From an uncultured Candidatus Binatia bacterium (lineage in GTDB: Bacteria; Desulfobacterota; Binatia; UBA9968; JAJDTQ01): DNA of 64,000 nucleotides. The notes beneath the pieces were generated by a model. It was not told the origin of the DNA. It saw nothing but the letters and a program-made list of their open reading frames with translations, and did not search any database. The first letter of the stretch is position 1. Each line of letters begins with the position of its first letter. Location: positions 1,408,001 to 1,472,000 of the forward strand of contig OZ219754.1 of assembly GCA_964291295.2 (NCBI GenBank), read 5' to 3'. The position numbers and the translations under genes were made by a program. Shown here piece by piece: positions 1-64,000 of this stretch.

Positions 1-271
1 GGACCCGGCCCTGGGTGACGATCTCGACCTTTTCGATGCGCGGCGAGTGGAGCGGAAAGATGCGTTCCACGCCGACCCCGTACGAAGTCTTGCGAACCAC
101 GAAGGTTTCACGGTTGCCGCTTCCGGAGATGGCGATCACCACGCCTTCGAAGACCTGGATGCGCTCCTTTTCGCCTTCCACGATGCGGACGTGGACGCGG
201 ACCCGCTGTCCGGGCTTGAGCGCGGGCTTTTCCCGAGTCTGCTCCTGTTCGATTCGGTCAATGACGTTCAT
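1..271 (-). CDS. rplS: 50S ribosomal protein L19 (3' end outside window)
   Basis: Manual translation [11 protein letters not shown]...[24 protein letters not shown]...[25 protein letters not shown]; follows trmD. Confidence 0.95.
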
Positions 272-287
272 CCGAGGCTCCCTTCCA

Positions 288-1595
288 TCAACCGTCCGGT
301 ATGAGGTCCGGTTTGCGATCCAGCATGCGATCCAGAATGACGGCGGACGCAGCCGGTATGGAAAGATGGCTGCGGGCGTCCTTTCCCGCGATGGGTTCCA
401 GCACCAGGTCCGACCGGGCGACGACGGCATCCGCCAGACCGAGGCCCGTCTCCGTACCGGCACCCGTGTCCGTGCCTGTACCCAGCAGAATCATGCAGGG
501 GACATCGTCTCTTGATAGCATCTGCCGCATCTTTGCAAAAGTCATCCCGCGGGTTCCGTGACCGGACCGCGCCGAAACCGCCACCAGGCGGGGAGCCTTG
601 CCGCATTCCCGTCGAACGTCTTCCATCGCCGCGTCCAGGTCGGCGCCGGGCCGGACCAGCGCACGGGCTTCCCCGGGGGTATGGTCGCCGGTGCCGCCGC
701 GTTGCCGCGGGTGGATGATCCCGGCCGCCGGCTGCGGCACGCTCCCGGCCAGGTTGACCCGGTAAAGGCCCGCGACCCCGTAGGCGCGGCAGGTGCGCGC
801 GATATCGCGCACGTCGAGGTCGGTGATGGACGAAGCGGCGGCGCCGCCGGGGCGGCCGGAAACCGGACCGTCCAAAAGGACCAGGTAAACGGTTGCCCGC
901 GGCCCCGGCGCCTCGGACGGTGTCTTCGCCAGGAGATCGGGCCGCTGCCGGGCGGTGATCTCGATGCTCATGCGGTGCCGCCACCGGCGAATCTCCTCGT
1001 GGTCGCCCGAGAGCAGGACGTCCGGGACCTTCATGCCGCGGTATTCCGCCGGCCGGGTGTACTGCGGATATTCCAGCAGGCCGTCGGCGAACGAATCTTC
1101 GCGAGCCGACTGCTCGTTGCCCAGAACCCCCGGCACCAGCCGCGCCACCGTGTCGATGACCGCCAGCGCCGCTATCTCGCCCCCGCTCAACATGTAGTCT
1201 CCGATGGAAAGGAGGTCGTCCACATGGGCCACCACCCGCTCGTCGATTCCTTCGTAGCGGCCGCAGACCAGGACAACGGACTCATGGTCCAGCGTCGCCA
1301 CAGCGGCCTGATGGTCGAACACCCTGCCCCGGGGCGAGAGCAGGATCACCTTCGGTGTCCCGAGCCTGCGCCGGCATTCTTCGATGGCTTCGATGAGGGG
1401 CTCGGGTTTCAGCACCATGCCCTGGCCGCCGCCGTAGGGATGGTCGTCGGTGGTGCGGTGTCGGTCCCGGGCATACCGCCGCAGGTCCACCAGGTCGACG
1501 GAGACGAGCTTCCTGTCCCGGGCGCGCTTGAGGATCGTGCTGGAAAGCGGCGACTGGAAGATCTCCGGAAACAGAGTGACAACCGAGAAATGCAT
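288..1595 (-). CDS. trmD: tRNA (guanine-N1)-methyltransferase TrmD fused to a degenerate second SPOUT-like RNA methyltransferase domain
   Basis: [54 protein letters not shown]; C-terminal extension with [12 protein letters not shown] and [14 protein letters not shown]. Confidence 0.92.
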
Positions 1596-1675
1596 GGTGG
1601 GGTATGGGCATGACGGGCGATTGGGCATGACGGGCGCTTCGCGGCCCCCCGGCGTATCCGTGTCCGAACCCGGCT

Positions 1676-2188
1676 CTACAATTCCAGCAGCCCCTCGGGC
1701 GGGTCGATGGTGACGGTGCGCCGCGCTACGTCGATCTCGCGGACGAATTCCCTGACCGCGGGAACCAAGTGCTCTTTTTCCGGCGTTGCCACCACCAGCA
1801 GGTCGCCGCCCTGGGTGGGCCACACCCGGGCGATGGTGCCGATGCGACACCCCCGGGCGTCCCGGACCTCGAACCCCAGCACCTCCTCGTAGTAGTACTC
1901 GGACCCGCTCAAGGGTGCCAGGGCGTCCTGACGCGCGGAAACGCGGCAGCCCACCAGCCCCTGCGCCGCCTCCCTGTCGTCGATGCCCTCAAGCTTCAGG
2001 AGAGCGAGTCGCTTGTGTGGCCTGGCTTCCCGGACGCGGAGCGTCCGGCGGGTCTCGCCGCGGGCGAGGTCCACCTCCCGGGTCGAATAGACGGTTGAGC
2101 CTTCCGGGTTGAACAGTTTCAGCCGCAGCCAGCCGGCGACGCCGTGCGCGGCCACGATGTCGCCCAGGGCGATCCGGATGTCAGGCAA
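1676..2188 (-). CDS. rimM: 16S rRNA processing protein RimM (start uncertain)
   Basis: GDIVAAHGVAGWL, EYYYEEVLGFEV, HLVPAVREFVREID; operon position. Confidence 0.9.
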   Translation of the reverse strand: MPDIRIALGDIVAAHGVAGWLRLKLFNPEGSTVYSTREVDLARGETRRTLRVREARPHKRLALLKLEGIDDREAAQGLVGCRVSARQDALAPLSGSEYYYEEVLGFEVRDARGCRIGTIARVWPTQGGDLLVVATPEKEHLVPAVREFVREIDVARRTVTIDPPEGLLEL

Positions 2189-2196
2189 GGGAAAAG

Positions 2197-2433
2197 CTAT
2201 GGCTCGTCGATGATCTCCAGGACCACCTTCCGGTGGACCCTGGCGGCGGCCGCGTTCAGGATCGTGCGGAGGGACTTGACGGTGCGCCCCTGTCTGCCGA
2301 TGATTCGACCAAGGTCCTCCCTGGCGACCTTGATCTCCACCACGGATGCGTCATCGTCCTGTCTTTCCGTGACCTCCACGGCATCGGGCTGGTTCACGAT
2401 GGACTGCGCAAGATACTGTGCCAGTTCCTTCAA
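2197..2433 (-). CDS. khpA: KH-domain RNA-binding protein (KhpA/YlqC family)
   Basis: DLGRIIGRQGRTVKSLRTIL; between rpsP and rimM. Confidence 0.9.
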   Translation of the reverse strand: MKELAQYLAQSIVNQPDAVEVTERQDDDASVVEIKVAREDLGRIIGRQGRTVKSLRTILNAAAARVHRKVVLEIIDEP

Positions 2434-2471
2434 GGCACCGGTCTCCTGATCGCCCCCGCCCTGGCGCGCGG

Positions 2472-2738
2472 CTAGCCCTCGGCCGTGGCCGCGTCCGCTT
2501 CCCGCGCCGCCCGCTTGATGAGATTGCGCACGGTCTGCGTCGGTTGCGCTCCCTGCCTGATCCAGCCTTCGACCCTGGTCTGGTCGAGCCGTACCGCGGC
2601 ATCGGGTGTCCGTGGGTCGTAAGTCCCCACCTGCTCGATGAATTTCCCGTCACGGGGATTGCGGGCGTCGGCCACCACGATACGATAGTACGGCCGCTTC
2701 CTGGCACCGTGCCGGCTCAGTCTGATCTTCACGCTCAT
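2472..2738 (-). CDS. rpsP: 30S ribosomal protein S16
   Basis: MSVKIRLSRHGARKRPYYRIVVADARNPRDGKFIEQVGTYDP. Confidence 0.97.
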   Translation of the reverse strand: MSVKIRLSRHGARKRPYYRIVVADARNPRDGKFIEQVGTYDPRTPDAAVRLDQTRVEGWIRQGAQPTQTVRNLIKRAAREADAATAEG

Positions 2739-2777
2739 GGGGTGATCTTCCTTTTCCTGGGTTCCCCAGTTCTTAGT

Positions 2778-4124
2778 TCATTGAAACGGCATTGACAAAC
2801 GGCCCGGCATGCCCCGCCGTTTGCCGCCGGACTTGTTCATGCGCTGAATCATCTTCTTCATTTCCATGAACTGTTTCATGAGGCGGTTGACGTCGGTCAC
2901 GGTGGTGCCGCTGCCCCGGGCGATGCGTTGCCGCCGGCTGCCGTTGAGCAGCGCGGGATTGCGCCGCTCCTTGAGCGTCATGGAGTTGATGATCGCCTCC
3001 ACACGCTTGAGTTCCTTTTCGGTGTTGGCCGTGTCCACCTGCTGGCCCAGCTTCCGTCCTCCGGGCAGCATGTCCAGCAGACCGCCGATGGAGCCCATCT
3101 TCTTGATGGCCTGCATCTGGGTCTGGAAGTCTTCCAGCGTGAACGCGCCCTTGCGCATCCGTTGTTCGAGCTTCGGTGCGGCCTTCCTGTCGACCGCCTG
3201 TTCCGCCTTCTCGATCAGCGACAGCACGTCGCCCATGCCGAGGATTCGCGACGCCATGCGGTCCGGAAAGAAGGGTTCCAGGGCGTCCGCCTTCTCGCCG
3301 ACGCCGACGTAAAGCACCGGCTTGCCCACCACCGCCCGTACCGACAGCGCCGCCCCGCCGCGCGCGTCGCCGTCCATCTTTGTCAGCACCACGCCGGTGA
3401 GACCCAGCGCCTGGTTGAATCCCTGCGCCTGGTTCACGGCGTCCTGTCCGATCATGGCGTCGAGGGTCAGGAGGATGTTCCGCGGCTCCAGCGCGGAGCG
3501 GATTGCCACCAGCTCCCGCATCAGTTCGTCGTCGATGTGGAGCCGCCCCGCGGTATCCACGATCAGCATGTCGCAGAGCCGCTGGTTCGCCTTGTCGAAT
3601 GCGTTACGGCAGATCTCCACCGGCGCCCGGCTGTCGCCCGAGTCGTACACCGGCAGCCCGTGCTCGTCGCACAGCGTGCGCAGCTGTTCCCTGGCGGCCG
3701 GCCGGTACACGTCCGCGGACACCAGAAAGGGGGTCCGTTTCCGCTGCTTCTTCAGGTGCAGCGCCAGCTTGACCGCGGTGCTGGTCTTGCCCGATCCCTG
3801 CAGCCCCACCAGCATCAGGACCACCGGCTGCCGCCCCTTGAGATCCACCTGGGCGGCCTCCCCGCCCAGGATCCTCACCATCTCTTCCCTGACGACCTTG
3901 ATGAGCTGCTGGTCCGGCGTGAGGCTCCGGAGCACATCCTGGCCCAGGGCCTGCGCCCGTACCGACTCCGTGAAGCTCTTGACCACCTTGTAGCTGACGT
4001 CCGCCTCCAGCAGCGCCAGCCGCACCTCGCGCAGCGACTCCGCCACGTTGGCTTCGGTGATCCTGCCGTGGCCCCTCAGCCGCTTGAACGTCTGCTCCAG
4101 CTTGTCGGTGAGATTTTCGAACAT
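2778..4124 (-). CDS. ffh: Signal recognition particle protein Ffh
   Basis: MFENLTDKL, GLQGSGKT, DTAGRL, TKMDGDARGG, Met-rich M domain. Confidence 0.97.
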   Translation of the reverse strand: MFENLTDKLEQTFKRLRGHGRITEANVAESLREVRLALLEADVSYKVVKSFTESVRAQALGQDVLRSLTPDQQLIKVVREEMVRILGGEAAQVDLKGRQPVVLMLVGLQGSGKTSTAVKLALHLKKQRKRTPFLVSADVYRPAAREQLRTLCDEHGLPVYDSGDSRAPVEICRNAFDKANQRLCDMLIVDTAGRLHIDDELMRELVAIRSALEPRNILLTLDAMIGQDAVNQAQGFNQALGLTGVVLTKMDGDARGGAALSVRAVVGKPVLYVGVGEKADALEPFFPDRMASRILGMGDVLSLIEKAEQAVDRKAAPKLEQRMRKGAFTLEDFQTQMQAIKKMGSIGGLLDMLPGGRKLGQQVDTANTEKELKRVEAIINSMTLKERRNPALLNGSRRQRIARGSGTTVTDVNRLMKQFMEMKKMIQRMNKSGGKRRGMPGRLSMPFQ

Positions 4125-4211
4125 GACAACCAAACTGTCTGACGGGATATTTGTCTGATGGGATATTCCGAACCGACAGGATAACAATATCGTGCGCCTG
4201 TCTCAACAACG

Positions 4212-4255
4212 AAAAAAGGGTCCGGAGCCTCTCTTCGGAGACACTCCGGACCCTT
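4212..4255 (-). terminator. Rho-independent terminator of groESL
   Basis: AAGGGTCCGGAG...CTCCGGACCCTT stem with an A run on the + strand (U tail on -), just after the groEL stop. Confidence 0.85.
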
Positions 4256-4274
4256 GATCCGCCGGAACGGCACG

Positions 4275-7451
<3,177 letters not shown>

Positions 7452-7452
<1 letters not shown>

Positions 7453-8618
7453 TGCGGCCGGACGCTCTTGACGAGACCTGTCGCCGCGGGGTGGCGGCGG
7501 GAGCCTTTCCGGGCGCCGTGGTGCTGGCAGGCAACGGCGGGGACATCCTTGTCCATCGCGCCTTCGGGAGCCGCGCCCTGGTGCCCGAGCGCCTTCCCAT
7601 GACGCCCGACACCGTGTTCGACCTCGCTTCCCTCACCAAGCCTCTGGCCACCGCCACGGCCATGATGCTGCTGGTACGGGACGGCCGTGTGCGGCTGGAC
7701 GACGCGGTGTGCACGGTCATTCCCGAGTTCCGCGCCGGGGCCAGGACGGCGGTGACGTTCCGCCAGCTTCTGAACCATACTTCCGGCCTTCCGGCCTGGA
7801 AACCCTGTTACGAGACCGGCGCGGCCGCGAAAACCGGAATCCGGGGGCGGGGCGCCGCCGTCGTGCCTGCGCCGGAGAGCGCAGGGAAGCGGAGCGCCGC
7901 CGCGGCGGCGGGCAAGACCGGCTGCCTTCAACGGATCCACGACGAGGCGCTGCTGGCCCCGCCGGGTGCCGCGGCCCTTTACAGCGACCTGGGCTTCATC
8001 CTCCTGGGGGAGGCCGTCGAGAGGCTGAGCGGCACGCCGCTGGACCGGTTCTGCCGCAGCGAGATCTTCGCGCCCATGCGGCTCGCGTCGACGTTCTTCG
8101 TAGACCTGACCGGGTGCGCCGGCGTGCCGGCGGCGCCTCCCGCCGTCGCCGCCACCGAGCACTGCCCCCGGCGCGGGAAGGTCCTCTGCGGCGAGGTCCA
8201 CGACGACAACGCCCATTTCATGGGCGGCGTCGCGGGACATGCCGGGGTGTTTTCGTCGGCCCCGGACATTCATCGCTTCATCCGGTTCATGGGCCGCTGC
8301 CGCGCCGGCGCCGAGCCGGACTTCCTCCCCGCGGCGGTGGTGCGCCAGTTCCTGGAGGCGGAGCGGCCGCTGCCGGGACAGACCCATGTGCTGGGCTGGG
8401 ATACCCCTTCGCCGGAAGGTTCCGCCAGCGGCCGCTGCTTCTCCGCCCGCACCGTGGGCCACCTGGGTTTCACCGGCACCTCCATCTGGTGGGATCTGGA
8501 GCGGGACATCCACGTCGTGTTCCTCACCAACCGGGTGCACCCGTCGCGGGACAATCCGGCCATCCGGGAGTTCCGCCCGCTGGTGCACGACGCGGTCATG
8601 GAGGGCCTGTTGTCATGA
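7452..8618 (+). CDS. Serine hydrolase, beta-lactamase/AmpC-like family
   Basis: FDLASLTK (SxxK), LLNHTSG, YSDLGF, GHAGVFS, GHLGFTGT. Confidence 0.85.
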
Positions 8619-10084
8619 GTGCGGAGCTGAGTCCCGGCGCGCACGTCCATTTCGTGGCCGTTTGCGGCGTCGGCACAGGCTCCCTGGCCGGGCTGCTGCG
8701 GCAGCGGGGCTATCGGGTCACCGGGTCGGACGAGAATGTCTACCCTCCCATGAGCACATTTCTGGCGGCTGCCGGCATCGACATGATGCCGGGCTTCAGC
8801 GAGGATCACCTGGGCGAGGGTCCGGACCTGGTGGTCATCGGCAATGCCGTCTCGCGGGGGAACCCCGAGGCGGAAGCGGTGCTGCGGCGCGGCATCCCCT
8901 ACCTGTCGCTGCCGCAGGCCCTCGGCCGGTTCCTCGTCGACGGCAGGCATGCGCTGGTGGTGGCCGGAACCCACGGCAAGACCACCACGAGCTCGTTGAT
9001 GGCGTGGGTGCTGGTGAGCGCCGGGCTGGAGCCGGGTTTCTTCATCGGCGGCATCCCGGTGAACTTCGGCAGCGGGTTCCGCTCCGGTGCGGGTTCCTGG
9101 GTGGTCATGGAGGGAGACGAATACGACAGCGCCTTCTTCGACAAGGGGCCGAAATTTCTCCACTACCAGCCGGAGCACGTCATCCTCACGAGCCTGGAGT
9201 TCGACCATGCCGACATCTATCGGGACCTGGACCATGTAAAGGACGCCTTCCGCCGCCTGGTGGAGATCATTCCATCCGGCGGCCGCCTGCTGGTGTGTGA
9301 CGAGGCCGCCGAGGCCGTGGAGCTGTCGGGCCGGGCGCCCTGTCCGGTGCGGTTCTACGGCCTGGGCGGGTCGGCCCACTGGCAGGCCCGCGATGTGCGT
9401 GCCGGGAACGCGGGGATGGCCTTCACCGCGTGCTACCGGGGTGCGGTGGAGTGTCCGCTGGAGGTTCCGCTGATGGGCCGCCACAACGTCCGGAACGCGC
9501 TTGCGGTCTATGCCGCGGCGAGGGAACTCGGGGTGAGCCCGGCCGCCATCCGTTCGGCCATGGCGACCTTCCGCGGGGTGCGGCGGCGCCAGGAGATCGT
9601 CGGCCAGGCGGCCGGTGTCCTGGTCATCGACGACTTCGCCCACCATCCCACCGCGGTGGCGGACACCATTGCGGCGGTTCGAGAGGCCTGGCCCTCGCGG
9701 CGGTTGTGGGCGCTTTTCGAGCCCCGCAGTCAGACCAGCCGGAGACGGGTCTTTCTGACACGGTTCGCCCGCGCCCTGGCCGGGGCCGACCGTGTTGTTC
9801 TCCCCGACCTCTACCATGGAGAGAAGATCCCCGAAGAGGAACGCCTCTCGCCCGCGGAACTGGTGGACCTTGTCAACCGCCAGCGGGGTGACCGGGCGGC
9901 CCGCCATCTGCCCGGAGTCGGGGATATCGCGGAGACCGTCGTCCGCGAGGTCGTGGAGCGGGACATCGTGCTGGTGATGTCCAACGGCAGTTTCGGCGGT
10001 CTGCCCGAAAAGATCGTGGCCGGACTCCGGCGGCGGGAAACCTCCGGCAGCGGAAAACTTGACTTGCCCGGGGCCGTTGACTAG
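8615..10084 (+). CDS. mpl: Murein peptide ligase Mpl
   Basis: VYPPMS, GTHGKTTTSS, EGDEYDSAFFDKGPKF, DDFAHHPTA, FEPRS, MSNGSFGG. Confidence 0.9.
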   Translation: MSAELSPGAHVHFVAVCGVGTGSLAGLLRQRGYRVTGSDENVYPPMSTFLAAAGIDMMPGFSEDHLGEGPDLVVIGNAVSRGNPEAEAVLRRGIPYLSLPQALGRFLVDGRHALVVAGTHGKTTTSSLMAWVLVSAGLEPGFFIGGIPVNFGSGFRSGAGSWVVMEGDEYDSAFFDKGPKFLHYQPEHVILTSLEFDHADIYRDLDHVKDAFRRLVEIIPSGGRLLVCDEAAEAVELSGRAPCPVRFYGLGGSAHWQARDVRAGNAGMAFTACYRGAVECPLEVPLMGRHNVRNALAVYAAARELGVSPAAIRSAMATFRGVRRRQEIVGQAAGVLVIDDFAHHPTAVADTIAAVREAWPSRRLWALFEPRSQTSRRRVFLTRFARALAGADRVVLPDLYHGEKIPEEERLSPAELVDLVNRQRGDRAARHLPGVGDIAETVVREVVERDIVLVMSNGSFGGLPEKIVAGLRRRETSGSGKLDLPGAVD

Positions 10085-10094
10085 ACTCGGTGAT

Positions 10095-10436
10095 GTGGAA
10101 AGTGAAGAGAGCCTGCTTCGTCTGACCGACGCCGCCATCGCGCACATCAAGAAGATCCGCGAACGGGAGAAGCTCGCCGATCAGGGCCTGCGGGTGTCCG
10201 TGGCTCCCGGAGGATGCTCCGGCTACTCCTACAAGCTGGACTTCGACAACGGCCCCGGCCCGGAGGACGTGGTGCTCGAGATGGGGGGCCTGCAGGTATA
10301 CGTCGGGAAACCGATCCTGCAGCAACTTGAGGGGACGGTCATCGACTACGTGAGCGAGTTGCAGGGCGCCAGCTTTCGCTTCTCCAATCCCAATGCCACG
10401 GGCACCTGCGGGTGCGGCACTTCCTTTTCGGCGTAG
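10095..10436 (+). CDS. A-type Fe-S cluster carrier (IscA/ErpA/HesB family)
   Basis: GGCSGYSY and CGCGTSFS motifs. Confidence 0.92.
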   Translation: MESEESLLRLTDAAIAHIKKIREREKLADQGLRVSVAPGGCSGYSYKLDFDNGPGPEDVVLEMGGLQVYVGKPILQQLEGTVIDYVSELQGASFRFSNPNATGTCGCGTSFSA

Positions 10437-10488
10437 CGGCCCGCCGCGTCTCTTTTGACCAAGTCCACTCTTCGCCGAGGTCATCACC

Positions 10489-11538
10489 TTGAAAGCGGTC
10501 CGGATTCACGAGTACGGGGGGACGGACAAGCTCCGTTACGAGGATGCTCCCGATCCGGCCCTGCGGTCACCGGGGGACGTGATCGTGCGTCTGCGGGCGG
10601 CCTCCCTGAATCACATCGACCTGTGGAACCGCAAGGGGCTGACCGGCATGAAGGTGGAGTTTCCCCACATCCTGGGCGCCGACGGCGCGGGCGTGGTGGA
10701 AGAGGTGGGGAGCGAGGTGACCCAGTGCCGGCAGGGCGACGAGGTCTGCCTCTATCCGCCGGTAGGTTGCGGCGCCTGCGAGTTCTGCCGCACCTCCCGG
10801 GACTACATGTGCGTCCGGTTGCGCGTCCTGGGCGAGGGGATGCAGGGATCGTACGCCGAATACGTGGCCGTCCCCGGGGCCAACTGCTTTCCCATACCCC
10901 CGGGCTACGGGTTCGAGGCGGCGGCGGCGTTCCCGCTGGTATTCATTACGGTGTGGCGCATGCTGGTGACCAATGCCGGACTCGCCCCCGGGGAGAAAGT
11001 GCTGATCCTGGGCATTGGCGGCGGTGTGGCCATGGCGGCGCTGCAGATCGCCAAGGCCATGAACAGCTGGGTGGCGGTGACCTCGAGCAGCGACGAGAAG
11101 CTCGAAAAGGCTCGCGGCATGGGGGCCGATTTCGGTCTCAATTACACCCGGTGCGACTTTGCCCGGGAGATCCGCGAAGTGACCGCCAAACGGGGGGTGG
11201 ATGTCGTGGTAGACTGCGTGGGCGGCGAAAGCTGGGCCAGGAGTCTCGCGGCCCTGGTCAAGGGAGGACGGTTGGTAACCTGCGGCGCCACCACCGGGGC
11301 CACGCCGCCGACGGACATTCGGCGGATCTTCTGGAACCACCTCCGCATCTTCGGGTCCACTCTGGGCAGTCGCGAAGAGTTCGAGCAGGTGCTGCGGTTC
11401 GTCGAAGCGTCGGGGGTCAAGCCGGTGATCGACCGCACCTACCCGCTGGCCGAGGCGGCCGCGGCCCAGACAAGGCTTGAAACCGGGCAACAGTCGGGCA
11501 AGATCGTTCTGCTTCCAGGTCAGGAAAGATCTGGATGA
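10489..11538 (+). CDS. Zinc-binding medium-chain dehydrogenase/quinone oxidoreductase
   Basis: PHILGADGAG, CGACEFC...C structural Zn site, GIGGGV Rossmann motif, GKIVL. Confidence 0.88.
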   Translation: MKAVRIHEYGGTDKLRYEDAPDPALRSPGDVIVRLRAASLNHIDLWNRKGLTGMKVEFPHILGADGAGVVEEVGSEVTQCRQGDEVCLYPPVGCGACEFCRTSRDYMCVRLRVLGEGMQGSYAEYVAVPGANCFPIPPGYGFEAAAAFPLVFITVWRMLVTNAGLAPGEKVLILGIGGGVAMAALQIAKAMNSWVAVTSSSDEKLEKARGMGADFGLNYTRCDFAREIREVTAKRGVDVVVDCVGGESWARSLAALVKGGRLVTCGATTGATPPTDIRRIFWNHLRIFGSTLGSREEFEQVLRFVEASGVKPVIDRTYPLAEAAAAQTRLETGQQSGKIVLLPGQERSG

Positions 11539-11711
11539 CCCCGGGTTCGCCCGGGCTGAATCCATGGGATCAAGAGGTTGCGGGCAGTTCCCGGTGGCGC
11601 CGTCGCAGCTGTGGCGGCGCCACCGCCCTTGTCTGCGACACGCGGCCGCGATACATGGCCGCGATATATCCTCGTATATCTCGCCGCGCCATCGCCTTTT
11701 TCGACCCTTCC
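11524..11711. mobile_element. Degenerate IS5-type MITE (longer relative of 23702-23800)
   Basis: Left end GAAAGATCTGGATGACCCCGGGTTCGCCCGGGCTGAATC and right end CGCGCCATCGCCTTTTTCGACCCTTCC match both ends of the 23.7 kb element. Confidence 0.5.
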
Positions 11712-11794
11712 CTGGTGGTGATGGACCGGGCGGGAGAGGCCGCCGGCGCGCCTTGGGCGCGGGCAGGGAGACGAGGCCGGCGCAAGGCGGTCCC

Positions 11795-12385
11795 ATGCGC
11801 ATCATCGGCGGGGCAGCGAGGGGGAGAACCATCAGGGCGCCCAGGGGGGGCGCCATCCGCCCCACGGCCGACCGGGTCCGGGAGGCATTGTTCAACATTC
11901 TCCCCCTGGACTTGTCCGGCCGGCGGGTGCTGGATCTTTTTGCCGGCAGCGGGAGCCTGTCGCTGGAGGCCTTGAGCCGAGGGGCGGCAGCGGTGCTGTT
12001 GGTGGACGAATCGGCGGCCGCGGCCGACCTGATTCGGGGGAATCTGGAAACGCTCGGTTTCACGGACCGGGCGCGGGTTCTGGAGATGCCCGCGGGCAGG
12101 GCCCTGAGCCGATTGGCGGGCGAGGGCGCGGCCTATGACGCGATTTTTCTGGATCCTCCCTACGACGGTGGCTGGGTGAACCGGACAATGGCCCGGGTCT
12201 CTCAAGCGGGAATACTCCATGCGGGGGGCGTCGCCGTGGCGGAGCACAGCGTGCGGGAAAGAGTCGAAGAAAGATACGGCGCGCTGGCGCGCCGTGACCG
12301 GCGGCGTTACGGTGGCACGGTCTTGTCCTTCTTCGGACGCGAGAACCAGGATCGGGTTTTTTTCACATGGCGGAAATCAGCGTAG
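11795..12385 (+). CDS. rsmD: 16S rRNA m2G966 methyltransferase RsmD
   Basis: MRIIGG, RPTADRVREALFN, LDLFAGSG, FLDPPY; upstream of coaD. Confidence 0.92.
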   Translation: MRIIGGAARGRTIRAPRGGAIRPTADRVREALFNILPLDLSGRRVLDLFAGSGSLSLEALSRGAAAVLLVDESAAAADLIRGNLETLGFTDRARVLEMPAGRALSRLAGEGAAYDAIFLDPPYDGGWVNRTMARVSQAGILHAGGVAVAEHSVRERVEERYGALARRDRRRYGGTVLSFFGRENQDRVFFTWRKSA

Positions 12386-12861
12386 CGGTCTATCCCGGCT
12401 CCTTCGACCCCATCACCAACGGCCACATCGACCTGGTGTCGCGAACCCTTCGGATCTTCGACCAGGTCATCATCGCCATCGCGCGCAACCAGGACAAGGG
12501 ACGCGCCCTCTTTTCGGTGGAAGAACGCATGGCCACCGTGCGAAAGGTCTTCGAGGGCGAGGACCGGGTGCGCGTGGACAGCTTCGAGGGTTTGCTCGTG
12601 GACTACGCCGAGTCGGTTTCGGCCAAGGTGGTCATCCGGGGCCTGCGGGCGGTCTCGGATTTCGAGTACGAGTTCCAGATGGCGACGATGAACCGGCGGA
12701 TCAAGCCGAACCTCGAGATCTTCTTCATGATGACCGGCGAGTCGTCCTTCTACATCAGTTCCCGTCTGGTCAAGGAGGTGTGCGAACTGGGCGGCGACGT
12801 GACCGCGTTCGTCCCCGAAGTCGTCATCGGACAGCTGCGCGAGAAGTTCCTCCTGCCGTAG
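12367..12861 (+). CDS. coaD: Phosphopantetheine adenylyltransferase
   Basis: YPGSFDPITNGHID, RGLRAVSDFEYE, ISSRLVKE. Confidence 0.97.
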   Translation: MAEISVAVYPGSFDPITNGHIDLVSRTLRIFDQVIIAIARNQDKGRALFSVEERMATVRKVFEGEDRVRVDSFEGLLVDYAESVSAKVVIRGLRAVSDFEYEFQMATMNRRIKPNLEIFFMMTGESSFYISSRLVKEVCELGGDVTAFVPEVVIGQLREKFLLP

Positions 12862-12883
12862 GAGTCATCGCCCCGGTTACCGG

Positions 12884-12912
12884 TTGACACCGGCGTGCCG
12901 GCGGTATACAAC
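12884..12912 (+). promoter_or_regulatory. Putative sigma70 promoter of tRNA-Met
   Basis: TTGACA-17 nt-TACAAC directly upstream of the tRNA. Confidence 0.6.
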
Positions 12913-12917
12913 GGTCC

Positions 12918-12994
12918 TGCGGGGTGGAGCAGCCCGGTAGCTCGCAAGGCTCATAACCTTGAGGTCGGTGGTTCAAATCCACCCCCCGCAACCA
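12918..12994 (+). tRNA. tRNA-Met(CAT), initiator-like
   Basis: TGCGGGGTGGAGCAGCCCGGTAGCTCG-CAAGG-CTCATAA-CCTTG-AGGTC-GGTGGTTCAAATCCACC-CCCCGCAACCA cloverleaf with encoded CCA. Confidence 0.95.
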
Positions 12995-13154
12995 CTTTCG
13001 TTACAACTCCGCAGAACAACGTCATAGGGTCCCGGATATGACAGTCATTCAGGCCGCCGCCCCGGCGGCCTTTGCTGTCGTGTGCTCAGCATGGGCGTTC
13101 TCGCACTTCAAGCCCCTCTTCCATGTACGGGCCGCCATCGGGCGCAAGGACCGG

Positions 13155-13651
13155 ATGCCTCGCATCAGCCATCCACCGATCCGGGCCATCCGGTTTGGCG
13201 AAAAGACCACGTCGGCCGGCGTCCAACGCCATGTGATCGACAAGGTCGAATCCTCGATCTTCGATCCGGCCAGGACCATCGCGACTGCTTCCGCCATCGC
13301 AAGGAGACCGCCTTCCGGGCCGGCAGGCTGATGGGTCGATACCATCCGTGGACATGCGGCCAGGGGACAGAGCTTCGCTTTCGAGACGACCTTGAGCGGG
13401 CGCGCCCGTTCGATCCCGTGCTGGCGGGCGCAGGGGTATCGTGTCAGCCTGTTCTTCCTGCGGCTGCCGACGCCGGAAACGGCGCTCGCCCGCGTCCGGC
13501 GCGGAGGGCGGGCACGATGTGCCGGAGGCGCTCGTTCGCGGCCGGATGGTGCAACCTTGACCGGGTCTGTCGGGTGCTGGGCGACGAATGGGCCATCTAC
13601 GACAATGCCGGGCCAGCCCCGATACTGTTCGCGAAGGGAGGGAACGAATGA
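13155..13651 (+). pseudogene. Frameshifted zeta-toxin/AAA-like P-loop ATPase
   Basis: Fragments in different frames: eroded GEKTT P-loop, AFRAGRLM, SFAFETTLSGR...GYRVSLFFLRLPTPETALARV, GGHDVPE, EWAIYDNAGPAP. Confidence 0.7.
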
Positions 13652-13776
13652 CGCCGACAAAGCGCGGGCGGGAGAAACCGGAGCGCCCCGCCCGCGATCC
13701 GGACATGGCCGGCGCCGATGCGGCCCGGCTGAGGGCAGCCATGGCCGCCCGCCGCCGGGTCGTGGACTTCGAATGA
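13648..13776 (+). CDS. Short putative partner (antitoxin-like) of the zeta-like ATPase, probably truncated
   Basis: ATGA overlap with upstream stop; RBS GGGAGG; DPDMAGADAARLRAA. Confidence 0.4.
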   Translation: MTPTKRGREKPERPARDPDMAGADAARLRAAMAARRRVVDFE

Positions 13777-14137
13777 GCGTCTATCGGAAATGTTGTCGTG
13801 AAAAAATCGAAGCGCCCACATGGACTCATTCGGCCGCAGCAACAGGGATGTGCGGCTCCAGCGCATCGCCCGGCGGGAACCTGGAAACCCGTATCATGGC
13901 CTCGCGCGATGCTGCGAGTGTAGAGATCGAAACCTCACCGGTCATGCGCGGAACGGTTCTGCCGCGGGTGCCGATGAGGGTTTCGGACGCGGTGGAGGAT
14001 GCCTTTTCTCATTCTACGCCGCGACGGTGGGGAAAGTTCTTGCTGGTCGTGTCCCAGCCGGAGGTGCAAGAACCTGGCACCCTTCGCGGCTCGCGGCGGG
14101 AAGGATCGGCTTGCTCGGGCCGCTCTTTTGCGTTTGC

Positions 14138-15223
14138 TCACGGCTGCTCGGCCAGAAGCACCAGGAGTGGATGGTTGATGTAGAGGTTCTCGCGCCCCGC
14201 CTTGACTTGTTCGAGGACGCCTTGGGCTGCGAGGGCTTTCAGGTAGACGGTGGCCGTCTGACGCTTGGCGATGTCCGCTGCAACCACGTCGCTGATCCGG
14301 CAGTAGGGATGCACAAAGATCAGTTCCGCCAACTCCCGGGAGTAGATTTTCGGCATTCTCTGTCGAATTGCGGCTCCCGTCTCGTCGAGAAGCCCTCGGA
14401 TCGCGCCGATTTTCGCCGTCGTCCATTCCGCCGTGGCTTTGACAGCCTCCAGAATGAAGAGTATCCATGGTTCCCAGTTCTGCCGGGTCGTCACCTCCAG
14501 CAGATACCGGTAGTAGAGCGCCTTGTTCCGGATGAGGTGCCGGCTGAGGTAGAGGACGGGAATGTCGAGCAGCCCCTTGTCGACGAGATAGAGCAGGTTC
14601 AGCACGCGTCCGGTCCGGCCGTTTCCGTCGGCGAACGGATGGATCGCCTCAAACTGATAATGCATGACGGCAAGGCGGATCAGCGGGTCGATCTCCTCGG
14701 TCTCGTGAATGTAGCGCTCCCAATTGGCGAGCTTGCTCCGGAGAACATCCTCTCCCTCCGGCGGCGTGTAGACGATCTGCCGGGTTGCATCGTTCACCAA
14801 CGCCGTCCCCGGCGTGTTGCGAACGTCGAGCGCCACTCCCTTGATCGTTCGACAGACTTCGACCGCGATCGCGGTGGAAACTGGCCGTTGGTTCAGCATT
14901 TCGAAACCGCGGTGCAATGCGGTGCGGTAGCGCAGAGCTTCCTTGGTGGCAGGATCGGCTCGCCCTGTCGCATCGTTGGCATAGCGGAACAGCCGGTCGG
15001 CCGTCGCGACGATGTTCTCGATCTCGGAACTCGCCTGCGCTTCAAGCAGGGGGATCGAGTTGATCAGCATCGCCTGGTTCGGGATGAAATTCCCGGAGAC
15101 ACGGAGCTCCGCCAGTGCCGCACGCGCGGCAATGCAACTCCGGAGAATGGCCCTGGTCTCGGTTTCCGAAGCCGGCGGCAGGTTGGGAAGGTCATTGAAG
15201 GGGCGACTGGGGTCGAACGCCAT
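14138..15223 (-). CDS. Fic-family protein adenylyltransferase with C-terminal HTH (SoFic-like)
   Basis: Canonical HPFADGNGRTGR motif; N-terminal inhibitory SSEIEN motif; KRQTATVYLKAL HTH-like region. Confidence 0.92.
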   Translation of the reverse strand: MAFDPSRPFNDLPNLPPASETETRAILRSCIAARAALAELRVSGNFIPNQAMLINSIPLLEAQASSEIENIVATADRLFRYANDATGRADPATKEALRYRTALHRGFEMLNQRPVSTAIAVEVCRTIKGVALDVRNTPGTALVNDATRQIVYTPPEGEDVLRSKLANWERYIHETEEIDPLIRLAVMHYQFEAIHPFADGNGRTGRVLNLLYLVDKGLLDIPVLYLSRHLIRNKALYYRYLLEVTTRQNWEPWILFILEAVKATAEWTTAKIGAIRGLLDETGAAIRQRMPKIYSRELAELIFVHPYCRISDVVAADIAKRQTATVYLKALAAQGVLEQVKAGRENLYINHPLLVLLAEQP

Positions 15224-15321
15224 GTCGATGTATCCTGCTCCCGTCGACACATGTTTCGAACATGTCGATCTTATCGACACCTCACTCCAACATGTCGATA
15301 CAGAGAGAATATATCGACATT
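15221..15321. promoter_or_regulatory. Three inverted-repeat boxes ATGTCGAT...(A/G)TCGACA upstream of fic
   Basis: Half-site pairs at 15222-15250, 15262-15280 and 15292-15320. Confidence 0.6.
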
Positions 15322-15715
15322 CGGGACGGTGGCAAGCAGATGGGCCGGTAATGTTGAGCGCTGTCAACAAGGCGTCCATCGCGTGCAGCCGATCCCCGAA
15401 CACCTGCCTGTCGTGCTGCTCGTCGCCCTTGCTCCTCATGACGGCATGATATGAAAAGAGAGGGTCTGGGGCCTGGCAAGGTTGGGCGGTGCCGGCAGGT
15501 GTGCGGCGGCAGTGCTGCCGGTACGCCGGAACCGATTGGCGGCCGCGAACCGCCCGTGGCCGATACCCGATGCGGTATCGGAGTTGCGCACCGTTGGACG
15601 AAGCCTCCATGCGGTGCCCCTCTTGGGGTCGTGGAGCACGAATACAGGATCCATTTCAGCTGTCTGAATGGTGAAGACAGGGGCTTTGTCGTTGATTCCT
15701 GGCCAAGTCAGTCCC

Positions 15716-15898
15716 ATGTCGGGCTTGCTCGGAGATGTGCGCAAGGAGGAGGGGGCGACGCCGGCGAAGAGAAGGATGACGCTCAACCTCACGGAAGCGG
15801 AGATGGCAGTCCTGGAGGCGCTGAGGGAGAAGAGGGAACTGCGCAAGACAGCGCTGCTGCGCAACGGCCTTTGGATGTATCAGGTGATGGAAGCTTGA
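15716..15898 (+). CDS. Small ribbon-helix-helix/CopG-like DNA-binding protein (may be truncated)
   Basis: [35 protein letters not shown] beta-helix-helix pattern. Confidence 0.5.
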
Positions 15899-15911
15899 CA
15901 GGTGCGCATGG

Positions 15912-16826
15912 ATGGACAAGCGCGTGTTGACCTTGAGTCACCTGGATCGTCTGGAGTCGGAGAGCATGCACATCCTTCGGGAGGTGGCGGCGGAGTTCCG
16001 CAATCCGGTGTTGCTGTACTCCATCGGCAAGGACTCGACCGTCGTGCTTCATCTGGCCCTCAAGGCGTTTGCGCCGGGCAAGCCGCCGTTCCCGCTGTTG
16101 CATGTGGACACCACCTGGAAGTTTCGGGAGATGATCCGGTTCCGCGACCAGACCGCCGCGCGTCTGGGACTCGACCTCATCGTCCACGTCAACGAGGAGG
16201 GGCTGGCCCGGGGTATCGGTCCGTGCAGCCATGGCTCCCGGTTGCACACCGATGTGATGAAGACGGAGGCGCTGAAGCAGGCCCTCGACCGGCACGGGTT
16301 CGATGCGGCCATCGGCGGGGCCAGGCGGGACGAGGAGCGGTCGCGCGCCAAGGAGCGGGTCTTTTCCTTTCGCAGCGACTCGCACCGCTGGGATCCGAAG
16401 AACCAGCGCCCGGAACTCTGGACACTCTACAATACGCGCATGGCGCCCGGAGAAAGCGTCCGCGTATTCCCGTTGTCCAACTGGACCGAACTCGACGTCT
16501 GGCACTACATCCACCGGGAGAAGATTCCGGTCGTTTCACTCTATTTCGCCGCCCGGCGGCCGGTGGTCAGACGCGGCGGCCTCCTGATCATGGTCGATGA
16601 CCACCGGCTGCCTCTCGGGCCCGGCGAGAAGGCGGCCGAGATGCGGGTCCGTTTCCGTACCCTGGGCTGTTACCCGCTTACCGGGGCCATCGAATCGAAT
16701 GCGTCCACGGTCCGGGAGATCGCCGCGGAGTTGATGCGCAGCCGCGGTTCGGAGCGCCAAGGCCGAGCCATCGACAACGACCAGATGGGTTCCATGGAGA
16801 GGAAAAAGCGGGAGGGCTATTTCTGA
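15912..16826 (+). CDS. cysD: Sulfate adenylyltransferase subunit 2 (CysD/NodP)
   Basis: [42 protein letters not shown]. Confidence 0.96.
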
Positions 16827-18757
16827 TGGAGGGGGATGCGGTTCCGGCCGCCGCGCCGCTCGACGTCGATGCCATGCTGGCCGCCCGGAACCGGAAGGAC
16901 CAACTCCGTTTTGTCATCTGCGGCTCGGTGGACGACGGCAAGTCGACCCTGCTCGGCCGCCTGCTGTACGACACGAAGAACGTCTTCGAGGACCAACTTT
17001 CGGCGGTGGCGGTGGAAAGCCGGACCTACGGCACCCGGGGCGATGCGGTGGATCTGGCGCTGCTGGTGGACGGCCTGCAGGCCGAGCGTGAACAAGGGAT
17101 CACCATCGACGTCGCCTACCGCTATTTCGAAACCGGCAGGCGCCGGTTCACCGCCATCGACGCACCGGGCCATGAGCAGTACACGCGCAACATGGCCACG
17201 GGCGCCTCGAAAGCCGATGCCGCGCTGGTTCTCGTCGATGTGCGAAAAGGCGTTCGCACCCAGACCCGCCGCCACAGCCGGGTGGTATCGCTCATGGGTA
17301 TCCGCCGGGCGATCCTCGCGGTCAACAAGATGGACCTGGTCGATTACGACCGCCATCTGTTCTGTGCCGTTGTCGAGGAATATCGGAGCGCCGTCCGGGA
17401 GATGGGGTTCGAGGAGATCGGTGCGGTGCCGATCTCGGCACTGACGGGCGAGAACGTGCGCGCGGCTCTCGGCGGCACGTCCTGGTACGACGGCCCGCCC
17501 TTGCTGGAACTTCTGGAGACGGTCGAGGCGGGACGGGACGAGACGGCTGGCGCGTTTCGCATGCCGGTACAGTGGATCAATCGGCCGCATGGGGATTTCC
17601 GGGGCTTCAGCGGCACGGTCGCTTCCGGCCAGGTCGAGCGGGGCATGGGCGTGGTCGCCAGCCTGTCGGGCCGGCGGTCGACAGTCGAGCGCATTCTCGG
17701 GCCTTCCGGCGATCTCGACCGGGCGGTCCCGGGCCAGGCCGTCACGCTGGTGCTCGCCGATGACATCGATATCGGCCGCGGCGATACGATCGCGGACGCG
17801 GACAGCCCGCCGGGGGTCGCCAACCAGTTCGCCGCCCATCTGATCTGGATGGATACGCAGCCCATGCTGCCCGAACGCTCCTACGCCTTCCGTTTCGCCA
17901 GCGCCTCGGGGTTCGCCCGGGTCACCGATCTGGCCCATCGAATCGACGCACGCTCGCAGGAGCGGTTGGCCGCCAGGACCCTCGGTCTGAACGAGATCGG
18001 CTATGGCAACATCGCGTTCGACCGTGCCGTACCGTTCGATCCCTATTCGGAGAACCGCCGGACCGGCGGGTTCGTGCTTGTCGACAGGTTCACCCATGCC
18101 ACCGTCGGTGCCGGCATGATCCATTGCGCGCTCCGCCGTGCCCGCAACAGCGCATGGCAGGAGACGAAGGTGGACAAGGCGGTGCGGTCGCGCGCCATGG
18201 ACCAGCGCCCCTGCATCCTCTGGATGACCGGACTGTCCGGGGCAGGCAAGTCAACCATCGCCCGCCGTCTCGAACAGAAGTTGCAGGGGCTGGGGAGGTA
18301 CACCTGTCTCCTGGACGGCGACCATGTCCGCCGCGGACTCAACAGGGACCTGGGCTTCAGCGACGAAGACCGGGTGGAGAACATCCGCCGCATCGCCGAA
18401 GTCGGCAAGCTCATGGTGGATGCCGGGCTGATCGTGATCGTCGCCGTCATCGCGCCATTCCGGGCCGAGCGCCTGATGGCCCGCGCCCTGGTGGCAGAGG
18501 GCGAGTTCGTCGAAATCCATGTGGACGCCCCCCTGGAAGTCTGCGAAGCGCGCGACCCGAAAGGGTTGTATGCCAAGGCCCGCCGGGGCGAGCGGGTCCA
18601 TTTCACCGGCATCGATTCACCCTACGAGCCACCACAAGCCCCGGAACTGCGTATCGACACCACAAGGCTGTCGGTGGACGCTGCGGCGGACGCGGTGATC
18701 GGCTTCCTGCAGGGCGCATGCGGGGTAGAGGTGCGTGGATATGCAGGCGTACCCTAG
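16826..18757 (+). CDS. cysNC: Bifunctional sulfate adenylyltransferase subunit 1 / APS kinase (CysNC/NodQ)
   Basis: GSVDDGKSTL, EREQGITID, DAPGH, NKMD; C-terminal GLSGAGKST, LDGD, RDPKGLY. Confidence 0.95.
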   Translation: MEGDAVPAAAPLDVDAMLAARNRKDQLRFVICGSVDDGKSTLLGRLLYDTKNVFEDQLSAVAVESRTYGTRGDAVDLALLVDGLQAEREQGITIDVAYRYFETGRRRFTAIDAPGHEQYTRNMATGASKADAALVLVDVRKGVRTQTRRHSRVVSLMGIRRAILAVNKMDLVDYDRHLFCAVVEEYRSAVREMGFEEIGAVPISALTGENVRAALGGTSWYDGPPLLELLETVEAGRDETAGAFRMPVQWINRPHGDFRGFSGTVASGQVERGMGVVASLSGRRSTVERILGPSGDLDRAVPGQAVTLVLADDIDIGRGDTIADADSPPGVANQFAAHLIWMDTQPMLPERSYAFRFASASGFARVTDLAHRIDARSQERLAARTLGLNEIGYGNIAFDRAVPFDPYSENRRTGGFVLVDRFTHATVGAGMIHCALRRARNSAWQETKVDKAVRSRAMDQRPCILWMTGLSGAGKSTIARRLEQKLQGLGRYTCLLDGDHVRRGLNRDLGFSDEDRVENIRRIAEVGKLMVDAGLIVIVAVIAPFRAERLMARALVAEGEFVEIHVDAPLEVCEARDPKGLYAKARRGERVHFTGIDSPYEPPQAPELRIDTTRLSVDAAADAVIGFLQGACGVEVRGYAGVP

Positions 18758-18776
18758 ACTGAAACCCGGAGGTTTC

Positions 18777-19541
18777 ATGAAGACACTGGCCGCGACACTG
18801 GTTCTCGTCCTGGTCTCCTTTCCATTGTCCGTCATCACGGCGTCCGGCGAAGATGCGGCAACGGAAAAGCTGCGCATCGGCGTCGCCCCCGGCTATGTGC
18901 CGTTCAGCTACATCGATCAGGAAGACCGCCTCAAGGGCTTCGACATCGACATCGCCCTGGCCCTCTGCGAGAAGCTGGACGCCGCCTGCGCGTTCGTCCG
19001 GCATGACTGGGAAGGGCTGATCCCCGCGCTTCGGGCCGGCAGGTTCGACGCCATCGTTTCCAGCATGTCGATTACCGGGGAGCGCCGGCGGCGGGTGGCG
19101 TTCACGGACAGGTATTACAGCAACGCCGTTCGCTTCATCGCGCGCAAGGGTTCGGACTTCGACCCGTCCGCGCCGGCGGGACGGACCATCGGCGTGGCGC
19201 GCGCGACGGTGGCCGCGGACTGGCTGGCGGCGAACCTTTCGGAGGTTGCCGACATAAAGCTGTTCACGGACCAGGAAGCGCCCCTGCGGGCACTCGCCCT
19301 GGGCCGCGTGGATGCCCTGTTCGGCGACGGCCTCGGCTACTGGAAATGGTTGCAGACTCCGGCAGGCGCCGACTTCACCTTCACGGGCAAGGAGTACCAT
19401 CTCGACGAAGGCATCGGCATTGCCGTGCGCAAGGAGGACGAGGCGTTGCGCCGCCGCCTCAACCGCGCGCTGCGCGCGATCCTCGATGACGGCACTTACG
19501 GAAAGATCAACGCCCGGTACTTCCCGTTCCCCATCTACTGA
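18777..19541 (+). CDS. Orphan polar amino-acid ABC transporter substrate-binding protein (HisJ/ArgT-like)
   Basis: Signal peptide, YVPFSY, GFDIDIA, SSMSITGERR, DGTYGKINARYF. Confidence 0.88.
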   Translation: MKTLAATLVLVLVSFPLSVITASGEDAATEKLRIGVAPGYVPFSYIDQEDRLKGFDIDIALALCEKLDAACAFVRHDWEGLIPALRAGRFDAIVSSMSITGERRRRVAFTDRYYSNAVRFIARKGSDFDPSAPAGRTIGVARATVAADWLAANLSEVADIKLFTDQEAPLRALALGRVDALFGDGLGYWKWLQTPAGADFTFTGKEYHLDEGIGIAVRKEDEALRRRLNRALRAILDDGTYGKINARYFPFPIY

Positions 19542-19599
19542 GGTCTGTTCATACGGGATGGACCGGCCCGCCGGTCCGGTCGGAAAGCGCGGGCCGGCT

Positions 19600-22008
19600 T
19601 CAGAAAGTGCGGCGCCAGCCGGCCAGAATGCTCCACTCGGGGCCGGCGGCCGCGTCGTGGCCGGGATGCCGGCTCCAGCCCGCGCCCAGGCGCAGTTCGC
19701 CGCCGTTGTCGAGGGAATGGCGCCACTGGGCGGCGATGTCGATCTGCCAGCCGGTGGGTTCGAGGTCCGCGGTCATGGACCGGCGCACGACCCGCCCGTC
19801 TTTGGTGCGGCCCACCGGGATCGAAAGCCTGGCCCGCCCGGCTTCCACACGCAGGGGCCGCCCCACCGACACCGCCAGCGCGTCCCGGCCGCCCAGCGCC
19901 CTTTCCGCACGCAGCACGAACGCACTGGTCGTCAGCGGCGACACGCTTGCGAGCATTCCGCCGCTCACCGCCGTCTTCACGGTGCCGATTTCCGCTCCCG
20001 CGGCCAGGCGCCACGCGCCGGCCCGGAATTCGCCCTCCAGGCCGGCGAAGGCGGACTGGCCCGCCAGCCGGCCGAAGGCGCCGCTCACCTTGCTGCCGAG
20101 CAGGGTCCGGCGCTCGCCCACCATGCCGCCCACAAGGATGAAGGGCTGTTCCGGGGGCCGCCATGTCAGGGCCGCGCCCGACGCCGGCGTCCGGCCCCGC
20201 ATTCCTTCGGTCGAGAAGGCGGCAAAGCCGAATCCGTGCCACCTCGGCACGCCCACCGTCAGGGCCGGCCCGGCCAGGGAAAGGTGTCCGCCGCCGGCGC
20301 CGAAGGGCGCCGCGCCCAGAAGGCCCAGGCGGAACGGGAGGGGTTCCGCGTCCCCTGCGCGGGCGGTCAGCGGGATGGCGCCGGGCCGCAGGATGCCGCC
20401 GGGCTGGCCGGTCCGGGGCGGTGCCATGAAGGATCGCAGCCGGGCGGTCAGGGCGGGGCCGGAGGCGCCGCTGACAAGGCCGCCGAGGGGAAACCAGAAC
20501 GGCGCCCCCAGCGTGTCGAAGGCCACGATTTCCCCGCCGCCGGAGAACGCCTGCGCAAGCCCGTTGCCCAGCGCGCCGCCGGGCGTGAAGCGGGTCCGCG
20601 CCACATGGTTGCCGGGGCTGTCGATGCGCCCGCCCAGCGTGACGGTGGTGACGCCGACCGGTGCCGTGGCGGCGCCCAGGTCCATCAGCCCCTGGCCGTA
20701 GACGCGGCTGTCGGCGTAGATGCCCTGTTTGTTGGCCGTCGCCAGCAGCCGGGCGGCCAACTCCGTGTTGGTCATCTGGCCGCGGAAAAGCTGCTTCATC
20801 ACCATCAGCCCGCCGGTCACGAACGGCGCGGCAAAGGACGTGCCGCTGCCAGTGGCGACGCCCCGCGTGCCAGGGAGGCCGTGGGTGGGGTCGGGTCCGA
20901 AATAGGCTGCCTTGACGGCCTCCCCGGGCGCCGCGATGCACCACCGCGCCGCGATGCCGCAACGGTTGGAGAACGGGGTGATTTCGTAGTCCCCGCCGCC
21001 ATCGCTGTCGGGCGCAACGGCGACGACGGCGAGCACGTGCCCGCGCAGTTCGGCGATGCGCGCCGGCAGGCCGGGTTGGATCTGGACCGACCGGGCGTTG
21101 ACGCGTCCGCCCAAGCAGAGGCCGGAGTTGCCGGGGAAGTCCGCCGGGTCGCAGGGTTTGTCGTGGGCGTTGCCGGCCGCGAACACGAAAACGGTCTTGT
21201 CGGGCGCGCCGGTCTGCGCCAGCGCGGCGATGGTCCCGCCCAGACTCCCGCGCAGCCCCTGTTCGTCGTACTGGTCGATGATTCCGCTGTAGCCCCAGCT
21301 CGCATTGACGAAATCGATCTTCCGGCCGTCGTGGGACCAGTTGGCGGCGCGGGTGAATGCTTGCGCAAGCCTGTCCTCGTCACTGCTCAGGGAGTCGAGG
21401 GAAATCGGAACATACGGGCCGCCGCCCTGTCCGAGCCTGACGGCGAGCAGCGCCAGGTCGGCGCCCGGTGCGACCCCGTGCGCAGCGCCCCGGGCGGTAT
21501 GCGCGGCCGTCGGCCGCCCGGCGATTACGCTCGCGACCATCGTGCCGTGCGAGGAGATGCGGCCGCCGGCGGCACCCGTTCCATCAAGGATGTGCTCGCT
21601 CACCGTCTTGCGGGCAAACGCCGGGTGGCCGGTATCGAGACCGTCGTCGATCAGCCCGGCGGTTTGACCGCCGCCCGGTTCGACGCCGGTGCCGTGCGCC
21701 AGTTCGAGTTGCGCATAGGCCCGGTCCGCGCGGATCGCGGCCAGGCCCCACTGGTTTTTGAACTCCGCCCGGCCGCCATGGCGCGCGGCCAGCGTCTGAC
21801 GCTCCCGCCGCCAACTCTGCGCGGAGAGGCACCCGAAATCCGCGGTTGGAATGGCGTCCGGCGGCGTGCAGACAGGCGCCGTCCGCGGCGGCTCGGGCGG
21901 CCGGGGAGGGCCAGCCGCGCCGCCGCCGCACGCTGAAACGAGCAGGGCCGAAACGAGCAGCGGCGGGAGCAGCGCGGCCGCACCGGGCAGGCGCCGGCCA
22001 GATGCCAT
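19600..22008 (-). CDS. Lipidated S8 subtilisin-like protease with autotransporter-type C-terminal beta domain
   Basis: Lipobox LVSA-C, Pro-rich linker, catalytic LIDDG / SHGT / GTSFAAP, AAGN; C-terminal amphipathic strands ending in WRRTF. Confidence 0.85.
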   Translation of the reverse strand: MASGRRLPGAAALLPPLLVSALLVSACGGGAAGPPRPPEPPRTAPVCTPPDAIPTADFGCLSAQSWRRERQTLAARHGGRAEFKNQWGLAAIRADRAYAQLELAHGTGVEPGGGQTAGLIDDGLDTGHPAFARKTVSEHILDGTGAAGGRISSHGTMVASVIAGRPTAAHTARGAAHGVAPGADLALLAVRLGQGGGPYVPISLDSLSSDEDRLAQAFTRAANWSHDGRKIDFVNASWGYSGIIDQYDEQGLRGSLGGTIAALAQTGAPDKTVFVFAAGNAHDKPCDPADFPGNSGLCLGGRVNARSVQIQPGLPARIAELRGHVLAVVAVAPDSDGGGDYEITPFSNRCGIAARWCIAAPGEAVKAAYFGPDPTHGLPGTRGVATGSGTSFAAPFVTGGLMVMKQLFRGQMTNTELAARLLATANKQGIYADSRVYGQGLMDLGAATAPVGVTTVTLGGRIDSPGNHVARTRFTPGGALGNGLAQAFSGGGEIVAFDTLGAPFWFPLGGLVSGASGPALTARLRSFMAPPRTGQPGGILRPGAIPLTARAGDAEPLPFRLGLLGAAPFGAGGGHLSLAGPALTVGVPRWHGFGFAAFSTEGMRGRTPASGAALTWRPPEQPFILVGGMVGERRTLLGSKVSGAFGRLAGQSAFAGLEGEFRAGAWRLAAGAEIGTVKTAVSGGMLASVSPLTTSAFVLRAERALGGRDALAVSVGRPLRVEAGRARLSIPVGRTKDGRVVRRSMTADLEPTGWQIDIAAQWRHSLDNGGELRLGAGWSRHPGHDAAAGPEWSILAGWRRTF

Positions 22009-22207
22009 CAAGCGCCTCACGACGGTGATTCCTTCGCCCTTCGCCGTATTCGGCTGGCACCTGTTCGCGGCGAGAGGAAGGAGACGATACGGAGGATGAT
22101 ACCGGAGACGATACCGTCGCGGTTCCGGATGGCTTCGATCCAGGGTGTGTTGACACGATTCATGACCGGCTCCGGCTCCACCATCGATGAGACTGCCGGG
22201 GTGGCGC

Positions 22208-22249
22208 GGCGTCGTCACACACGGCGTCGTCACACACGGCGTCGTCACA
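22208..22249. repeat. 15-nt tandem repeat GGCGTCGTCACACAC x~2.8 at the NYN gene stop
   Basis: Direct reading. Confidence 0.9.
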
Positions 22250-22754
22250 GCTTGGCCAGGTAGTCCCGGCGTCTCCGCTCGCTCCTGGAAAGCCGCCGGG
22301 GGTTGCCTTTCTTTTGCCCGTCCCGGCCCCGGGGCGGACCGCCGTCGTCGTCCTCCATGGGATCGGGCGCCCCCGGAACCGGTCTCATCCTGGCGAGAAA
22401 CTGATTGACGTACACGGCCACGGCGCCGCTCCTCTCCACGCTGCGGCGCAGTTCGCGATCGGAGGTCACGACCACGCACGTGTCCCCCAGTTCGCGGGCA
22501 AGGCGTTCGATGACGGCGTCGGCCTTCTCTCCGTAGCGGGAGAACACGACCGTCACTTCCCCCACCTGCTCGCGTGTCTCTTCGGTACGGCCGGCCCGCC
22601 ACCCGTCGAAGACGGTGGTCAGCCAATGGCCGGTGCGCGCCTGGTATCGGGCCGCCTCCCTGATGAGGTCGGTGCGCTTCTGCTCCAGATCCCCGCGCAG
22701 GCCATGTTCGCTGCCGATGACGTTGTAGCCGTCGACCACGATATGGAACGGCAT
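22245..22754 (-). CDS. NYN-domain ribonuclease (YacP/Rae1-like)
   Basis: IVVDGYNVI, TVFDG, ADAVIE, VVTSDREL. Confidence 0.88.
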   Translation of the reverse strand: MPFHIVVDGYNVIGSEHGLRGDLEQKRTDLIREAARYQARTGHWLTTVFDGWRAGRTEETREQVGEVTVVFSRYGEKADAVIERLARELGDTCVVVTSDRELRRSVERSGAVAVYVNQFLARMRPVPGAPDPMEDDDGGPPRGRDGQKKGNPRRLSRSERRRRDYLAKL

Positions 22755-22836
22755 GGATGGATTCTCCGTGTGAACCGACGTGAAGTCCCGAAATATACCC
22801 GCTTCCGCCAACGGGTGCGAATGCGGCCGAGGAGTG

Positions 22837-23606
22837 AGCATATTCCAACAAGAAGATGAGGCTATGCAGGGTGCCGCGGGAGGGTGGAGGGTTCGACCAC
22901 GAGGTTGATGAGGTAGAGCGCTTGGCACCGTCGCGGTCGCTCTGCTGGACGGTGTCCACGCGCAGCGGCGGTTGGGCTGCGGGGCGCGCCGTTCGTCCAC
23001 GGTCCCGGCGTCCGCACGGGTGCCGACGACAACGGTGCGGACGCCTCGGGTAGATACGGGAGCCACGCAGTTTCTAGAGGTGGTTCGGCCGAGATCTCGG
23101 CCCGCGGCTCGAAGCGCGGATCCCGGAAGGGATGGAACAGGGGCTGCAGCACCACCCGCGTGGCCAAGCCTGACATCTGGCCCAAGTCCTCGTCCACCCG
23201 CGCCAGTAGTCGCATGACCGCCGGCGAGCAGAGCCGGGCGAAGGGCGGTAGCCCTGGCGTCGGTGCACGACCCGGCTGGTCTTGCGGAACGGGCGAATCA
23301 GCGGGGTGCTCGAGAGTAGGCGGTGGTCTTTTCCAGAAAGCGCATCACCGGCGTTTTGGACGGTTTGTCCAAACCACTGTAGCCGAGGCGCCCCAAGGTC
23401 GGTTTGAGGAACTCGCAGGTGTCGGTGGGGTGAAAGTCTACAGGCTTGCGCGCCTCGACGAAGGCGGCAATCGGTTCGATAGTGCCCAAGGGTACCGTTC
23501 GAGGTGTCACGATCATTTTATGACGATCCCCGACACCCCAGCTTCAGGCTCACATTGCATTGGAATCGCTTCAGGCTTTCAGGCTCACATTGCGTTGGAC
23601 AAGACT
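22837..23606 (-). mobile_element. Internally deleted IS remnant retaining the transposase 5' part
   Basis: Ends AGCATATTCCAACAAGAAGATGAGG and TTCAGGCTCACATTGCGTTGGACAAGACT shared with 27078-27771; frameshifted MIVTPRT...FLEKTTAYSRA and RLLARVDEDLGQMSGLATR fragments. Confidence 0.7.
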
Positions 23607-23611
23607 GCTGC

Positions 23612-23640
23612 TTGACAGTGGGGGGGGGGGGGGGTAAAGT
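23612..23640 (+). promoter_or_regulatory. Putative phase-variable sigma70 promoter with poly-G spacer
   Basis: TTGACA (23612-23617), GT + G15 (17-nt spacer), TAAAGT (23635-23640). Confidence 0.7.
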
Positions 23641-23701
23641 CTGAATCCGTGACAGGATCACGAGGGTATCGACGTGGCGGCGCTGGCCGAATCCGACTTG
23701 G

Positions 23702-23800
23702 GGAAGGTCCGAACGACCCCGGATTTGCTGGGGCTGAATCAATACAATCCACAGGTTGTGAGTGGCTCAATGTCGCGCCATGGCCTTGTTCGGACGTTCC
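23702..23800. mobile_element. 99-bp IS5-type MITE with 4-bp target duplication
   Basis: TIRs GGAAGGTCCGAACG / TGTTCGGACGTTCC (12/14 match), flanked by TTGG on both sides. Confidence 0.7.
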
Positions 23801-24024
23801 TTGGACTTCATGGGGTGAGGCACGCGATTGCGAAGGAGTTGAGCAATTTATCCATGAGGAAGTGAGAAGGACGACTTTGACGGCATAAGCAAGACGGATC
23901 GGGAGACTTGTTCAAACCATACCCTCCTGAATGCCTGCTGAGGTTGCCGGAGGGAAGTTCCGTGGCATTGTGCCAAGGCCCGTCGTACCAGAGCTGTTTT
24001 TGAAGGCGGCAGGGGAGCTCGAGA

Positions 24025-25848
24025 ATGAAAAGGACGAGGAGAATATTGATGTACGGAATGATGCACGGGATGATGCACGGGATGATGCACAGGAACCTGG
24101 CGGCGGTCTTCTGCGCGGTGGTGTTGGCCTTCGGGCTGGCGGCATGCGGAGGCAGCAGCAACAACAACCGGACCCCGGCGACGACCCCGGATCCGCCGCC
24201 GGCGGGGCCGACGGCAGTGGAGACGGCGATCAAGGAGGCCCGGACGGCGGCGATGGCGGCGTCGGGCAAGGCCAAGACGGCGTCGGACAACGCGGGGACG
24301 TCGGCGGATGAGGCGGAAGCGGCGATCCTGGGTGTCGTGCCCGTTTTCACTCCCAAGGGGGAGATGACGGCGAAGAGCTACGCGGATGCGGCCCGGACGG
24401 CGGCGGACATGGCGAAGGCGGAGTACGACAAGGCCAAGATGGAGTCGGACAAGGCTGCGGCCACGAGCGACTTGCGTGTGGCGGCCCAGGCCGAAGTCGC
24501 AGCCGAGGCGGCGCAGGCGAAGGCCGAGGCTCAGGCGGCGATGGCCGCGGAAAAGGCGAAGATGGCGAAGGAGGCCGCGGCCAAGGAGGTTCGGCGTGTC
24601 GAGGGCATGACCTACAGGTACGGCGACACGACCATCACGGCGGGTGCACCCTATGCCAAGCTCACGACCGGGGGCAAGACCATCGAGACCGGCAAGCGCG
24701 GCAACATCGACGAGAAATCACGGAATTACCGAAAGGAACCCGTCCAATACGTGGCGGCAACGGCAAACAAGCCGGAGGTGGTTTCCCGGACGGGAATCCA
24801 TGCACGGACCATCCCCGTCGGTTCCTACAACGACTCGGAGAAGTCCCGTTTCTGGCTGATGGACAAGTATGTCCGCAACACCAAGGGGGTGAAGGCCTAC
24901 CGCAGGGCGAAGGACGCCAGCGATCAGCCCATCAACGTGACCGCCCCGATCACGGTCGAGAACCCGTTCGGTTCGGTCACGGTAGGGGAAAAGACCTACA
25001 AGGTCATGCGGGCGGAGGGGGAGTTCCATATTCTTGATACCCCGGAGTCGAAGAAACTGGACAAGACGAATGCCTGGGACTGGATCAATGGGGGCACCAA
25101 GGACGCGAATGCGGGCGTGGGCGTCTACTACTACAACAACGGCAGCAAGGACATCTATCTTCTGCGCACCGGAACGAGCGGGACCGACAACTTCACCTAC
25201 CGGCAGATTTTCGTCTACGATGTGCCGGATTTCCCGGAGGCGAGGCCCTATGAGCACATGAACTACGGGATGTGGCACACGCAGAAGTCAGGCAGGACCA
25301 ACCTTGGCATCTCATTCGTCACGGTGCTGCCCGATGGCGAGGGCATGACCCCGGCGGCCAACATGCCAGGCTTCGGCAGTGCCACCTACAGGGGTAATGC
25401 AATTTGGCAACACCGCGCACAGCACGCTCAAGGCGAAGGAGGTATCTCCGGTCTTGACGGAACCTCAACCACAACGGTGGATTTCGGGAAAAGCACCATC
25501 AAGACCGATATTTATCGCGCGCACTTCTTGTTGCAAGGCGGATATGACGGGATTATCGCCACATTCCACGGCACCATCGACGGGAACGGGTTCTCGGGCA
25601 GCAAAGTGACCAATGTCAACGCCGAAGGCGCCGGCTACGATACACCGGGATTTCTGGCTGGCTATCAGGCCCGCCATCGTACTGCATTGAAGCTGGCCAC
25701 GAGCGTGGACGGCAGCCTGTACGAGGTGAGGGAGTACAGCGGCCATTTCTTCGGGCCGGACGCCGAAGAGGTGGGCGGCGTGTTCGACATCACGTCCAAG
25801 GACAAGAAGAACGGCGAGTTGCGCGGCTCCTTCGGCGGCCGCAGGTAG
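24025..25848 (+). CDS. Surface lipoprotein A: Ala-rich stalk plus C-terminal TbpB-like beta-barrel (predicted Slam substrate)
   Basis: Lipobox LAA-C, Ala/Lys/Glu coiled-coil, MP..GSATYRG, GHFFGPDAEEVGGVF...GSFGGRR; directly upstream of a Slam gene. Confidence 0.85.
   Translation: MKRTRRILMYGMMHGMMHGMMHRNLAAVFCAVVLAFGLAACGGSSNNNRTPATTPDPPPAGPTAVETAIKEARTAAMAASGKAKTASDNAGTSADEAEAAILGVVPVFTPKGEMTAKSYADAARTAADMAKAEYDKAKMESDKAAATSDLRVAAQAEVAAEAAQAKAEAQAAMAAEKAKMAKEAAAKEVRRVEGMTYRYGDTTITAGAPYAKLTTGGKTIETGKRGNIDEKSRNYRKEPVQYVAATANKPEVVSRTGIHARTIPVGSYNDSEKSRFWLMDKYVRNTKGVKAYRRAKDASDQPINVTAPITVENPFGSVTVGEKTYKVMRAEGEFHILDTPESKKLDKTNAWDWINGGTKDANAGVGVYYYNNGSKDIYLLRTGTSGTDNFTYRQIFVYDVPDFPEARPYEHMNYGMWHTQKSGRTNLGISFVTVLPDGEGMTPAANMPGFGSATYRGNAIWQHRAQHAQGEGGISGLDGTSTTTVDFGKSTIKTDIYRAHFLLQGGYDGIIATFHGTIDGNGFSGSKVTNVNAEGAGYDTPGFLAGYQARHRTALKLATSVDGSLYEVREYSGHFFGPDAEEVGGVFDITSKDKKNGELRGSFGGRR
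24046..24093 (+). repeat. 12-nt in-frame repeat ATGATGCACGGG (MMHG) x3-4 in the signal peptide region
   Basis: Direct reading; also present at about 49088-49135. Confidence 0.9.
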
Positions 25849-25886
25849 TAAACAGGTCGCCGTCACCGGCGGTGGTTCACGGAGCG

Positions 25887-25928
25887 GGGCGCCCGATCCA
25901 TCTCCGGATCGGGCGCCCTTTTCTTTTT
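25887..25928 (+). terminator. Intrinsic terminator/attenuator between lipoprotein A and slam
   Basis: 13-bp stem GGGCGCCCGATCC/GGATCGGGCGCCC followed by TTTTCTTTTT. Confidence 0.8.
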
Positions 25929-25952
25929 CGACAGCCGCCGGGGAGGCTGTGG

Positions 25953-27060
25953 ATGAACCGTTACACGAGTTTCGTTGGCATTTCGTTGGCACAATGCTGC
26001 TCGCGCTGGTTCTGGCGACCGCGCCCGCGGAGGGCCAGCAGCCGCCTCCGGAGCTGTCCGCCGAGGCGCTGATCGATACCGCGCGGGCGGCCTTGGCAAA
26101 GGGCGAGCCGGAAGACGCCGCGTTCCTGCTCGACGGTGTGAAACCGGGCGAGGGGAACCCCGACGATCTCGACTTTCTGCGCGGCTCCATCGCGATGCAG
26201 CGCGGGGAGTGGCAGGAGGCGATGGCACGGTTCCGGGCGATGCTGGCGCGCAATCCCGATCTGCCCCGGGTGCGGCTCGACTTGGCGTTGGCCTATTTTC
26301 AGGCAGAGGATGACGGCAATGCGGCCTGTCATTTCCGCCTGGCGCTGGGTGCGAAGGACCTGCCCGAGACGGTGCGCGCCTCGGCGCTCGCCTTCCTCCA
26401 CCGCATCCGGCGGCGCAAGCGATGGTCGGTTACCGGCTCGGTGGCGGTTGTGCCCGACACCAACAGCAACGCCAGGACCGATGCCCGGGAGATCCTCCTG
26501 TTCGGCCAGCGGGCCACGCTGTCGGAGGATGCGCGCCGGACCAGCGGCGTCGGGGTGACGGTCAGCCTGTCGGGCGGTTACGAAGGGCGGATTTCGCCCG
26601 ACCTGCGGTTCCGGGTCGGCGGCGGGCTCCGGACGCGAACCTGCCGGGAGAGCGATTTCAACGAACAGATCGTCGAACCTGTACGCCGGGCCGCGCTTCC
26701 TGTTCGACAAGTTCGACCTGCGTCCCGACGTAACCGCGCGGCAGCGCTGGCTCGGCGGCACCGCCTGCAGCTTGGCGCTGGGTATCGGGCTTTCGGGCGG
26801 GGCAGACATGGCGGCTGGGCGCGTCGCTCAGTCGCGAGCGGATCGACTACGAGGAGGGCAATCTCGGCGAGGGCAACCTCGATTCCGTCGGGCTCAACCT
26901 CACCCATGCGCTGGACAAGGCGACGCTGTTGCGGGCCGACATCACATGGAGCAGTGAGACGCTGGACCTGGACCCCCATTCCTGGCGTGAGTTCCTCATC
27001 GGATTGACGGTTTCACGCGAGTTGCCCCCGGGCTTCGTGGCCAGCGGGGGGACCACTTGG
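25953..27060 (+). pseudogene. Disrupted Slam (DUF560) copy
   Basis: Near-identical to 51000-52100 but with an 11-nt duplication at 25970-25991, +1 G near 26675, an 11-nt deletion near 26798, and truncation just before the IS end. Confidence 0.85.
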
Positions 27061-27077
27061 TTCTTGGCAGATGGCTC

Positions 27078-27771
27078 AGCATATTCCAACAAGAAGATGA
27101 GCCTGTGCAGGGGGCCGCGGGAGGGTTGAGGGAGGCAGAGTGGAGGAGTTGCCTCGTGAGGGTAATCCATGAGCTGTTTTCGGGAGAGGTTTCTGGAAGA
27201 GACAGGGTATCGGAGGGGGTGCGGAGGGGAGAGGAAGTGATCAAGGAGAGTGGTCGATGGAGAGGAAGAGGTGGTTGCGGGCGGCGTTGAGGGCACGTGC
27301 GGCTTGCAGGCGGCTCGTGGCGTGGGCTTGGGCGTCGAGGGTGGCGAAGGAGATGCCGGGTTTGAGCGAGGCTGCGGCGTCGGGGAGGGAGCGGAACCTG
27401 GCGTAGGGGGTGCAGACGTCGCCGGGGCGATAGACGCGCTGGATGGAGCCGGGGTGCTGGGAGGGGAACAGACAGGGGCGGTGGTAGTTGAGGAAGGGGG
27501 AGATGTGCTGGCGGAGGAAGGCATCGAGCAGGGGGCGAAGCGCGTGGGCATGGCCGAGGAAGCGTCGCAGGACGTGGGCATTCTTGCTTTCGACAAGGGA
27601 GTTGTCGGTGGAACGCCGTGGTCGGGACTTGGTGAAGTCTCGGACATGCAGTTTGTTGAGGAGTGTGGTTGATGTACTCCGAGCCATTGTCGGCATGGAA
27701 ACCGAGGATGACGAAGGAAAACAGGCCGATTCGCTTCACGCTTTCAGGCTCACTTTGCATTGGACAAGACT
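27078..27771 (-). mobile_element. Internally deleted IS remnant retaining the rve/DDE catalytic 3' part
   Basis: GFHADNGSEYIN, FTKSRPRRSTDNSLVESKN, FLNYHRPCLFP, TPYARFRSLP; same terminal sequences as 22837-23606. Confidence 0.8.
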
Positions 27772-27936
27772 GGGTTTCGCCAGGGCGCGAGAAATGTTGT
27801 AAGCTCGGTGATCCGGGGCCGCCCCGGGTTCGGTGCCCGGCCTCGGTGCCCGGCCTGAGGCTTGGGCGGCGTTGCCGCCGTCAGGCCCGAACCGACAACT
27901 CGGCGAGTACCGAGAGTGGAAAGCGAGTCGCGAGTG

Positions 27937-29100
27937 ATGTTCGACAAGGCCAAGCGCATCCAGGAGTTGCCGCCGTATCTGTTCGCCGAGATCGACCGGA
28001 AGAAGCGGGCCGCACTGGCAAGGGGAGTGGATCTGATCGACCTGGGGATCGGCGACCCGGACCTCCCCACGCCCGGAAGGATCATTCAGCGGCTTGCGGA
28101 GACCGCCGCCGAACCGGCCAACCACCGCTATCCCAGCAGTGCGGGCATGATGGCGTTCCGCCAGGCGGTGGCCGACTGGTACGGGCGTCGCTTCGGCGTG
28201 ACCCTGGACGCCGCCACCGAGGTGGTTTCGCTCATCGGCTCCAAGGAGGGGGTGGCCAACATGGCCGTGGCCTTCGTGGACCCCGGCGACGTGGTGCTGG
28301 TGCCCACTCCCGCCTATCCGGTGTACGAGATCGGCACCCGATTCAACGGCGGCGAGGTCTTCTCGCTGCCGCTGCGGCGCGAGAACGGCTTCCTGCCCGA
28401 TCTGTCGCGCATCCCCGGGGACGTGCTCGAGCGGGCGAAGATGCTGTGGCTCAACTATCCCAACAACCCCACCGGCGCGGTGGCGGACGAGCGTTTCCTC
28501 AAGGACGCGGTGGATTTCGCCCGCCGCCACCGGATCGTCCTGTGCCACGACGCCGCCTACACGGAGCTTGGCTTCGACGGCTATCGCGCCCCCAGCATCC
28601 TGCAGGTGGAGGGTGCGAAGGACGTTGCCATGGAGTTCCATTCGCTGTCGAAGACGTTCAACATGACCGGCTGGCGCATCGCCATGGCGGTGGGCAACCC
28701 GGAACTGGTGGGAACCTTGGCCCAGGTGAAGTCCAATGTCGATTCGGGGGTCTTTCAGCCCGTGCAGCAGGCGGCCATCCTCGCCCTCGAGCACGCGGAG
28801 GATTTTCTCGGACCCATTCGCGAGGTCTATCAGGAGAGGCGGGACACCTTGATCGATGGACTCCAGCGGGCGGGCTTCGAGCTCCCGCCGCCCCGGGCCA
28901 CGTTCTACGTCTGGCTGCCCGTCCCCCACGGATGGACATCCACGGCCTTCACGGCCCGTCTTCTCGACGAAGCCGGCATCGTCACGACTCCGGGCAACGG
29001 CTTTGGCGAACCCGGCGAGGGTTTCATCCGGATGACGTTGTGCTCTCCCGCCGACCGTCTCGAGGAGGCCGTGGAACGGCTCCGGCGGGTCAGCCTGTAG
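27937..29100 (+). CDS. dapL: LL-diaminopimelate aminotransferase-like class I aminotransferase
   Basis: LPPYLFAEID, LIGSKEG, NYPNNPTG, HDAAY, SLSKTFNMTGWR. Confidence 0.8.
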   Translation: MFDKAKRIQELPPYLFAEIDRKKRAALARGVDLIDLGIGDPDLPTPGRIIQRLAETAAEPANHRYPSSAGMMAFRQAVADWYGRRFGVTLDAATEVVSLIGSKEGVANMAVAFVDPGDVVLVPTPAYPVYEIGTRFNGGEVFSLPLRRENGFLPDLSRIPGDVLERAKMLWLNYPNNPTGAVADERFLKDAVDFARRHRIVLCHDAAYTELGFDGYRAPSILQVEGAKDVAMEFHSLSKTFNMTGWRIAMAVGNPELVGTLAQVKSNVDSGVFQPVQQAAILALEHAEDFLGPIREVYQERRDTLIDGLQRAGFELPPPRATFYVWLPVPHGWTSTAFTARLLDEAGIVTTPGNGFGEPGEGFIRMTLCSPADRLEEAVERLRRVSL

Positions 29101-29110
29101 CGGCGGGACC

Positions 29111-29623
29111 GTGCCGCATCGCGCCTACATCGGGGTGGGCTCGAACCAGGGGAACAGGGAGGCCAACTGCCGCCGCGCCGTCGGCGAGATCGGACGGATG
29201 CCGCAAACCCGTGTGCGGCAGGTTTCGACATGGTTCACCACCGAGCCGTGGGGCGCGGCCAGCACCCAATGGTACGTCAACGGCGTCGTGGCGGTGGACA
29301 CCGGACTGCAACCGCGGACCCTCCTGCAACACTGTCAGGCTCTCGAGAGAAAGATGGGCCGCCGACCCAGCCCGCGGCGCTGGACGGACCGGGTGATGGA
29401 TCTGGACATCCTCTTTTTCGATGATATGGTTCTGGATGGAGCGGACCTGACCATCCCGCACCCGGAGCTTCACCGGCGCCGGTTCATGCTCGTTCCGCTG
29501 TGCGAAATCGCGCCGGACCTGGAACACCCGCGTCTGGGAAGCGATATCCGGGGGCTCCTGGCCCGGGTCGAGGACGACAAGCGGGTCCGCAAGGCAGCCT
29601 CCGCCGGGGGCGCCGGCCATTGA
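29111..29623 (+). CDS. folK: 2-amino-4-hydroxy-6-hydroxymethyldihydropteridine pyrophosphokinase
   Basis: AYIGVGSNQG, RVMDLDIL, LTIPHPELHRRRF. Confidence 0.93.
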   Translation: MPHRAYIGVGSNQGNREANCRRAVGEIGRMPQTRVRQVSTWFTTEPWGAASTQWYVNGVVAVDTGLQPRTLLQHCQALERKMGRRPSPRRWTDRVMDLDILFFDDMVLDGADLTIPHPELHRRRFMLVPLCEIAPDLEHPRLGSDIRGLLARVEDDKRVRKAASAGGAGH

Positions 29624-29636
29624 CCGCGGCACTGCC

Positions 29637-29870
29637 ATGTTCCTCAGGTTCCTGATACTGGGTTTGCTGGTCTATCTGTTCCTGGTGCTGCTCTACTCGG
29701 GCATCCGGCGCAAGGGCAGGGGAGACGGCGCCGACGCGTCCCGGGGCGAATCCATGGTGCTCGACCCCCACTGCAAGAGCTACGTCCCCAGGAACGAAGC
29801 CTACCGTTCGCACGGCCACTACTTCTGCAGCGAAGCGTGCGCCCAGGCCTACGCCGGCCCGCAGGGTTAG
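29637..29870 (+). CDS. Small membrane-anchored TRASH/YHS-like metal-binding protein
   Basis: N-terminal TM, MVLDPHCKSYVP...YFCSEAC. Confidence 0.75.
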   Translation: MFLRFLILGLLVYLFLVLLYSGIRRKGRGDGADASRGESMVLDPHCKSYVPRNEAYRSHGHYFCSEACAQAYAGPQG

Positions 29871-29937
29871 GCCGCATTCATTCCTCCGGCAGCGGCCCGT
29901 GGAGACCCCTCTCCACCCGGCCCGCGGCTTGGCACGC

Positions 29938-30507
<570 letters not shown>

Positions 30508-30520
30508 GTCCTGTTCCGCG

Positions 30521-32026
30521 CTACCGCTCTTTCCGCCAGGCTTCCGCCAGTTCCATGGCCTTGAGCATGCCGCGCGCCTTGTTGAGGGTCTCTTCGTACT
30601 CGGCGGCCGGATCGGAGTCCGCCACGATGCCGGCGCCGGCCTGAATGACGGCCTTGCCGTCGTGAACGGTCATGGTGCGGATGGCGATGCAGGTGTCCAG
30701 ATTGTTGTCGAAGCTCAGGTAGCCCACGGCGCCGGCGTAAAGCCCCCGCCTCTGCGGCTCCAGTTCGCTGATGATCTGCATGGCCCTGACCTTGGGCGCT
30801 CCCGAGACTGTCCCGGCGGGGAAGCAGGAGCCGAGCAGGTCCAGCGGCGTCTTCCCGCGCGCCATCTCGCCCTTGATGTTGGAGACGATGTGCATGACGT
30901 GGGAATAGCGCTCGATGGTCATGAGCTGGTCCACCTCCACCGAGCCGACCCTGGCCACCCGGCCCACGTCATTGCGTCCGAGGTCCACCAGCATGATGTG
31001 CTCCGCCCGCTCCTTGGGGTCGGCCAGCAGCTCCGCCTCCAGGTCCCGTTCTTCCTTGGCGTCCCGGCCGCGCGGCCGGGTGCCGGCGATGGGCCTCAGC
31101 TCGATGTGCCGCCTGGTGAGGCGGACGAGTATCTCCGGGGAGGAGCCGATGATCTTGAGGTCGTCCAGTTCCAGGAAGAACATGTAGGGGGAAGGGTTGG
31201 TGAACCGGAGGGCGCGGTAGATCTCGAACGGCTCGACCCGCGTGCGCGCCTCCAGCCGCTGGGACAGAACCACCTGGATGACATCCCCCGCCGCGATGTA
31301 CTCCTTGCCCTTGCGCACCATGTCGTGGAAAGCCTGCGGCGTGACGTTGGAGCGGTACCGGACGCTGGATCCGGAACCGGTGAGGCTCCGGGCCTCCAGG
31401 GTCTTGGGTGATTTCCGCAGCGAGGAGCGCAGGTTCTCGATGCGGGAGACGGCGTCGCCGTAGAGGGCCCGGAGGCGTGCGCCCTTTTCGATGACAACGT
31501 TGTCGATGATGGTGATGGTGTGCTTGAGGTTGTCGAAACTCACCAGGGTTCGCACCAGCAGAAAGTAGACGTCGGGGAAGCGGCTGGCCCGTTCCCGCGC
31601 GTTGGCAACCCCGTGCAGCCTCTCCACGGCGTCGTAAGCGACGTAGCCCAGCGCACCGCCGGTGAAGGGAAGGTCCGGCAACACGGTGGCGGGCCGGTAT
31701 CCCGCGACGATCTCCGCCAGCGCCTCCAACGGGTTGTCGCAGGTCCACGACTCCGTCTTCCCCCCGCGCCTGCCCTCCCCCCGCGTGATCTCCACGTCGC
31801 GGCCCCATGCCCTGAAGACCAGTTCGGGCGCCGTGCCCAGGAACGAATAGCGCGCCCAGCGCTCGCTGCCTTCCACGCTTTCCAGCAGGAACGCGTGGCG
31901 GCTCTTCCTGAGCCGGTTGTAGAAGGATACCGGGGTCTCGAGGTCCATCAGGGTCTCTTCGCAGACCGGCACCACGTTGCCCTGTCTGGCGAGTTCCGCG
32001 AACTCGCGGTACGAAGGCTGGATCAT
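30521..32026 (-). CDS. trpE: Anthranilate synthase component I
   Basis: LLES Trp-feedback motif, NPSPYMF, RPIAGTRPRG, EHIMLVDLGRND, GAPKVRAM. Confidence 0.93.
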   Translation of the reverse strand: MIQPSYREFAELARQGNVVPVCEETLMDLETPVSFYNRLRKSRHAFLLESVEGSERWARYSFLGTAPELVFRAWGRDVEITRGEGRRGGKTESWTCDNPLEALAEIVAGYRPATVLPDLPFTGGALGYVAYDAVERLHGVANARERASRFPDVYFLLVRTLVSFDNLKHTITIIDNVVIEKGARLRALYGDAVSRIENLRSSLRKSPKTLEARSLTGSGSSVRYRSNVTPQAFHDMVRKGKEYIAAGDVIQVVLSQRLEARTRVEPFEIYRALRFTNPSPYMFFLELDDLKIIGSSPEILVRLTRRHIELRPIAGTRPRGRDAKEERDLEAELLADPKERAEHIMLVDLGRNDVGRVARVGSVEVDQLMTIERYSHVMHIVSNIKGEMARGKTPLDLLGSCFPAGTVSGAPKVRAMQIISELEPQRRGLYAGAVGYLSFDNNLDTCIAIRTMTVHDGKAVIQAGAGIVADSDPAAEYEETLNKARGMLKAMELAEAWRKER

Positions 32027-32054
32027 GGATCTCCTGCGTAACATGAAAGGGTGG

Positions 32055-32519
32055 ATGATGGAACGCCGCCCCCGGCGCCGGGGCGCCGCCGCGCTGGCTT
32101 GCGCGCTCCTGCTCGGGGCTCAGGCCGCCTGCCGCCACGCTCCGTCGGTGGTCTTCGAAGGTCCCGATGGAACCCGGGTCCGCTTCCGGGTGGAGGTGGC
32201 CGACACCGCCGAGAAGCGGCGGTGGGGGTTGATGTACCGCCGCCACCTGGAGGCGGACCAAGGCATGCTGTTCGTGTTTCCGGAAGAGAAGGTCCAGTCG
32301 TTCTGGATGAAGAACACACCCCTTTCCCTGGACATCATTTTCATGGACCGGAGCCGTCGGGTGGTGGGGATCGTCCGTGATACCGTGCCGTTCTCCACCC
32401 GTTCCGTGGGCGTGGCGGCACCCAGCCGGTATGTGCTGGAGGTGCGCGCCGGTCTGGCGCGCCGTCATGGCATCGCGGTGGGCGCCGCCGCCCGCTTCCG
32501 GCGCGTCAGATCTCCCTGA
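32055..32519 (+). CDS. DUF192 family protein
   Basis: VEVADT, GLMYR, GMLFVF, FWMKNT, DIIF, YVLEV. Confidence 0.88.
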   Translation: MMERRPRRRGAAALACALLLGAQAACRHAPSVVFEGPDGTRVRFRVEVADTAEKRRWGLMYRRHLEADQGMLFVFPEEKVQSFWMKNTPLSLDIIFMDRSRRVVGIVRDTVPFSTRSVGVAAPSRYVLEVRAGLARRHGIAVGAAARFRRVRSP

Positions 32520-33573
32520 AAAGGTAGGGCCGGATGGGTTGCAGCCGCTCCTCGTAGTCGTCCGGATTGAGCAGCCACAGGGTGGCGGCGATGCTGCTCA
32601 GGAGCGAGTTGCCGTCCTGGGAGGTAAAGCACATGCCCACCACCTCGCGGTCTCCCCTCAGCGCCAGGCTCTGGTTGACGATGGCGGTGTGGTTCAGGAT
32701 CCGTCCGAACAGCCCGTGGTCCCGGCCAAAGGAGAAGACCGAGGCCGACGACGGCTTGTCGGTGACGGCGACGCGGCCGTTCGATCGGATCCGCTGCATG
32801 ATCTCGTCCATGGTGACGGCGCGCTTGAGGATCAGGTTGAAATGGATGGTGTGCATGTACTGGGTGTTGATCTTGAGCGCCGAGGAATAGATGTCGAGGT
32901 CGAACCCCAGGGACTTGAACAGGTAGTAGGCATCCCGCCCTTGATGGGTGCCGAACCTTTCGTCGTCGTGGCGCCCCACCTCGGGAGCCGGAATGAAGTC
33001 GCCCTCCTGGCTGATGTCGTTGGCCCGCCGCATGCAGACGAACCGTCCGGCTTCCAGATTGTCTTCCTTCGCCGGCCCCAGAGCGAGGGTGTCGATGAGA
33101 ACCGCCAGATTGTGCGTGTTGCAGCTCACCACCTGGATGAAGCGGTCTTCTTCGCGGTCCAGGGCCGTGTCGTTGATGCCCCGGGCATACATCTTGCCGA
33201 ATCCGAACTCGCTGCCCTGGGCGATGAACCCCTTGTCTTTGCCGCCCGCGTAGTGCCGGTAGTGTTTCTCCTTGTTCTGGTTCCCCACCGGGGTACAGTC
33301 GATGACCACGGAACTGCGCTCAATGGCCGCTTCCGAATCGAAGGCCGGGTCCACTCCCAGCGCGGCGAATTCGTCCCAGCGATCCTTCTCGACGCTCAGC
33401 CGGGCACCCTTGCCCTGCAGCGCCTTGACCTTGGAACGGTCCGTCACCCTCGGGGTCTGCTTGTTGAATGTCACCTCATCGATGCCGAACGCTTCCCTGA
33501 AACTCGCCAGGATACCGATGAGCGGCTCGCCGATGGTACCTGTACCGACAACGTGAACGACCTTCTTTCCCAT
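32506..33573 (-). CDS. Archaeal-type (type II) glyceraldehyde-3-phosphate dehydrogenase-like protein
   Basis: VVGTGTIG, VIDCTP, FIAQGSE, IQVVSCNTH, RRAND. Confidence 0.7.
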   Translation of the reverse strand: MGKKVVHVVGTGTIGEPLIGILASFREAFGIDEVTFNKQTPRVTDRSKVKALQGKGARLSVEKDRWDEFAALGVDPAFDSEAAIERSSVVIDCTPVGNQNKEKHYRHYAGGKDKGFIAQGSEFGFGKMYARGINDTALDREEDRFIQVVSCNTHNLAVLIDTLALGPAKEDNLEAGRFVCMRRANDISQEGDFIPAPEVGRHDDERFGTHQGRDAYYLFKSLGFDLDIYSSALKINTQYMHTIHFNLILKRAVTMDEIMQRIRSNGRVAVTDKPSSASVFSFGRDHGLFGRILNHTAIVNQSLALRGDREVVGMCFTSQDGNSLLSSIAATLWLLNPDDYEERLQPIRPYLFREI

Positions 33574-33749
33574 CGAGTTCACTCCTCAAGGCCGACGCGG
33601 CTCAAGGCTGGCCCCGGGCGCGCACCCCGTCCTTTCATGTTCCAATGGCTGCTGGTAGACTGCCGACAGGGACAGGGAGGGCCGGCGCCAGGCAACGACT
33701 TTCCCTGCAGAGCATACAGGCTGGGCCCGGGTAAGAAAAGGGGAGGGTT

Positions 33750-35237
33750 TTGGACAAAAGCCTCGAGAGTCGGCCCGCGTTCTCGCCGGCGGCGTTCTTC
33801 GACGAGCGGTTCGGCGTCACCGCGCGGGACCTGGATCGGATCCTGGGCCGCGCCATGGCCCGGCAGGCGGACTATGCGGACCTCTTTTTCGAGTATCGGA
33901 CCAACGACGAGGTCCGGCTCGAGGAGGGGCTGGTCAAGCATGCGTCGGTGTCCACCACCAACGGCGTCGGCGCCCGGGTTCTGGCCGAGGACAGGACCGG
34001 CTACGCGTACACGGACGACGTCACCATCAGGAACCTGGACTCGGCGGTGAGGACGGCGAATGTCATCGCCAACGACCGAGGCTCGGACCGGCCCGTGCAT
34101 GTTCCCGGTCCGACGGCCCCCGAGCATGATCTCTATCCGGTCCCACTCTCCTTTTCGGACGTTCCGCTGGAGCGCAAGATCGGCCTGTTGCAGGATCTGG
34201 ACCGGTTCGCCAGAAAGGCCGACCCCCGGGTGACGGGGGTCTTCGCCTCGATCCTGATGGAGAACAAGGTCGTCCTCGTCGCCTCTTCGCAGGGATGGGT
34301 TCTGGGAGACTTCCAGCCCCTGGTGCGCTGCAACATCCGTTGCGTGGTGGAGGCCGACGGCAAGCGGCAGGCCGGGTACTTCGGATGGGGCGGACGGATG
34401 ACGCTGGACGAGTGCGTGGATGCGGAGCGGTGCGAAGCCCATGCCCGGGAGGCGGTTCGCCAGGCGCTGGTGAACCTCGAGGCGGTGGCGGCTCCCGCCG
34501 GCCCCAGGGACGTGGTGCTCGGGCCGGGCTGGCCCGGCATCCTGCTCCACGAGGCCATCGGGCACGGTCTGGAGGCGGACTTCAACCGCCGCGGGACGTC
34601 GGCCTTCTCCGGCCGCATCGGCGAGCGCGTGGCCACCGAACTCTGCACGGTGGTGGACGACGGCACCCTCCCCGGGCGGCGCGGCTCGCTCAATGTGGAC
34701 GACGAGGGCACGCCGACCCGGCGCACGGTGTTGATCGAGAACGGCATCCTGCGAGGCTACATGCACGACCGGTTGAACGCCGCGCTCCTGGGCATGGATC
34801 TCACCGGCAACGGCCGGCGTGAAAGCTACGCCCACGTGCCCATGCCGCGCATGACCAACACTTTCATGCTGGCCGGCGAGGAGGACCCGCAGGATATCAT
34901 CCGCTCGGTGAAGGACGGCGTCTACGCGGTCTCCTTCGGCGGCGGACAGGTGGACATCACCAGCGGCAAGTTCGTCTTTTCCGCCAGCGAGGCGTACCGG
35001 ATCGAGGACGGCCGGGTCACCCATCCGGTGCGGGACGCCACCCTCATCGGCAACGGGCCGGACGTGCTCACGCGGGTGAGCCGGGTGGGCTCGGACCTCG
35101 CACTGGACCACGGCATCGGCATCTGCGGCAAGGATGGCCAGGGAGTGCCGGTGGGGGTCGGACTGCCGACGGTCCGCGTGGACCAGATCGTGGTGGGCGG
35201 CACCGCCGTGCGCGGTGCCGGCTCCTTCCAGGATTGA
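33750..35237 (+). CDS. tldD: Metalloprotease TldD
   Basis: GILLHEAIGHGLEADFNR, PMPRMTNT, CGKDGQGVPVGVG. Confidence 0.95.
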   Translation: MDKSLESRPAFSPAAFFDERFGVTARDLDRILGRAMARQADYADLFFEYRTNDEVRLEEGLVKHASVSTTNGVGARVLAEDRTGYAYTDDVTIRNLDSAVRTANVIANDRGSDRPVHVPGPTAPEHDLYPVPLSFSDVPLERKIGLLQDLDRFARKADPRVTGVFASILMENKVVLVASSQGWVLGDFQPLVRCNIRCVVEADGKRQAGYFGWGGRMTLDECVDAERCEAHAREAVRQALVNLEAVAAPAGPRDVVLGPGWPGILLHEAIGHGLEADFNRRGTSAFSGRIGERVATELCTVVDDGTLPGRRGSLNVDDEGTPTRRTVLIENGILRGYMHDRLNAALLGMDLTGNGRRESYAHVPMPRMTNTFMLAGEEDPQDIIRSVKDGVYAVSFGGGQVDITSGKFVFSASEAYRIEDGRVTHPVRDATLIGNGPDVLTRVSRVGSDLALDHGIGICGKDGQGVPVGVGLPTVRVDQIVVGGTAVRGAGSFQD

Positions 35238-35243
35238 ACTTCG

Positions 35244-36599
35244 ATGGAGCGTTTGCCGATGGATCGGGAGCTTGCGGCGGGACTGCTGGACCGGGCCAAG
35301 GCCAAGGGCGCCTCGCAGGGCGACGTGACCGTGGTGGCGCACGAGGGGTTCCGGGTGGCCGTGCGGCTCGGGAAGGTGGAAACCGTGAGCCAGGCCCGCG
35401 CGACCCGGCTCGGGCTGCGGCTTTTCTTCGGCACGAGAGCTGCCGCCGTCTCCACCTCCGATCTGTCGCGCGCCTCGCTGGACCGACTGCTGGATGAGAC
35501 CTGCGCCATGGCCCGGGCCACGGCCGAGGACGAGTTCGGCGGCCTGCCGGAGCCCGGCGAACTGGCGACCCGGGTGCCGGACCTCGATTTGCTGGACGAG
35601 GGGGCGCGGGACATGCCGGTGGAGCAGGGCATCGACGCCGCCCGCGCGGCCGAGGAGTGCGCGATGCAGTCCGACCCGCGGATCACCAACTCCGAGGGCG
35701 CGGAGTTCGCCACCTCCTTCCACCGCGTGATCCACGCCAACTCGGCGGGCTTTGCCGGCGAGTTCGCCGCCTCGGCCTTCCATCTGTCCGTGACGCCGGT
35801 GGCCGTCTCCAATGGTTCCATGGAACGGGACTACTGGTTCTCGGCGGCGCGGCGGCTGGACGCCCTCGACGCCCCGGAGGCGGTGGGCCGCGAGGCGGGC
35901 CGTCGCGTGGTCCGCCGGCTGGGCGCCCGCAAGGTGCGGACCCGGGACGTGCCGGTGGTGTTCGACGCACCCGTTGCGGGTACCCTGGCGTGGCACGTGG
36001 GCCAGGCCGTGTCCGGCTACGCCCTTTATCAGCGCACGTCCTTCCTGTGCGACCGTCTCGGTCAGCGCGTGGCGTCCCCGCTGGTCCACATCGTGGATGA
36101 CGGCACCCTTCCCTCGGCGCTGGGGTCGCGGCCTTTCGACGGCGAGGGTGTTGCCGTCCGCCGCAAGGACGTGGTGGAGGCAGGCGTTCTGAGGAGCTGG
36201 CTGCTGGACGCCTACAGCGCGCGAAAACTTGGCGGCAGATCCACCGGCAACGCGGTCCGGGACGCGGGCCAGGCTTCCCGCGTTTCACCCATGAACCTTC
36301 ACCTCATCCCGGGTGCGCACAGCCCCGGTGACATCATCGGTTCGGTGGACGACGGCCTCTACGTCACCGAGTTGATGGGCATGGGCGTCAACCTCGTGAC
36401 CGGCGACTATTCCAAGGGCGCGGCCGGGATCTGGATCGAAAAGGGCGAACTGGCCTATCCCGTGGCCGAGTTGACCATCGCCGGCAATCTCGACGAGATG
36501 CTGAGCCAGATCGAGATGGTCGGCGACGACCTCCGCCCGCAAAGCCCCGTGGCCGCGCCCACCGTCAAGGTCGCGCGCATGACCGTGGCCGGCGCATAG
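35244..36599 (+). CDS. pmbA: TldE/PmbA modulator
   Basis: ERDYW, SRPFDGEG, GVNLVTGDYS, TIAGNL; follows tldD. Confidence 0.93.
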   Translation: MERLPMDRELAAGLLDRAKAKGASQGDVTVVAHEGFRVAVRLGKVETVSQARATRLGLRLFFGTRAAAVSTSDLSRASLDRLLDETCAMARATAEDEFGGLPEPGELATRVPDLDLLDEGARDMPVEQGIDAARAAEECAMQSDPRITNSEGAEFATSFHRVIHANSAGFAGEFAASAFHLSVTPVAVSNGSMERDYWFSAARRLDALDAPEAVGREAGRRVVRRLGARKVRTRDVPVVFDAPVAGTLAWHVGQAVSGYALYQRTSFLCDRLGQRVASPLVHIVDDGTLPSALGSRPFDGEGVAVRRKDVVEAGVLRSWLLDAYSARKLGGRSTGNAVRDAGQASRVSPMNLHLIPGAHSPGDIIGSVDDGLYVTELMGMGVNLVTGDYSKGAAGIWIEKGELAYPVAELTIAGNLDEMLSQIEMVGDDLRPQSPVAAPTVKVARMTVAGA

Positions 36600-36608
36600 G
36601 CGCGGCCT

Positions 36609-36818
36609 TCACGCCAGCCGGTATCCCTTTGCCAGCACCACCCGCATCAGCGCGTCGACGCTGGTGACCGCGGGGTCGAACTCGATGACGGCGACACTCC
36701 GCGCCACCGAGAAGTCCAGTTCGAGGACGCCGGGAGCGCTCTCGAACGCTTCGGTCAGGTCCGGTATCGCCCTGTCCGTCAGCGCTTCGATGGAAAGAAT
36801 GGCGGTCTTGGCGATCAT
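36609..36818 (-). CDS. HMA-fold-like small protein lacking the CxxC motif
   Basis: PGV...IEFDP...GY pattern typical of heavy-metal-associated domains. Confidence 0.55.
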   Translation of the reverse strand: MIAKTAILSIEALTDRAIPDLTEAFESAPGVLELDFSVARSVAVIEFDPAVTSVDALMRVVLAKGYRLA

Positions 36819-36840
36819 GGTGGTGCGCCGGGTCGCGGCG

Positions 36841-37320
36841 TCAGGCCCGCGGGGTTGCTCCGCTCCGTCCCAACAGCCGCCGGATCTCGTCGCCGGCGCG
36901 CTTGATTTCGGCCGCCGGCACGAGCCTCTCGAAGGCGGGGAAAAGCTGGCGTTCCTCGCTCCGGATGTGCTGTTCCAGCAGGTCGCCGAAGTCGAACAGG
37001 AATTTCCGCCGCCCGCCGGGGTCGGCGGGCCGGGTCACCAGTTCGCGGAACCGCCGGTGCTCGCGCTCAAGCCGGGCCACCAGTTCCCGGCTTTCCTGGT
37101 GGATCTCCATCAGCGGGAACAGGATGGTCTCTTCGGCCTCGAAGTGGGCTGTCAGGTTCTCGTCGAAGAAGCGCGCCACTTCCGCGGCGCATGCTTCGGT
37201 GGATGCGGCGTCGCCGGGGCCGAGTTGCCCGAGGGCATGCTTGCGGCAGCGCAAGGCGAGTGCCAGCCCGTGGTGATGGTCGTGGGACAGGGGGATCAGG
37301 GCGGGGTGTCTTCTTGCCAT
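36841..37320 (-). CDS. Hemerythrin-like (HHE) domain protein
   Basis: LSHDHH, HFEAEE..LFP, EH, HIRSEERQLFP. Confidence 0.85.
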   Translation of the reverse strand: MARRHPALIPLSHDHHHGLALALRCRKHALGQLGPGDAASTEACAAEVARFFDENLTAHFEAEETILFPLMEIHQESRELVARLEREHRRFRELVTRPADPGGRRKFLFDFGDLLEQHIRSEERQLFPAFERLVPAAEIKRAGDEIRRLLGRSGATPRA

Positions 37321-37424
37321 GGGGATCTGAGCAAATTGACGGTGCCGGGCCGATGGGCTAACCTTCAGGCCGCAGGCATCCCGGGGGTTCGCATCCCGGA
37401 GGGTCATATCCTGGAGGATCCTAT

Positions 37425-37913
37425 ATGACAGACGACATGACGGTCAAACGCGAGATCGTGATGGAGGCCGATACCGAGACCCTGGAGCGGCAGCGGAAGC
37501 GCGGCGCGGCGCGCGGCTTCACGGTGTTGTGCGACGAGGGCACACGCATCGGCGGCGACGACACCGCGCCGCCGCCGCTGGCCTATTTCGCGCTTTCCCT
37601 GGGATTCTGACTGCTCACCCAGATTTCCCGGTACGGGGAAATGATGAAGGTGAAGATCGGCAAGGCCCGGGTCCATGTCACTGCGCGTTTCAGGAACGAA
37701 GGTTCGGTGTTGCGGGAGACCATCGACGCCCGGGGAGTCGGATTCGAGACGAAGCTGGACGTGGAGTCCGAAGCGCCGCCGGAGCGGGTCGCCGCGGTGA
37801 TCCGCAACTCGGAGAAGGGCTGCTACGTGATGCAGACCATCCTCAAGCCGACGCCGGTGGAAATGCGGGTGACGCTCAACGGAGCGGACTTCGACCCCGG
37901 CAGACCGTCGTAA
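37425..37913 (+). CDS. OsmC/Ohr-like protein with in-frame UGA (probable selenocysteine at 37608-37610)
   Basis: ORFs 37425-37610 and 37641-37913 are in the same frame: [19 protein letters not shown]...SEKGCYV; hairpin just after the UGA. Confidence 0.78.
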
Positions 37914-37917
37914 AACG

Positions 37918-38778
37918 ATGGGCGAAGCGACCGAAGCGCTGGTATTCGACGTCGACCAGTCCGAGTTCGAGGCGCGGGTGCTGGAGCGTTCCAGGGAAAC
38001 GCCGGTGGCGGTGGATTTCTGGGCGCCGTGGTGCGGCCCGTGCCGGGTTCTGGGGCCGGTGCTGGAACGGGTGGTGGAAGAGTACGAGGGCAAGGTGCTG
38101 CTGGCCAAGGTCAATGTCGACGAGAACCAGGAGCTGGCGGCCGGCTTCGGCATCCAGGGGATCCCGGCCGTCAAGGTTTTCAAGGACGGCGCCCTGGCCA
38201 CGGAGTTCACCGGCGCGCTGCCTGAGCCCGCGGTCCGGGAGGTGCTGGCCAAGGTCGTGCCGTCACGCGAGGATGAGCGGGTGGCCGAGGCGGACCAACT
38301 GTGGTCCGCGGGCGACACCGGCAAGGCATTGGAGATCTACGCGCAGGTCCTGGATGAGTCGCCGCGCCACGCGGGCGCGCTTCTGGGACTGGGGCGGGGG
38401 CTGCTGGACGCGGACATCGAGCGCGCCCTTGGCCTCCTGGAAAGAGTCCCTCCCGGCGGTCCCGAGCGCCACGAGGCCGACCGGTTGATGGCCCGCCAGA
38501 ACCTGAGCGCGGGAGACGGCGCGGACACGGAGTCGCTGCGGCGGCAGCTTGCCGAGGCCCCGGACCGCATCGACCTGCGTTTCCGGCTGGCTCGGGCGCT
38601 GGCCGCGGAAGAGCACTATGAGGCCGCCCTGGAAGAGTTCCTGGCGGTGTTGCAACAGGACCGTACCTTCGAGGACGACGGCGCCCGCAAGGCCATGGTG
38701 CAGATCTTCGAGGTGCTGGGGCGGAGCGAACTTGCCGACCGGTTTCGGTCCGAGATGGCCAAGGTGCTGTTCAACTGA
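37918..38778 (+). CDS. Thioredoxin-TPR chaperedoxin (CnoX/YbbN family)
   Basis: [11 protein letters not shown] followed by TPR-like helices. Confidence 0.88.
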
Positions 38779-38829
38779 CAAGCGCGCGGTTCAACGGACA
38801 ACCCCGTCCCGCCGGCTTCATCCCCGCGC

Positions 38830-39954
38830 TCATCCCCGCGCCTGTGCCCCGGCGGCTTCCTCCGACGCGCCGGTGCCCGCGGTGCTGTCCAGCCGTGCCC
38901 GCAGCCGCGGGTAGAACCGCAGCGGGTTCTCGAACAGGATCTTGTGCTTCAGTTCGTCGCTCATGTCGTCGCGACCGAGCAGGTGCGGGATGTCGCCGCT
39001 GAAATCCCGTTGGTCACGTTCGTGGGGATAGTCGGAGGCCCACAGGAGGGTATGCTCCGGCACCAGCCGGGCGGTTTCGGGCAGCAGGGTCTCCTCGACT
39101 TCGGCGGCGAAGTAGATGTTGCCTTCCCGGAAATAGGCGCTGGGCTTGCGCTTGCAGTTCGGCGAGTAGTGTCCCTTGCGTTCGTATTCCTCATCCAGGC
39201 GGTCCATCATGTAGGGAACCCAGCCCGCGCCGCATTCCAGCACCCCGAAGCGCAGCTTGGGGAACTGCTCGAAGACGCCTTCGCAGATCATCGCCACGAG
39301 CTGCCGGAACTGCGCGAAAGGGTGCTCCAGGGTGTGGGCCACCATGAAGTTCCGGGTGCCGTCGATGCCCAGGTCCGGAAAGCTCATGCCGCCGTGCGGG
39401 GACACCGGCACGTCCAGCCTTTGCGCCTCCTCCCACAGGGGGTGGAATTCGGGCCCGCTGAACAGCCGTCCTCCCGGCGTGGCGGAAGGCAGCACCGCCC
39501 CCACCATCCCCAGTTCCTCGACGCTGCGGCGAAGCTCCCGCACCGCTTCGCCGATGTCCTGGATGGGAAGCAGCGCCACGCCCACGAGGCGCGGACTCAC
39601 CCGCATGAAGCGGTCGTGCAGCCAGTCGTTGTAGGCCCGCGCCATGACGATGGCCCACTCATGGTCCCGGATGGCCGCGTGGGTCAAACCCTGGGTCGGG
39701 TACAGCACCGTCAGTTCGATGCCATTTCGATCGAGAAAATCGAGCCACTGCCGGGCGTTGGGTCCGGTGCCGGCGCCGACCCAGCCGCCGGGCCGTCTCA
39801 ACGACCGCAGGTAGCCGTCCATGGTGAGTCCCGGCCAGAAACCATAGGAACGGTGCCATTCCAGTTCCGCGTACGGCCCGCCGATGTAATCGCGAAGCTC
39901 CTCGTCGAGTTCCATGATGTGTCCGTCGGCGTCGATGATGCGTTGTGGCGACAT
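38830..39954 (-). CDS. Amidohydrolase_2 family metal-dependent hydrolase/decarboxylase
   Basis: IIDADGH, AYNDWL, LECGAGW, WASDYPH. Confidence 0.88.
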   Translation of the reverse strand: MSPQRIIDADGHIMELDEELRDYIGGPYAELEWHRSYGFWPGLTMDGYLRSLRRPGGWVGAGTGPNARQWLDFLDRNGIELTVLYPTQGLTHAAIRDHEWAIVMARAYNDWLHDRFMRVSPRLVGVALLPIQDIGEAVRELRRSVEELGMVGAVLPSATPGGRLFSGPEFHPLWEEAQRLDVPVSPHGGMSFPDLGIDGTRNFMVAHTLEHPFAQFRQLVAMICEGVFEQFPKLRFGVLECGAGWVPYMMDRLDEEYERKGHYSPNCKRKPSAYFREGNIYFAAEVEETLLPETARLVPEHTLLWASDYPHERDQRDFSGDIPHLLGRDDMSDELKHKILFENPLRFYPRLRARLDSTAGTGASEEAAGAQARG

Positions 39955-40168
39955 GATTTCCTCTTCCTCTCGTCCGGGGGTGGATGTCTCTTGATGGCGT
40001 AGATACTAGCCTGGATGCCACGGCGCGGCAAGCGGGCGGCGGCCGCCCGTGGATCGTGGACTCGTTGTCTGGTACGCTGCGGTCACGGACGGAAGTCCGC
40101 GAGTTCGGAGAGTCCGCAAGTCCGGAGTCCGAACGTCCATCATGGCGTGTTCAAACCGGGAGGCAAGC

Positions 40169-41896
40169 ATGCGGCGGCGCGTGTTCATGGTGACGGCGGC
40201 GGTGACGGTGGCCTTGGCGGCGGCGTGGGCCGCCGCGGCGTTGGCGGGACGCGGCACCGACGGCGAACTCAGGATGATCTACTGGCAGGCGCCGTCGATC
40301 CTGAACCCGTTTCTTTCGGGGGGAACCAAGGACATCCATGCGGCGGCGTTGGTGATCGAGCCGCTGGCGCACTACGACGAGAACGGCAACATGATTCCGG
40401 CGCTGGCGGCGGAGATCCCCACGCTGGAGAACGGCGGCGTCGCGGCGGATCTCAAGTCCGTCACCTGGAAGCTGAGGAAGGGCGTGACGTGGTCCGACGG
40501 CACGCCCTTCACCGCGGCGGACGTGGTGTTCACGGCCGCCTACTGCATGCACCCCGACGGGGGCTGCAACGCGGCCAGCCGGTTTCAGGACGCGGCTTCC
40601 GTGGAGGCCGTGGACGCCCACACCGTACGGATCTCCTTCACCGTGCCCATGCCCTTTCCGTATGCGCCGTTCGTGGGTGCGGTCTCGCCGGTGATCCAGA
40701 AGAGGCAATTCGACGGCTGCGCCGGCGCCCGGGCGCCGGAATGCACCCGCGAGAACTTCGCTCCCATCGGCACCGGCCCTTTCAAGGTGAAGGAGTTCCG
40801 ACCCAACGACGTGGTCCGGTACGAGATCAACCACCGCTACCGCAATCCGGACCAGCCGGCGTTCTCGTCGGTATTTCTGAAAGGCGGCGGCGATGCGGTG
40901 TCGGCGGCCCGGGCCGTGCTCGGGACCGGCGAGTTCGACTATGGCTGGAACCTCCAGGTGGAGCCCGAGATCCTCGCCGCCATGGCGAAGGCGGGGAAGG
41001 GCAAGGTGGTGTCGGCCTTCGGCCCGCTGGTGGAGCGGCTGATCGTGCAGCTGACCAATCCCGACCCCGCTCTGGGTGGCCGGCGGTCAACCTGGCAGGG
41101 CGGCAGGAACCCGCATCCCTTCCTCTCGGATCCGGCGGTGCGGCGCGCGCTGTCCCTGGCCATCGACAGGGGGGTCCTGGTGGAGACCGGCTACGGCCCC
41201 GCCGGCCGCATCACCTGCAATGTCCTGCCGGCCCCGCCGGTCTACGCTTCCAGCGCCAACGACTGGTGCAAGACCCAGGACATCGCCGGCGCCAACAGGC
41301 TCCTGGATGAGGCCGGCTGGGTGCGCGGACCCGACGGTATCCGCACCAGGAAAGGCGTGCGTCTTTCGATCCTCTACCAGACCTCCACGAATTCGGTGCG
41401 TCAGGGCACCCAGGTGCTGATCAAGCAGATGTGGCGCCAGATCGGCGTCGAGACCGAGCTCAAGAACATCAGCGCGTCGGTGTTCTTCGGCGGCGATCAG
41501 GCGAGCCCGGACACCTATCAGAAGTTCTACGCGGACATTCAGATGTACGCCGCCAACTTCGACGGCACCGACCCCCAGACCTACATGCAGAACTGGACCT
41601 GCAAGGAGATCCCCGCTCCCGGCAACCAGTGGATCGGCCGCAACATTCCGCGTTACTGCAATCCGGAATACGAAGAGCTCTCGGCGCTGCTGGCCAAGAC
41701 CGCGGGCATTCGCAAGCGCGCGGCCATCGCCAGGCGCATGAACGACATGCTCATCGACTACGGCGCGTTGATTCCGCTGGTCCATCGCGGCGAGGTGGCC
41801 GCCCACGCGCTGTCCCTCGGGGGCGTTCGTCACAACGCTTGGGACGCGACCCTGTGGAACATCCGGGAGTGGCACCGCCTCAAGCAGCGCCGGTAG
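40169..41896 (+). CDS. Peptide/nickel ABC transporter substrate-binding protein (family 5)
   Basis: Signal peptide, LRKGVTWSDGTPFTAADV, IGTGPF, VRRALSLAIDR. Confidence 0.92.
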   Translation: MRRRVFMVTAAVTVALAAAWAAAALAGRGTDGELRMIYWQAPSILNPFLSGGTKDIHAAALVIEPLAHYDENGNMIPALAAEIPTLENGGVAADLKSVTWKLRKGVTWSDGTPFTAADVVFTAAYCMHPDGGCNAASRFQDAASVEAVDAHTVRISFTVPMPFPYAPFVGAVSPVIQKRQFDGCAGARAPECTRENFAPIGTGPFKVKEFRPNDVVRYEINHRYRNPDQPAFSSVFLKGGGDAVSAARAVLGTGEFDYGWNLQVEPEILAAMAKAGKGKVVSAFGPLVERLIVQLTNPDPALGGRRSTWQGGRNPHPFLSDPAVRRALSLAIDRGVLVETGYGPAGRITCNVLPAPPVYASSANDWCKTQDIAGANRLLDEAGWVRGPDGIRTRKGVRLSILYQTSTNSVRQGTQVLIKQMWRQIGVETELKNISASVFFGGDQASPDTYQKFYADIQMYAANFDGTDPQTYMQNWTCKEIPAPGNQWIGRNIPRYCNPEYEELSALLAKTAGIRKRAAIARRMNDMLIDYGALIPLVHRGEVAAHALSLGGVRHNAWDATLWNIREWHRLKQRR

Positions 41897-41972
41897 TGCT
41901 TGGACCCGGGCCCGCGGCACCGCCCGGAGGTTTGCCGCGGGCCGCCGCCGCGCCCCATGTCAGTCGCGCTCC

Positions 41973-42986
41973 ATGTCAAGGTATGTGGCCAGACGCCTGC
42001 TCTTCGCGGTCCCCACGCTGCTGGTCCTCAGCCTGATCGTCTTTGCGCTGCTTGACCTGGCGCCCAACGACCCCACGGCGCAGCTCCCGCTGACCATCCC
42101 GCCGGAGACGCGGCAGGCCATCCGGGAGAGCCTGGGCCTGGGGCAGCCGTTCCACGTCCGCTATCTCAAGTGGCTCGACCAGTTCCTGGTCAATGAGCCG
42201 CTCAATCTGTGGGAGCGGCTGTGGGGCATCGAGATCGGCGACTCGGCGGACCGCCTGCGCGTGCGCTCCTGGTCCACCCGCGCGCCGGTGGTGGACCTGA
42301 TCGCGGAGCGGCTTCCGCAGACCCTCACCGTTGTCGGCATCTCCTACATCCTTGCGATTCTCATCGCCGTGCCGGTGGGTGTCTACTCCGCCTGCCGGCA
42401 GTATTCGTTCATCGATCAGGCGGGCACTTTCGTCACCATGGTGGGGTTCTCGGTGCCGACCTTCTTCACGGGTACGCTCCTCATCATGATCTTCAGCGTC
42501 GGCCTCGACTGGCTGCCGTCCATCTATGACACCACCCACCGGGTGACGGACTTGCCCAGCCTGCTGTTCCAGGTCCGGCAGATGATCATGCCGGTGATGG
42601 TGCTCGGGCTGTACAATGCGGCCCAGCTCAGCCGTTTCACCCGTTCCGCGGTGCTCGAGAATCTGAACCAGGACCATGTGCGCACCGCCCGCGCCAAGGG
42701 CCTGTCCGAGTTCAGGGTCATCGTGGTCCACGTGCTGCGCAACAGCCTGATTCCGGTGGTGACGGTGATCTCCCTGGGGCTGCCGGCGACCTTCGCGGGA
42801 GCCATCATCACCGAGCAGATATTCCGCATCAATGGTGTCGGCCACTTGCTCATCGGCGCCATCGAGAGCGGCGACATCCCCACCGTCCAGACCGTGACCT
42901 TCATCTTCGCGGTGCTGATCGTGTTGTTCAATCTCGCGGCGGACGTCCTCTACGGCGTGCTGGACCCGAGGATTCGCCATGACTGA
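41973..42986 (+). CDS. Peptide ABC transporter permease (OppB/DppB-like)
   Basis: RTARAKGLSE EAA loop, DVLYGVLDPRIR. Confidence 0.93.
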   Translation: MSRYVARRLLFAVPTLLVLSLIVFALLDLAPNDPTAQLPLTIPPETRQAIRESLGLGQPFHVRYLKWLDQFLVNEPLNLWERLWGIEIGDSADRLRVRSWSTRAPVVDLIAERLPQTLTVVGISYILAILIAVPVGVYSACRQYSFIDQAGTFVTMVGFSVPTFFTGTLLIMIFSVGLDWLPSIYDTTHRVTDLPSLLFQVRQMIMPVMVLGLYNAAQLSRFTRSAVLENLNQDHVRTARAKGLSEFRVIVVHVLRNSLIPVVTVISLGLPATFAGAIITEQIFRINGVGHLLIGAIESGDIPTVQTVTFIFAVLIVLFNLAADVLYGVLDPRIRHD

Positions 42987-43893
42987 CGGCCTTGGCGGCC
43001 TCGACGCGAAGACGCTCACCGAACCGGCGCCCGGCGCGGGAGTCTGGCGCGAGTTCCGGCGCCACAAGGGAGCGGCGGCCGGCGCCGCGGTGTTGCTGCT
43101 GCTGGGTTTGATGGTGCTGTTCGGGCCGACCGTCCACCGGGTCGATCCACGGCACGTGGACTACCCGGTCCGGAACCGCGGCCCGTCGCTGGCGCACCCC
43201 ATGGGAACCGACAATCTGGGCCGCGACATGCTGGCGCGGGTGCTGGCCGGGGGGCGGGTCTCGCTGGCGGTGGGGGTTGCCGCCATGGTCCTGTCCATCA
43301 CCCTCGGGACCTTCGCCGGCGTCATGGCCGGATTCTTCCGGCGGTTGGACGGTCCGCTGATGCGGTTCACCGACATCTTTCTGGCGCTTCCGGTGCTGCC
43401 GCTGCTGCTGGTGGGCATCATGCTGTTCCGGGATCCGTTGCGCACCGCCCTGGGACCGGAGGCGGGCATCTTCATCCTGGTGGTGGCGGTCATCGGCATG
43501 ACCAACTGGATGCAGACGGCCCGGGTGGTTCGCGGGGAGGTTCTGGCGGTCAAGGAGCGGGAGTTCGTGCTTGCCGCCCGAAGCGCCGGCGCGGCCCCGC
43601 GCCGCATCATCCTGAGCCACGTACTGCCCAACGCCCTGAGTCCCGTGATCGTGGCCGCGACCCTGGGGGTCGCCAATGCCATCATTGTCGAAAGCTCGCT
43701 CAGCTTCCTCGGCCTGGGCTTTCCGTCCGATTTTCCCACTTGGGGCCGCCTGCTCCATGATGGTGTCCCGTTCCTTGAGATCGCTCCCGCGCGGGTGTTC
43801 TGGCCCGGCCTCGCCATCTCGCTCGCCGTCCTGAGCGTGAACTACATGGGGGACGGCCTGCGTGACGCTCTGGATCCGCGGGTGCGGCGATAG
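42979..43893 (+). CDS. Peptide ABC transporter permease (OppC/DppC-like)
   Basis: HPMGTDNLGRD, EFVLAARSAGA, HVLPN, GDGLRDALDPR. Confidence 0.93.
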   Translation: MTDGLGGLDAKTLTEPAPGAGVWREFRRHKGAAAGAAVLLLLGLMVLFGPTVHRVDPRHVDYPVRNRGPSLAHPMGTDNLGRDMLARVLAGGRVSLAVGVAAMVLSITLGTFAGVMAGFFRRLDGPLMRFTDIFLALPVLPLLLVGIMLFRDPLRTALGPEAGIFILVVAVIGMTNWMQTARVVRGEVLAVKEREFVLAARSAGAAPRRIILSHVLPNALSPVIVAATLGVANAIIVESSLSFLGLGFPSDFPTWGRLLHDGVPFLEIAPARVFWPGLAISLAVLSVNYMGDGLRDALDPRVRR

Positions 43894-43928
43894 CCGGGTG
43901 CGCCGGCGCGACCGGCGCGGGCGGGAGA

Positions 43929-44570
43929 CTACCGCGGCACCGGCCGGCTCAGACAGCGAAGCCCGGTTTCGTCGTCCAGGGCATACCAGAACCGACCGCC
44001 GTTCAGGGCCAGGCATCCTGGCCTGAACGGGACGGGAATACGCTCCGCCACCCGCTCGCGCACCGGGTCGTAGCGGATAAACGCGAAGACCGCCTGGTGT
44101 TCATCGCTCCAGTCCCCGAGGGGTCCGGGGTCGCATTCGACACACCAGAGTTCGTCGTCGTGCGAAGTCGGGCTGAAGGTCTGGTGCTCCATGCGGATGG
44201 TCCACAGGGTTCGCCCGTTCTCCGGGTCCATGCAGAACAGCTTCCGGTTGCGCCGGTGGCTGAGCCACAGCCGGCCCTTGACCACCGTCGCGCCGGCGGC
44301 GGCACCGTCCGGGCAGTCGAAGCGGCGCATGACCCGTTTCCGTTCAGGCGACCAGAGGAGCAGCTGCTGTCCCAGCCGGCCACCGCCGGCGACCAGCCAC
44401 ACGCCGTCGCTCGACGGACAGGCGTACCGGACACCGGGAAGCGACAGGACCTGCTCGCAGGACTGGCGGACCGGGTCATGGACGATCACGATGGACGCAT
44501 CCGCGGACGCGAGCCACAGGCGGCCCCGGTGCCACTGCATGCCCGTGATGAGGACTGACCGGATGTCCAT
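43929..44570 (-). CDS. Hypothetical protein, possible beta-propeller
   Basis: Repeating G-x-x-W/LW strand motifs (GRLWL, DGVWL, GRLWLS, DELWC, GRFWY). Confidence 0.5.
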   Translation of the reverse strand: MDIRSVLITGMQWHRGRLWLASADASIVIVHDPVRQSCEQVLSLPGVRYACPSSDGVWLVAGGGRLGQQLLLWSPERKRVMRRFDCPDGAAAGATVVKGRLWLSHRRNRKLFCMDPENGRTLWTIRMEHQTFSPTSHDDELWCVECDPGPLGDWSDEHQAVFAFIRYDPVRERVAERIPVPFRPGCLALNGGRFWYALDDETGLRCLSRPVPR

Positions 44571-45046
44571 CCTTCGCCTTGTATCAGAAACAGGTGCGCG
44601 CGGTGCGGGTCTGCCTCGTCGTCCGGGTCGAAGGCCGATTGCGGCCCGCGGGGAGTCATCCGGGAGTGTGCGCCGCCGGAGGCCTCGGGAGGTGGCCGGC
44701 AGGGACACATCCGTCCGGATTCTCGTCCAGGATGCCGGAAATTCGCTGTCGTGTCCCATTGTCGAACAGAAACAGGGTCTCCATATCGGGCGCCCGCCGG
44801 CTCTTGACAGGGTGGGGCGCCTGTGGGCAAGACGGGGAGGGTTGCGCCGACTGCCGGAGTATTTCACGGCAACTCCCGTGTTGCCGGCCGTACATGTTGT
44901 TTCGGGTCGTACATCTGCTTGCACGGGCTGCCTCACTATGGTAAGGCTTGATCCGACATGGAGCCGGTGTACGTGCGCCGTACTTTCACATATTGCACAT
45001 ATCTGGACACGGAGCGTTCGCCGGGGTCCGTTTGCGGGATCAGGAA

Positions 45047-45116
45047 GGTTTGAGGCCGTCAGTTTCAAGCCGCTGGTTTGAGGCGGTCGGTTTGAGGCCG
45101 TCGGTTTCAGGCGGTC
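45047..45116. repeat. 14-nt tandem repeat GGTTTGAGGCCGTC x5 upstream of the lipoprotein array
   Basis: Units start at 45047, 45061, 45075, 45089 and 45103. Confidence 0.88.
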
Positions 45117-45246
45117 ATTGAAACGCTCAGTTGGCGACGGTTGTTCAGGGACGGTTGGTGGACGTTTTTGTGTTGCGTTACATGAGACGGGATGTTCAAG
45201 AGCTTCGTCCCGAAGCTGTTTCTGAAGGCGAAAGGAGAGTTCGGAC

Positions 45247-46971
45247 ATGAGAAAGATGAGGATGTTGGTGCACAAGAATCTGGCGGCGGTCTGTTGCGCC
45301 ATCATGTTCGCCTTCGGGCTTGCGGCATGCAGTAGCAGCAGCAACAACAAGACGGTGGTGACCGAAGCCGAGAAAACCATAAATACGGCCCGTACGGGGG
45401 CCATGAGTGCGGCGACGGCGGCCAAGACGGCGTCGGACAACGCCAAGGAGGCGGTCGATGAGGCGGACGCGGCGGTCATGGCTGTTGCCCCCATTTTTAC
45501 GATGACGGGCGGCGATGACGGCACCGTGAATCTGGCCGGCCTGGTGAAGGAGGGCCGCGATGCGGCCGGCATGGCGGAGGAGTACAATCAAGAGACCAAG
45601 ATGGAGTCCGACAAGGCTGCGGCCGCGGAAACGGTGACGGCGGCAGCCGATGCCAGGGCGAAAGCGGAGTTGGCCCAGGAGAAAGCCGAAGCCCAGGCGC
45701 GGATAGCCGCTGAAAAGGCCAAGATGGCGACGGATGCCGCCGCGAAGGGAATCAAGGTCTCCGGCGATACGGACATGGCGAGGACGTACGGTTTCGGCGA
45801 CACTTCCATCACTCCCGCCGCCTTGCCCAAGAAAAATTCGGACACGAGTGTGGTCAACGGCAAGACGGTCACGAAGACGACGGGCCTCATAGGTACGGCC
45901 GACGGCCACGCCCCCATGGTGGATGTCGCCGCAGTCATGTACCTGGCCAAGAGCGGCAGTACTCCGGAGCGCAAGGCCAAGCCGGCGATCGAGAAACGGA
46001 CGTTTACGTTCGCCAAGGCATACGACTCGGCAGACGACGGAAGCCGCCTCTGGCTCGCCACCCAGTATGCCGCTGGCAGGGCCGTGCACACGTTCCGTGA
46101 CACCTCTGGCTCGCTCGATCTCGAAAAGACCGACGATGCGACATGGGGCGCTCACGATCATGACAGCGACTCCAGTACGGCGAAGCTGAAGGTGATGAAG
46201 GCGACCGGCATGTTCTACATGGCCTCCGGCTCGGGGGCTTTTGACCAGACGAACCCCTCGAGCGCCACGATCGAGGACGAAACGAAGGTGAACAAGGATA
46301 TCTTCTACTACCAACATCCCACCGAAGGGAAAAAGTGGTTGAGGCGGACCCAGTCCGTGACCCCCACAGGCGAAGCGACCACTCATACCTATATGAACGT
46401 GAGCGTCGTCGAGAATGTCATGGGCTTTCCGGTGGCGACCGACTACATACATGTCAACTACGGCATATGGATCGGCAATCTGAAGGCCGACGGTGACGAC
46501 AGCGACGCCGACCTTACCGAACTTGGCACGGGGTTTGCCTCTGCCAAGGCGGGCAAAGGCATGACCGGGGAGATGCCGGACTCCGGCACGGGCACCTACA
46601 AGGGCTCTTATCTCGTGTCCTATCGCAAGGCCCACGCGGATGGCAACGGCAGCCTCATGTCCAGTGCGAATCACTCGACAGTGACGGCGGACTTCGCGAA
46701 GGCGACCGTGATGGTCGATTTGCATTCCCTCGCCAAGCTTGAGGGCACAATCGCCGGGGACAGGTTCTCGGGAACCAAGGTCTCCAGCGTGACCGGTATG
46801 GTGGGCGAGACAGCGGTTCTGACGGCAAGTGCGGACGGCAGCGGTTACACGGGCAGTTTCAGCGGCGGTTTCTTCGGACCCCAGGCGGCGGAAGTCGGCG
46901 GCGTGTTCTCCTACACGTCGAAGGACAAGAAGAATGGCGAATTCCGTGGCTCCTTCGGCGGAGCCAAGTAG
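45247..46971 (+). CDS. Surface lipoprotein B, Ala-rich stalk plus TbpB-like barrel
   Basis: LAA-C lipobox; MPDSGTGTYKG; GGFFGPQAAEVGGVF...GSFGGAK. Confidence 0.85.
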   Translation: MRKMRMLVHKNLAAVCCAIMFAFGLAACSSSSNNKTVVTEAEKTINTARTGAMSAATAAKTASDNAKEAVDEADAAVMAVAPIFTMTGGDDGTVNLAGLVKEGRDAAGMAEEYNQETKMESDKAAAAETVTAAADARAKAELAQEKAEAQARIAAEKAKMATDAAAKGIKVSGDTDMARTYGFGDTSITPAALPKKNSDTSVVNGKTVTKTTGLIGTADGHAPMVDVAAVMYLAKSGSTPERKAKPAIEKRTFTFAKAYDSADDGSRLWLATQYAAGRAVHTFRDTSGSLDLEKTDDATWGAHDHDSDSSTAKLKVMKATGMFYMASGSGAFDQTNPSSATIEDETKVNKDIFYYQHPTEGKKWLRRTQSVTPTGEATTHTYMNVSVVENVMGFPVATDYIHVNYGIWIGNLKADGDDSDADLTELGTGFASAKAGKGMTGEMPDSGTGTYKGSYLVSYRKAHADGNGSLMSSANHSTVTADFAKATVMVDLHSLAKLEGTIAGDRFSGTKVSSVTGMVGETAVLTASADGSGYTGSFSGGFFGPQAAEVGGVFSYTSKDKKNGEFRGSFGGAK

Positions 46972-47182
46972 CAGGTCGTCGTCGGTTCACTGAGTGGGGC
47001 GCGCTGTCCATCTCCGGACCGGGCGCCTCGCATCGTGGCGGCTGACGGGCGGAAGCCACGCGGTTCCGGGCAATGATCGCCAAGGTTGTTTTCGCCGGGA
47101 CCGTTTGGGGACGTTCCACGAGACAGGATGTTCAAGGGCTTCGTCCCGAGGCTGTTTCTGAAGGCGAAAGGAGAGTTCGGAC

Positions 47183-48943
47183 ATGAGAAAGATGAGGATG
47201 TTGGTGCACAAGATGGTACACAAGAACTTGGCGGCGGTCTGTTGCGCCGTCATGCTCGCCTTCGGGCTTGCGGCATGCAGTAGCAGCAGCAACAAGACGG
47301 TGGTGACCGAAGCCGAGAAAACCATAAATACGGCCCGTACGGGGGCCATGAGTGCGGCGACGGCGGCCAAGACGGCGTCGGACAACGCCAAGGAGGCGGC
47401 CGATGAAGCGGACGCGGCGGTCATGGCTGTTACCCCCATTTTTACCATGACGGGCGGCGGTGACGATCCCGTGAATCTGGCCGGCTTGGCGAAGGAGGCC
47501 CGCGATGCGGCCACCAACGCGGAAAAGTACAATCAAGAGACCAAGACGGAGTCCGACAAGGCCGCGGCCGCGGAAACGGTGACGGCGGCAGCCGACGCCA
47601 GGGCGGCAGCGGAGTTGGCCCAGGAGAACGCCGAAGCCCAGGAGCGGATAGCCGCCGAAAAGGCCAAAATGGCGAAGGATACCGCCGCGATGGGAATCAA
47701 GGTCTCCGGCGATACGGATATGGCGAGGACGTACAGTTTCGGCGACACGTCCATCACCCCCGCCGCCTTGACCGGCAAGAAGGTGGAGACGAGGCTGGTC
47801 AACGGCAAGGAAGTCACGCTGTCGACGAATCTCATAGGCGATTTCAAGGTTTCCCTCAAGGAGGACGTTGCTGGAGTCGAGGGTACGGCTGCGTCAGGGG
47901 GTACCCCGGAGGTCAAGGCCAAGCCGATAATCGAAGCACGCGAGACCTTGGTCGGGAAGATATACGACTCGGCGGACGACAAGACCCGCCTCCTGCTCTT
48001 CACCCACTACACCGGCAGCAAGGTCGTAGGCGCGTACCGCACAGTCAACACCAAGACGGTCGAGGGCAAAGTGACCCCCAATGCGGAACACGGCGAGTAC
48101 GATCATGATAATGATGACGAAACGCCTAGCTTGAAGGTGATGAAGGCGGCCGGTGAGTTCTACCTGGTCACCGGCTCGGGGGCTTTGAGCGCGAGCAGTC
48201 ACACCGACAAGATCGAGAAGGCCACGAAGGCCACCCCGATCTACTACTACACCGAACCCGCCGAGGGATCGACGCCGAGCAAGAAGATCTGGATCGTGCG
48301 AAGCAAGACCAAAGACGAAGCCGGAACGATCACATACGAATACCAGGACGTGAGTGTCGTCGAGAACGTCAAGGGCTTTCCGGTGGCGACTCCCTATCAG
48401 CATCTCAATTACGGCATGTGGATTGGCAATCTGAAAGCCAATGGTGATGACAGCGATGCCGACCTTGCCGAACTCGGAACGGCGTTTGTCGTTGCCAAGG
48501 CGGGCGGCAAGGGTATGACCGGCGGTGACATGCCGGCCAGCGGCACGGCCACCTATGACGGCCATTACGTCGTGACATTTCGCGCCAAGAAAGCGACAGG
48601 CGACGGTCGCTTCCATTACAGGTCGGATCACTCGACATTGACAGCAAATTTCGCGAATGACACCGTCATGGTCGATCTGTACGGCCTCGCCACACTCGAG
48701 GGCACCATCAAGGGCGACTGGTTCTCGGGAACCAATGTTTCCGGGGTCGCTCCGCTGAGCGACAAGCCAGCCAATGATTTTCTTGAGGCGGACACGAGCG
48801 GTGCCAATTACACGGGCACGTTCAGCGGCGGCTTCTTCGGACCCAAGGCTGCGGAAGCCGGCGGCGTGTTCGACTACACGTCGGAGGGCAGGAAGAAGGG
48901 CGAATTCCGCGGAGCCTTCGGCGGAGTCAAGCAGGCGGAGTAG
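47183..48943 (+). CDS. Surface lipoprotein C, paralog of B
   Basis: N-terminal ~190 aa nearly identical to B; MPASGTATYDG; GGFFGPKAAEAGGVF...GAFGG. Confidence 0.85.
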   Translation: MRKMRMLVHKMVHKNLAAVCCAVMLAFGLAACSSSSNKTVVTEAEKTINTARTGAMSAATAAKTASDNAKEAADEADAAVMAVTPIFTMTGGGDDPVNLAGLAKEARDAATNAEKYNQETKTESDKAAAAETVTAAADARAAAELAQENAEAQERIAAEKAKMAKDTAAMGIKVSGDTDMARTYSFGDTSITPAALTGKKVETRLVNGKEVTLSTNLIGDFKVSLKEDVAGVEGTAASGGTPEVKAKPIIEARETLVGKIYDSADDKTRLLLFTHYTGSKVVGAYRTVNTKTVEGKVTPNAEHGEYDHDNDDETPSLKVMKAAGEFYLVTGSGALSASSHTDKIEKATKATPIYYYTEPAEGSTPSKKIWIVRSKTKDEAGTITYEYQDVSVVENVKGFPVATPYQHLNYGMWIGNLKANGDDSDADLAELGTAFVVAKAGGKGMTGGDMPASGTATYDGHYVVTFRAKKATGDGRFHYRSDHSTLTANFANDTVMVDLYGLATLEGTIKGDWFSGTNVSGVAPLSDKPANDFLEADTSGANYTGTFSGGFFGPKAAEAGGVFDYTSEGRKKGEFRGAFGGVKQAE

Positions 48944-49079
48944 TCGGAGTAGTAACAGATCGCCGTCATCGGCGGCGGTTCACGGAGCGAGGCGTCCGGC
49001 GGGACGAAGCCTAGACGCTTGCTGAATGCGTCCTGTGATGCTGCCGGAGGGAAGTTCCGCGCCAAGGAGTTCGAGAACG

Positions 49080-50894
49080 ATGAGGATATTGATGTACGGA
49101 ATGATGCACGGAATGATGCACGGGATGATGAACAGGAACTTGGCGGCGGTCTTCTGCGCGGTGGTGTTGGCCTTCGGGCTGGCGGCATGCGGCGGCAGCA
49201 GCAACAACAACCGGACCCCGGCGACGACCCCGGATCTGCCGCCGGCGGGGCCGACGGCAGTGGAGACGGCGATCAAGGAGGCCCGGACATCGGCGATGGC
49301 GGCGTCGGGCAAGGCCAAGACGGCGTCGGACAACGCGGGGACGTCGGCGGATGAGGCGGAAGCGGCGATCCTGGGTGTCGTGCCCGTTTTCACTCCCAAG
49401 GGGGAGATGACGGCGAAGAGCTACGCGGATGCGGCCCGGACGGCGGCGGACATGGCGAAGGCGGAGTACGACAAGGCCAAGATGGAGTCGGACAAGGCTG
49501 CGGCCACGAGCGACTTGAGTGTGGCGGCCGAGGCCGAAGTCGCAGCCGAGGCGGCGCAGGCGAAGGCGGAGGCTCAGGCGGCGATGGCCGCGGAAAAGGC
49601 GAAGATGGCGAAGGAGGCCGCGGCCAAGGAGGTTCGGCATGTCGAGGGGATGACCTACGGGTACGGCGACACGACCATCACGGCGGGTGCACCCTATGCC
49701 AAGCTCACGACCGGGGGCAAGACCATCGAGACCGGCAAGCGCGGCGGCATCAACGAGGCCTCACGGGATTTTCGAAAGGAACCGGTCCGATACGTGAAGG
49801 CAACCGAAAGCAAGCCGGAGGTGGTTTCCCGGACGGGAATCCATGCACGGACCATCCCGGTCGGTTCCTACAACGACTCGGAGAAGTCCCGTTTCTGGCT
49901 GGTCGAAAAGTATGTCACCAACACCAAGGGGGTGAAGGCCTACCGCAGGGCGAAGGACGCCAGCGATCAGCCCATCAACGTGACCGCCCCGATCACGGTC
50001 GAGAACCCGTTCGGTTCGGTCACGGTAGGGGAAAAGACCTACAAGGTCATGCGGGCGGAGGGGGAGTTCCATATTCTTGATACCCCGGAGTCGAAGAAAC
50101 TGGACAAGACGAATGCCTGGGACTGGATCAATGGGGGCACCAAGGACGCGAATGCGGGCGTGGGCGTCTACTACTACAACAACGGCAGCAAGGACATCTA
50201 TCTTCTGCGCACCGGAACGAGCGGGACCGACAACTTCACCTACCGGCAGATTTTCGTCTACGATGTGCCGGATTTCCCGGAGGCGAGGCCCTATGAGCAC
50301 ATGAACTACGGGATGTGGCACACGCAGAAGTCAGGCAGGACCAACCTTGGCATCTCATTCGTCACGGTGCTGCCCGATGGCGAGGGCATGACCCCGGCGG
50401 CCAACATGCCAGGCTTCGGCAGCGCCACCTACAGGGGTCATGCAGTCTGGCAACGCCGCGACCCGCACGCTCAAGGCGAAGGAGGTATCGGCGGTCATGA
50501 GGGGAACTCAACCACGACGGTGGATTTCGGGAAAAGCACCATCAAGACCAATATTTTTGACTGGCACTACACGTCGCAAGGCGGATCCAACGGGATTCTC
50601 GCCACATTCCACGGCACCATCGACGGGAACGGGTTCTCGGGCAGCAAAGTGACCAATGTCAACGCCGAAGGCGCCGGCTACGATACGCCGGGGTTTTTTG
50701 CTGGCTATCAGGCCCGCCATCGTACTGCATCGAAGCTGGCCACGAGCGTGGACGGCAGCCTGTAGTACGAGGTGAGGGAGTACCGCGGGAATTTCTTCGG
50801 GCCGGACGCCGAAGAGGTGGGCGGCGTGTTCGACATCACGTCCAAGGACAAGAAGAACGGCGAGTTGCGCGGCTCCTTCGGCGGCCGCAGGTAG
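49080..50894 (+). pseudogene. Surface lipoprotein D (paralog of A) interrupted by an in-frame TAG at 50763-50765
   Basis: CTGTAGTAC versus CTGTAC in A; frame continues YEVREYRGNFFGPDAEEVGGVF...GSFGGRR to the stop at 50894. Confidence 0.82.
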
Positions 50895-50932
50895 TAAACA
50901 GGTCGCCGTCACCGGCGGTGGTTCACGGAGCG

Positions 50933-50973
50933 GGGCGCCCGATCCATCTCCGGATCGGGCGCCCTTTTCTTTT
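50933..50973 (+). terminator. Intrinsic terminator/attenuator between lipoprotein D and slam
   Basis: Same 13-bp stem and T tract as 25887-25928. Confidence 0.8.
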
Positions 50974-50999
50974 CCAGACAGCTGCCAGGGAGGCTGTGG

Positions 51000-52325
51000 A
51001 TGCACGTTTACATGAGTCTGGTTGGCACAATACTGCTCGCGCTGGTTCTGGCGACCGCGCCCGCGGAGGGCCAGCAGCCGCCTCCGGAGCTGTCCGCCGA
51101 GGCGCTGATCGATGCCGCACGGGCGGCCTTGGCAAAGGGCGAGCCGGAAGACGCCGCGTTCCTGCTCGACGGTGTGAAACCGGGCGAGGGGAACCCCGAC
51201 GATCTCGATTTTCTGCGCGGCTCCATCGCGATGCAGCGCGGGGAGTGGCAGGAGGCGATCGCACGGTTCCGGGCGATGCTGGCGCGCAATCCCGATCTGC
51301 CCCGGGTGCGGCTTGACTTGGCGTTGGCCTATTTTCAGGCGGAGGATGACGGCAATGCGGCCTATCATTTCCGCCTGGCGCTGGGTGCGAAGGACCTGCC
51401 CGAGACGGTGCGCGCCTCGGCGCTCGCTTTCCTCGACCGCATCCGGCGGCGCAAGCGATGGTCGGTTACCGGCTCGGTGGCGGTTGTGCCCGACACCAAC
51501 ATCAACGCCAGGACCGATGCCCGGGAGATCCTCCTGTTCGGCAGCCAGCGGGCTACGCTATCGGATGATGCGCGCCGGACCAGCGGCGTCGGGGTGAATG
51601 TCAACATGTCGGGCGGTTACGAAGGGCGGGTTTCGCCCGACCTGCGGTTCCGGGTCGGCGGCGGGCTCCAGACGCGAACCTACCGGGAGAGTGATTTCAA
51701 CGAACAGATCGTCAACCTGTACGCCGGGCCGCGCTTCCTGTTCGACAAGTTCGACCTGCGTCCCGACGTGACCGCGCGGCAGCGCTGGCTCGGCGGCACC
51801 GCCTACAGCTTGGCGCTGGGTATCGGGCTTTCGGGCAATTGGCTTGTGGGGCAGACATGGCGGCTGGGCGCGTCGCTCAGTCGCGAGCGGATCGACTACG
51901 AGGAGGGCAATCTCGGCGAGGGCAACCTCGATTCCGTCGGGCTCAACCTCACCCATGCGCTGGACAAGGCGACGCTGTTGCGGGCCGACACCGCATGGAG
52001 CAGTGAGACGCTGGACCTGGACACCCATTCCTGGCGCGAGTTCCTCGTCGGATTGACGGTTTCGCGCGAGTTGCCCCTGGGCTTCGTGGCCAGCGGGGGG
52101 ACCACCTGGCGCTGGCGCCGATACGGCGCGGCTCATCTCTTGTACGGCCCGGAGGCGCGGCGGGAACGGACGCTTGCCCTGCGCAGCACGCTGTCCAACC
52201 GGAATGTCGAGATTTTCGGCTTCATGCCCGAAATCGCCCTGCGCCACGAGCGGCGGGACAGCAACGTCGCGTACTACGACTACACGCGCACGGTTGGCGA
52301 ACTCGGCATGGTCAGGACATTCTGA
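51000..52325 (+). CDS. Surface lipoprotein assembly modulator Slam (TPR + DUF560 outer-membrane barrel; type XI secretion)
   Basis: Signal peptide, TPR with RVRLDLA motif, PDTNIN, RRDSNVAYYDY, terminal RTF; adjacent TbpB-barrel cargo genes. Confidence 0.85.
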   Translation: MHVYMSLVGTILLALVLATAPAEGQQPPPELSAEALIDAARAALAKGEPEDAAFLLDGVKPGEGNPDDLDFLRGSIAMQRGEWQEAIARFRAMLARNPDLPRVRLDLALAYFQAEDDGNAAYHFRLALGAKDLPETVRASALAFLDRIRRRKRWSVTGSVAVVPDTNINARTDAREILLFGSQRATLSDDARRTSGVGVNVNMSGGYEGRVSPDLRFRVGGGLQTRTYRESDFNEQIVNLYAGPRFLFDKFDLRPDVTARQRWLGGTAYSLALGIGLSGNWLVGQTWRLGASLSRERIDYEEGNLGEGNLDSVGLNLTHALDKATLLRADTAWSSETLDLDTHSWREFLVGLTVSRELPLGFVASGGTTWRWRRYGAAHLLYGPEARRERTLALRSTLSNRNVEIFGFMPEIALRHERRDSNVAYYDYTRTVGELGMVRTF

Positions 52326-52379
52326 CGGTCAAGGCCCGTACCGGGACCGCCCGGGCCGTCGCTGGCGCCGGAAAAATCG

Positions 52380-52426
52380 CCTGACCCGCCACGGGCGCAG
52401 CCGATTCACGCGCGTGGCCGGTCAGG
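52380..52426. other. Long imperfect hairpin downstream of slam
   Basis: CCTGACC.GCCACG.GCG / CGC.CGTGGC.GGTCAGG; no U tract. Confidence 0.45.
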
Positions 52427-52589
52427 TGCCGGCGGGAGAGGAGACGGTGCTGACGCGGTAATCCGGAACGATGCCGCAACTCCGGGTGAATCCTGTGGAA
52501 GACCCGGGAGTTCAGCCAGGCGGAAACCGCGGCAGGCCCCAAGGCCGCCCGTGCCACACCCGAAAGGGCTGCGGACAGGGAGATGCGAC

Positions 52590-53309
52590 ATGTCCGACAA
52601 GGTTCTTCTCGACAAGGTGGGCGAGACCGCGAGGATCACGCTCAACCGCCCGGAGAAGGGGAATGCCGTCGACGCCGAGTTGATGGCCGGGCTGATGGAG
52701 AGCCTGGCCCGGGTTGCAGGCCACCCCACCCTCCGGGTGCTGGTTCTCGAGGGCAGGGGAGAGCACTTCTGTGCCGGGCGGGAGGCGGACGCGCCCAAGC
52801 CCGGGAACGCCTCGGAGTTTGCCGAGGCTCTGAGCCGCATCGTCCGGGCCAACCGGCTGTTGCAGTCATTCCCGGGGATCAGCCTGGCGGTGGTGCGGGG
52901 AAAGGCCTTCGGCTTCGGCTGCGGGCTGGCGGTGCAAAGCGATGTGACATTGGCTGCGGAGGATGCCCGGTTCGCGTTCCCGGAGATCAACGCCGGCTTT
53001 CCGCCCACCATCGTCATGTCCTATCTGAGCCGGTGGATTCACCGGAAGAAGGCGCTGGAGCTGGTCATGACCGGGGGCGAGATCAGTGCCGCGGAGGCCG
53101 AGCGGCAGGGTCTGGTCAATCGCGTGGTTCCGCCAGACCGGCTGGCGGATGAGGAAAAACGCTGGATGGAAATGCTGGCGGGCCGCGACCTCAAGGGACT
53201 TCAGGCGACCAAGGCGTTTTTCAGGGACACCGCCGAGTGGTCCACCGAAGCGGCGGCACAGTACGGGGTGACGCGGTTGGCCAACTTTTTCGCAAGCCGG
53301 GACGGCTAA
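52590..53309 (+). CDS. Enoyl-CoA hydratase/isomerase family protein
   Basis: ITLNRPEKGNA, FCAG, AFGFGCGLA, FAFPEINAG. Confidence 0.9.
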   Translation: MSDKVLLDKVGETARITLNRPEKGNAVDAELMAGLMESLARVAGHPTLRVLVLEGRGEHFCAGREADAPKPGNASEFAEALSRIVRANRLLQSFPGISLAVVRGKAFGFGCGLAVQSDVTLAAEDARFAFPEINAGFPPTIVMSYLSRWIHRKKALELVMTGGEISAAEAERQGLVNRVVPPDRLADEEKRWMEMLAGRDLKGLQATKAFFRDTAEWSTEAAAQYGVTRLANFFASRDG

Positions 53310-53488
53310 CGCTTCAACCCGATCCTGTGACCGTAGCTGACCTCGCCCTTGTCTATCCTGAGAGAAAATCCGCAGTCAGGGTTGGTGCAGGCCCACGCCT
53401 TGTACATGACTGAAGCACCGTCCTGGCCGTAGTCCGACAGGGGTATCAACCTGCCATCGTCACATTTTTGACACGTTGGCAACTCCAT
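53306..53488 (-). CDS. 60-aa zinc-ribbon-like protein
   Basis: CQKC...CTNPDC; RBS AAAGGAGG upstream. Confidence 0.75.
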   Translation of the reverse strand: MELPTCQKCDDGRLIPLSDYGQDGASVMYKAWACTNPDCGFSLRIDKGEVSYGHRIGLKR

Positions 53489-53661
53489 CTCCGCTCCTCC
53501 TTTGCAGCGAGCACCGGCGGCCCTGGATGTGACGGACACCGTCTGTCATGGATACCGCCCCGGCCCGCCCGTTTTCCGCCGCGCCCCGGCAAGTTGACAG
53601 TTGCCCCGCACCTTATCGAAAATCCTGCGCGAAAGCAAACTGACCGGGGCGGCCGCCTGGT

Positions 53662-53691
53662 TTGACACCGCCGCCGCCCCGGAGATATGAT
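53662..53691 (+). promoter_or_regulatory. Putative sigma70 promoter of the kdsB-pyrG operon
   Basis: TTGACA-18 nt-TATGAT. Confidence 0.55.
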
Positions 53692-53840
53692 GAAACCAGA
53701 CCTCCGCACGGGCGGGCACGCGGGGTTCGCCTCGCCGCAGCCTCGCCGCATGTTGCCGCGACGCTGCCGCGACACATGCCATGCTCGTGAATGCCACGCT
53801 CGCAGCTTCCATGCCCACATCTGTCATGCCCGCGGCTTCC

Positions 53841-54588
53841 ATGTCCGTGGTCGCCATCATACCGGCGCGTTACGGGTCCACGCGGTTTCCCGGAAAACCG
53901 CTGGCCAGGATCGGTACGAAGCCCATGATTCAGCACGTCTACGAGAGCGCCGCCGCCGCCGACCTGGTGCACCGGACCGTGGTGGCCACGGACGATGCGC
54001 GGATCCGGGATGCGGTGCGGGCTTTCGGCGGGGAGGCGGTGATCACGTCGAAAGGTCACTTGAGCGGCACGGACCGGTTGGCCGAGGTCGCCGGCGGTCT
54101 GCAGGCCCAGTGGATCGTCAACGTGCAGGGAGACCTGCCGTTCATCCAGCCGGAGACCATCCGCAGGAGCGTCGAGTGCCTGGGGCGGGAGCCGGCGGCG
54201 CCCATGGCCACGGCGCGCACTGCCATCACGTCGGAACGGGAGTTCCTGGACCGCAACGTGGTCAAGGTGGTGACCGACCGGGAGGGGTTTGCCTGCTACT
54301 TCTCCCGCGCTCCCATCCCGTTTCACCGGAACCCGCCGGCGCCGCCCGCGCGGTGGGGCCATCGCCACCTGGGCATCTACGTGTACCGGCGGGATTTCCT
54401 GTTGCGCATCGCCGCCATGCCCGCGGTGGCGCTGGAGCTCGCCGAGGGGCTGGAGCAGCTGCGGGCGCTTCACTACGGTTTTCGTATCCGGGTCGCGGAC
54501 GTGGTGGAAACGGGTGTCGAGGTGGACACGCCGGAGGATCTGGGACGGGCGGAGGCGTACTGGAGCCGGCTCCACGCGGGGGAGAGCG

Positions 54589-54596
<8 letters not shown>
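53841..54596 (+). CDS. kdsB: CMP-Kdo synthetase
   Basis: [35 protein letters not shown]. Confidence 0.95.
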
Positions 54597-56243
<1,647 letters not shown>

Positions 56244-56247
<4 letters not shown>

Positions 56248-57080
56248 CCGCCGCCGAGGTGCCTGTCGGCAACATCCGCCTCGGGGGCGGCCGGCCGCTG
56301 GTGCTGATCGCCGGTTCCTGCGTCATCGAGAGTCGGGACTCGGCGCTGCGGCACGCGGCCCGTCTGCGGGAGCTGACCGCGCGCCTGGGCATCCCCTTCG
56401 TCTACAAGTCGTCCTACGACAAGGCCAACCGCACGTCGCTGGAGTCGTTTCGCGGCCCGGGGCTCGACGAGGGGCTGCGTATCCTCGGCGACATCAAGCG
56501 GGAGCTTGACGTTCCGGTGCTCACCGACGTGCACGAGCCGGACCAGATCGGCCCGGCTTGCGAGGTCGTGGACGTGGTCCAGATCCCGGCGTTTCTCTGC
56601 CGGCAGACGGACTTCGTGACGGCGGTGGCCCGCGCCGCCAAGGTGGTGAACGTGAAGAAGGGCCAGTTCCTGGCGCCCTGGGACATCCGCAACGTGGCGG
56701 CCAAGGTGGTGGCGGCGGGAAACCACAACCTGCTGCTGACCGAGCGCGGGGTCTCCTTCGGCTACAACAACCTGGTGTCGGACATGCGCTCGCTGGTGAT
56801 CATGCGCGAGACCGGGTTCCCGGTGGTGTTCGACGCCACCCACAGCCTGCAGCTGCCGGGCGGCCTGGGATCGGCCTCCGGCGGCGACCGCCAGTTCATC
56901 GCGCCGCTGGCGCGGGCCGGGGCGGCGGTGGGCGTGGACGGCCTGTTCATGGAAGTTCACGAGGAGCCGGCCCGGGCCCTGAGCGACGGTCCCACTTCCT
57001 TCCCCCTGGAGGCGCTGGACGATCTGCTGAGGATGGTCAAGGACATCGATGACCGGGTCAAGGCGCACGGGTTCCGGTGA
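56244..57080 (+). CDS. kdsA: Kdo-8-phosphate synthase
   Basis: [36 protein letters not shown]. Confidence 0.96.
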
Positions 57081-57093
57081 CATGGGCGGCGGG

Positions 57094-58068
57094 ATGAACG
57101 CGGTTCAAAGGGCTCGCGAGGTGCTGGACATCGAGATCGGCGGCATCGCCGCGGCCCGGGGCCGCGTCGGTGAAGCCTTTGTCCGCGCGGTGGGCGTCCT
57201 GCACGACTGTACCGGCAAGGTCATCGTGACCGGGGTGGGCAAGTCGGGCCTTGTCTGTCACAAGATCGCGGCCACCCTGGCCAGCACCGGGACACCGTCG
57301 TTCTTTCTCCACGCGGCGGAGGCGAGCCACGGCGACCTGGGCATGATCATGCGGGACGATGTGGTGCTGGCGGTCTCCAACAGCGGCGAGTCGGAGGAGA
57401 TCCTGAAGATGCTGCCGCTCATCAAGCGGTGGCGCCTCGAACTGATTGCCATGACAGGCAATGCGCGGTCGTCGCTGGGCCTTGCGGCCGACGTGGTCCT
57501 CGACGTCGGCGTGCCCGAGGAGGCCTGCCCACTGGGGCTGTCGCCCACCGCCAGCACCACGGCGGCCCTGGCCATGGGCGACGCCCTCGCGGTGGTGCTG
57601 CTGGAACGCCGGGGATTCAAGACCGAAGACTTCCTGCTCCGCCACCCCGGGGGCGCGCTCGGGCGCAAGCTGCTGCTCCGCACCGGAGATCTGATGCACG
57701 GCGGCGAGGAGATACCGTTGGTGTCCGAGGAGACGCCGCTCAAGGATATCCTGTTGGAGATCACATCGAAGCGGCTGGGCGTGACTGGTGTGGTCGGCGC
57801 CGAGTCGGCGCTGGTGGGCATCATTACCGACGGCGACCTGCGGCGCTGTCTCGCCCGGGTCGGGGCCGGGGCGGACATCCTGGAGCGCAGGGCCGCCGAT
57901 ATCATGACGCGCAACCCCAAGACCATCCGCGGCGACTCGCTGGCGGTGGAAGCCGCCGCGATGATGGAGAAGTTCTCGATCACGGCCCTCTTCATCAAGG
58001 CCGAGGACTCCGAGCGGCCGCGGGGGATCATCCACCTCCATGATCTGCTCAAGGCCGGCATCGTCTGA
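57094..58068 (+). CDS. kdsD: Arabinose-5-phosphate isomerase (KdsD/KpsF, SIS + CBS)
   Basis: TGVGKSG, EASHGDLG, HPGGALG, CBS pair. Confidence 0.94.
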   Translation: MNAVQRAREVLDIEIGGIAAARGRVGEAFVRAVGVLHDCTGKVIVTGVGKSGLVCHKIAATLASTGTPSFFLHAAEASHGDLGMIMRDDVVLAVSNSGESEEILKMLPLIKRWRLELIAMTGNARSSLGLAADVVLDVGVPEEACPLGLSPTASTTAALAMGDALAVVLLERRGFKTEDFLLRHPGGALGRKLLLRTGDLMHGGEEIPLVSEETPLKDILLEITSKRLGVTGVVGAESALVGIITDGDLRRCLARVGAGADILERRAADIMTRNPKTIRGDSLAVEAAAMMEKFSITALFIKAEDSERPRGIIHLHDLLKAGIV

Positions 58069-58173
58069 ACGGTTGCGCCGAAAGCGCGGAGCGGGCCGGC
58101 GGGCCGGGCCCGTCGGACGCGGGCAGGAACGGCGGCTGGCGGCGCCGTCCTCGTGGCTGCAACTTTACACTCC

Positions 58174-58797
58174 ATGGCGGAATTGGTATCTCGAAACAAG
58201 TGGCCCGTGCCCATGCGGTCCAGACGGTTGCTGTTCCTGGTCGTGCTGGCCGCGGGTATGATTTTCGTTGCCGTCGAGGTCGCCCGGCACCTGCGGGAGC
58301 AGGCGACGCGGGCACCTTGGGGGCTGCTGGAATTCACTCCCGGGGTGCCCCTGCAGGTAAGGAACTTTCACCGGAGCATGATCGAGGACGGCCGGAAGGC
58401 ATGGGAGATCAAGGGAGCCGAGGCCACCTATTTCAAGGCCGAGGAGCGGGCCCGGGTCCGTCGCCCGCGGCTGGTCTTCCACCGGGACAATGGCGGGACA
58501 CTGGCGGCCCGGGGCCGGGAAGGGAACGTCTTTCTGCCGGGCGGGCGCCTGCAACGGGCGGTTCTCGACGGTGCGGTGGAGATCACCGGGCGGGAAGCGA
58601 GATTTCGGACCGACAGGCTCGTCTACGTCCGCACAGGCGACCGTATCGTCTGCCCCGGCAGGGTCTGGGCGGTGGTGGACGGCGTGGAGATCGAGGGCGA
58701 CCACATGACCTACGCGCTCGCGAAAGACATCCTCAAGCTTCGGGGCGCCGTGAAGACCACCTTCCGCGGCGGCCTGAAGGCGGCCACCGGCTTGTAG
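58174..58797 (+). CDS. lptC: LPS export protein LptC (start uncertain)
   Basis: N-terminal TM plus beta-jellyroll-like region; position between kdsD and lptA. Confidence 0.72.
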   Translation: MAELVSRNKWPVPMRSRRLLFLVVLAAGMIFVAVEVARHLREQATRAPWGLLEFTPGVPLQVRNFHRSMIEDGRKAWEIKGAEATYFKAEERARVRRPRLVFHRDNGGTLAARGREGNVFLPGGRLQRAVLDGAVEITGREARFRTDRLVYVRTGDRIVCPGRVWAVVDGVEIEGDHMTYALAKDILKLRGAVKTTFRGGLKAATGL

Positions 58798-58849
58798 GAG
58801 CCGGGTCGAAGGCCGTATGTTCGGATCTCTCGGTGGCCGGGACGGCGCG

Positions 58850-59398
58850 ATGACCGGAAGGGACGGATGCCGTGTCGGCCTGCGCCGGTTGGGGTGCATC
58901 CTGGCGGTGGCCCTGCTCCTGTCGGCGCCCGTGACCCGGGCGGCGGGTGCCGATGGCCGCGGCCCGGAGCCGCCCGCCCGGGGCCTTTTCGCGGACAAGG
59001 ATACGCCCATCGAGATCACTGCGGATTCGATGGAACTCCAGCGCAAGACCGGCACCGTCACCTACAAGGGCAACGTGAGGGTGGTCCGCGACAATGTCCG
59101 CATCACCAGTCACGTGCTGTTCGCGCGCTATGACGCCAAGGATGGCGGATTGAAGAGCATCACCGCGGAGGGGGGGGTGCGGGTGCGCGACGGAGGCCGC
59201 GAGATGACCGGTGACAAGGCCGTTTTCGACGGCGAGGAAGAGACGGTCGTCGTGTCCGGCAACACCACCGTGCGCGAGGGCAACAACAGCGTCTCCGGCG
59301 ACCGCATCACCATCTACACGAAAGAGGACCGCATCCTGGTGGAGAACAGCGGCGGGCGCGTTCGGGCGGTGGTTTTCCCGGGGCAGTTGAATCGTTGA
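58850..59398 (+). CDS. lptA: LPS transport periplasmic protein LptA
   Basis: PIEITADSM, YKGNVRV, GDRITI, GRVRAV. Confidence 0.88.
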   Translation: MTGRDGCRVGLRRLGCILAVALLLSAPVTRAAGADGRGPEPPARGLFADKDTPIEITADSMELQRKTGTVTYKGNVRVVRDNVRITSHVLFARYDAKDGGLKSITAEGGVRVRDGGREMTGDKAVFDGEEETVVVSGNTTVREGNNSVSGDRITIYTKEDRILVENSGGRVRAVVFPGQLNR

Positions 59399-59422
59399 GG
59401 CATGGTTCAGGGCGCTGGCGCG

Positions 59423-60145
59423 ATGAGCGTGCTCCGGGCGGACGGTATCGTGAAGTCGTACCGCGGCCGGCGGGTCGTGGACCGGGTTGCACTTGAGGTC
59501 GGAAGCGGCGAGGTGGTCGGGCTGCTGGGGCCCAACGGAGCGGGGAAGACGACCCTGTTCCATATCCTGATCGGCTTGGTGCGCGCCGACGAAGGGAAGG
59601 TCACCCTGGCCGGGATGGACCTTACGACCGCCCCCATCTACCGCCGGGCCCGGGCAGGCATCAGCTATCTGCCCCAGGAGTCGTCGGTTTTCCGGGGTCT
59701 GACGGTCAGGCGGAACCTGCTGGCCATCATCGAGACCCTGGGACTGGGCAGGGCCGAGGAAGAGGAGCGGAGCCGGCGGCTGCTGCGGATGTTCGGTCTG
59801 GAACACCTGGCGGACCAGAAGGCCTACACGCTCTCGGGCGGTGAAAGACGGCGGGTGGAGATCGCCCGGGCGCTGGTGCTCTCGCCCTTCTTCGTACTGC
59901 TGGACGAACCTTTCACGGGCGTCGATCCCATCGCGCTGGCGGACATCAAGGATGTGATACGGCGACTGACCCAGGCCGGCATCGGGGTGCTGATAACGGA
60001 TCACAACGTCCGGGAGACCCTGGAGATCTGCAGCCGCGCCTACATCCTGAGCGAGGGCGTGGTGCTGGCCGAGGGGACGCCGGCCGACATCGCCTCCAGT
60101 GACCGTGCCCGCCAGGTGTACCTGGGCGAGGGATTCAGCCTGTAG
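59423..60145 (+). CDS. lptB: LPS export ABC ATPase LptB
   Basis: GPNGAGKTT, YLPQESSVF, LSGGERRRVEIAR, TDHNVRETL, VYLGEGF. Confidence 0.96.
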   Translation: MSVLRADGIVKSYRGRRVVDRVALEVGSGEVVGLLGPNGAGKTTLFHILIGLVRADEGKVTLAGMDLTTAPIYRRARAGISYLPQESSVFRGLTVRRNLLAIIETLGLGRAEEEERSRRLLRMFGLEHLADQKAYTLSGGERRRVEIARALVLSPFFVLLDEPFTGVDPIALADIKDVIRRLTQAGIGVLITDHNVRETLEICSRAYILSEGVVLAEGTPADIASSDRARQVYLGEGFSL

Positions 60146-60149
60146 TCCG

Positions 60150-61673
60150 ATGACACTCGATATCAAACTCGATATCAAGCTGGACCAGAAACTCGCGCCG
60201 CAACTGGTGATGACGCCCCAGTTGCAGCAGGCCATCCAGCTCCTTCAACTGTCCCATCTCGATCTGCAACAGCGTATCTCCCAGGAACTGCTGGAAAATC
60301 CGGCCCTTGAGGAGGTCCGGGACCAGGATTCCCCTGCGGAGAACGGATGCGAGCCCGATGCGGCCCGCGAGACGTTGATCACCGACCGGATCGCGGAATG
60401 GCAGGACTACCTGAACCATCACTCCAACTCGCGTCACGACATGAGGAGCGTCGACGTGGTGCGGGAGGAAGCCGACGTCCCCTCCCTGGAGAACACCGTG
60501 ACGCGTCCGGAGACGCTTCAGGAACATCTTTCGTGGCAGCTTCGCATGGCCGGACTGGACGAGGCCGATGAGCGCATCGCCATGTGCATCATCGGCAATC
60601 TGGACGAGCGGGGTTACCTGGAAGCGTCGGTGGAGGAGATCGGCGAGCTGGCCCGGGCCGCGCCCGAGGCGGTGGAGGCGGTGCTTGCGCGCGTCCAGTG
60701 TTTCGATCCGGTGGGGATCGCGGCCAGGGATCTGCGCGAGTGCCTGCGGGTGCAACTGCACAACGCCGGAATGGGAGACAGCGTGGCCGCGCGCGTGGTG
60801 GCGAAGCACCTGCGCCAGTTGGAGTACCGGCGCTACGATCGGATAGCGGCGAGTCTGAACGTCGGCCTCGATGAGGTGGTCCGGGCCGCCCGTCTCATTG
60901 CCTGCCTGGAGCCCAAGCCGGCCCGGGGCTTCGACCACGACGGGGTCCGCGCGATCATCCCCGACGTGGTGGTGCAGAAGGTCGCGGGAGAGTACGTCCT
61001 CTTCCTGAACGACGACGGCGTTCCGCCCCTGCGTGTCAGTCCGCTGGTGCGGCGGCTGGCCGGCCAACGGGGAGACGAGGAGCGCCGGGCCAGGGAATAT
61101 CTGGAGACCAGGGTTCGCGCCGCCACCTGGCTTATCAAGAGCATTCACTGGCGCCAGCAGACCCTGTATCGCGTCAGCGAGAGCATCTTCCGCTTCCAGC
61201 GGGAGTTCCTCGACCGCGGCATCGACGGTCTGAGACCGCTGGTGTTGCGCGAGGTGGCGGCGGAGCTGGGCATGCACCCGTCCACGGTCAGCCGCGCCAC
61301 CTCCAACAAGTACGCCCATACGCCGCAGGGCGTTTTCGAGTTGAAATTCTTCTTTCAAAGCGGCATCGTCCGAAACGACAGTTCCACCGTGGTATCCTCG
61401 GAGTCGGTGCGGAACACGATCCGGGACATGGTGGAGGCCGAGGATCCGGGAAAGCCCCTGAGCGACCAGGCGATCGCCGGCGGGTTGCAACGTCTCGGTT
61501 TCGATATCGCGCGCCGTACGGTTGCGAAGTACCGGGAGCAGCTCGGGATATTGCCGTCGGCGCGGCGGCGCAGACCGTGGGAAGGTCAGGGGGTTCGCAA
61601 GGGACGGGAAGATCGCGGGAGCGAGCCGACAAAGGGGGTAGAGGTTGCGAATCGCCGACGTTCTGGATCCTGA
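60150..61673 (+). CDS. rpoN: RNA polymerase sigma-54 factor
   Basis: MTPQLQQAI, HPSTVSRAT, RpoN box ARRTVAKYRE. Confidence 0.96.
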   Translation: MTLDIKLDIKLDQKLAPQLVMTPQLQQAIQLLQLSHLDLQQRISQELLENPALEEVRDQDSPAENGCEPDAARETLITDRIAEWQDYLNHHSNSRHDMRSVDVVREEADVPSLENTVTRPETLQEHLSWQLRMAGLDEADERIAMCIIGNLDERGYLEASVEEIGELARAAPEAVEAVLARVQCFDPVGIAARDLRECLRVQLHNAGMGDSVAARVVAKHLRQLEYRRYDRIAASLNVGLDEVVRAARLIACLEPKPARGFDHDGVRAIIPDVVVQKVAGEYVLFLNDDGVPPLRVSPLVRRLAGQRGDEERRAREYLETRVRAATWLIKSIHWRQQTLYRVSESIFRFQREFLDRGIDGLRPLVLREVAAELGMHPSTVSRATSNKYAHTPQGVFELKFFFQSGIVRNDSSTVVSSESVRNTIRDMVEAEDPGKPLSDQAIAGGLQRLGFDIARRTVAKYREQLGILPSARRRRPWEGQGVRKGREDRGSEPTKGVEVANRRRSGS

Positions 61674-62106
61674 GGCCGTCATCCCGAGTCTGGAGGCGCG
61701 GGAGAAGTTTGCGGTGCTCGAAGAGATCGTGACGCGGGTGTCGAGTCACTGCGGATTCGCGGACTCCCGCCGCCTGCTGGAAGTGGTGCGTGCCCGGGAG
61801 CGCATATGCAGCACCGCCATCGGGGAGGGCGTGGCCATTCCCCACGGCAAGCTGCCCGGTCTGGAACGCGTGTTCGTCGCCTTCGCCCGCAGCCGCGAAG
61901 GGGTTGATTTCGACGCTCGGGACGGCGCGCCCACCCATCTCTTTTTCCTGCTGCTCGCACCCGAGGGCTCCACCTCCGAGCATCTGAGCGCCCTCGCCCG
62001 CGTGTCCCGGCTGGTCAAGGACGCATCGCTCAGGGAGCACCTGATGCGCGTCCAGACCCCCGAAGAGGTGGTGAGCCTCATCAAGGAGAAGGAAAGAGAC
62101 CTCTGA
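61645..62106 (+). CDS. ptsN: PTS EIIA (Ntr-type)
   Basis: RERICSTAIGEGVAIPH, HLSALARVSR. Confidence 0.88.
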   Translation: MRIADVLDPEAVIPSLEAREKFAVLEEIVTRVSSHCGFADSRRLLEVVRARERICSTAIGEGVAIPHGKLPGLERVFVAFARSREGVDFDARDGAPTHLFFLLLAPEGSTSEHLSALARVSRLVKDASLREHLMRVQTPEEVVSLIKEKERDL

Positions 62107-62207
62107 CACGGAGCCCGCGGCCGGTTGCCCGGCGGACACGGAAGCGGGTCTTCCCGGAATGGGTCTCCTCGGACGAGATCCCCTCGGAATGGGTCCGATC
62201 GAAGCGC

Positions 62208-63074
62208 ATGGCCGGCCTGCTTGACATCGTCGTCATCACCGGCATGTCGGGTTCCGGAAAGAACGCGGCCATGCGCGCGCTCGAGGACAACCGCTTCTTC
62301 TGCATCGACAACCTGCCGGTGCTGTTGATCCCCCGGTTCATCGACCTGTGCCAGGGCTACCGCGAAGGGATTCGCCGGGTCGCTTTCGGCATCGACCTCC
62401 GCGGCGCTCCGTTCATCGAAGGCTGGAAGGAAGTGCTGGCGGAGACCCGCCGGGCCGGCCACCACGTGGAGGTGGTCTTTCTGGATGCCAGCGACAAATT
62501 GCTGCTGCGCCGGTTCAGCGAGACGCGCCGGCCGCATCCGCTCCAGGGCGGCGGGCCGGTCCAGGAGGGCATCGCCCGGGAGCGGTCGGCGCTTACGGGG
62601 ATGCGGGACTCCGCGGACCGGGTCATCGACACCACCGGCCTCAACGTCCACGATCTCAGGACGGTCATCGAGGACTCGTGCCTGCGGGCGCTGGGGAAGC
62701 GGCAGATGTCGATCTTTCTCATCTCCTTCGGGTACCGGTACGGGATTCCCGCCGAAGCCGATCTGGTCATGGACGTGCGGTTCCTTCCGAACCCGTTTTT
62801 TGTTAGTGGGTTGGAGGCCAAGAGCGGATTGGCTCCGGAAGTACGGGATTTCGTGCTCGGCCGCGCGGAGACGGGCGCGTTCGTGGAGCGCATGAACGCG
62901 CTGCTCGATTTCACGCTGCCCAACTACGAACGCGAAGGCAAGAGCAATCTGACCCTGGCTTTCGGCTGTACCGGCGGCAGGCACAGGTCGGTGGTGCTGG
63001 CCGCCGAGTTTGCGCGGCGGCTTGAGGGGACCCCGTGGCGCATTCGGTTGAAGCACCGGGATATTGACAGATGA
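62208..63074 (+). CDS. rapZ: RNase adapter RapZ (YhbJ)
   Basis: GMSGSGK, DNLP, RRPHPL, DVRFLPNP, GCTGGRHRSV. Confidence 0.95.
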   Translation: MAGLLDIVVITGMSGSGKNAAMRALEDNRFFCIDNLPVLLIPRFIDLCQGYREGIRRVAFGIDLRGAPFIEGWKEVLAETRRAGHHVEVVFLDASDKLLLRRFSETRRPHPLQGGGPVQEGIARERSALTGMRDSADRVIDTTGLNVHDLRTVIEDSCLRALGKRQMSIFLISFGYRYGIPAEADLVMDVRFLPNPFFVSGLEAKSGLAPEVRDFVLGRAETGAFVERMNALLDFTLPNYEREGKSNLTLAFGCTGGRHRSVVLAAEFARRLEGTPWRIRLKHRDIDR

Positions 63075-63077
63075 TCG

Positions 63078-63353
63078 ATGCACCGCGTCAGGAAGAAGCT
63101 TGAGATAAAGAACCGTCTCGGGATGCACGCCCGCGCCTCCGCGCTGCTGGTGCAGACCGTCAACCGGTTCTCCTCGGAGGTGAAGATCTCCAAGGATCAC
63201 AATGTGGTGAACGCGCGCAGCATCATGGGCGTGCTGACGCTGGGTGCGGCCAAGGGCAGCAAGATCCGCGTCGAGACCCGGGGGGAGGACGCCCGGGAAG
63301 CGATGTGCGCCATCGAGCAGCTCATCGAGGACAAGTTTCGCGAGAGCGATTAG
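63078..63353 (+). CDS. HPr/NPr phosphocarrier
   Basis: GMHARAS and [11 protein letters not shown]. Confidence 0.93.
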
Positions 63354-63399
63354 GGGCGCGGCCGCCGCGTACCGGCGGAAGCTTCGGACAGGATCATTC

Positions 63400-64000
63400 A
63401 TGACCAACAAGGACTTTGTTTTCACTTCGGAATCGGTTTCCGAGGGGCATCCCGACAAGATGTGCGATCAGATCTCGGATGCGGTGCTGGACGCCCATCT
63501 GGCGCTGGATCCGGAAAGCCGGGTGGCGTGCGAGACGCTGGTCAAGAACGACCTGATCGTCATCGCCGGGGAGATCACCAGCAAGGGGAAGGTGGACTAC
63601 GAGAGCGTCGCACGCCGTGTGGCATTGGACATCGGCTATGATGATCCGGCCAAGGGTTTCGACGGCAACAAGTGCGAACTCCTGGTGAGGCTGGTGAACC
63701 AGTCCCCCAACATCTCCCAGGGGGTCACCGAGGGCCAGGGGCTGTTCAAGGAGCAGGGCGCCGGCGACCAGGGGATGATGTTCGGTTACGCCTGCGACGA
63801 GACCGAGGCGTTGATGCCGTTGCCGATCCAGCTCGCCCATGAACTGGTGAGCTATCTGGCCCGGCTCCGGAAGTCCGGCGAGGCGCCGTTTCTGCGCCCG
63901 GACTCCAAGTCGCAGGTGAGCGTCGCTTACCGGGACGGCAGGCCGCACCGCGTCACCAACGTGGTGGTGTCCACCCAGCACACGCCGGAGGTGCCCTACG
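63400..64000 (+). CDS. metK: S-adenosylmethionine synthetase (runs off the window)
   Basis: [33 protein letters not shown]. Confidence 0.97.

Follow-up and report, generated by a model that had tools for sequence, protein, structure and literature searches.

A candidate contingency promoter with a poly-G spacer ahead of a Slam-type surface lipoprotein gene in an uncultured bacterium

The promoter-like sequence at positions 23612 to 23640 of the window, the 64-kb stretch of DNA analysed here, is a real and well supported candidate contingency promoter; the kind itself is already known. Its spacer consists almost entirely of G, and it is directed at the gene for a Slam-type surface lipoprotein. 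Judged from sequence, the locus is probably a slipped-strand (simple-sequence-repeat) contingency promoter of the porA kind. What is unusual here is scale and coherence. About 35 unusually long tracts (12–27 nt) are distributed over every classical gene class, a Slam-lipoprotein family of 17 members would be under two kinds of switch, and the promoter sits on an IS-like end module.

Organization of the promoter region

The genome comprises 3.70 Mb in three contigs with 66% G+C, and the tract lies inside the 3.65-Mb contig. The features of the locus, in window coordinates, are as follows.

22837..23617, minus strand: degenerate IS-like repeat with broken open reading frame fragments (23298–23516, 22862–23215); its right-hand end holds the promoter module
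23543..23603, plus strand: upstream module, TTCAGGCTCACATTGC[A/G]TTGGA twice (23543–23564, 23578–23599), the second copy running into TTGGACAAG (23595–23603)
23612..23617, plus strand: -35 hexamer TTGACA, 8 nt 3' of TTGGACAAG
23620..23634, plus strand: G15 homopolymer, which together with 'gt' (23618–23619) makes up the 17-nt spacer (23618–23634)
23635..23640, plus strand: -10 hexamer TAAAGT; transcription start predicted near 23647
23641..24024, plus strand: long leader, 87–99% conserved across three aligned paralogous copies
24025..25848, plus strand: surface lipoprotein gene, 607 aa; signal peptide with lipobox LAAC/GGSS, N-terminal region helical and rich in Ala, Lys and Glu, C-terminal barrel of the TbpB type
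25949..27060, plus strand: Slam (surface lipoprotein assembly modulator) pseudogene with an intact TPR_Slam part; its barrel part is scattered across three frames and truncated by an IS-like remnant
27078..27773, minus strand: another IS-like remnant, which ends in the same module (TTCAGGCTCACTTTGCATTGGACAAGACTG, 27737–27773)

The preliminary description had reported a TTGACA and a TAAAGT 17 nt apart with 15 consecutive G between them, and this is exact in the sequence; the spacing is indeed consensus-optimal at the assembled tract length. Its statement that no other homopolymer is as long holds for the 64-kb window, which has no other G/C run of at least 10 (C1:1431620 corresponds to window position 23620). 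The direction it had assigned is also borne out: the tract faces the Slam-type surface lipoprotein gene, whose ATG at 24025 lies 384 nt past the -10 hexamer. A consensus scan of both strands from 23200 to 24200 returned TTGACA-17-TAAAGT as the sole sigma-70-like site, with 10 of 12 hexamer matches; in 50 shuffles, the same scan gave a mean of 0.2 sites. A promoter closer to the gene, missed by so simple a scan, is possible within the 384-nt leader. Assigning an 'ON' state to the promoter depends on the assembled G15 being exact, and the true length may differ from it by one or two bases.

An Rfam search of 23400–24200 gave no match at E values up to 1, and no terminator-like site was found on the plus strand of the leader. 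The leader also contains a dispersed repeat of about 100 nt (23696–23806) with inverted ends (GGAAGGTCCGAACGA ... TTGTTCGGACGTTCC). At least 10 further copies of this repeat occur in the genome, at 79–91% identity.

The lipoprotein gene, its paralogs and Slam

The signal peptide with its lipobox cysteine can be read from the sequence (...VVLAFGLAAC/GGSSNNN). Residues 447–607 match the C-terminal barrel family PF01298 (TbpB_B_D) with an E value of 3.4e-17 and 63.6 bits (cut-off 26). Against NCBIfam NF041636 (slam_lipo) the protein scores 46.2 bits, under the cut-off of 80; by this comparison of sequences it is a divergent relative of that family, not an equivalog. An AlphaFold2 model built on a four-sequence alignment is poor (mean pLDDT 44.9), with strands predicted at 447–607. 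The N-region of the signal peptide contains a 12-nt in-frame tandem repeat (24052–24090, encoding GMMH) in three copies. Elsewhere the repeat number is two (C1:2553464 and C1:2164526) or one (C1:1848193), and it is a second, in-frame repeat polymorphism of the lipoprotein family.

Intact Slams (PF04575) are encoded at window positions 51000–52325, behind three paralogs, and at C1:884988. The former belongs to a second lipoprotein cluster (45247–52325), in which tandem TbpB_B_D paralogs at 45247–46971, 47183–48943 and 49026–50765 are followed by the intact Slam (PF04575, TPR_Slam). These tandem paralogs are 43–44% and 93% identical to the 607-aa lipoprotein. No long homopolymer was found in or before this array. 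Given the adjacent Slam pseudogene and the flanking IS-like debris, the locus at 23612 could be decaying; the lipoprotein frame is intact nonetheless.

The genome encodes 17 near-full-length lipoprotein paralogs, plus fragments. When 700 nt upstream and the first 300 nt of each gene were searched, four were found to have a promoter tract, five a coding tract and eight none. The coding tracts are poly-C and lie about 12 codons past the lipobox cysteine. Four of the five (C16, C19, C19 and C22) are in frame, and hence ON, and one (C20) is out of frame. This proportion argues that assembled tract lengths are mostly right and meaningful.

A recurrent promoter module on IS-like repeats

The -35 hexamer is one element of a module that recurs in the genome, TTCAGGCTCAC(A/T)TTGCA-TTGGACAAG-N8-TTGAC(A/C). 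The core TTGGACAAG occurs 37 times in the genome, against about 12 expected, and the longer TTCAGGCTCAC..TTGCA prefix is present on about 20 of these occurrences. Eight module sites have TTGAC[AC], and the offset TTGGACAAG-N8-TTGAC[AC] is identical at all of them. Five of the eight have no tract; there, TAnnnT follows at 16, 17, 17, 18 and 18 nt over spacers that are unrelated, and the genes 3' of these copies are diverse. Retention of TAnnnT at 16–18 nt despite unrelated spacers indicates that the module behaves as a working promoter. The three sites with a tract have spacings of 17 (the locus at 23612), 19 and 19 nt, and a fourth tract-bearing lipoprotein copy has G17 plus one A, with a spacing of 20 nt. 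The module homologs provide the best internal evidence that the hexamers would form a working promoter, for which 17 nt should be permissive and 19–20 nt should not.

The module terminates a degenerate IS-like repeat roughly 0.7 kb long, of which the genome has at least eight other copies, at 80–85% identity. The copies have in common an N-terminal fragment of 72–75 aa, broken every time. The search for a family match found no intact transposase and nothing significant, the one hint being to an integrase core (rve_3, E value 0.14), on a sister remnant. From these sequences we infer that the promoter module is probably the end of an old insertion sequence with an outward promoter. The lipoprotein cassette is bracketed by two IS-like remnants in the same orientation, which may account for its duplication. 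Upstream of the first remnant, 19600–23066 on the minus strand holds a 1119-aa subtilase (Peptidase_S8) frame and an NYN_YacP-domain frame.

Differences in tract length

A paralogous copy (C1:2552273–2555383) matches the window at 98.2% identity along 3.1 kb, yet carries G17 rather than G15. Paralogous promoter tracts of G17 are located at C1:2553056, C1:1847782 and C1:2164767 (spacer 19–20). Among paralogous tract pairs with both 150-nt flanks more than 80% alike, 13 of 17 differ in length. When the pairs are restricted to tracts of at least 10 with both 150-nt flanks at least 94% identical, five of six differ; the sixth has equal tract lengths and has lost the T after the tract. In a G9 pair with identical flanks the length is unchanged. 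Near-identical paralogs with unequal tracts indicate that tract length changes much faster than the surrounding sequence, a pattern that assembly errors would also produce.

This stretch is represented in three sequencing runs of one study, as contigs only and with no RNA run on record. Contigs of two runs (X1 and X2), one of which derives from a SNP-distinct strain, contain TTGACAGT and, directly after it, 13 or more G. In X1 as in X2 the contig is 453 nt long and its last position is 23632; no contig bridges the tract. A G13 variant read from these contig ends was considered and rejected, since a k=31 graph must branch there. The 17-nt left flank is shared with the paralog at C1:1847782, so the 31-mer of 17 nt plus G14 is common to both, and the X1 and X2 contigs stop 13 G into the tract. 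Exact-pattern scans that allowed the promoter module a tract of whatever length gave no other copy in JGI metagenome contigs or species-representative genomes.

Genome-wide census of long G/C tracts

Counts of G/C runs of lengths 5 to 11 in the genome are 5592, 938, 117, 15, 8, 2 and 0, a decay of about six- to eightfold per extra base up to length 8. If this decay is extrapolated, far fewer than one run of at least 12 is expected. The genome has 35 runs of 12–27 (37 of at least 10), so that the census is bimodal and the long runs form a separate class. On the plus strand, 22 of the 35 read G and 13 read C; six are of 12–14 and most are of at least 15.

The 37 runs fall largely into four groups of genes. 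(i) Eleven tracts are of the promoter type, lying 0–5 nt past TTGAC(A) and followed by TA... or AGTA...; all have G on the sense strand, and four are upstream of lipoprotein paralogs and seven upstream of RTX-repeat proteins. The pattern TTGAC-N0-4-G12 occurs at nine loci (14 matches) in the genome, and the reversed pattern at none. (ii) Five are the coding tracts of the lipoprotein paralogs. (iii) Eight are associated with giant fn3 proteins, at or just before the 5' end. (iv) Five, of G17–G27, lie in or at restriction-modification genes (C1:43450, 485035, 605882, 737307 and 829088), with domains that include Mrr_cat_2 + ResIII + N6_Mtase, DUF1156 and N6_N4_Mtase. In two cases the gene is split or cut short where the tract lies, and from their sequences the group are candidate phase-variable methyltransferases of a phasevarion-like kind. 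The rest are two short coding tracts (G10 and G12) in RTX genes and six runs in no group.

The largest of the fn3 frames, C1:2348994–2381378, is open for 10,795 codons; fn3, PKD, Calx-beta and Ig-like domains occur in its first 3000 residues, and C21 lies near its 5' end. Seven further fn3 proteins (1800–2400 aa) have C14–C23 at the same relative place, beside GC-rich hairpins.

Slam-type lipoproteins, RTX proteins, giant fn3 proteins and restriction-modification genes are gene classes of known phasomes. The bimodal census, the restriction of tracts to surface, secreted and restriction-modification genes, and the in-frame state of four of five coding tracts together imply that long tracts have been selected for. 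The genome encodes MutS and MutL, as mismatch-repair genes likewise are in Neisseria, which means that slippage rates are not raised by loss of mismatch repair.

Relatives and a sponge-associated gammaproteobacterial genome

Long tracts are common in the genus: a G12 occurs at least once in 21 of the 24 genomes examined, compared with 2 of 11 genomes of a sister family. Three complete congeners have 29, 23 and 13 runs of at least 13, in paralogous contexts and of unequal lengths. Congener G023 (L047, L059 and L062) has G15, G26 and G22, and congener G009 (L046, L049 and L058) has G27, G16 and G24. Read by eye, the G023 tract appears to follow the start codon and precede the signal peptide. Slam (PF04575) is encoded in 25 of 28 genus genomes. 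A TTGAC..G12 match was found in 1 of 27 other genus genomes, and the promoter-spacer design is therefore nearly confined to this species, with no deep conservation to lean on. A DNA search with the promoter and leader against 40 relatives gave no counterpart, only two marginal 74-nt matches.

In metagenome contigs, the lipoprotein has two relatives, 28% identical and without informative tracts. An exact look-up of four proteins from the window gave two singleton clusters, neither with a name. Its sole relative in the species-genome collection is in a sponge-associated metagenome-assembled genome (MAG) of Candidatus Poriferihabitaceae (Gammaproteobacteria; G041, L073–L081), whose 16S sequence is 81% identical to that of this genome. 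The MAG encodes nine lipoprotein paralogs. Eight of them are preceded by the conserved module ATGATTACAATnnCTTA-Cn-AATTTCC, in which the tract ranges from C12 to C27. Three of its lipoproteins have poly-G (G16–G20) directly past the lipobox Cys codon, and lipoprotein genes account for 12 of the 32 runs of at least 12 in the MAG. There, TTGA..G12 is not enriched (5 matches, against 7 for the reversed control), and the tract lies past a TACAAT-like hexamer, not between -35 and -10. In view of this position, the switch in Poriferihabitaceae may act at or just after the transcription start, a geometry that differs from that of the 23612 locus. The recurrence of homopolymers with the lipoprotein family in a distant lineage gives independent support for a functional link.

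Proposed mechanism and alternative explanations

The proposed mechanism rests on spacing. RNA polymerase with the housekeeping sigma factor would need about 17 nt between TTGACA and TAAAGT, of which 15 are G. Replication slippage would add or remove G residues and move the spacing away from 17 nt, and transcription of the lipoprotein would then be lowered or turned off, reversibly and at random. This model presumes variation of the tract within living populations, a transcription start near the predicted position and G15 as the ON state. The locus would be one unit of the genome-wide set of about 35 long G/C tracts. With nine of 17 lipoprotein paralogs possessing a switch of their own (four in the promoter spacer, five as coding poly-C), cells of one population could display different combinations of lipoproteins.

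Several other explanations have to be weighed. The promoter might be real and its G tract a drifting filler, with length shifting on the timescale of gene duplication and the gene fixed as expressed or silent in each strain. Length differences are seen only between paralogs and mismatch repair genes are present, as this account would have it; it is unlikely, in that runs of 15 G are, to our knowledge, highly slippage-prone in every system studied, and the bimodal census, the restriction to certain gene classes and the in-frame coding tracts imply selection. Alternatively, the G run could be a mobile-element junction or recombination scar of no regulatory role, the lipoprotein being driven from elsewhere in the 384-nt leader. 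The -35 hexamer does lie in a module that ends a degenerate repeat of at least eight copies, the cassette is located between two IS-like remnants, and the final 100 nt or so of the leader are common to paralogs that have no tract. A scar would not explain why all five tract-less TTGAC[AC] module copies have TAnnnT at 16–18 nt, nor why seven RTX genes display the TTGAC..Gn..TA design without the long IS-like repeat, and 23200–24200 contains no second promoter-like site; this explanation is a poor prospect.

The run could also work through structure rather than spacing, for example as a non-template-strand G-quadruplex that modulates transcription or recombination. Fifteen G are the minimum for a three-tetrad quadruplex with one-base loops, most tracts reach this length, and in each of the 11 promoter tracts the sense strand carries the G. 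Against this, six of the 35 tracts are only 12–14 long, coding tracts are poly-C on the sense strand and their lengths respect the frame, and spacing by itself accounts for the 16–18 nt rule at homologs without a tract; a structural role in place of spacing is highly improbable. A sequencing or assembly artefact (two-colour poly-G or homopolymer inflation) is barely credible. Long homopolymers are, as far as we know, error-prone on all sequencing platforms, and in some fragmented genus genomes (contigs of G017 and G015) runs are found at contig ends, at positions 5–230. The run described here lies in the interior of a 3.65-Mb contig. Runs of this type are found in either orientation, paralogs have them at homologous positions, the genes concerned are functionally coherent, and four of five coding tracts are in frame; the G run is also present in contigs of two sequencing runs, the SNP-distinct strain included. 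A slipped-strand contingency promoter remains the preferred reading.

Implications

Contingency loci are known mostly from a few host-adapted pathogens. The present data tentatively raise the prospect of Neisseria-style surface variation in uncultured, apparently non-pathogenic bacteria, in which nine of 17 Slam-type lipoproteins would be toggled individually within a phasome of about 35 tracts (RTX, giant adhesin-like fn3 and restriction-modification genes included). The pairing of Slam lipoproteins with homopolymers would then have spread, or have originated more than once, among bacteria that live with hosts or in the environment. Should the genus belong to Binatia, both Slam (in 25 of its 28 genomes) and the homopolymer pairing would lie outside Proteobacteria. 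Random surface switching would, if the system is confirmed, be a general strategy of uncultured bacteria, and the way would be open to study how such bacteria cope with hosts, phages and grazers. The system would also be tractable, as long-read metagenomes give tract lengths directly. There is also a warning for annotation: what looks like a frameshifted 'pseudogene' or a silent promoter in a MAG of this kind may be one state of a switch.

Comparison with known systems

The preliminary description had presented the locus as new for its lineage, and full-text literature searches are in keeping with this, no report of such loci in this kind of organism being among the matches listed. Searches on phase variation or homopolymeric tracts in sponge symbionts, MAGs and Binatia/Binatota yielded nothing relevant among the best 10–15 matches listed.

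The vlp genes of Mycoplasma hyorhinis form a surface lipoprotein multigene family in which each gene has its own promoter-spacer homopolymer, resulting in combinatorial coats. The vlp tracts are poly-A and belong to a wall-less Mollicute without Slam, whereas promoter and coding switching are combined here in one family. In tpr subfamily II of Treponema pallidum and in Bordetella fim2/fim3, poly-G or poly-C is situated in or beside the promoter spacer of surface-protein paralogs, in GC-richer genomes. These differ from the present locus in gene family and in activator dependence, and the tpr and fim tracts are shorter. The opc and fetA promoters are of the same poly-G kind as porA.

For porA of Neisseria meningitidis, the account of promoter variants in PMC3639595 places poly-G between -35 and -10 and describes graded expression, with 11G high, alongside 10G and 9G variants; according to the same account (PMC3639595), the 9G, 10G and 11G variants arise in culture. 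Common to porA and the candidate promoter at 23612 is poly-G between the two hexamers ahead of a surface-protein gene. The 23612 locus differs in having G15 instead of 9–11, near-consensus hexamers, a 384-nt leader, a -35 hexamer on a recurrent IS-like end module and an uncultured lineage as its setting.

The Neisseria hpuA gene (HpuAB haemoglobin receptor), which encodes a Slam2-dependent surface lipoprotein, is described as phase variable via poly-G in its open reading frame (PMC3786947), and Slam2 as specific for HpuA, itself phase variable (PMC7857515). Slam-type lipoprotein and homopolymer are thus paired in both, and five paralogs here have a coding homopolymer near the N-terminus. At the 23612 locus, by contrast, the tract is in the promoter, the family comprises 17 paralogs instead of one gene, and only the C-terminal barrel matches TbpB_B_D.

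Follow-up and report, generated by a model that had tools for sequence, protein, structure and literature searches.

A variable family of stalked TbpB-barrel lipoproteins with an apparently single cognate Slam gene and candidate homopolymer switches in an uncultured bacterium assigned to the Binatia

The window analyzed here, a 64,000-nucleotide stretch of the genome of an uncultured bacterium assigned to the Binatia, encodes four lipoproteins of one family (A to D) together with an intact gene and a remnant of a gene for Slam, the outer-membrane protein of the type 11 secretion system (T11SS). The features are as follows.

22837 to 23617: dispersed repeat X, preceding the A cassette (self- and genome BLAST)
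23612 to 23640, + strand: sigma-70-like promoter TTGACA-N17-TAAAGT, its spacer being GT plus G15 (G run 23620 to 23634)
23641 to 24024, + strand: conserved 5' leader of A-type copies, approximately 385 nt (alignment of four copies)
23700 to 23806: MITE-like repeat inside the leader, approximately 100 bp, with terminal inverted repeats
24025 to 25848, + strand: lipoprotein A, an intact frame of 607 aa; a LAAC lipobox (Cys41) in its signal peptide, then a Pro-rich linker, three helices (residues 64-186), a beta handle (190-445) and an 8-strand TbpB-type barrel (452-606)
25886 to 25919, + strand: intrinsic terminator in the gap between A and the Slam remnant, 14 pairs (11 GC) followed by a T tail
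25949 to 27060, + strand: Slam remnant, a pseudogene in which the TPR part can still be read; the barrel is frameshifted and the 3' end is lost
27078 to 27772: dispersed repeat Y, downstream of the A cassette (self- and genome BLAST)
45247 to 46971, + strand: lipoprotein B, an intact frame of 574 aa that belongs with C to a deep subfamily
47183 to 48943, + strand: lipoprotein C, likewise intact, with 586 aa; it shares 64% identity with B
49026 or 49080 to 50765 as an ORF, 49080 to 50894 with the end beyond its stop, + strand: lipoprotein D, an A-type copy
50932 to 50965, + strand: intrinsic terminator in the gap between D and Slam, 14-bp stem
51000 to 52325, + strand: the intact gene for Slam, the T11SS outer-membrane protein, of 441 aa with a TPR_Slam domain and a SlipAM barrel

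Housekeeping genes occupy the interval between A and B (aminotransferase, HPPK, TrpE/TrpG, TldD/PmbA, thioredoxin-TPR and parts of an Opp transporter); B, C and D stand in tandem, as a preliminary description of this DNA had noted. The LAAC lipobox that it assigned to all four lipoproteins can be read directly in the four translations, and the lipobox cysteine is invariant in 22 aligned sequences. An Ala-rich helical segment is likewise present in A, B, C and D. The Pfam profile TbpB_B_D (PF01298, cut-off 26 bits) matches each of them, with 63.6 bits for A, 54.5 for B, 52.0 for C and 36.1 for D. Of the four barrel lipoproteins described, A, B and C are intact, but D is cut by an in-frame TAG (50763-50765) that stems from a 3-bp insertion relative to A, and its Pfam match spans only positions 1-102 of 126. 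The GxFFGP...GGVF...GxFGG end attributed to every member is found in A, B and C; in D it sits 3' of the TAG (50766-50891), and the last barrel strands are lost. D is approximately 93% identical to A in amino acid sequence, with the differences distributed in a mosaic pattern, and it lacks the promoter and leader of A. Against the NCBIfam equivalog NF041636 (slam_lipo), which has a whole-protein cut-off of 80 bits, A, B and C score 46.2, 46.0 and 42.8 bits, all below that value, and D gives no match. A, B and C are related to slam_lipo at the domain level only and fall outside the equivalog.

The intact Slam gene sits downstream of D. Its product matches SlipAM (PF04575, DUF560; cut-off 22 bits) with 90.3 bits over profile positions 1-278 of 288, and TPR_Slam (PF24575) with 39.7 bits (cut-off 35.2), in addition to generic TPR models. 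The profile searches that had been proposed as a check returned both TbpB_B_D and SlipAM/DUF560 above cut-off, and profile and structure searches agree that this is a Slam (type 11 secretion) system whose cargo consists of TbpB-barrel lipoproteins. Where two Slam genes had been counted, there is one intact gene and one frameshifted remnant. The remnant (25949-27060) gave no SlipAM match in the Pfam search; it carries an 11-bp tandem duplication (25970-25991), a +1 lesion at 26675 and a -11 lesion near 26798, and homology stops at approximately 27060. A with the remnant (24031-27060) and D with Slam (49074-52109) form a 3-kb segmental duplication of 95.3% identity. Two intact Slam genes are encoded in the genome, the one in the window and a 35%-identical gene at C1:884685, along with six decayed Slam remnants, each adjoining a cargo copy (behind A and at five other loci). 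Judged by sequence, the gene at 51000-52325 appears to be the only intact Slam of this family's type.

It could be argued that the lipoproteins stay periplasm-facing on the outer membrane or take another route, and that the neighboring Slam serves other cargo. In favor of this, a strong terminator lies between the lipoprotein gene and Slam, most copies have no adjoining intact Slam, and two or three further ORFs in the genome have weak, partial TbpB_B_D matches. However, cargo and Slam are carried together by the duplicated unit in at least seven places, and the lipoproteins possess the barrel with conserved last strands that is common to all known Slam cargo (PMC5449769, PMC12282271). We regard this alternative as very unlikely. 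A predicted complex of Slam (residues 25-441) with the barrel of A (440-607) received a score of 0.00, which counts neither for nor against the pairing.

The window's lipoproteins, initially taken as a family of four paralogs, belong to 19 loci in the 3.7-Mb genome, 15 of them intact and four broken (D with its stop, one frameshifted copy and two fragments). Four family genes form an array at C1:1549481-1555110. Variability in the large subfamily is greatest in the barrel loops and one handle loop, with entropy peaks at residues 230-232, 465-476, 497-508 and 539-554 and hardly any variation in strands 566-606; these variable segments replace the separate variable middle domain that had been envisaged. 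The 15 intact cargo variants with nearly invariant terminal strands could help to define Slam recognition. Mean dN/dS among 13 A-type copies is 0.81 for the handle, 0.78 for the barrel and 0.41 for the helices. The ratio is below 1 throughout, a pattern compatible with relaxed constraint.

The AlphaFold2 (AF2) model of A (pLDDT 84.4) places the eight barrel strands over residues 452-606. The coiled-coil stalk of the preliminary description is retained as an Ala-rich helical segment, but the model predicts an intramolecular three-helix bundle with helices of 37, 31 and 37 residues. Every top Foldseek match of the model is a Slam cargo protein, and the family profile matched TbpB C-lobes in the PDB (E 1.9e-15). 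The closest relationship is with the TbpB C-lobe (5kkx_B; Z 16.9, rmsd 3.4 over 200 residues), followed by HphA (8gm3; Z 15.1) and by HpuA and fHbp (Z 13-14). The arrangement resembles the Slam1 and Slam2 systems of Neisseria and Pasteurellaceae (cargo TbpB, LbpB, fHbp and HpuA) in that a TPR plus DUF560/SlipAM protein adjoins TbpB_B_D-barrel lipoproteins. The cargo differs in possessing one barrel and one enlarged handle rather than two lobes, and in its N-terminal three-helix stalk; the systems differ in having 19 loci per cognate Slam, no TonB-dependent partner, promoter-spacer runs at some loci and a host from an uncultured, non-pathogenic lineage. With hemophilin/HphA the handle-plus-barrel core aligns over 194-203 residues (Z 15), but that protein is small, mostly soluble and heme-binding, whereas the proteins described here are lipidated and stalked, with a handle more than twice as large and no heme site identified. 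The handle domain modeled alone (pLDDT 88.4) had a best Z of 4.2 and no match of Z 5 or above among 48,161 chains. The handle alone thus has no clear structural match that would point to a ligand.

A comparable architecture is found in Pls, a helix-bearing lipoprotein of Haemophilus parahaemolyticus that, in the experiments of Grossman et al. 2025 (PMC12282271), reaches the cell surface only together with its T11SS protein TepS. As described there, Pls shares a length of approximately 525-600 residues, a long alpha-helical region, a beta handle or pedestal and a C-terminal barrel. It differs, in a comparison by description only, in its EEARKA-type repeat helix and its staphylococcal Pls homology, the helices here being Ala-rich, non-repetitive and predicted to form a bundle. 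A text search of the available part of PMC12282271 found 0 occurrences of "phase variation", and that part describes no multigene family or homopolymer switches.

The structural neighbors raise the possibility that the lipoproteins capture nutrients or ligands, as receptors or as hemophore-like scavengers, similar to TbpB, LbpB, HpuA or hemophilin, with paralogs for different ligands. TbpB, HphA/hemophilin and HpuA are indeed the best structural matches, a TonB-dependent receptor accompanies 120 of 185 Slam clusters in the 2017 survey (PMC5449769), and a released hemophore needs no adjacent receptor. Against this, the PF00593 search of the genome found a single TonB-dependent receptor (C1:3120351), which is 1.66 Mb away and near none of the 19 loci, in agreement with the absence of an adjacent receptor reported initially. 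The bipartite organization of TbpB and LbpB is also lacking, there being only one barrel and that distant receptor. No known ligand site is matched by the handle, and a housekeeping uptake system would hardly be expected to have on/off switches and 15 intact near-copies. Nutrient capture thus appears unlikely, if less so than the retention of the lipoproteins on the periplasmic side. An adhesin or host-interaction role, the function first suggested for the family, may apply.

The conserved 5' and 3' blocks that had been described around the lipoprotein genes are real, and the 3' element is an intrinsic terminator with a 14-bp stem. An Rfam search of 22700-24100 returned nothing at E values up to 1. 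The MITE-like repeat within the leader has 27 BLAST matches genome-wide, and its terminal stem is present in 17 aligned copies. Repeats X and Y share 55 bp at their left ends and 45 bp at their right ends. Six ORFs of the X/Y repeats had no match in Pfam or NCBIfam except for a faint one to rve_3 (E 0.14), from the ORF at 27241-27696 on the - strand in repeat Y. The proposal of relocation by an insertion sequence is not borne out: only dispersed repeats and this one faint match were found, and no transposase is recognizable in or beside the family loci.

The promoter upstream of A was the sole promoter-like site found by a scan of 22800-27900 and matches at 10 of 12 positions. Three sister copies of A have G17 instead of G15 in that promoter; the spacer is 17 nt with G15 in A and 19-20 nt with G17 in the sisters. 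Elsewhere in the genome, outside the window, five paralogs carry runs of C16-C22 just 3' of the lipobox. The positions of these coding runs are C1:351886, 874052, 1555359, 2270508 and 2799053. Four of them (C19, C16, C22 and C19) keep the reading frame; the fifth copy, with C20, is the only frameshifted one and is shifted at the run. The coding lengths (16, 19, 19 and 22 in frame, 20 out) are compared between paralogs, and all run lengths, those of the G runs included, are from a single assembly in which homopolymers are error-prone. The G15 promoter spacer of A, the G17 spacers of its sisters and the C16-C22 coding runs of five other paralogs are new, and they give the phase variation suspected initially a plausible and, for A, a concrete basis. 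By their sequences, A and five paralogs would rank as simple-sequence contingency loci, with a long homopolymer in the promoter spacer or the 5' coding region, and the G15 spacer is a candidate transcriptional phase-variation switch for A. Switching would be limited to part of the family, since no run of at least 8 nt is present close to the starts of B, C and D or of the genes in the array at C1:1549481-1555110. Public Logan contigs (two runs from one study) end inside the G run of A.

Phase-variable surface families and promoter-spacer switches are well known from Neisseria, in the Opa genes and in poly-G spacers of the porA/opc type. The family described here is similar in having many paralogs with simple-sequence runs, placed either in the 5' part of the coding sequence or in the promoter, where they separate the -35 and -10 hexamers. 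Unlike Opa and its counterparts, which are integral beta-barrels, it consists of Slam-exported lipoproteins, and its switching is deduced from sequence. A homopolymer-run switch, here a candidate, is also shared with HpuA, since HpuAB is switched by a poly-G run in the ORF (PMC3786947).

Mostly neutral spread of a repeat-flanked cassette, with the G/C runs as by-products of recombination or replication hotspots or of assembly errors and without a regulatory role, would account for a part of these observations. Decay is evident in the four broken loci among the 19 and in the six Slam remnants; the cassettes are flanked by, or contain, repeats X and Y and the MITE-like element; and only nine of the 35 chromosomal G/C runs of 12 nt or more are at family loci, the other 26 being elsewhere. 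It fits less well with the 15 full-length frames, the low dN/dS of the helices and the invariant terminal strands. Furthermore, the run lengths of intact copies (16, 19 and 22) differ by multiples of three, the G run lies exactly between the -35 and -10 hexamers, and the association of runs with the family is repeated in a second, unrelated genome. We consider neutral spread improbable, more so than nutrient capture.

The reading that we favor, and think reasonably probable from the sequences, is that one intact Slam serves a variable family of stalked lipoproteins of approximately 600 residues, forming a multigene and probably phase-variable surface coat. By analogy with established Slam/T11SS systems, each precursor would be exported by Sec, lipidated at the LAAC cysteine and transported to the outer membrane, where Slam would bind the nearly invariant C-terminal barrel strands and move the lipoprotein to the cell surface. 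There, the three-helix stalk would lift a head composed of the enlarged beta handle and the barrel, with the variation placed in the head loops. The genes may have spread in cassettes, each made up of a promoter, a leader, a lipoprotein gene, a terminator and a Slam gene, and redundant Slam copies would then have decayed to leave one translocon for all paralogs. In the A clade, the G run would act as a promoter spacer, which has its optimal length of 17 nt with the G15 of A and is longer with the G17 of the sisters; in the other clade, the C run just after the lipobox would be able to shift the reading frame. The surface coat would then probably vary stochastically and in combinations, serving in encounters with a host or phages and not in nutrient uptake coupled to a receptor.

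Most of what is known about type 11 secretion comes from pathogens among the Proteobacteria and from a small number of animal symbionts; there the cargo genes usually number one or a few, and an iron receptor often adjoins them. The locus would depart from this pattern in three respects: one exporter for a large diversifying cargo family, switches encoded in the sequence of several cargo genes, and recurrence in an unrelated genome. That genome is a Ca. Poriferihabitaceae metagenome-assembled genome, the name of which points to a sponge-associated group. It encodes nine full-length paralogs and one Slam (65% identity), and G/C runs are present at eight of the nine full-length paralog loci; the -10-like hexamer beside the run, however, is on the strand opposite to the gene. 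More tentatively, and with somewhat greater doubt than confidence, we propose a horizontally shared, T11SS-exported, Opa-like coat of TbpB-fold lipoproteins, each paralog with its own G/C-run switch, in unrelated sponge-associated lineages, namely the source genome (assigned to the Binatia) and the gammaproteobacterial Ca. Poriferihabitaceae. Such a coat would vary what host phagocytes, lectins or phages recognize, and it offers a concrete candidate mechanism of surface variation in uncultured symbionts. The literature searched contained nothing joining sponge symbionts with transferrin-binding protein, and the combination of sponge symbiont with phase variation gave only one paper, unrelated by title and abstract. 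SlipAM is carried by 21 of 24 sampled genomes of the source genus, and if the Binatia assignment holds, T11SS would be common outside the Proteobacteria. As regards the deltaproteobacterial-grade lineage suggested initially, the source genome was equidistant from one gammaproteobacterial and two alphaproteobacterial genomes in the one comparison made. A pmoA (PF02461) search of the genome gave no match, but the controls gave none either, and the result carries no weight for the placement.

The helical bundle of A (residues 50-187) also aligns with the three-helix-bundle receptors of trypanosomes (5vtl, 6xz6 and 4e40; Z 14.8-16.4), with rmsd values of 6.5-7.8 Å that are common for helical bundles; the likeness is at most analogy, not homology. 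A 12-bp in-frame repeat near the start of A (MHGM; 24047-24095) was considered as a frameshift switch and rejected, its unit being a multiple of three. Tandem Repeats Finder detected two short, imperfect repeats in the part of A coding for the helices, 9 bp x 2.6 (24302-24324) and 21 bp x 2.4 (24406-24455).

The T11SS cargo family is real, and the core observation of the preliminary description, a Slam exporter gene adjoining lipoproteins with a TbpB-type barrel, stands. The four lipoproteins A, B, C and D have an LAAC lipobox in common and match Pfam TbpB_B_D at 63.6, 54.5, 52.0 and 36.1 bits, respectively (cut-off 26 bits); the Slam protein matches SlipAM/DUF560 at 90.3 bits (cut-off 22) and TPR_Slam at 39.7 bits (cut-off 35.2). 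Four lipoproteins and two Slam genes had originally been counted. The window holds three intact cargo genes and a broken one, together with one intact Slam gene and one frameshifted Slam pseudogene.

24025-25848, + strand, lipoprotein A, intact ORF of 607 aa
45247-46971, + strand, lipoprotein B, intact ORF of 574 aa
47183-48943, + strand, lipoprotein C, intact ORF of 586 aa
49026/49080-50765, + strand, lipoprotein D, ORF broken by an in-frame TAG
51000-52325, + strand, Slam, intact ORF of 441 aa with SlipAM/DUF560 and TPR_Slam matches

Self-comparison of the window revealed a single 3-kb segmental duplication, 24031-27060 versus 49074-52109, at 95.3% identity. One gene has been lost from each duplicate: D from the D copy and Slam from the A copy. 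A 3-bp insertion in D creates the in-frame TAG at 50763-50765, so that the conserved barrel end (50766-50891) lies behind the stop. The TbpB_B_D match of D ends at profile position 102 of 126, and D is without the promoter and leader of A. The Slam remnant after A carries an 11-bp tandem duplication near its start, a +1 at 26675 and a -11 near 26798; its homology stops at ~27060, and no SlipAM match was found in it with Pfam. An intrinsic terminator with a 14-bp stem is present between cargo and Slam in both duplicates. In most 150-bp bins, identity between A and D is 96-100%; the minima are in the coding blocks 24650-24800 (89%) and 25400-25550 (83%). The ORFs of A and of the chromosomal copy at C1:2164526 are identical while their flanks are merely 72-95% identical, which suggests gene conversion. 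Ordinary housekeeping genes fill the interval from A to B. Just upstream of the A cassette are an ORF of 1119 aa carrying a subtilase S8 domain (19600-22959, - strand) and the neighboring NYN_YacP ORF (22245-23066).

A family census of the 3.70-Mb assembly by tblastn, read-through translation and Pfam searches identified 19 loci: 15 intact full-length genes, D with its stop, one frameshifted copy and two fragments. Four intact cargo genes form a tandem array at C1:1549481-1557058. The genome has only two intact SlipAM genes, the window Slam and a 35% identical gene at C1:884685-885857, and six Slam remnants adjoin cargo copies. This pattern is most simply read as repeated copying of a cargo-plus-Slam cassette, followed by decay of those Slam copies that were redundant. 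Relocation by an IS element, as originally stated, was not supported: the A cassette is flanked by dispersed repeats (22837-23617 and 27078-27772) with common 55-bp and 45-bp ends, in which no transposase was recognized, only a faint rve_3 match (E 0.14). Pieces of these repeats are also found next to other family copies, and at C1:2533617-2534936 the two are fused. Inside the 5' leader of A (23700-23806) lies a MITE-like repeat of ~100 bp whose terminal inverted repeats are GGGAAGGTCYGAAC ... GTTCRGACCTTCCC; BLAST with a 181-bp query that includes it yielded 27 matches on the chromosome, of which four are at family loci. The second intact Slam (L023:6236-7861 in locus coordinates) has no adjoining TbpB-barrel gene, and ~4 kb 5' of it are ORFs whose N-termini look ExbB/ExbD-like by eye. 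Two ORFs in other parts of the genome with weak half-barrel PF01298 matches, at C1:1650076 and C1:410563, could be cargo of this second Slam.

The AF2 model of A, from a 22-sequence alignment (mean pLDDT 84.4), comprises a disordered signal peptide and Pro-rich linker (residues 1-55), three helices (64-100, 116-146 and 150-186), a beta-rich handle (190-445) and an eight-strand barrel (452-606). Structure prediction bore out the TbpB-type barrel: every top Foldseek match is a known Slam cargo protein (TbpB, LbpB, NHBA, fHbp and hemophilin), and VIA-align matched the TbpB C-lobe (5kkx_B) with Z 16.9 and rmsd 3.4 over 200 residues, HphA with Z 15.1 and HpuA with Z 13.7. In a search of the PDB, the family sequence profile matched TbpB (E 1.9e-15). 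Alignment of the helical part with trypanosome three-helix-bundle receptors (Z 14.8-16.4) had an rmsd of 6.5-7.8, and we treat this likeness as generic. The best match of the isolated handle (pLDDT 88.4) among 48,161 chains was Z 4.2, so the head is predicted to be an enlarged TbpB- or hemophilin-like handle without a recognizable ligand site. For the 13 A-type copies that are intact, dN/dS averaged by domain is lower in the helices (0.41) than in the handle (0.81) or the barrel (0.78). The entropy maxima are at residues 230-232 in a handle loop and at 465-476, 497-508 and 539-554 in three barrel loops, and there is almost no variation in strands 566-606.

Lipoproteins that have a TbpB-like barrel and depend on Slam are an established class, and a 2017 survey reports a TonB-dependent receptor in 120 of 185 Slam clusters and several lipoprotein genes in only nine (PMC5449769). 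In Pls-like cargo, described in 2025 and shown to depend on its own T11SS protein, a long helical region precedes the handle and barrel (PMC12282271). The whole genome studied here has just one TonB-dependent receptor. Nutrient capture is an unlikely function for the family; judged by its sequences, it would most likely be a phase-variable multigene surface coat, and we infer a role in host or phage interaction.

Candidate switches for such a coat are homopolymeric. A promoter scan of 22800-27900 gave a single sigma-70-like site, TTGACA-N17-TAAAGT (23612-23640, 10 of 12 positions), with a spacer composed of GT and a G15 run (23620-23634). The three other A-clade copies having their own promoter show the same hexamers with G17 and a spacer of 19-20 nt. 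In five paralogs of another clade, a C run directly 3' of the lipobox encodes a proline run; coding runs of 19, 16, 22 and 19 are in frame, and a C20 run at C1:2270508 coincides with the sole frameshifted copy. Nine of the 35 chromosomal G/C runs of at least 12 nt are at family loci, with none at B, C, D or the four-gene array. Public contigs end inside the G run of A. HpuAB switches via a poly-G run in the ORF (PMC3786947). Promoter-like sites with G-run spacers are also found 5' of three ORFs with RTX-like (GGxGxD) calcium-binding repeats (C1:1209576, 2138414 and 502223), suggesting that the set of switchable secreted proteins is wider.

A search of 5.8 billion cluster representatives gave only 37 proteins matching A, nine from its own genome, and the best foreign match is 55% identical. 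The nearest named genome is a Candidatus Poriferihabitaceae bacterium MAG (Gammaproteobacteria in NCBI taxonomy), with nine full-length paralogs, fragments, and one Slam that adjoins no cargo gene and is 65% identical to the window Slam. Its paralog loci have G/C runs of 12-27 nt and contain 84 of the 261 12-mer G/C matches in that genome (arithmetic from match counts); in eight of nine paralogs a run lies between positions -900 and +400 relative to the called ORF start, and in two, a G16 run comes directly after the lipobox and seems to be out of frame. A quick tree places the 13 A-type copies in a single clade (support 100), with a group of five metagenome proteins as sister and one Ca. Poriferihabitaceae paralog next; B and C are in a deep clade of their own. 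The Slam identity exceeds that of PyrG (57%) and TrpE (44%) between the same genomes, an indication of a shared gene pool; against two alphaproteobacterial genomes, the values are 55-57% and 38-43%. For the window Slam, 321 homologs reach E 1e-10 or better, and two of these bear the name 'surface lipoprotein assembly modifier [Defluviicoccus sp.]'.

The lineage appears to carry T11SS regularly, with SlipAM in 21 and TbpB_B_D in 17 of 24 sampled same-genus genomes, where TbpB_B_D-matching ORFs reach ~1600 aa. Matches to A, even weak ones, occur in just three of the 24, and this cargo expansion was found in none. The tentative deltaproteobacterial label used initially is compatible with former Binatota naming, sponge-associated Binatota having been published as Deltaproteobacteria bin18 (PMC9999580). 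The novelty lies in a combination of features: one cognate exporter for 19 loci with spare exporters decayed, private homopolymer candidate switches including a promoter-spacer type, a predicted non-repetitive helical bundle stalk, a lone TonB-dependent receptor genome-wide, and recurrence of the design in the unrelated Ca. Poriferihabitaceae genome.

Tandem repeats of other kinds also occur. In-frame, Met-codon-rich repeats stand at the very start of signal peptides, as MHGM in two to three copies (24047-24095 and 49090-49138) and as six copies of MKYTDN in a Ca. Poriferihabitaceae paralog (L016:1372-1480), and copy number varies between paralogs. The 12-bp MHGM repeat was ruled out as a frameshift switch, the frame being kept. 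A 14-bp repeat, GGTTTCAGGCCGTC, is present in ~5 copies at 45047-45117, 130-200 nt 5' of B, and TTCAGGC words upstream of the promoter of A resemble it.
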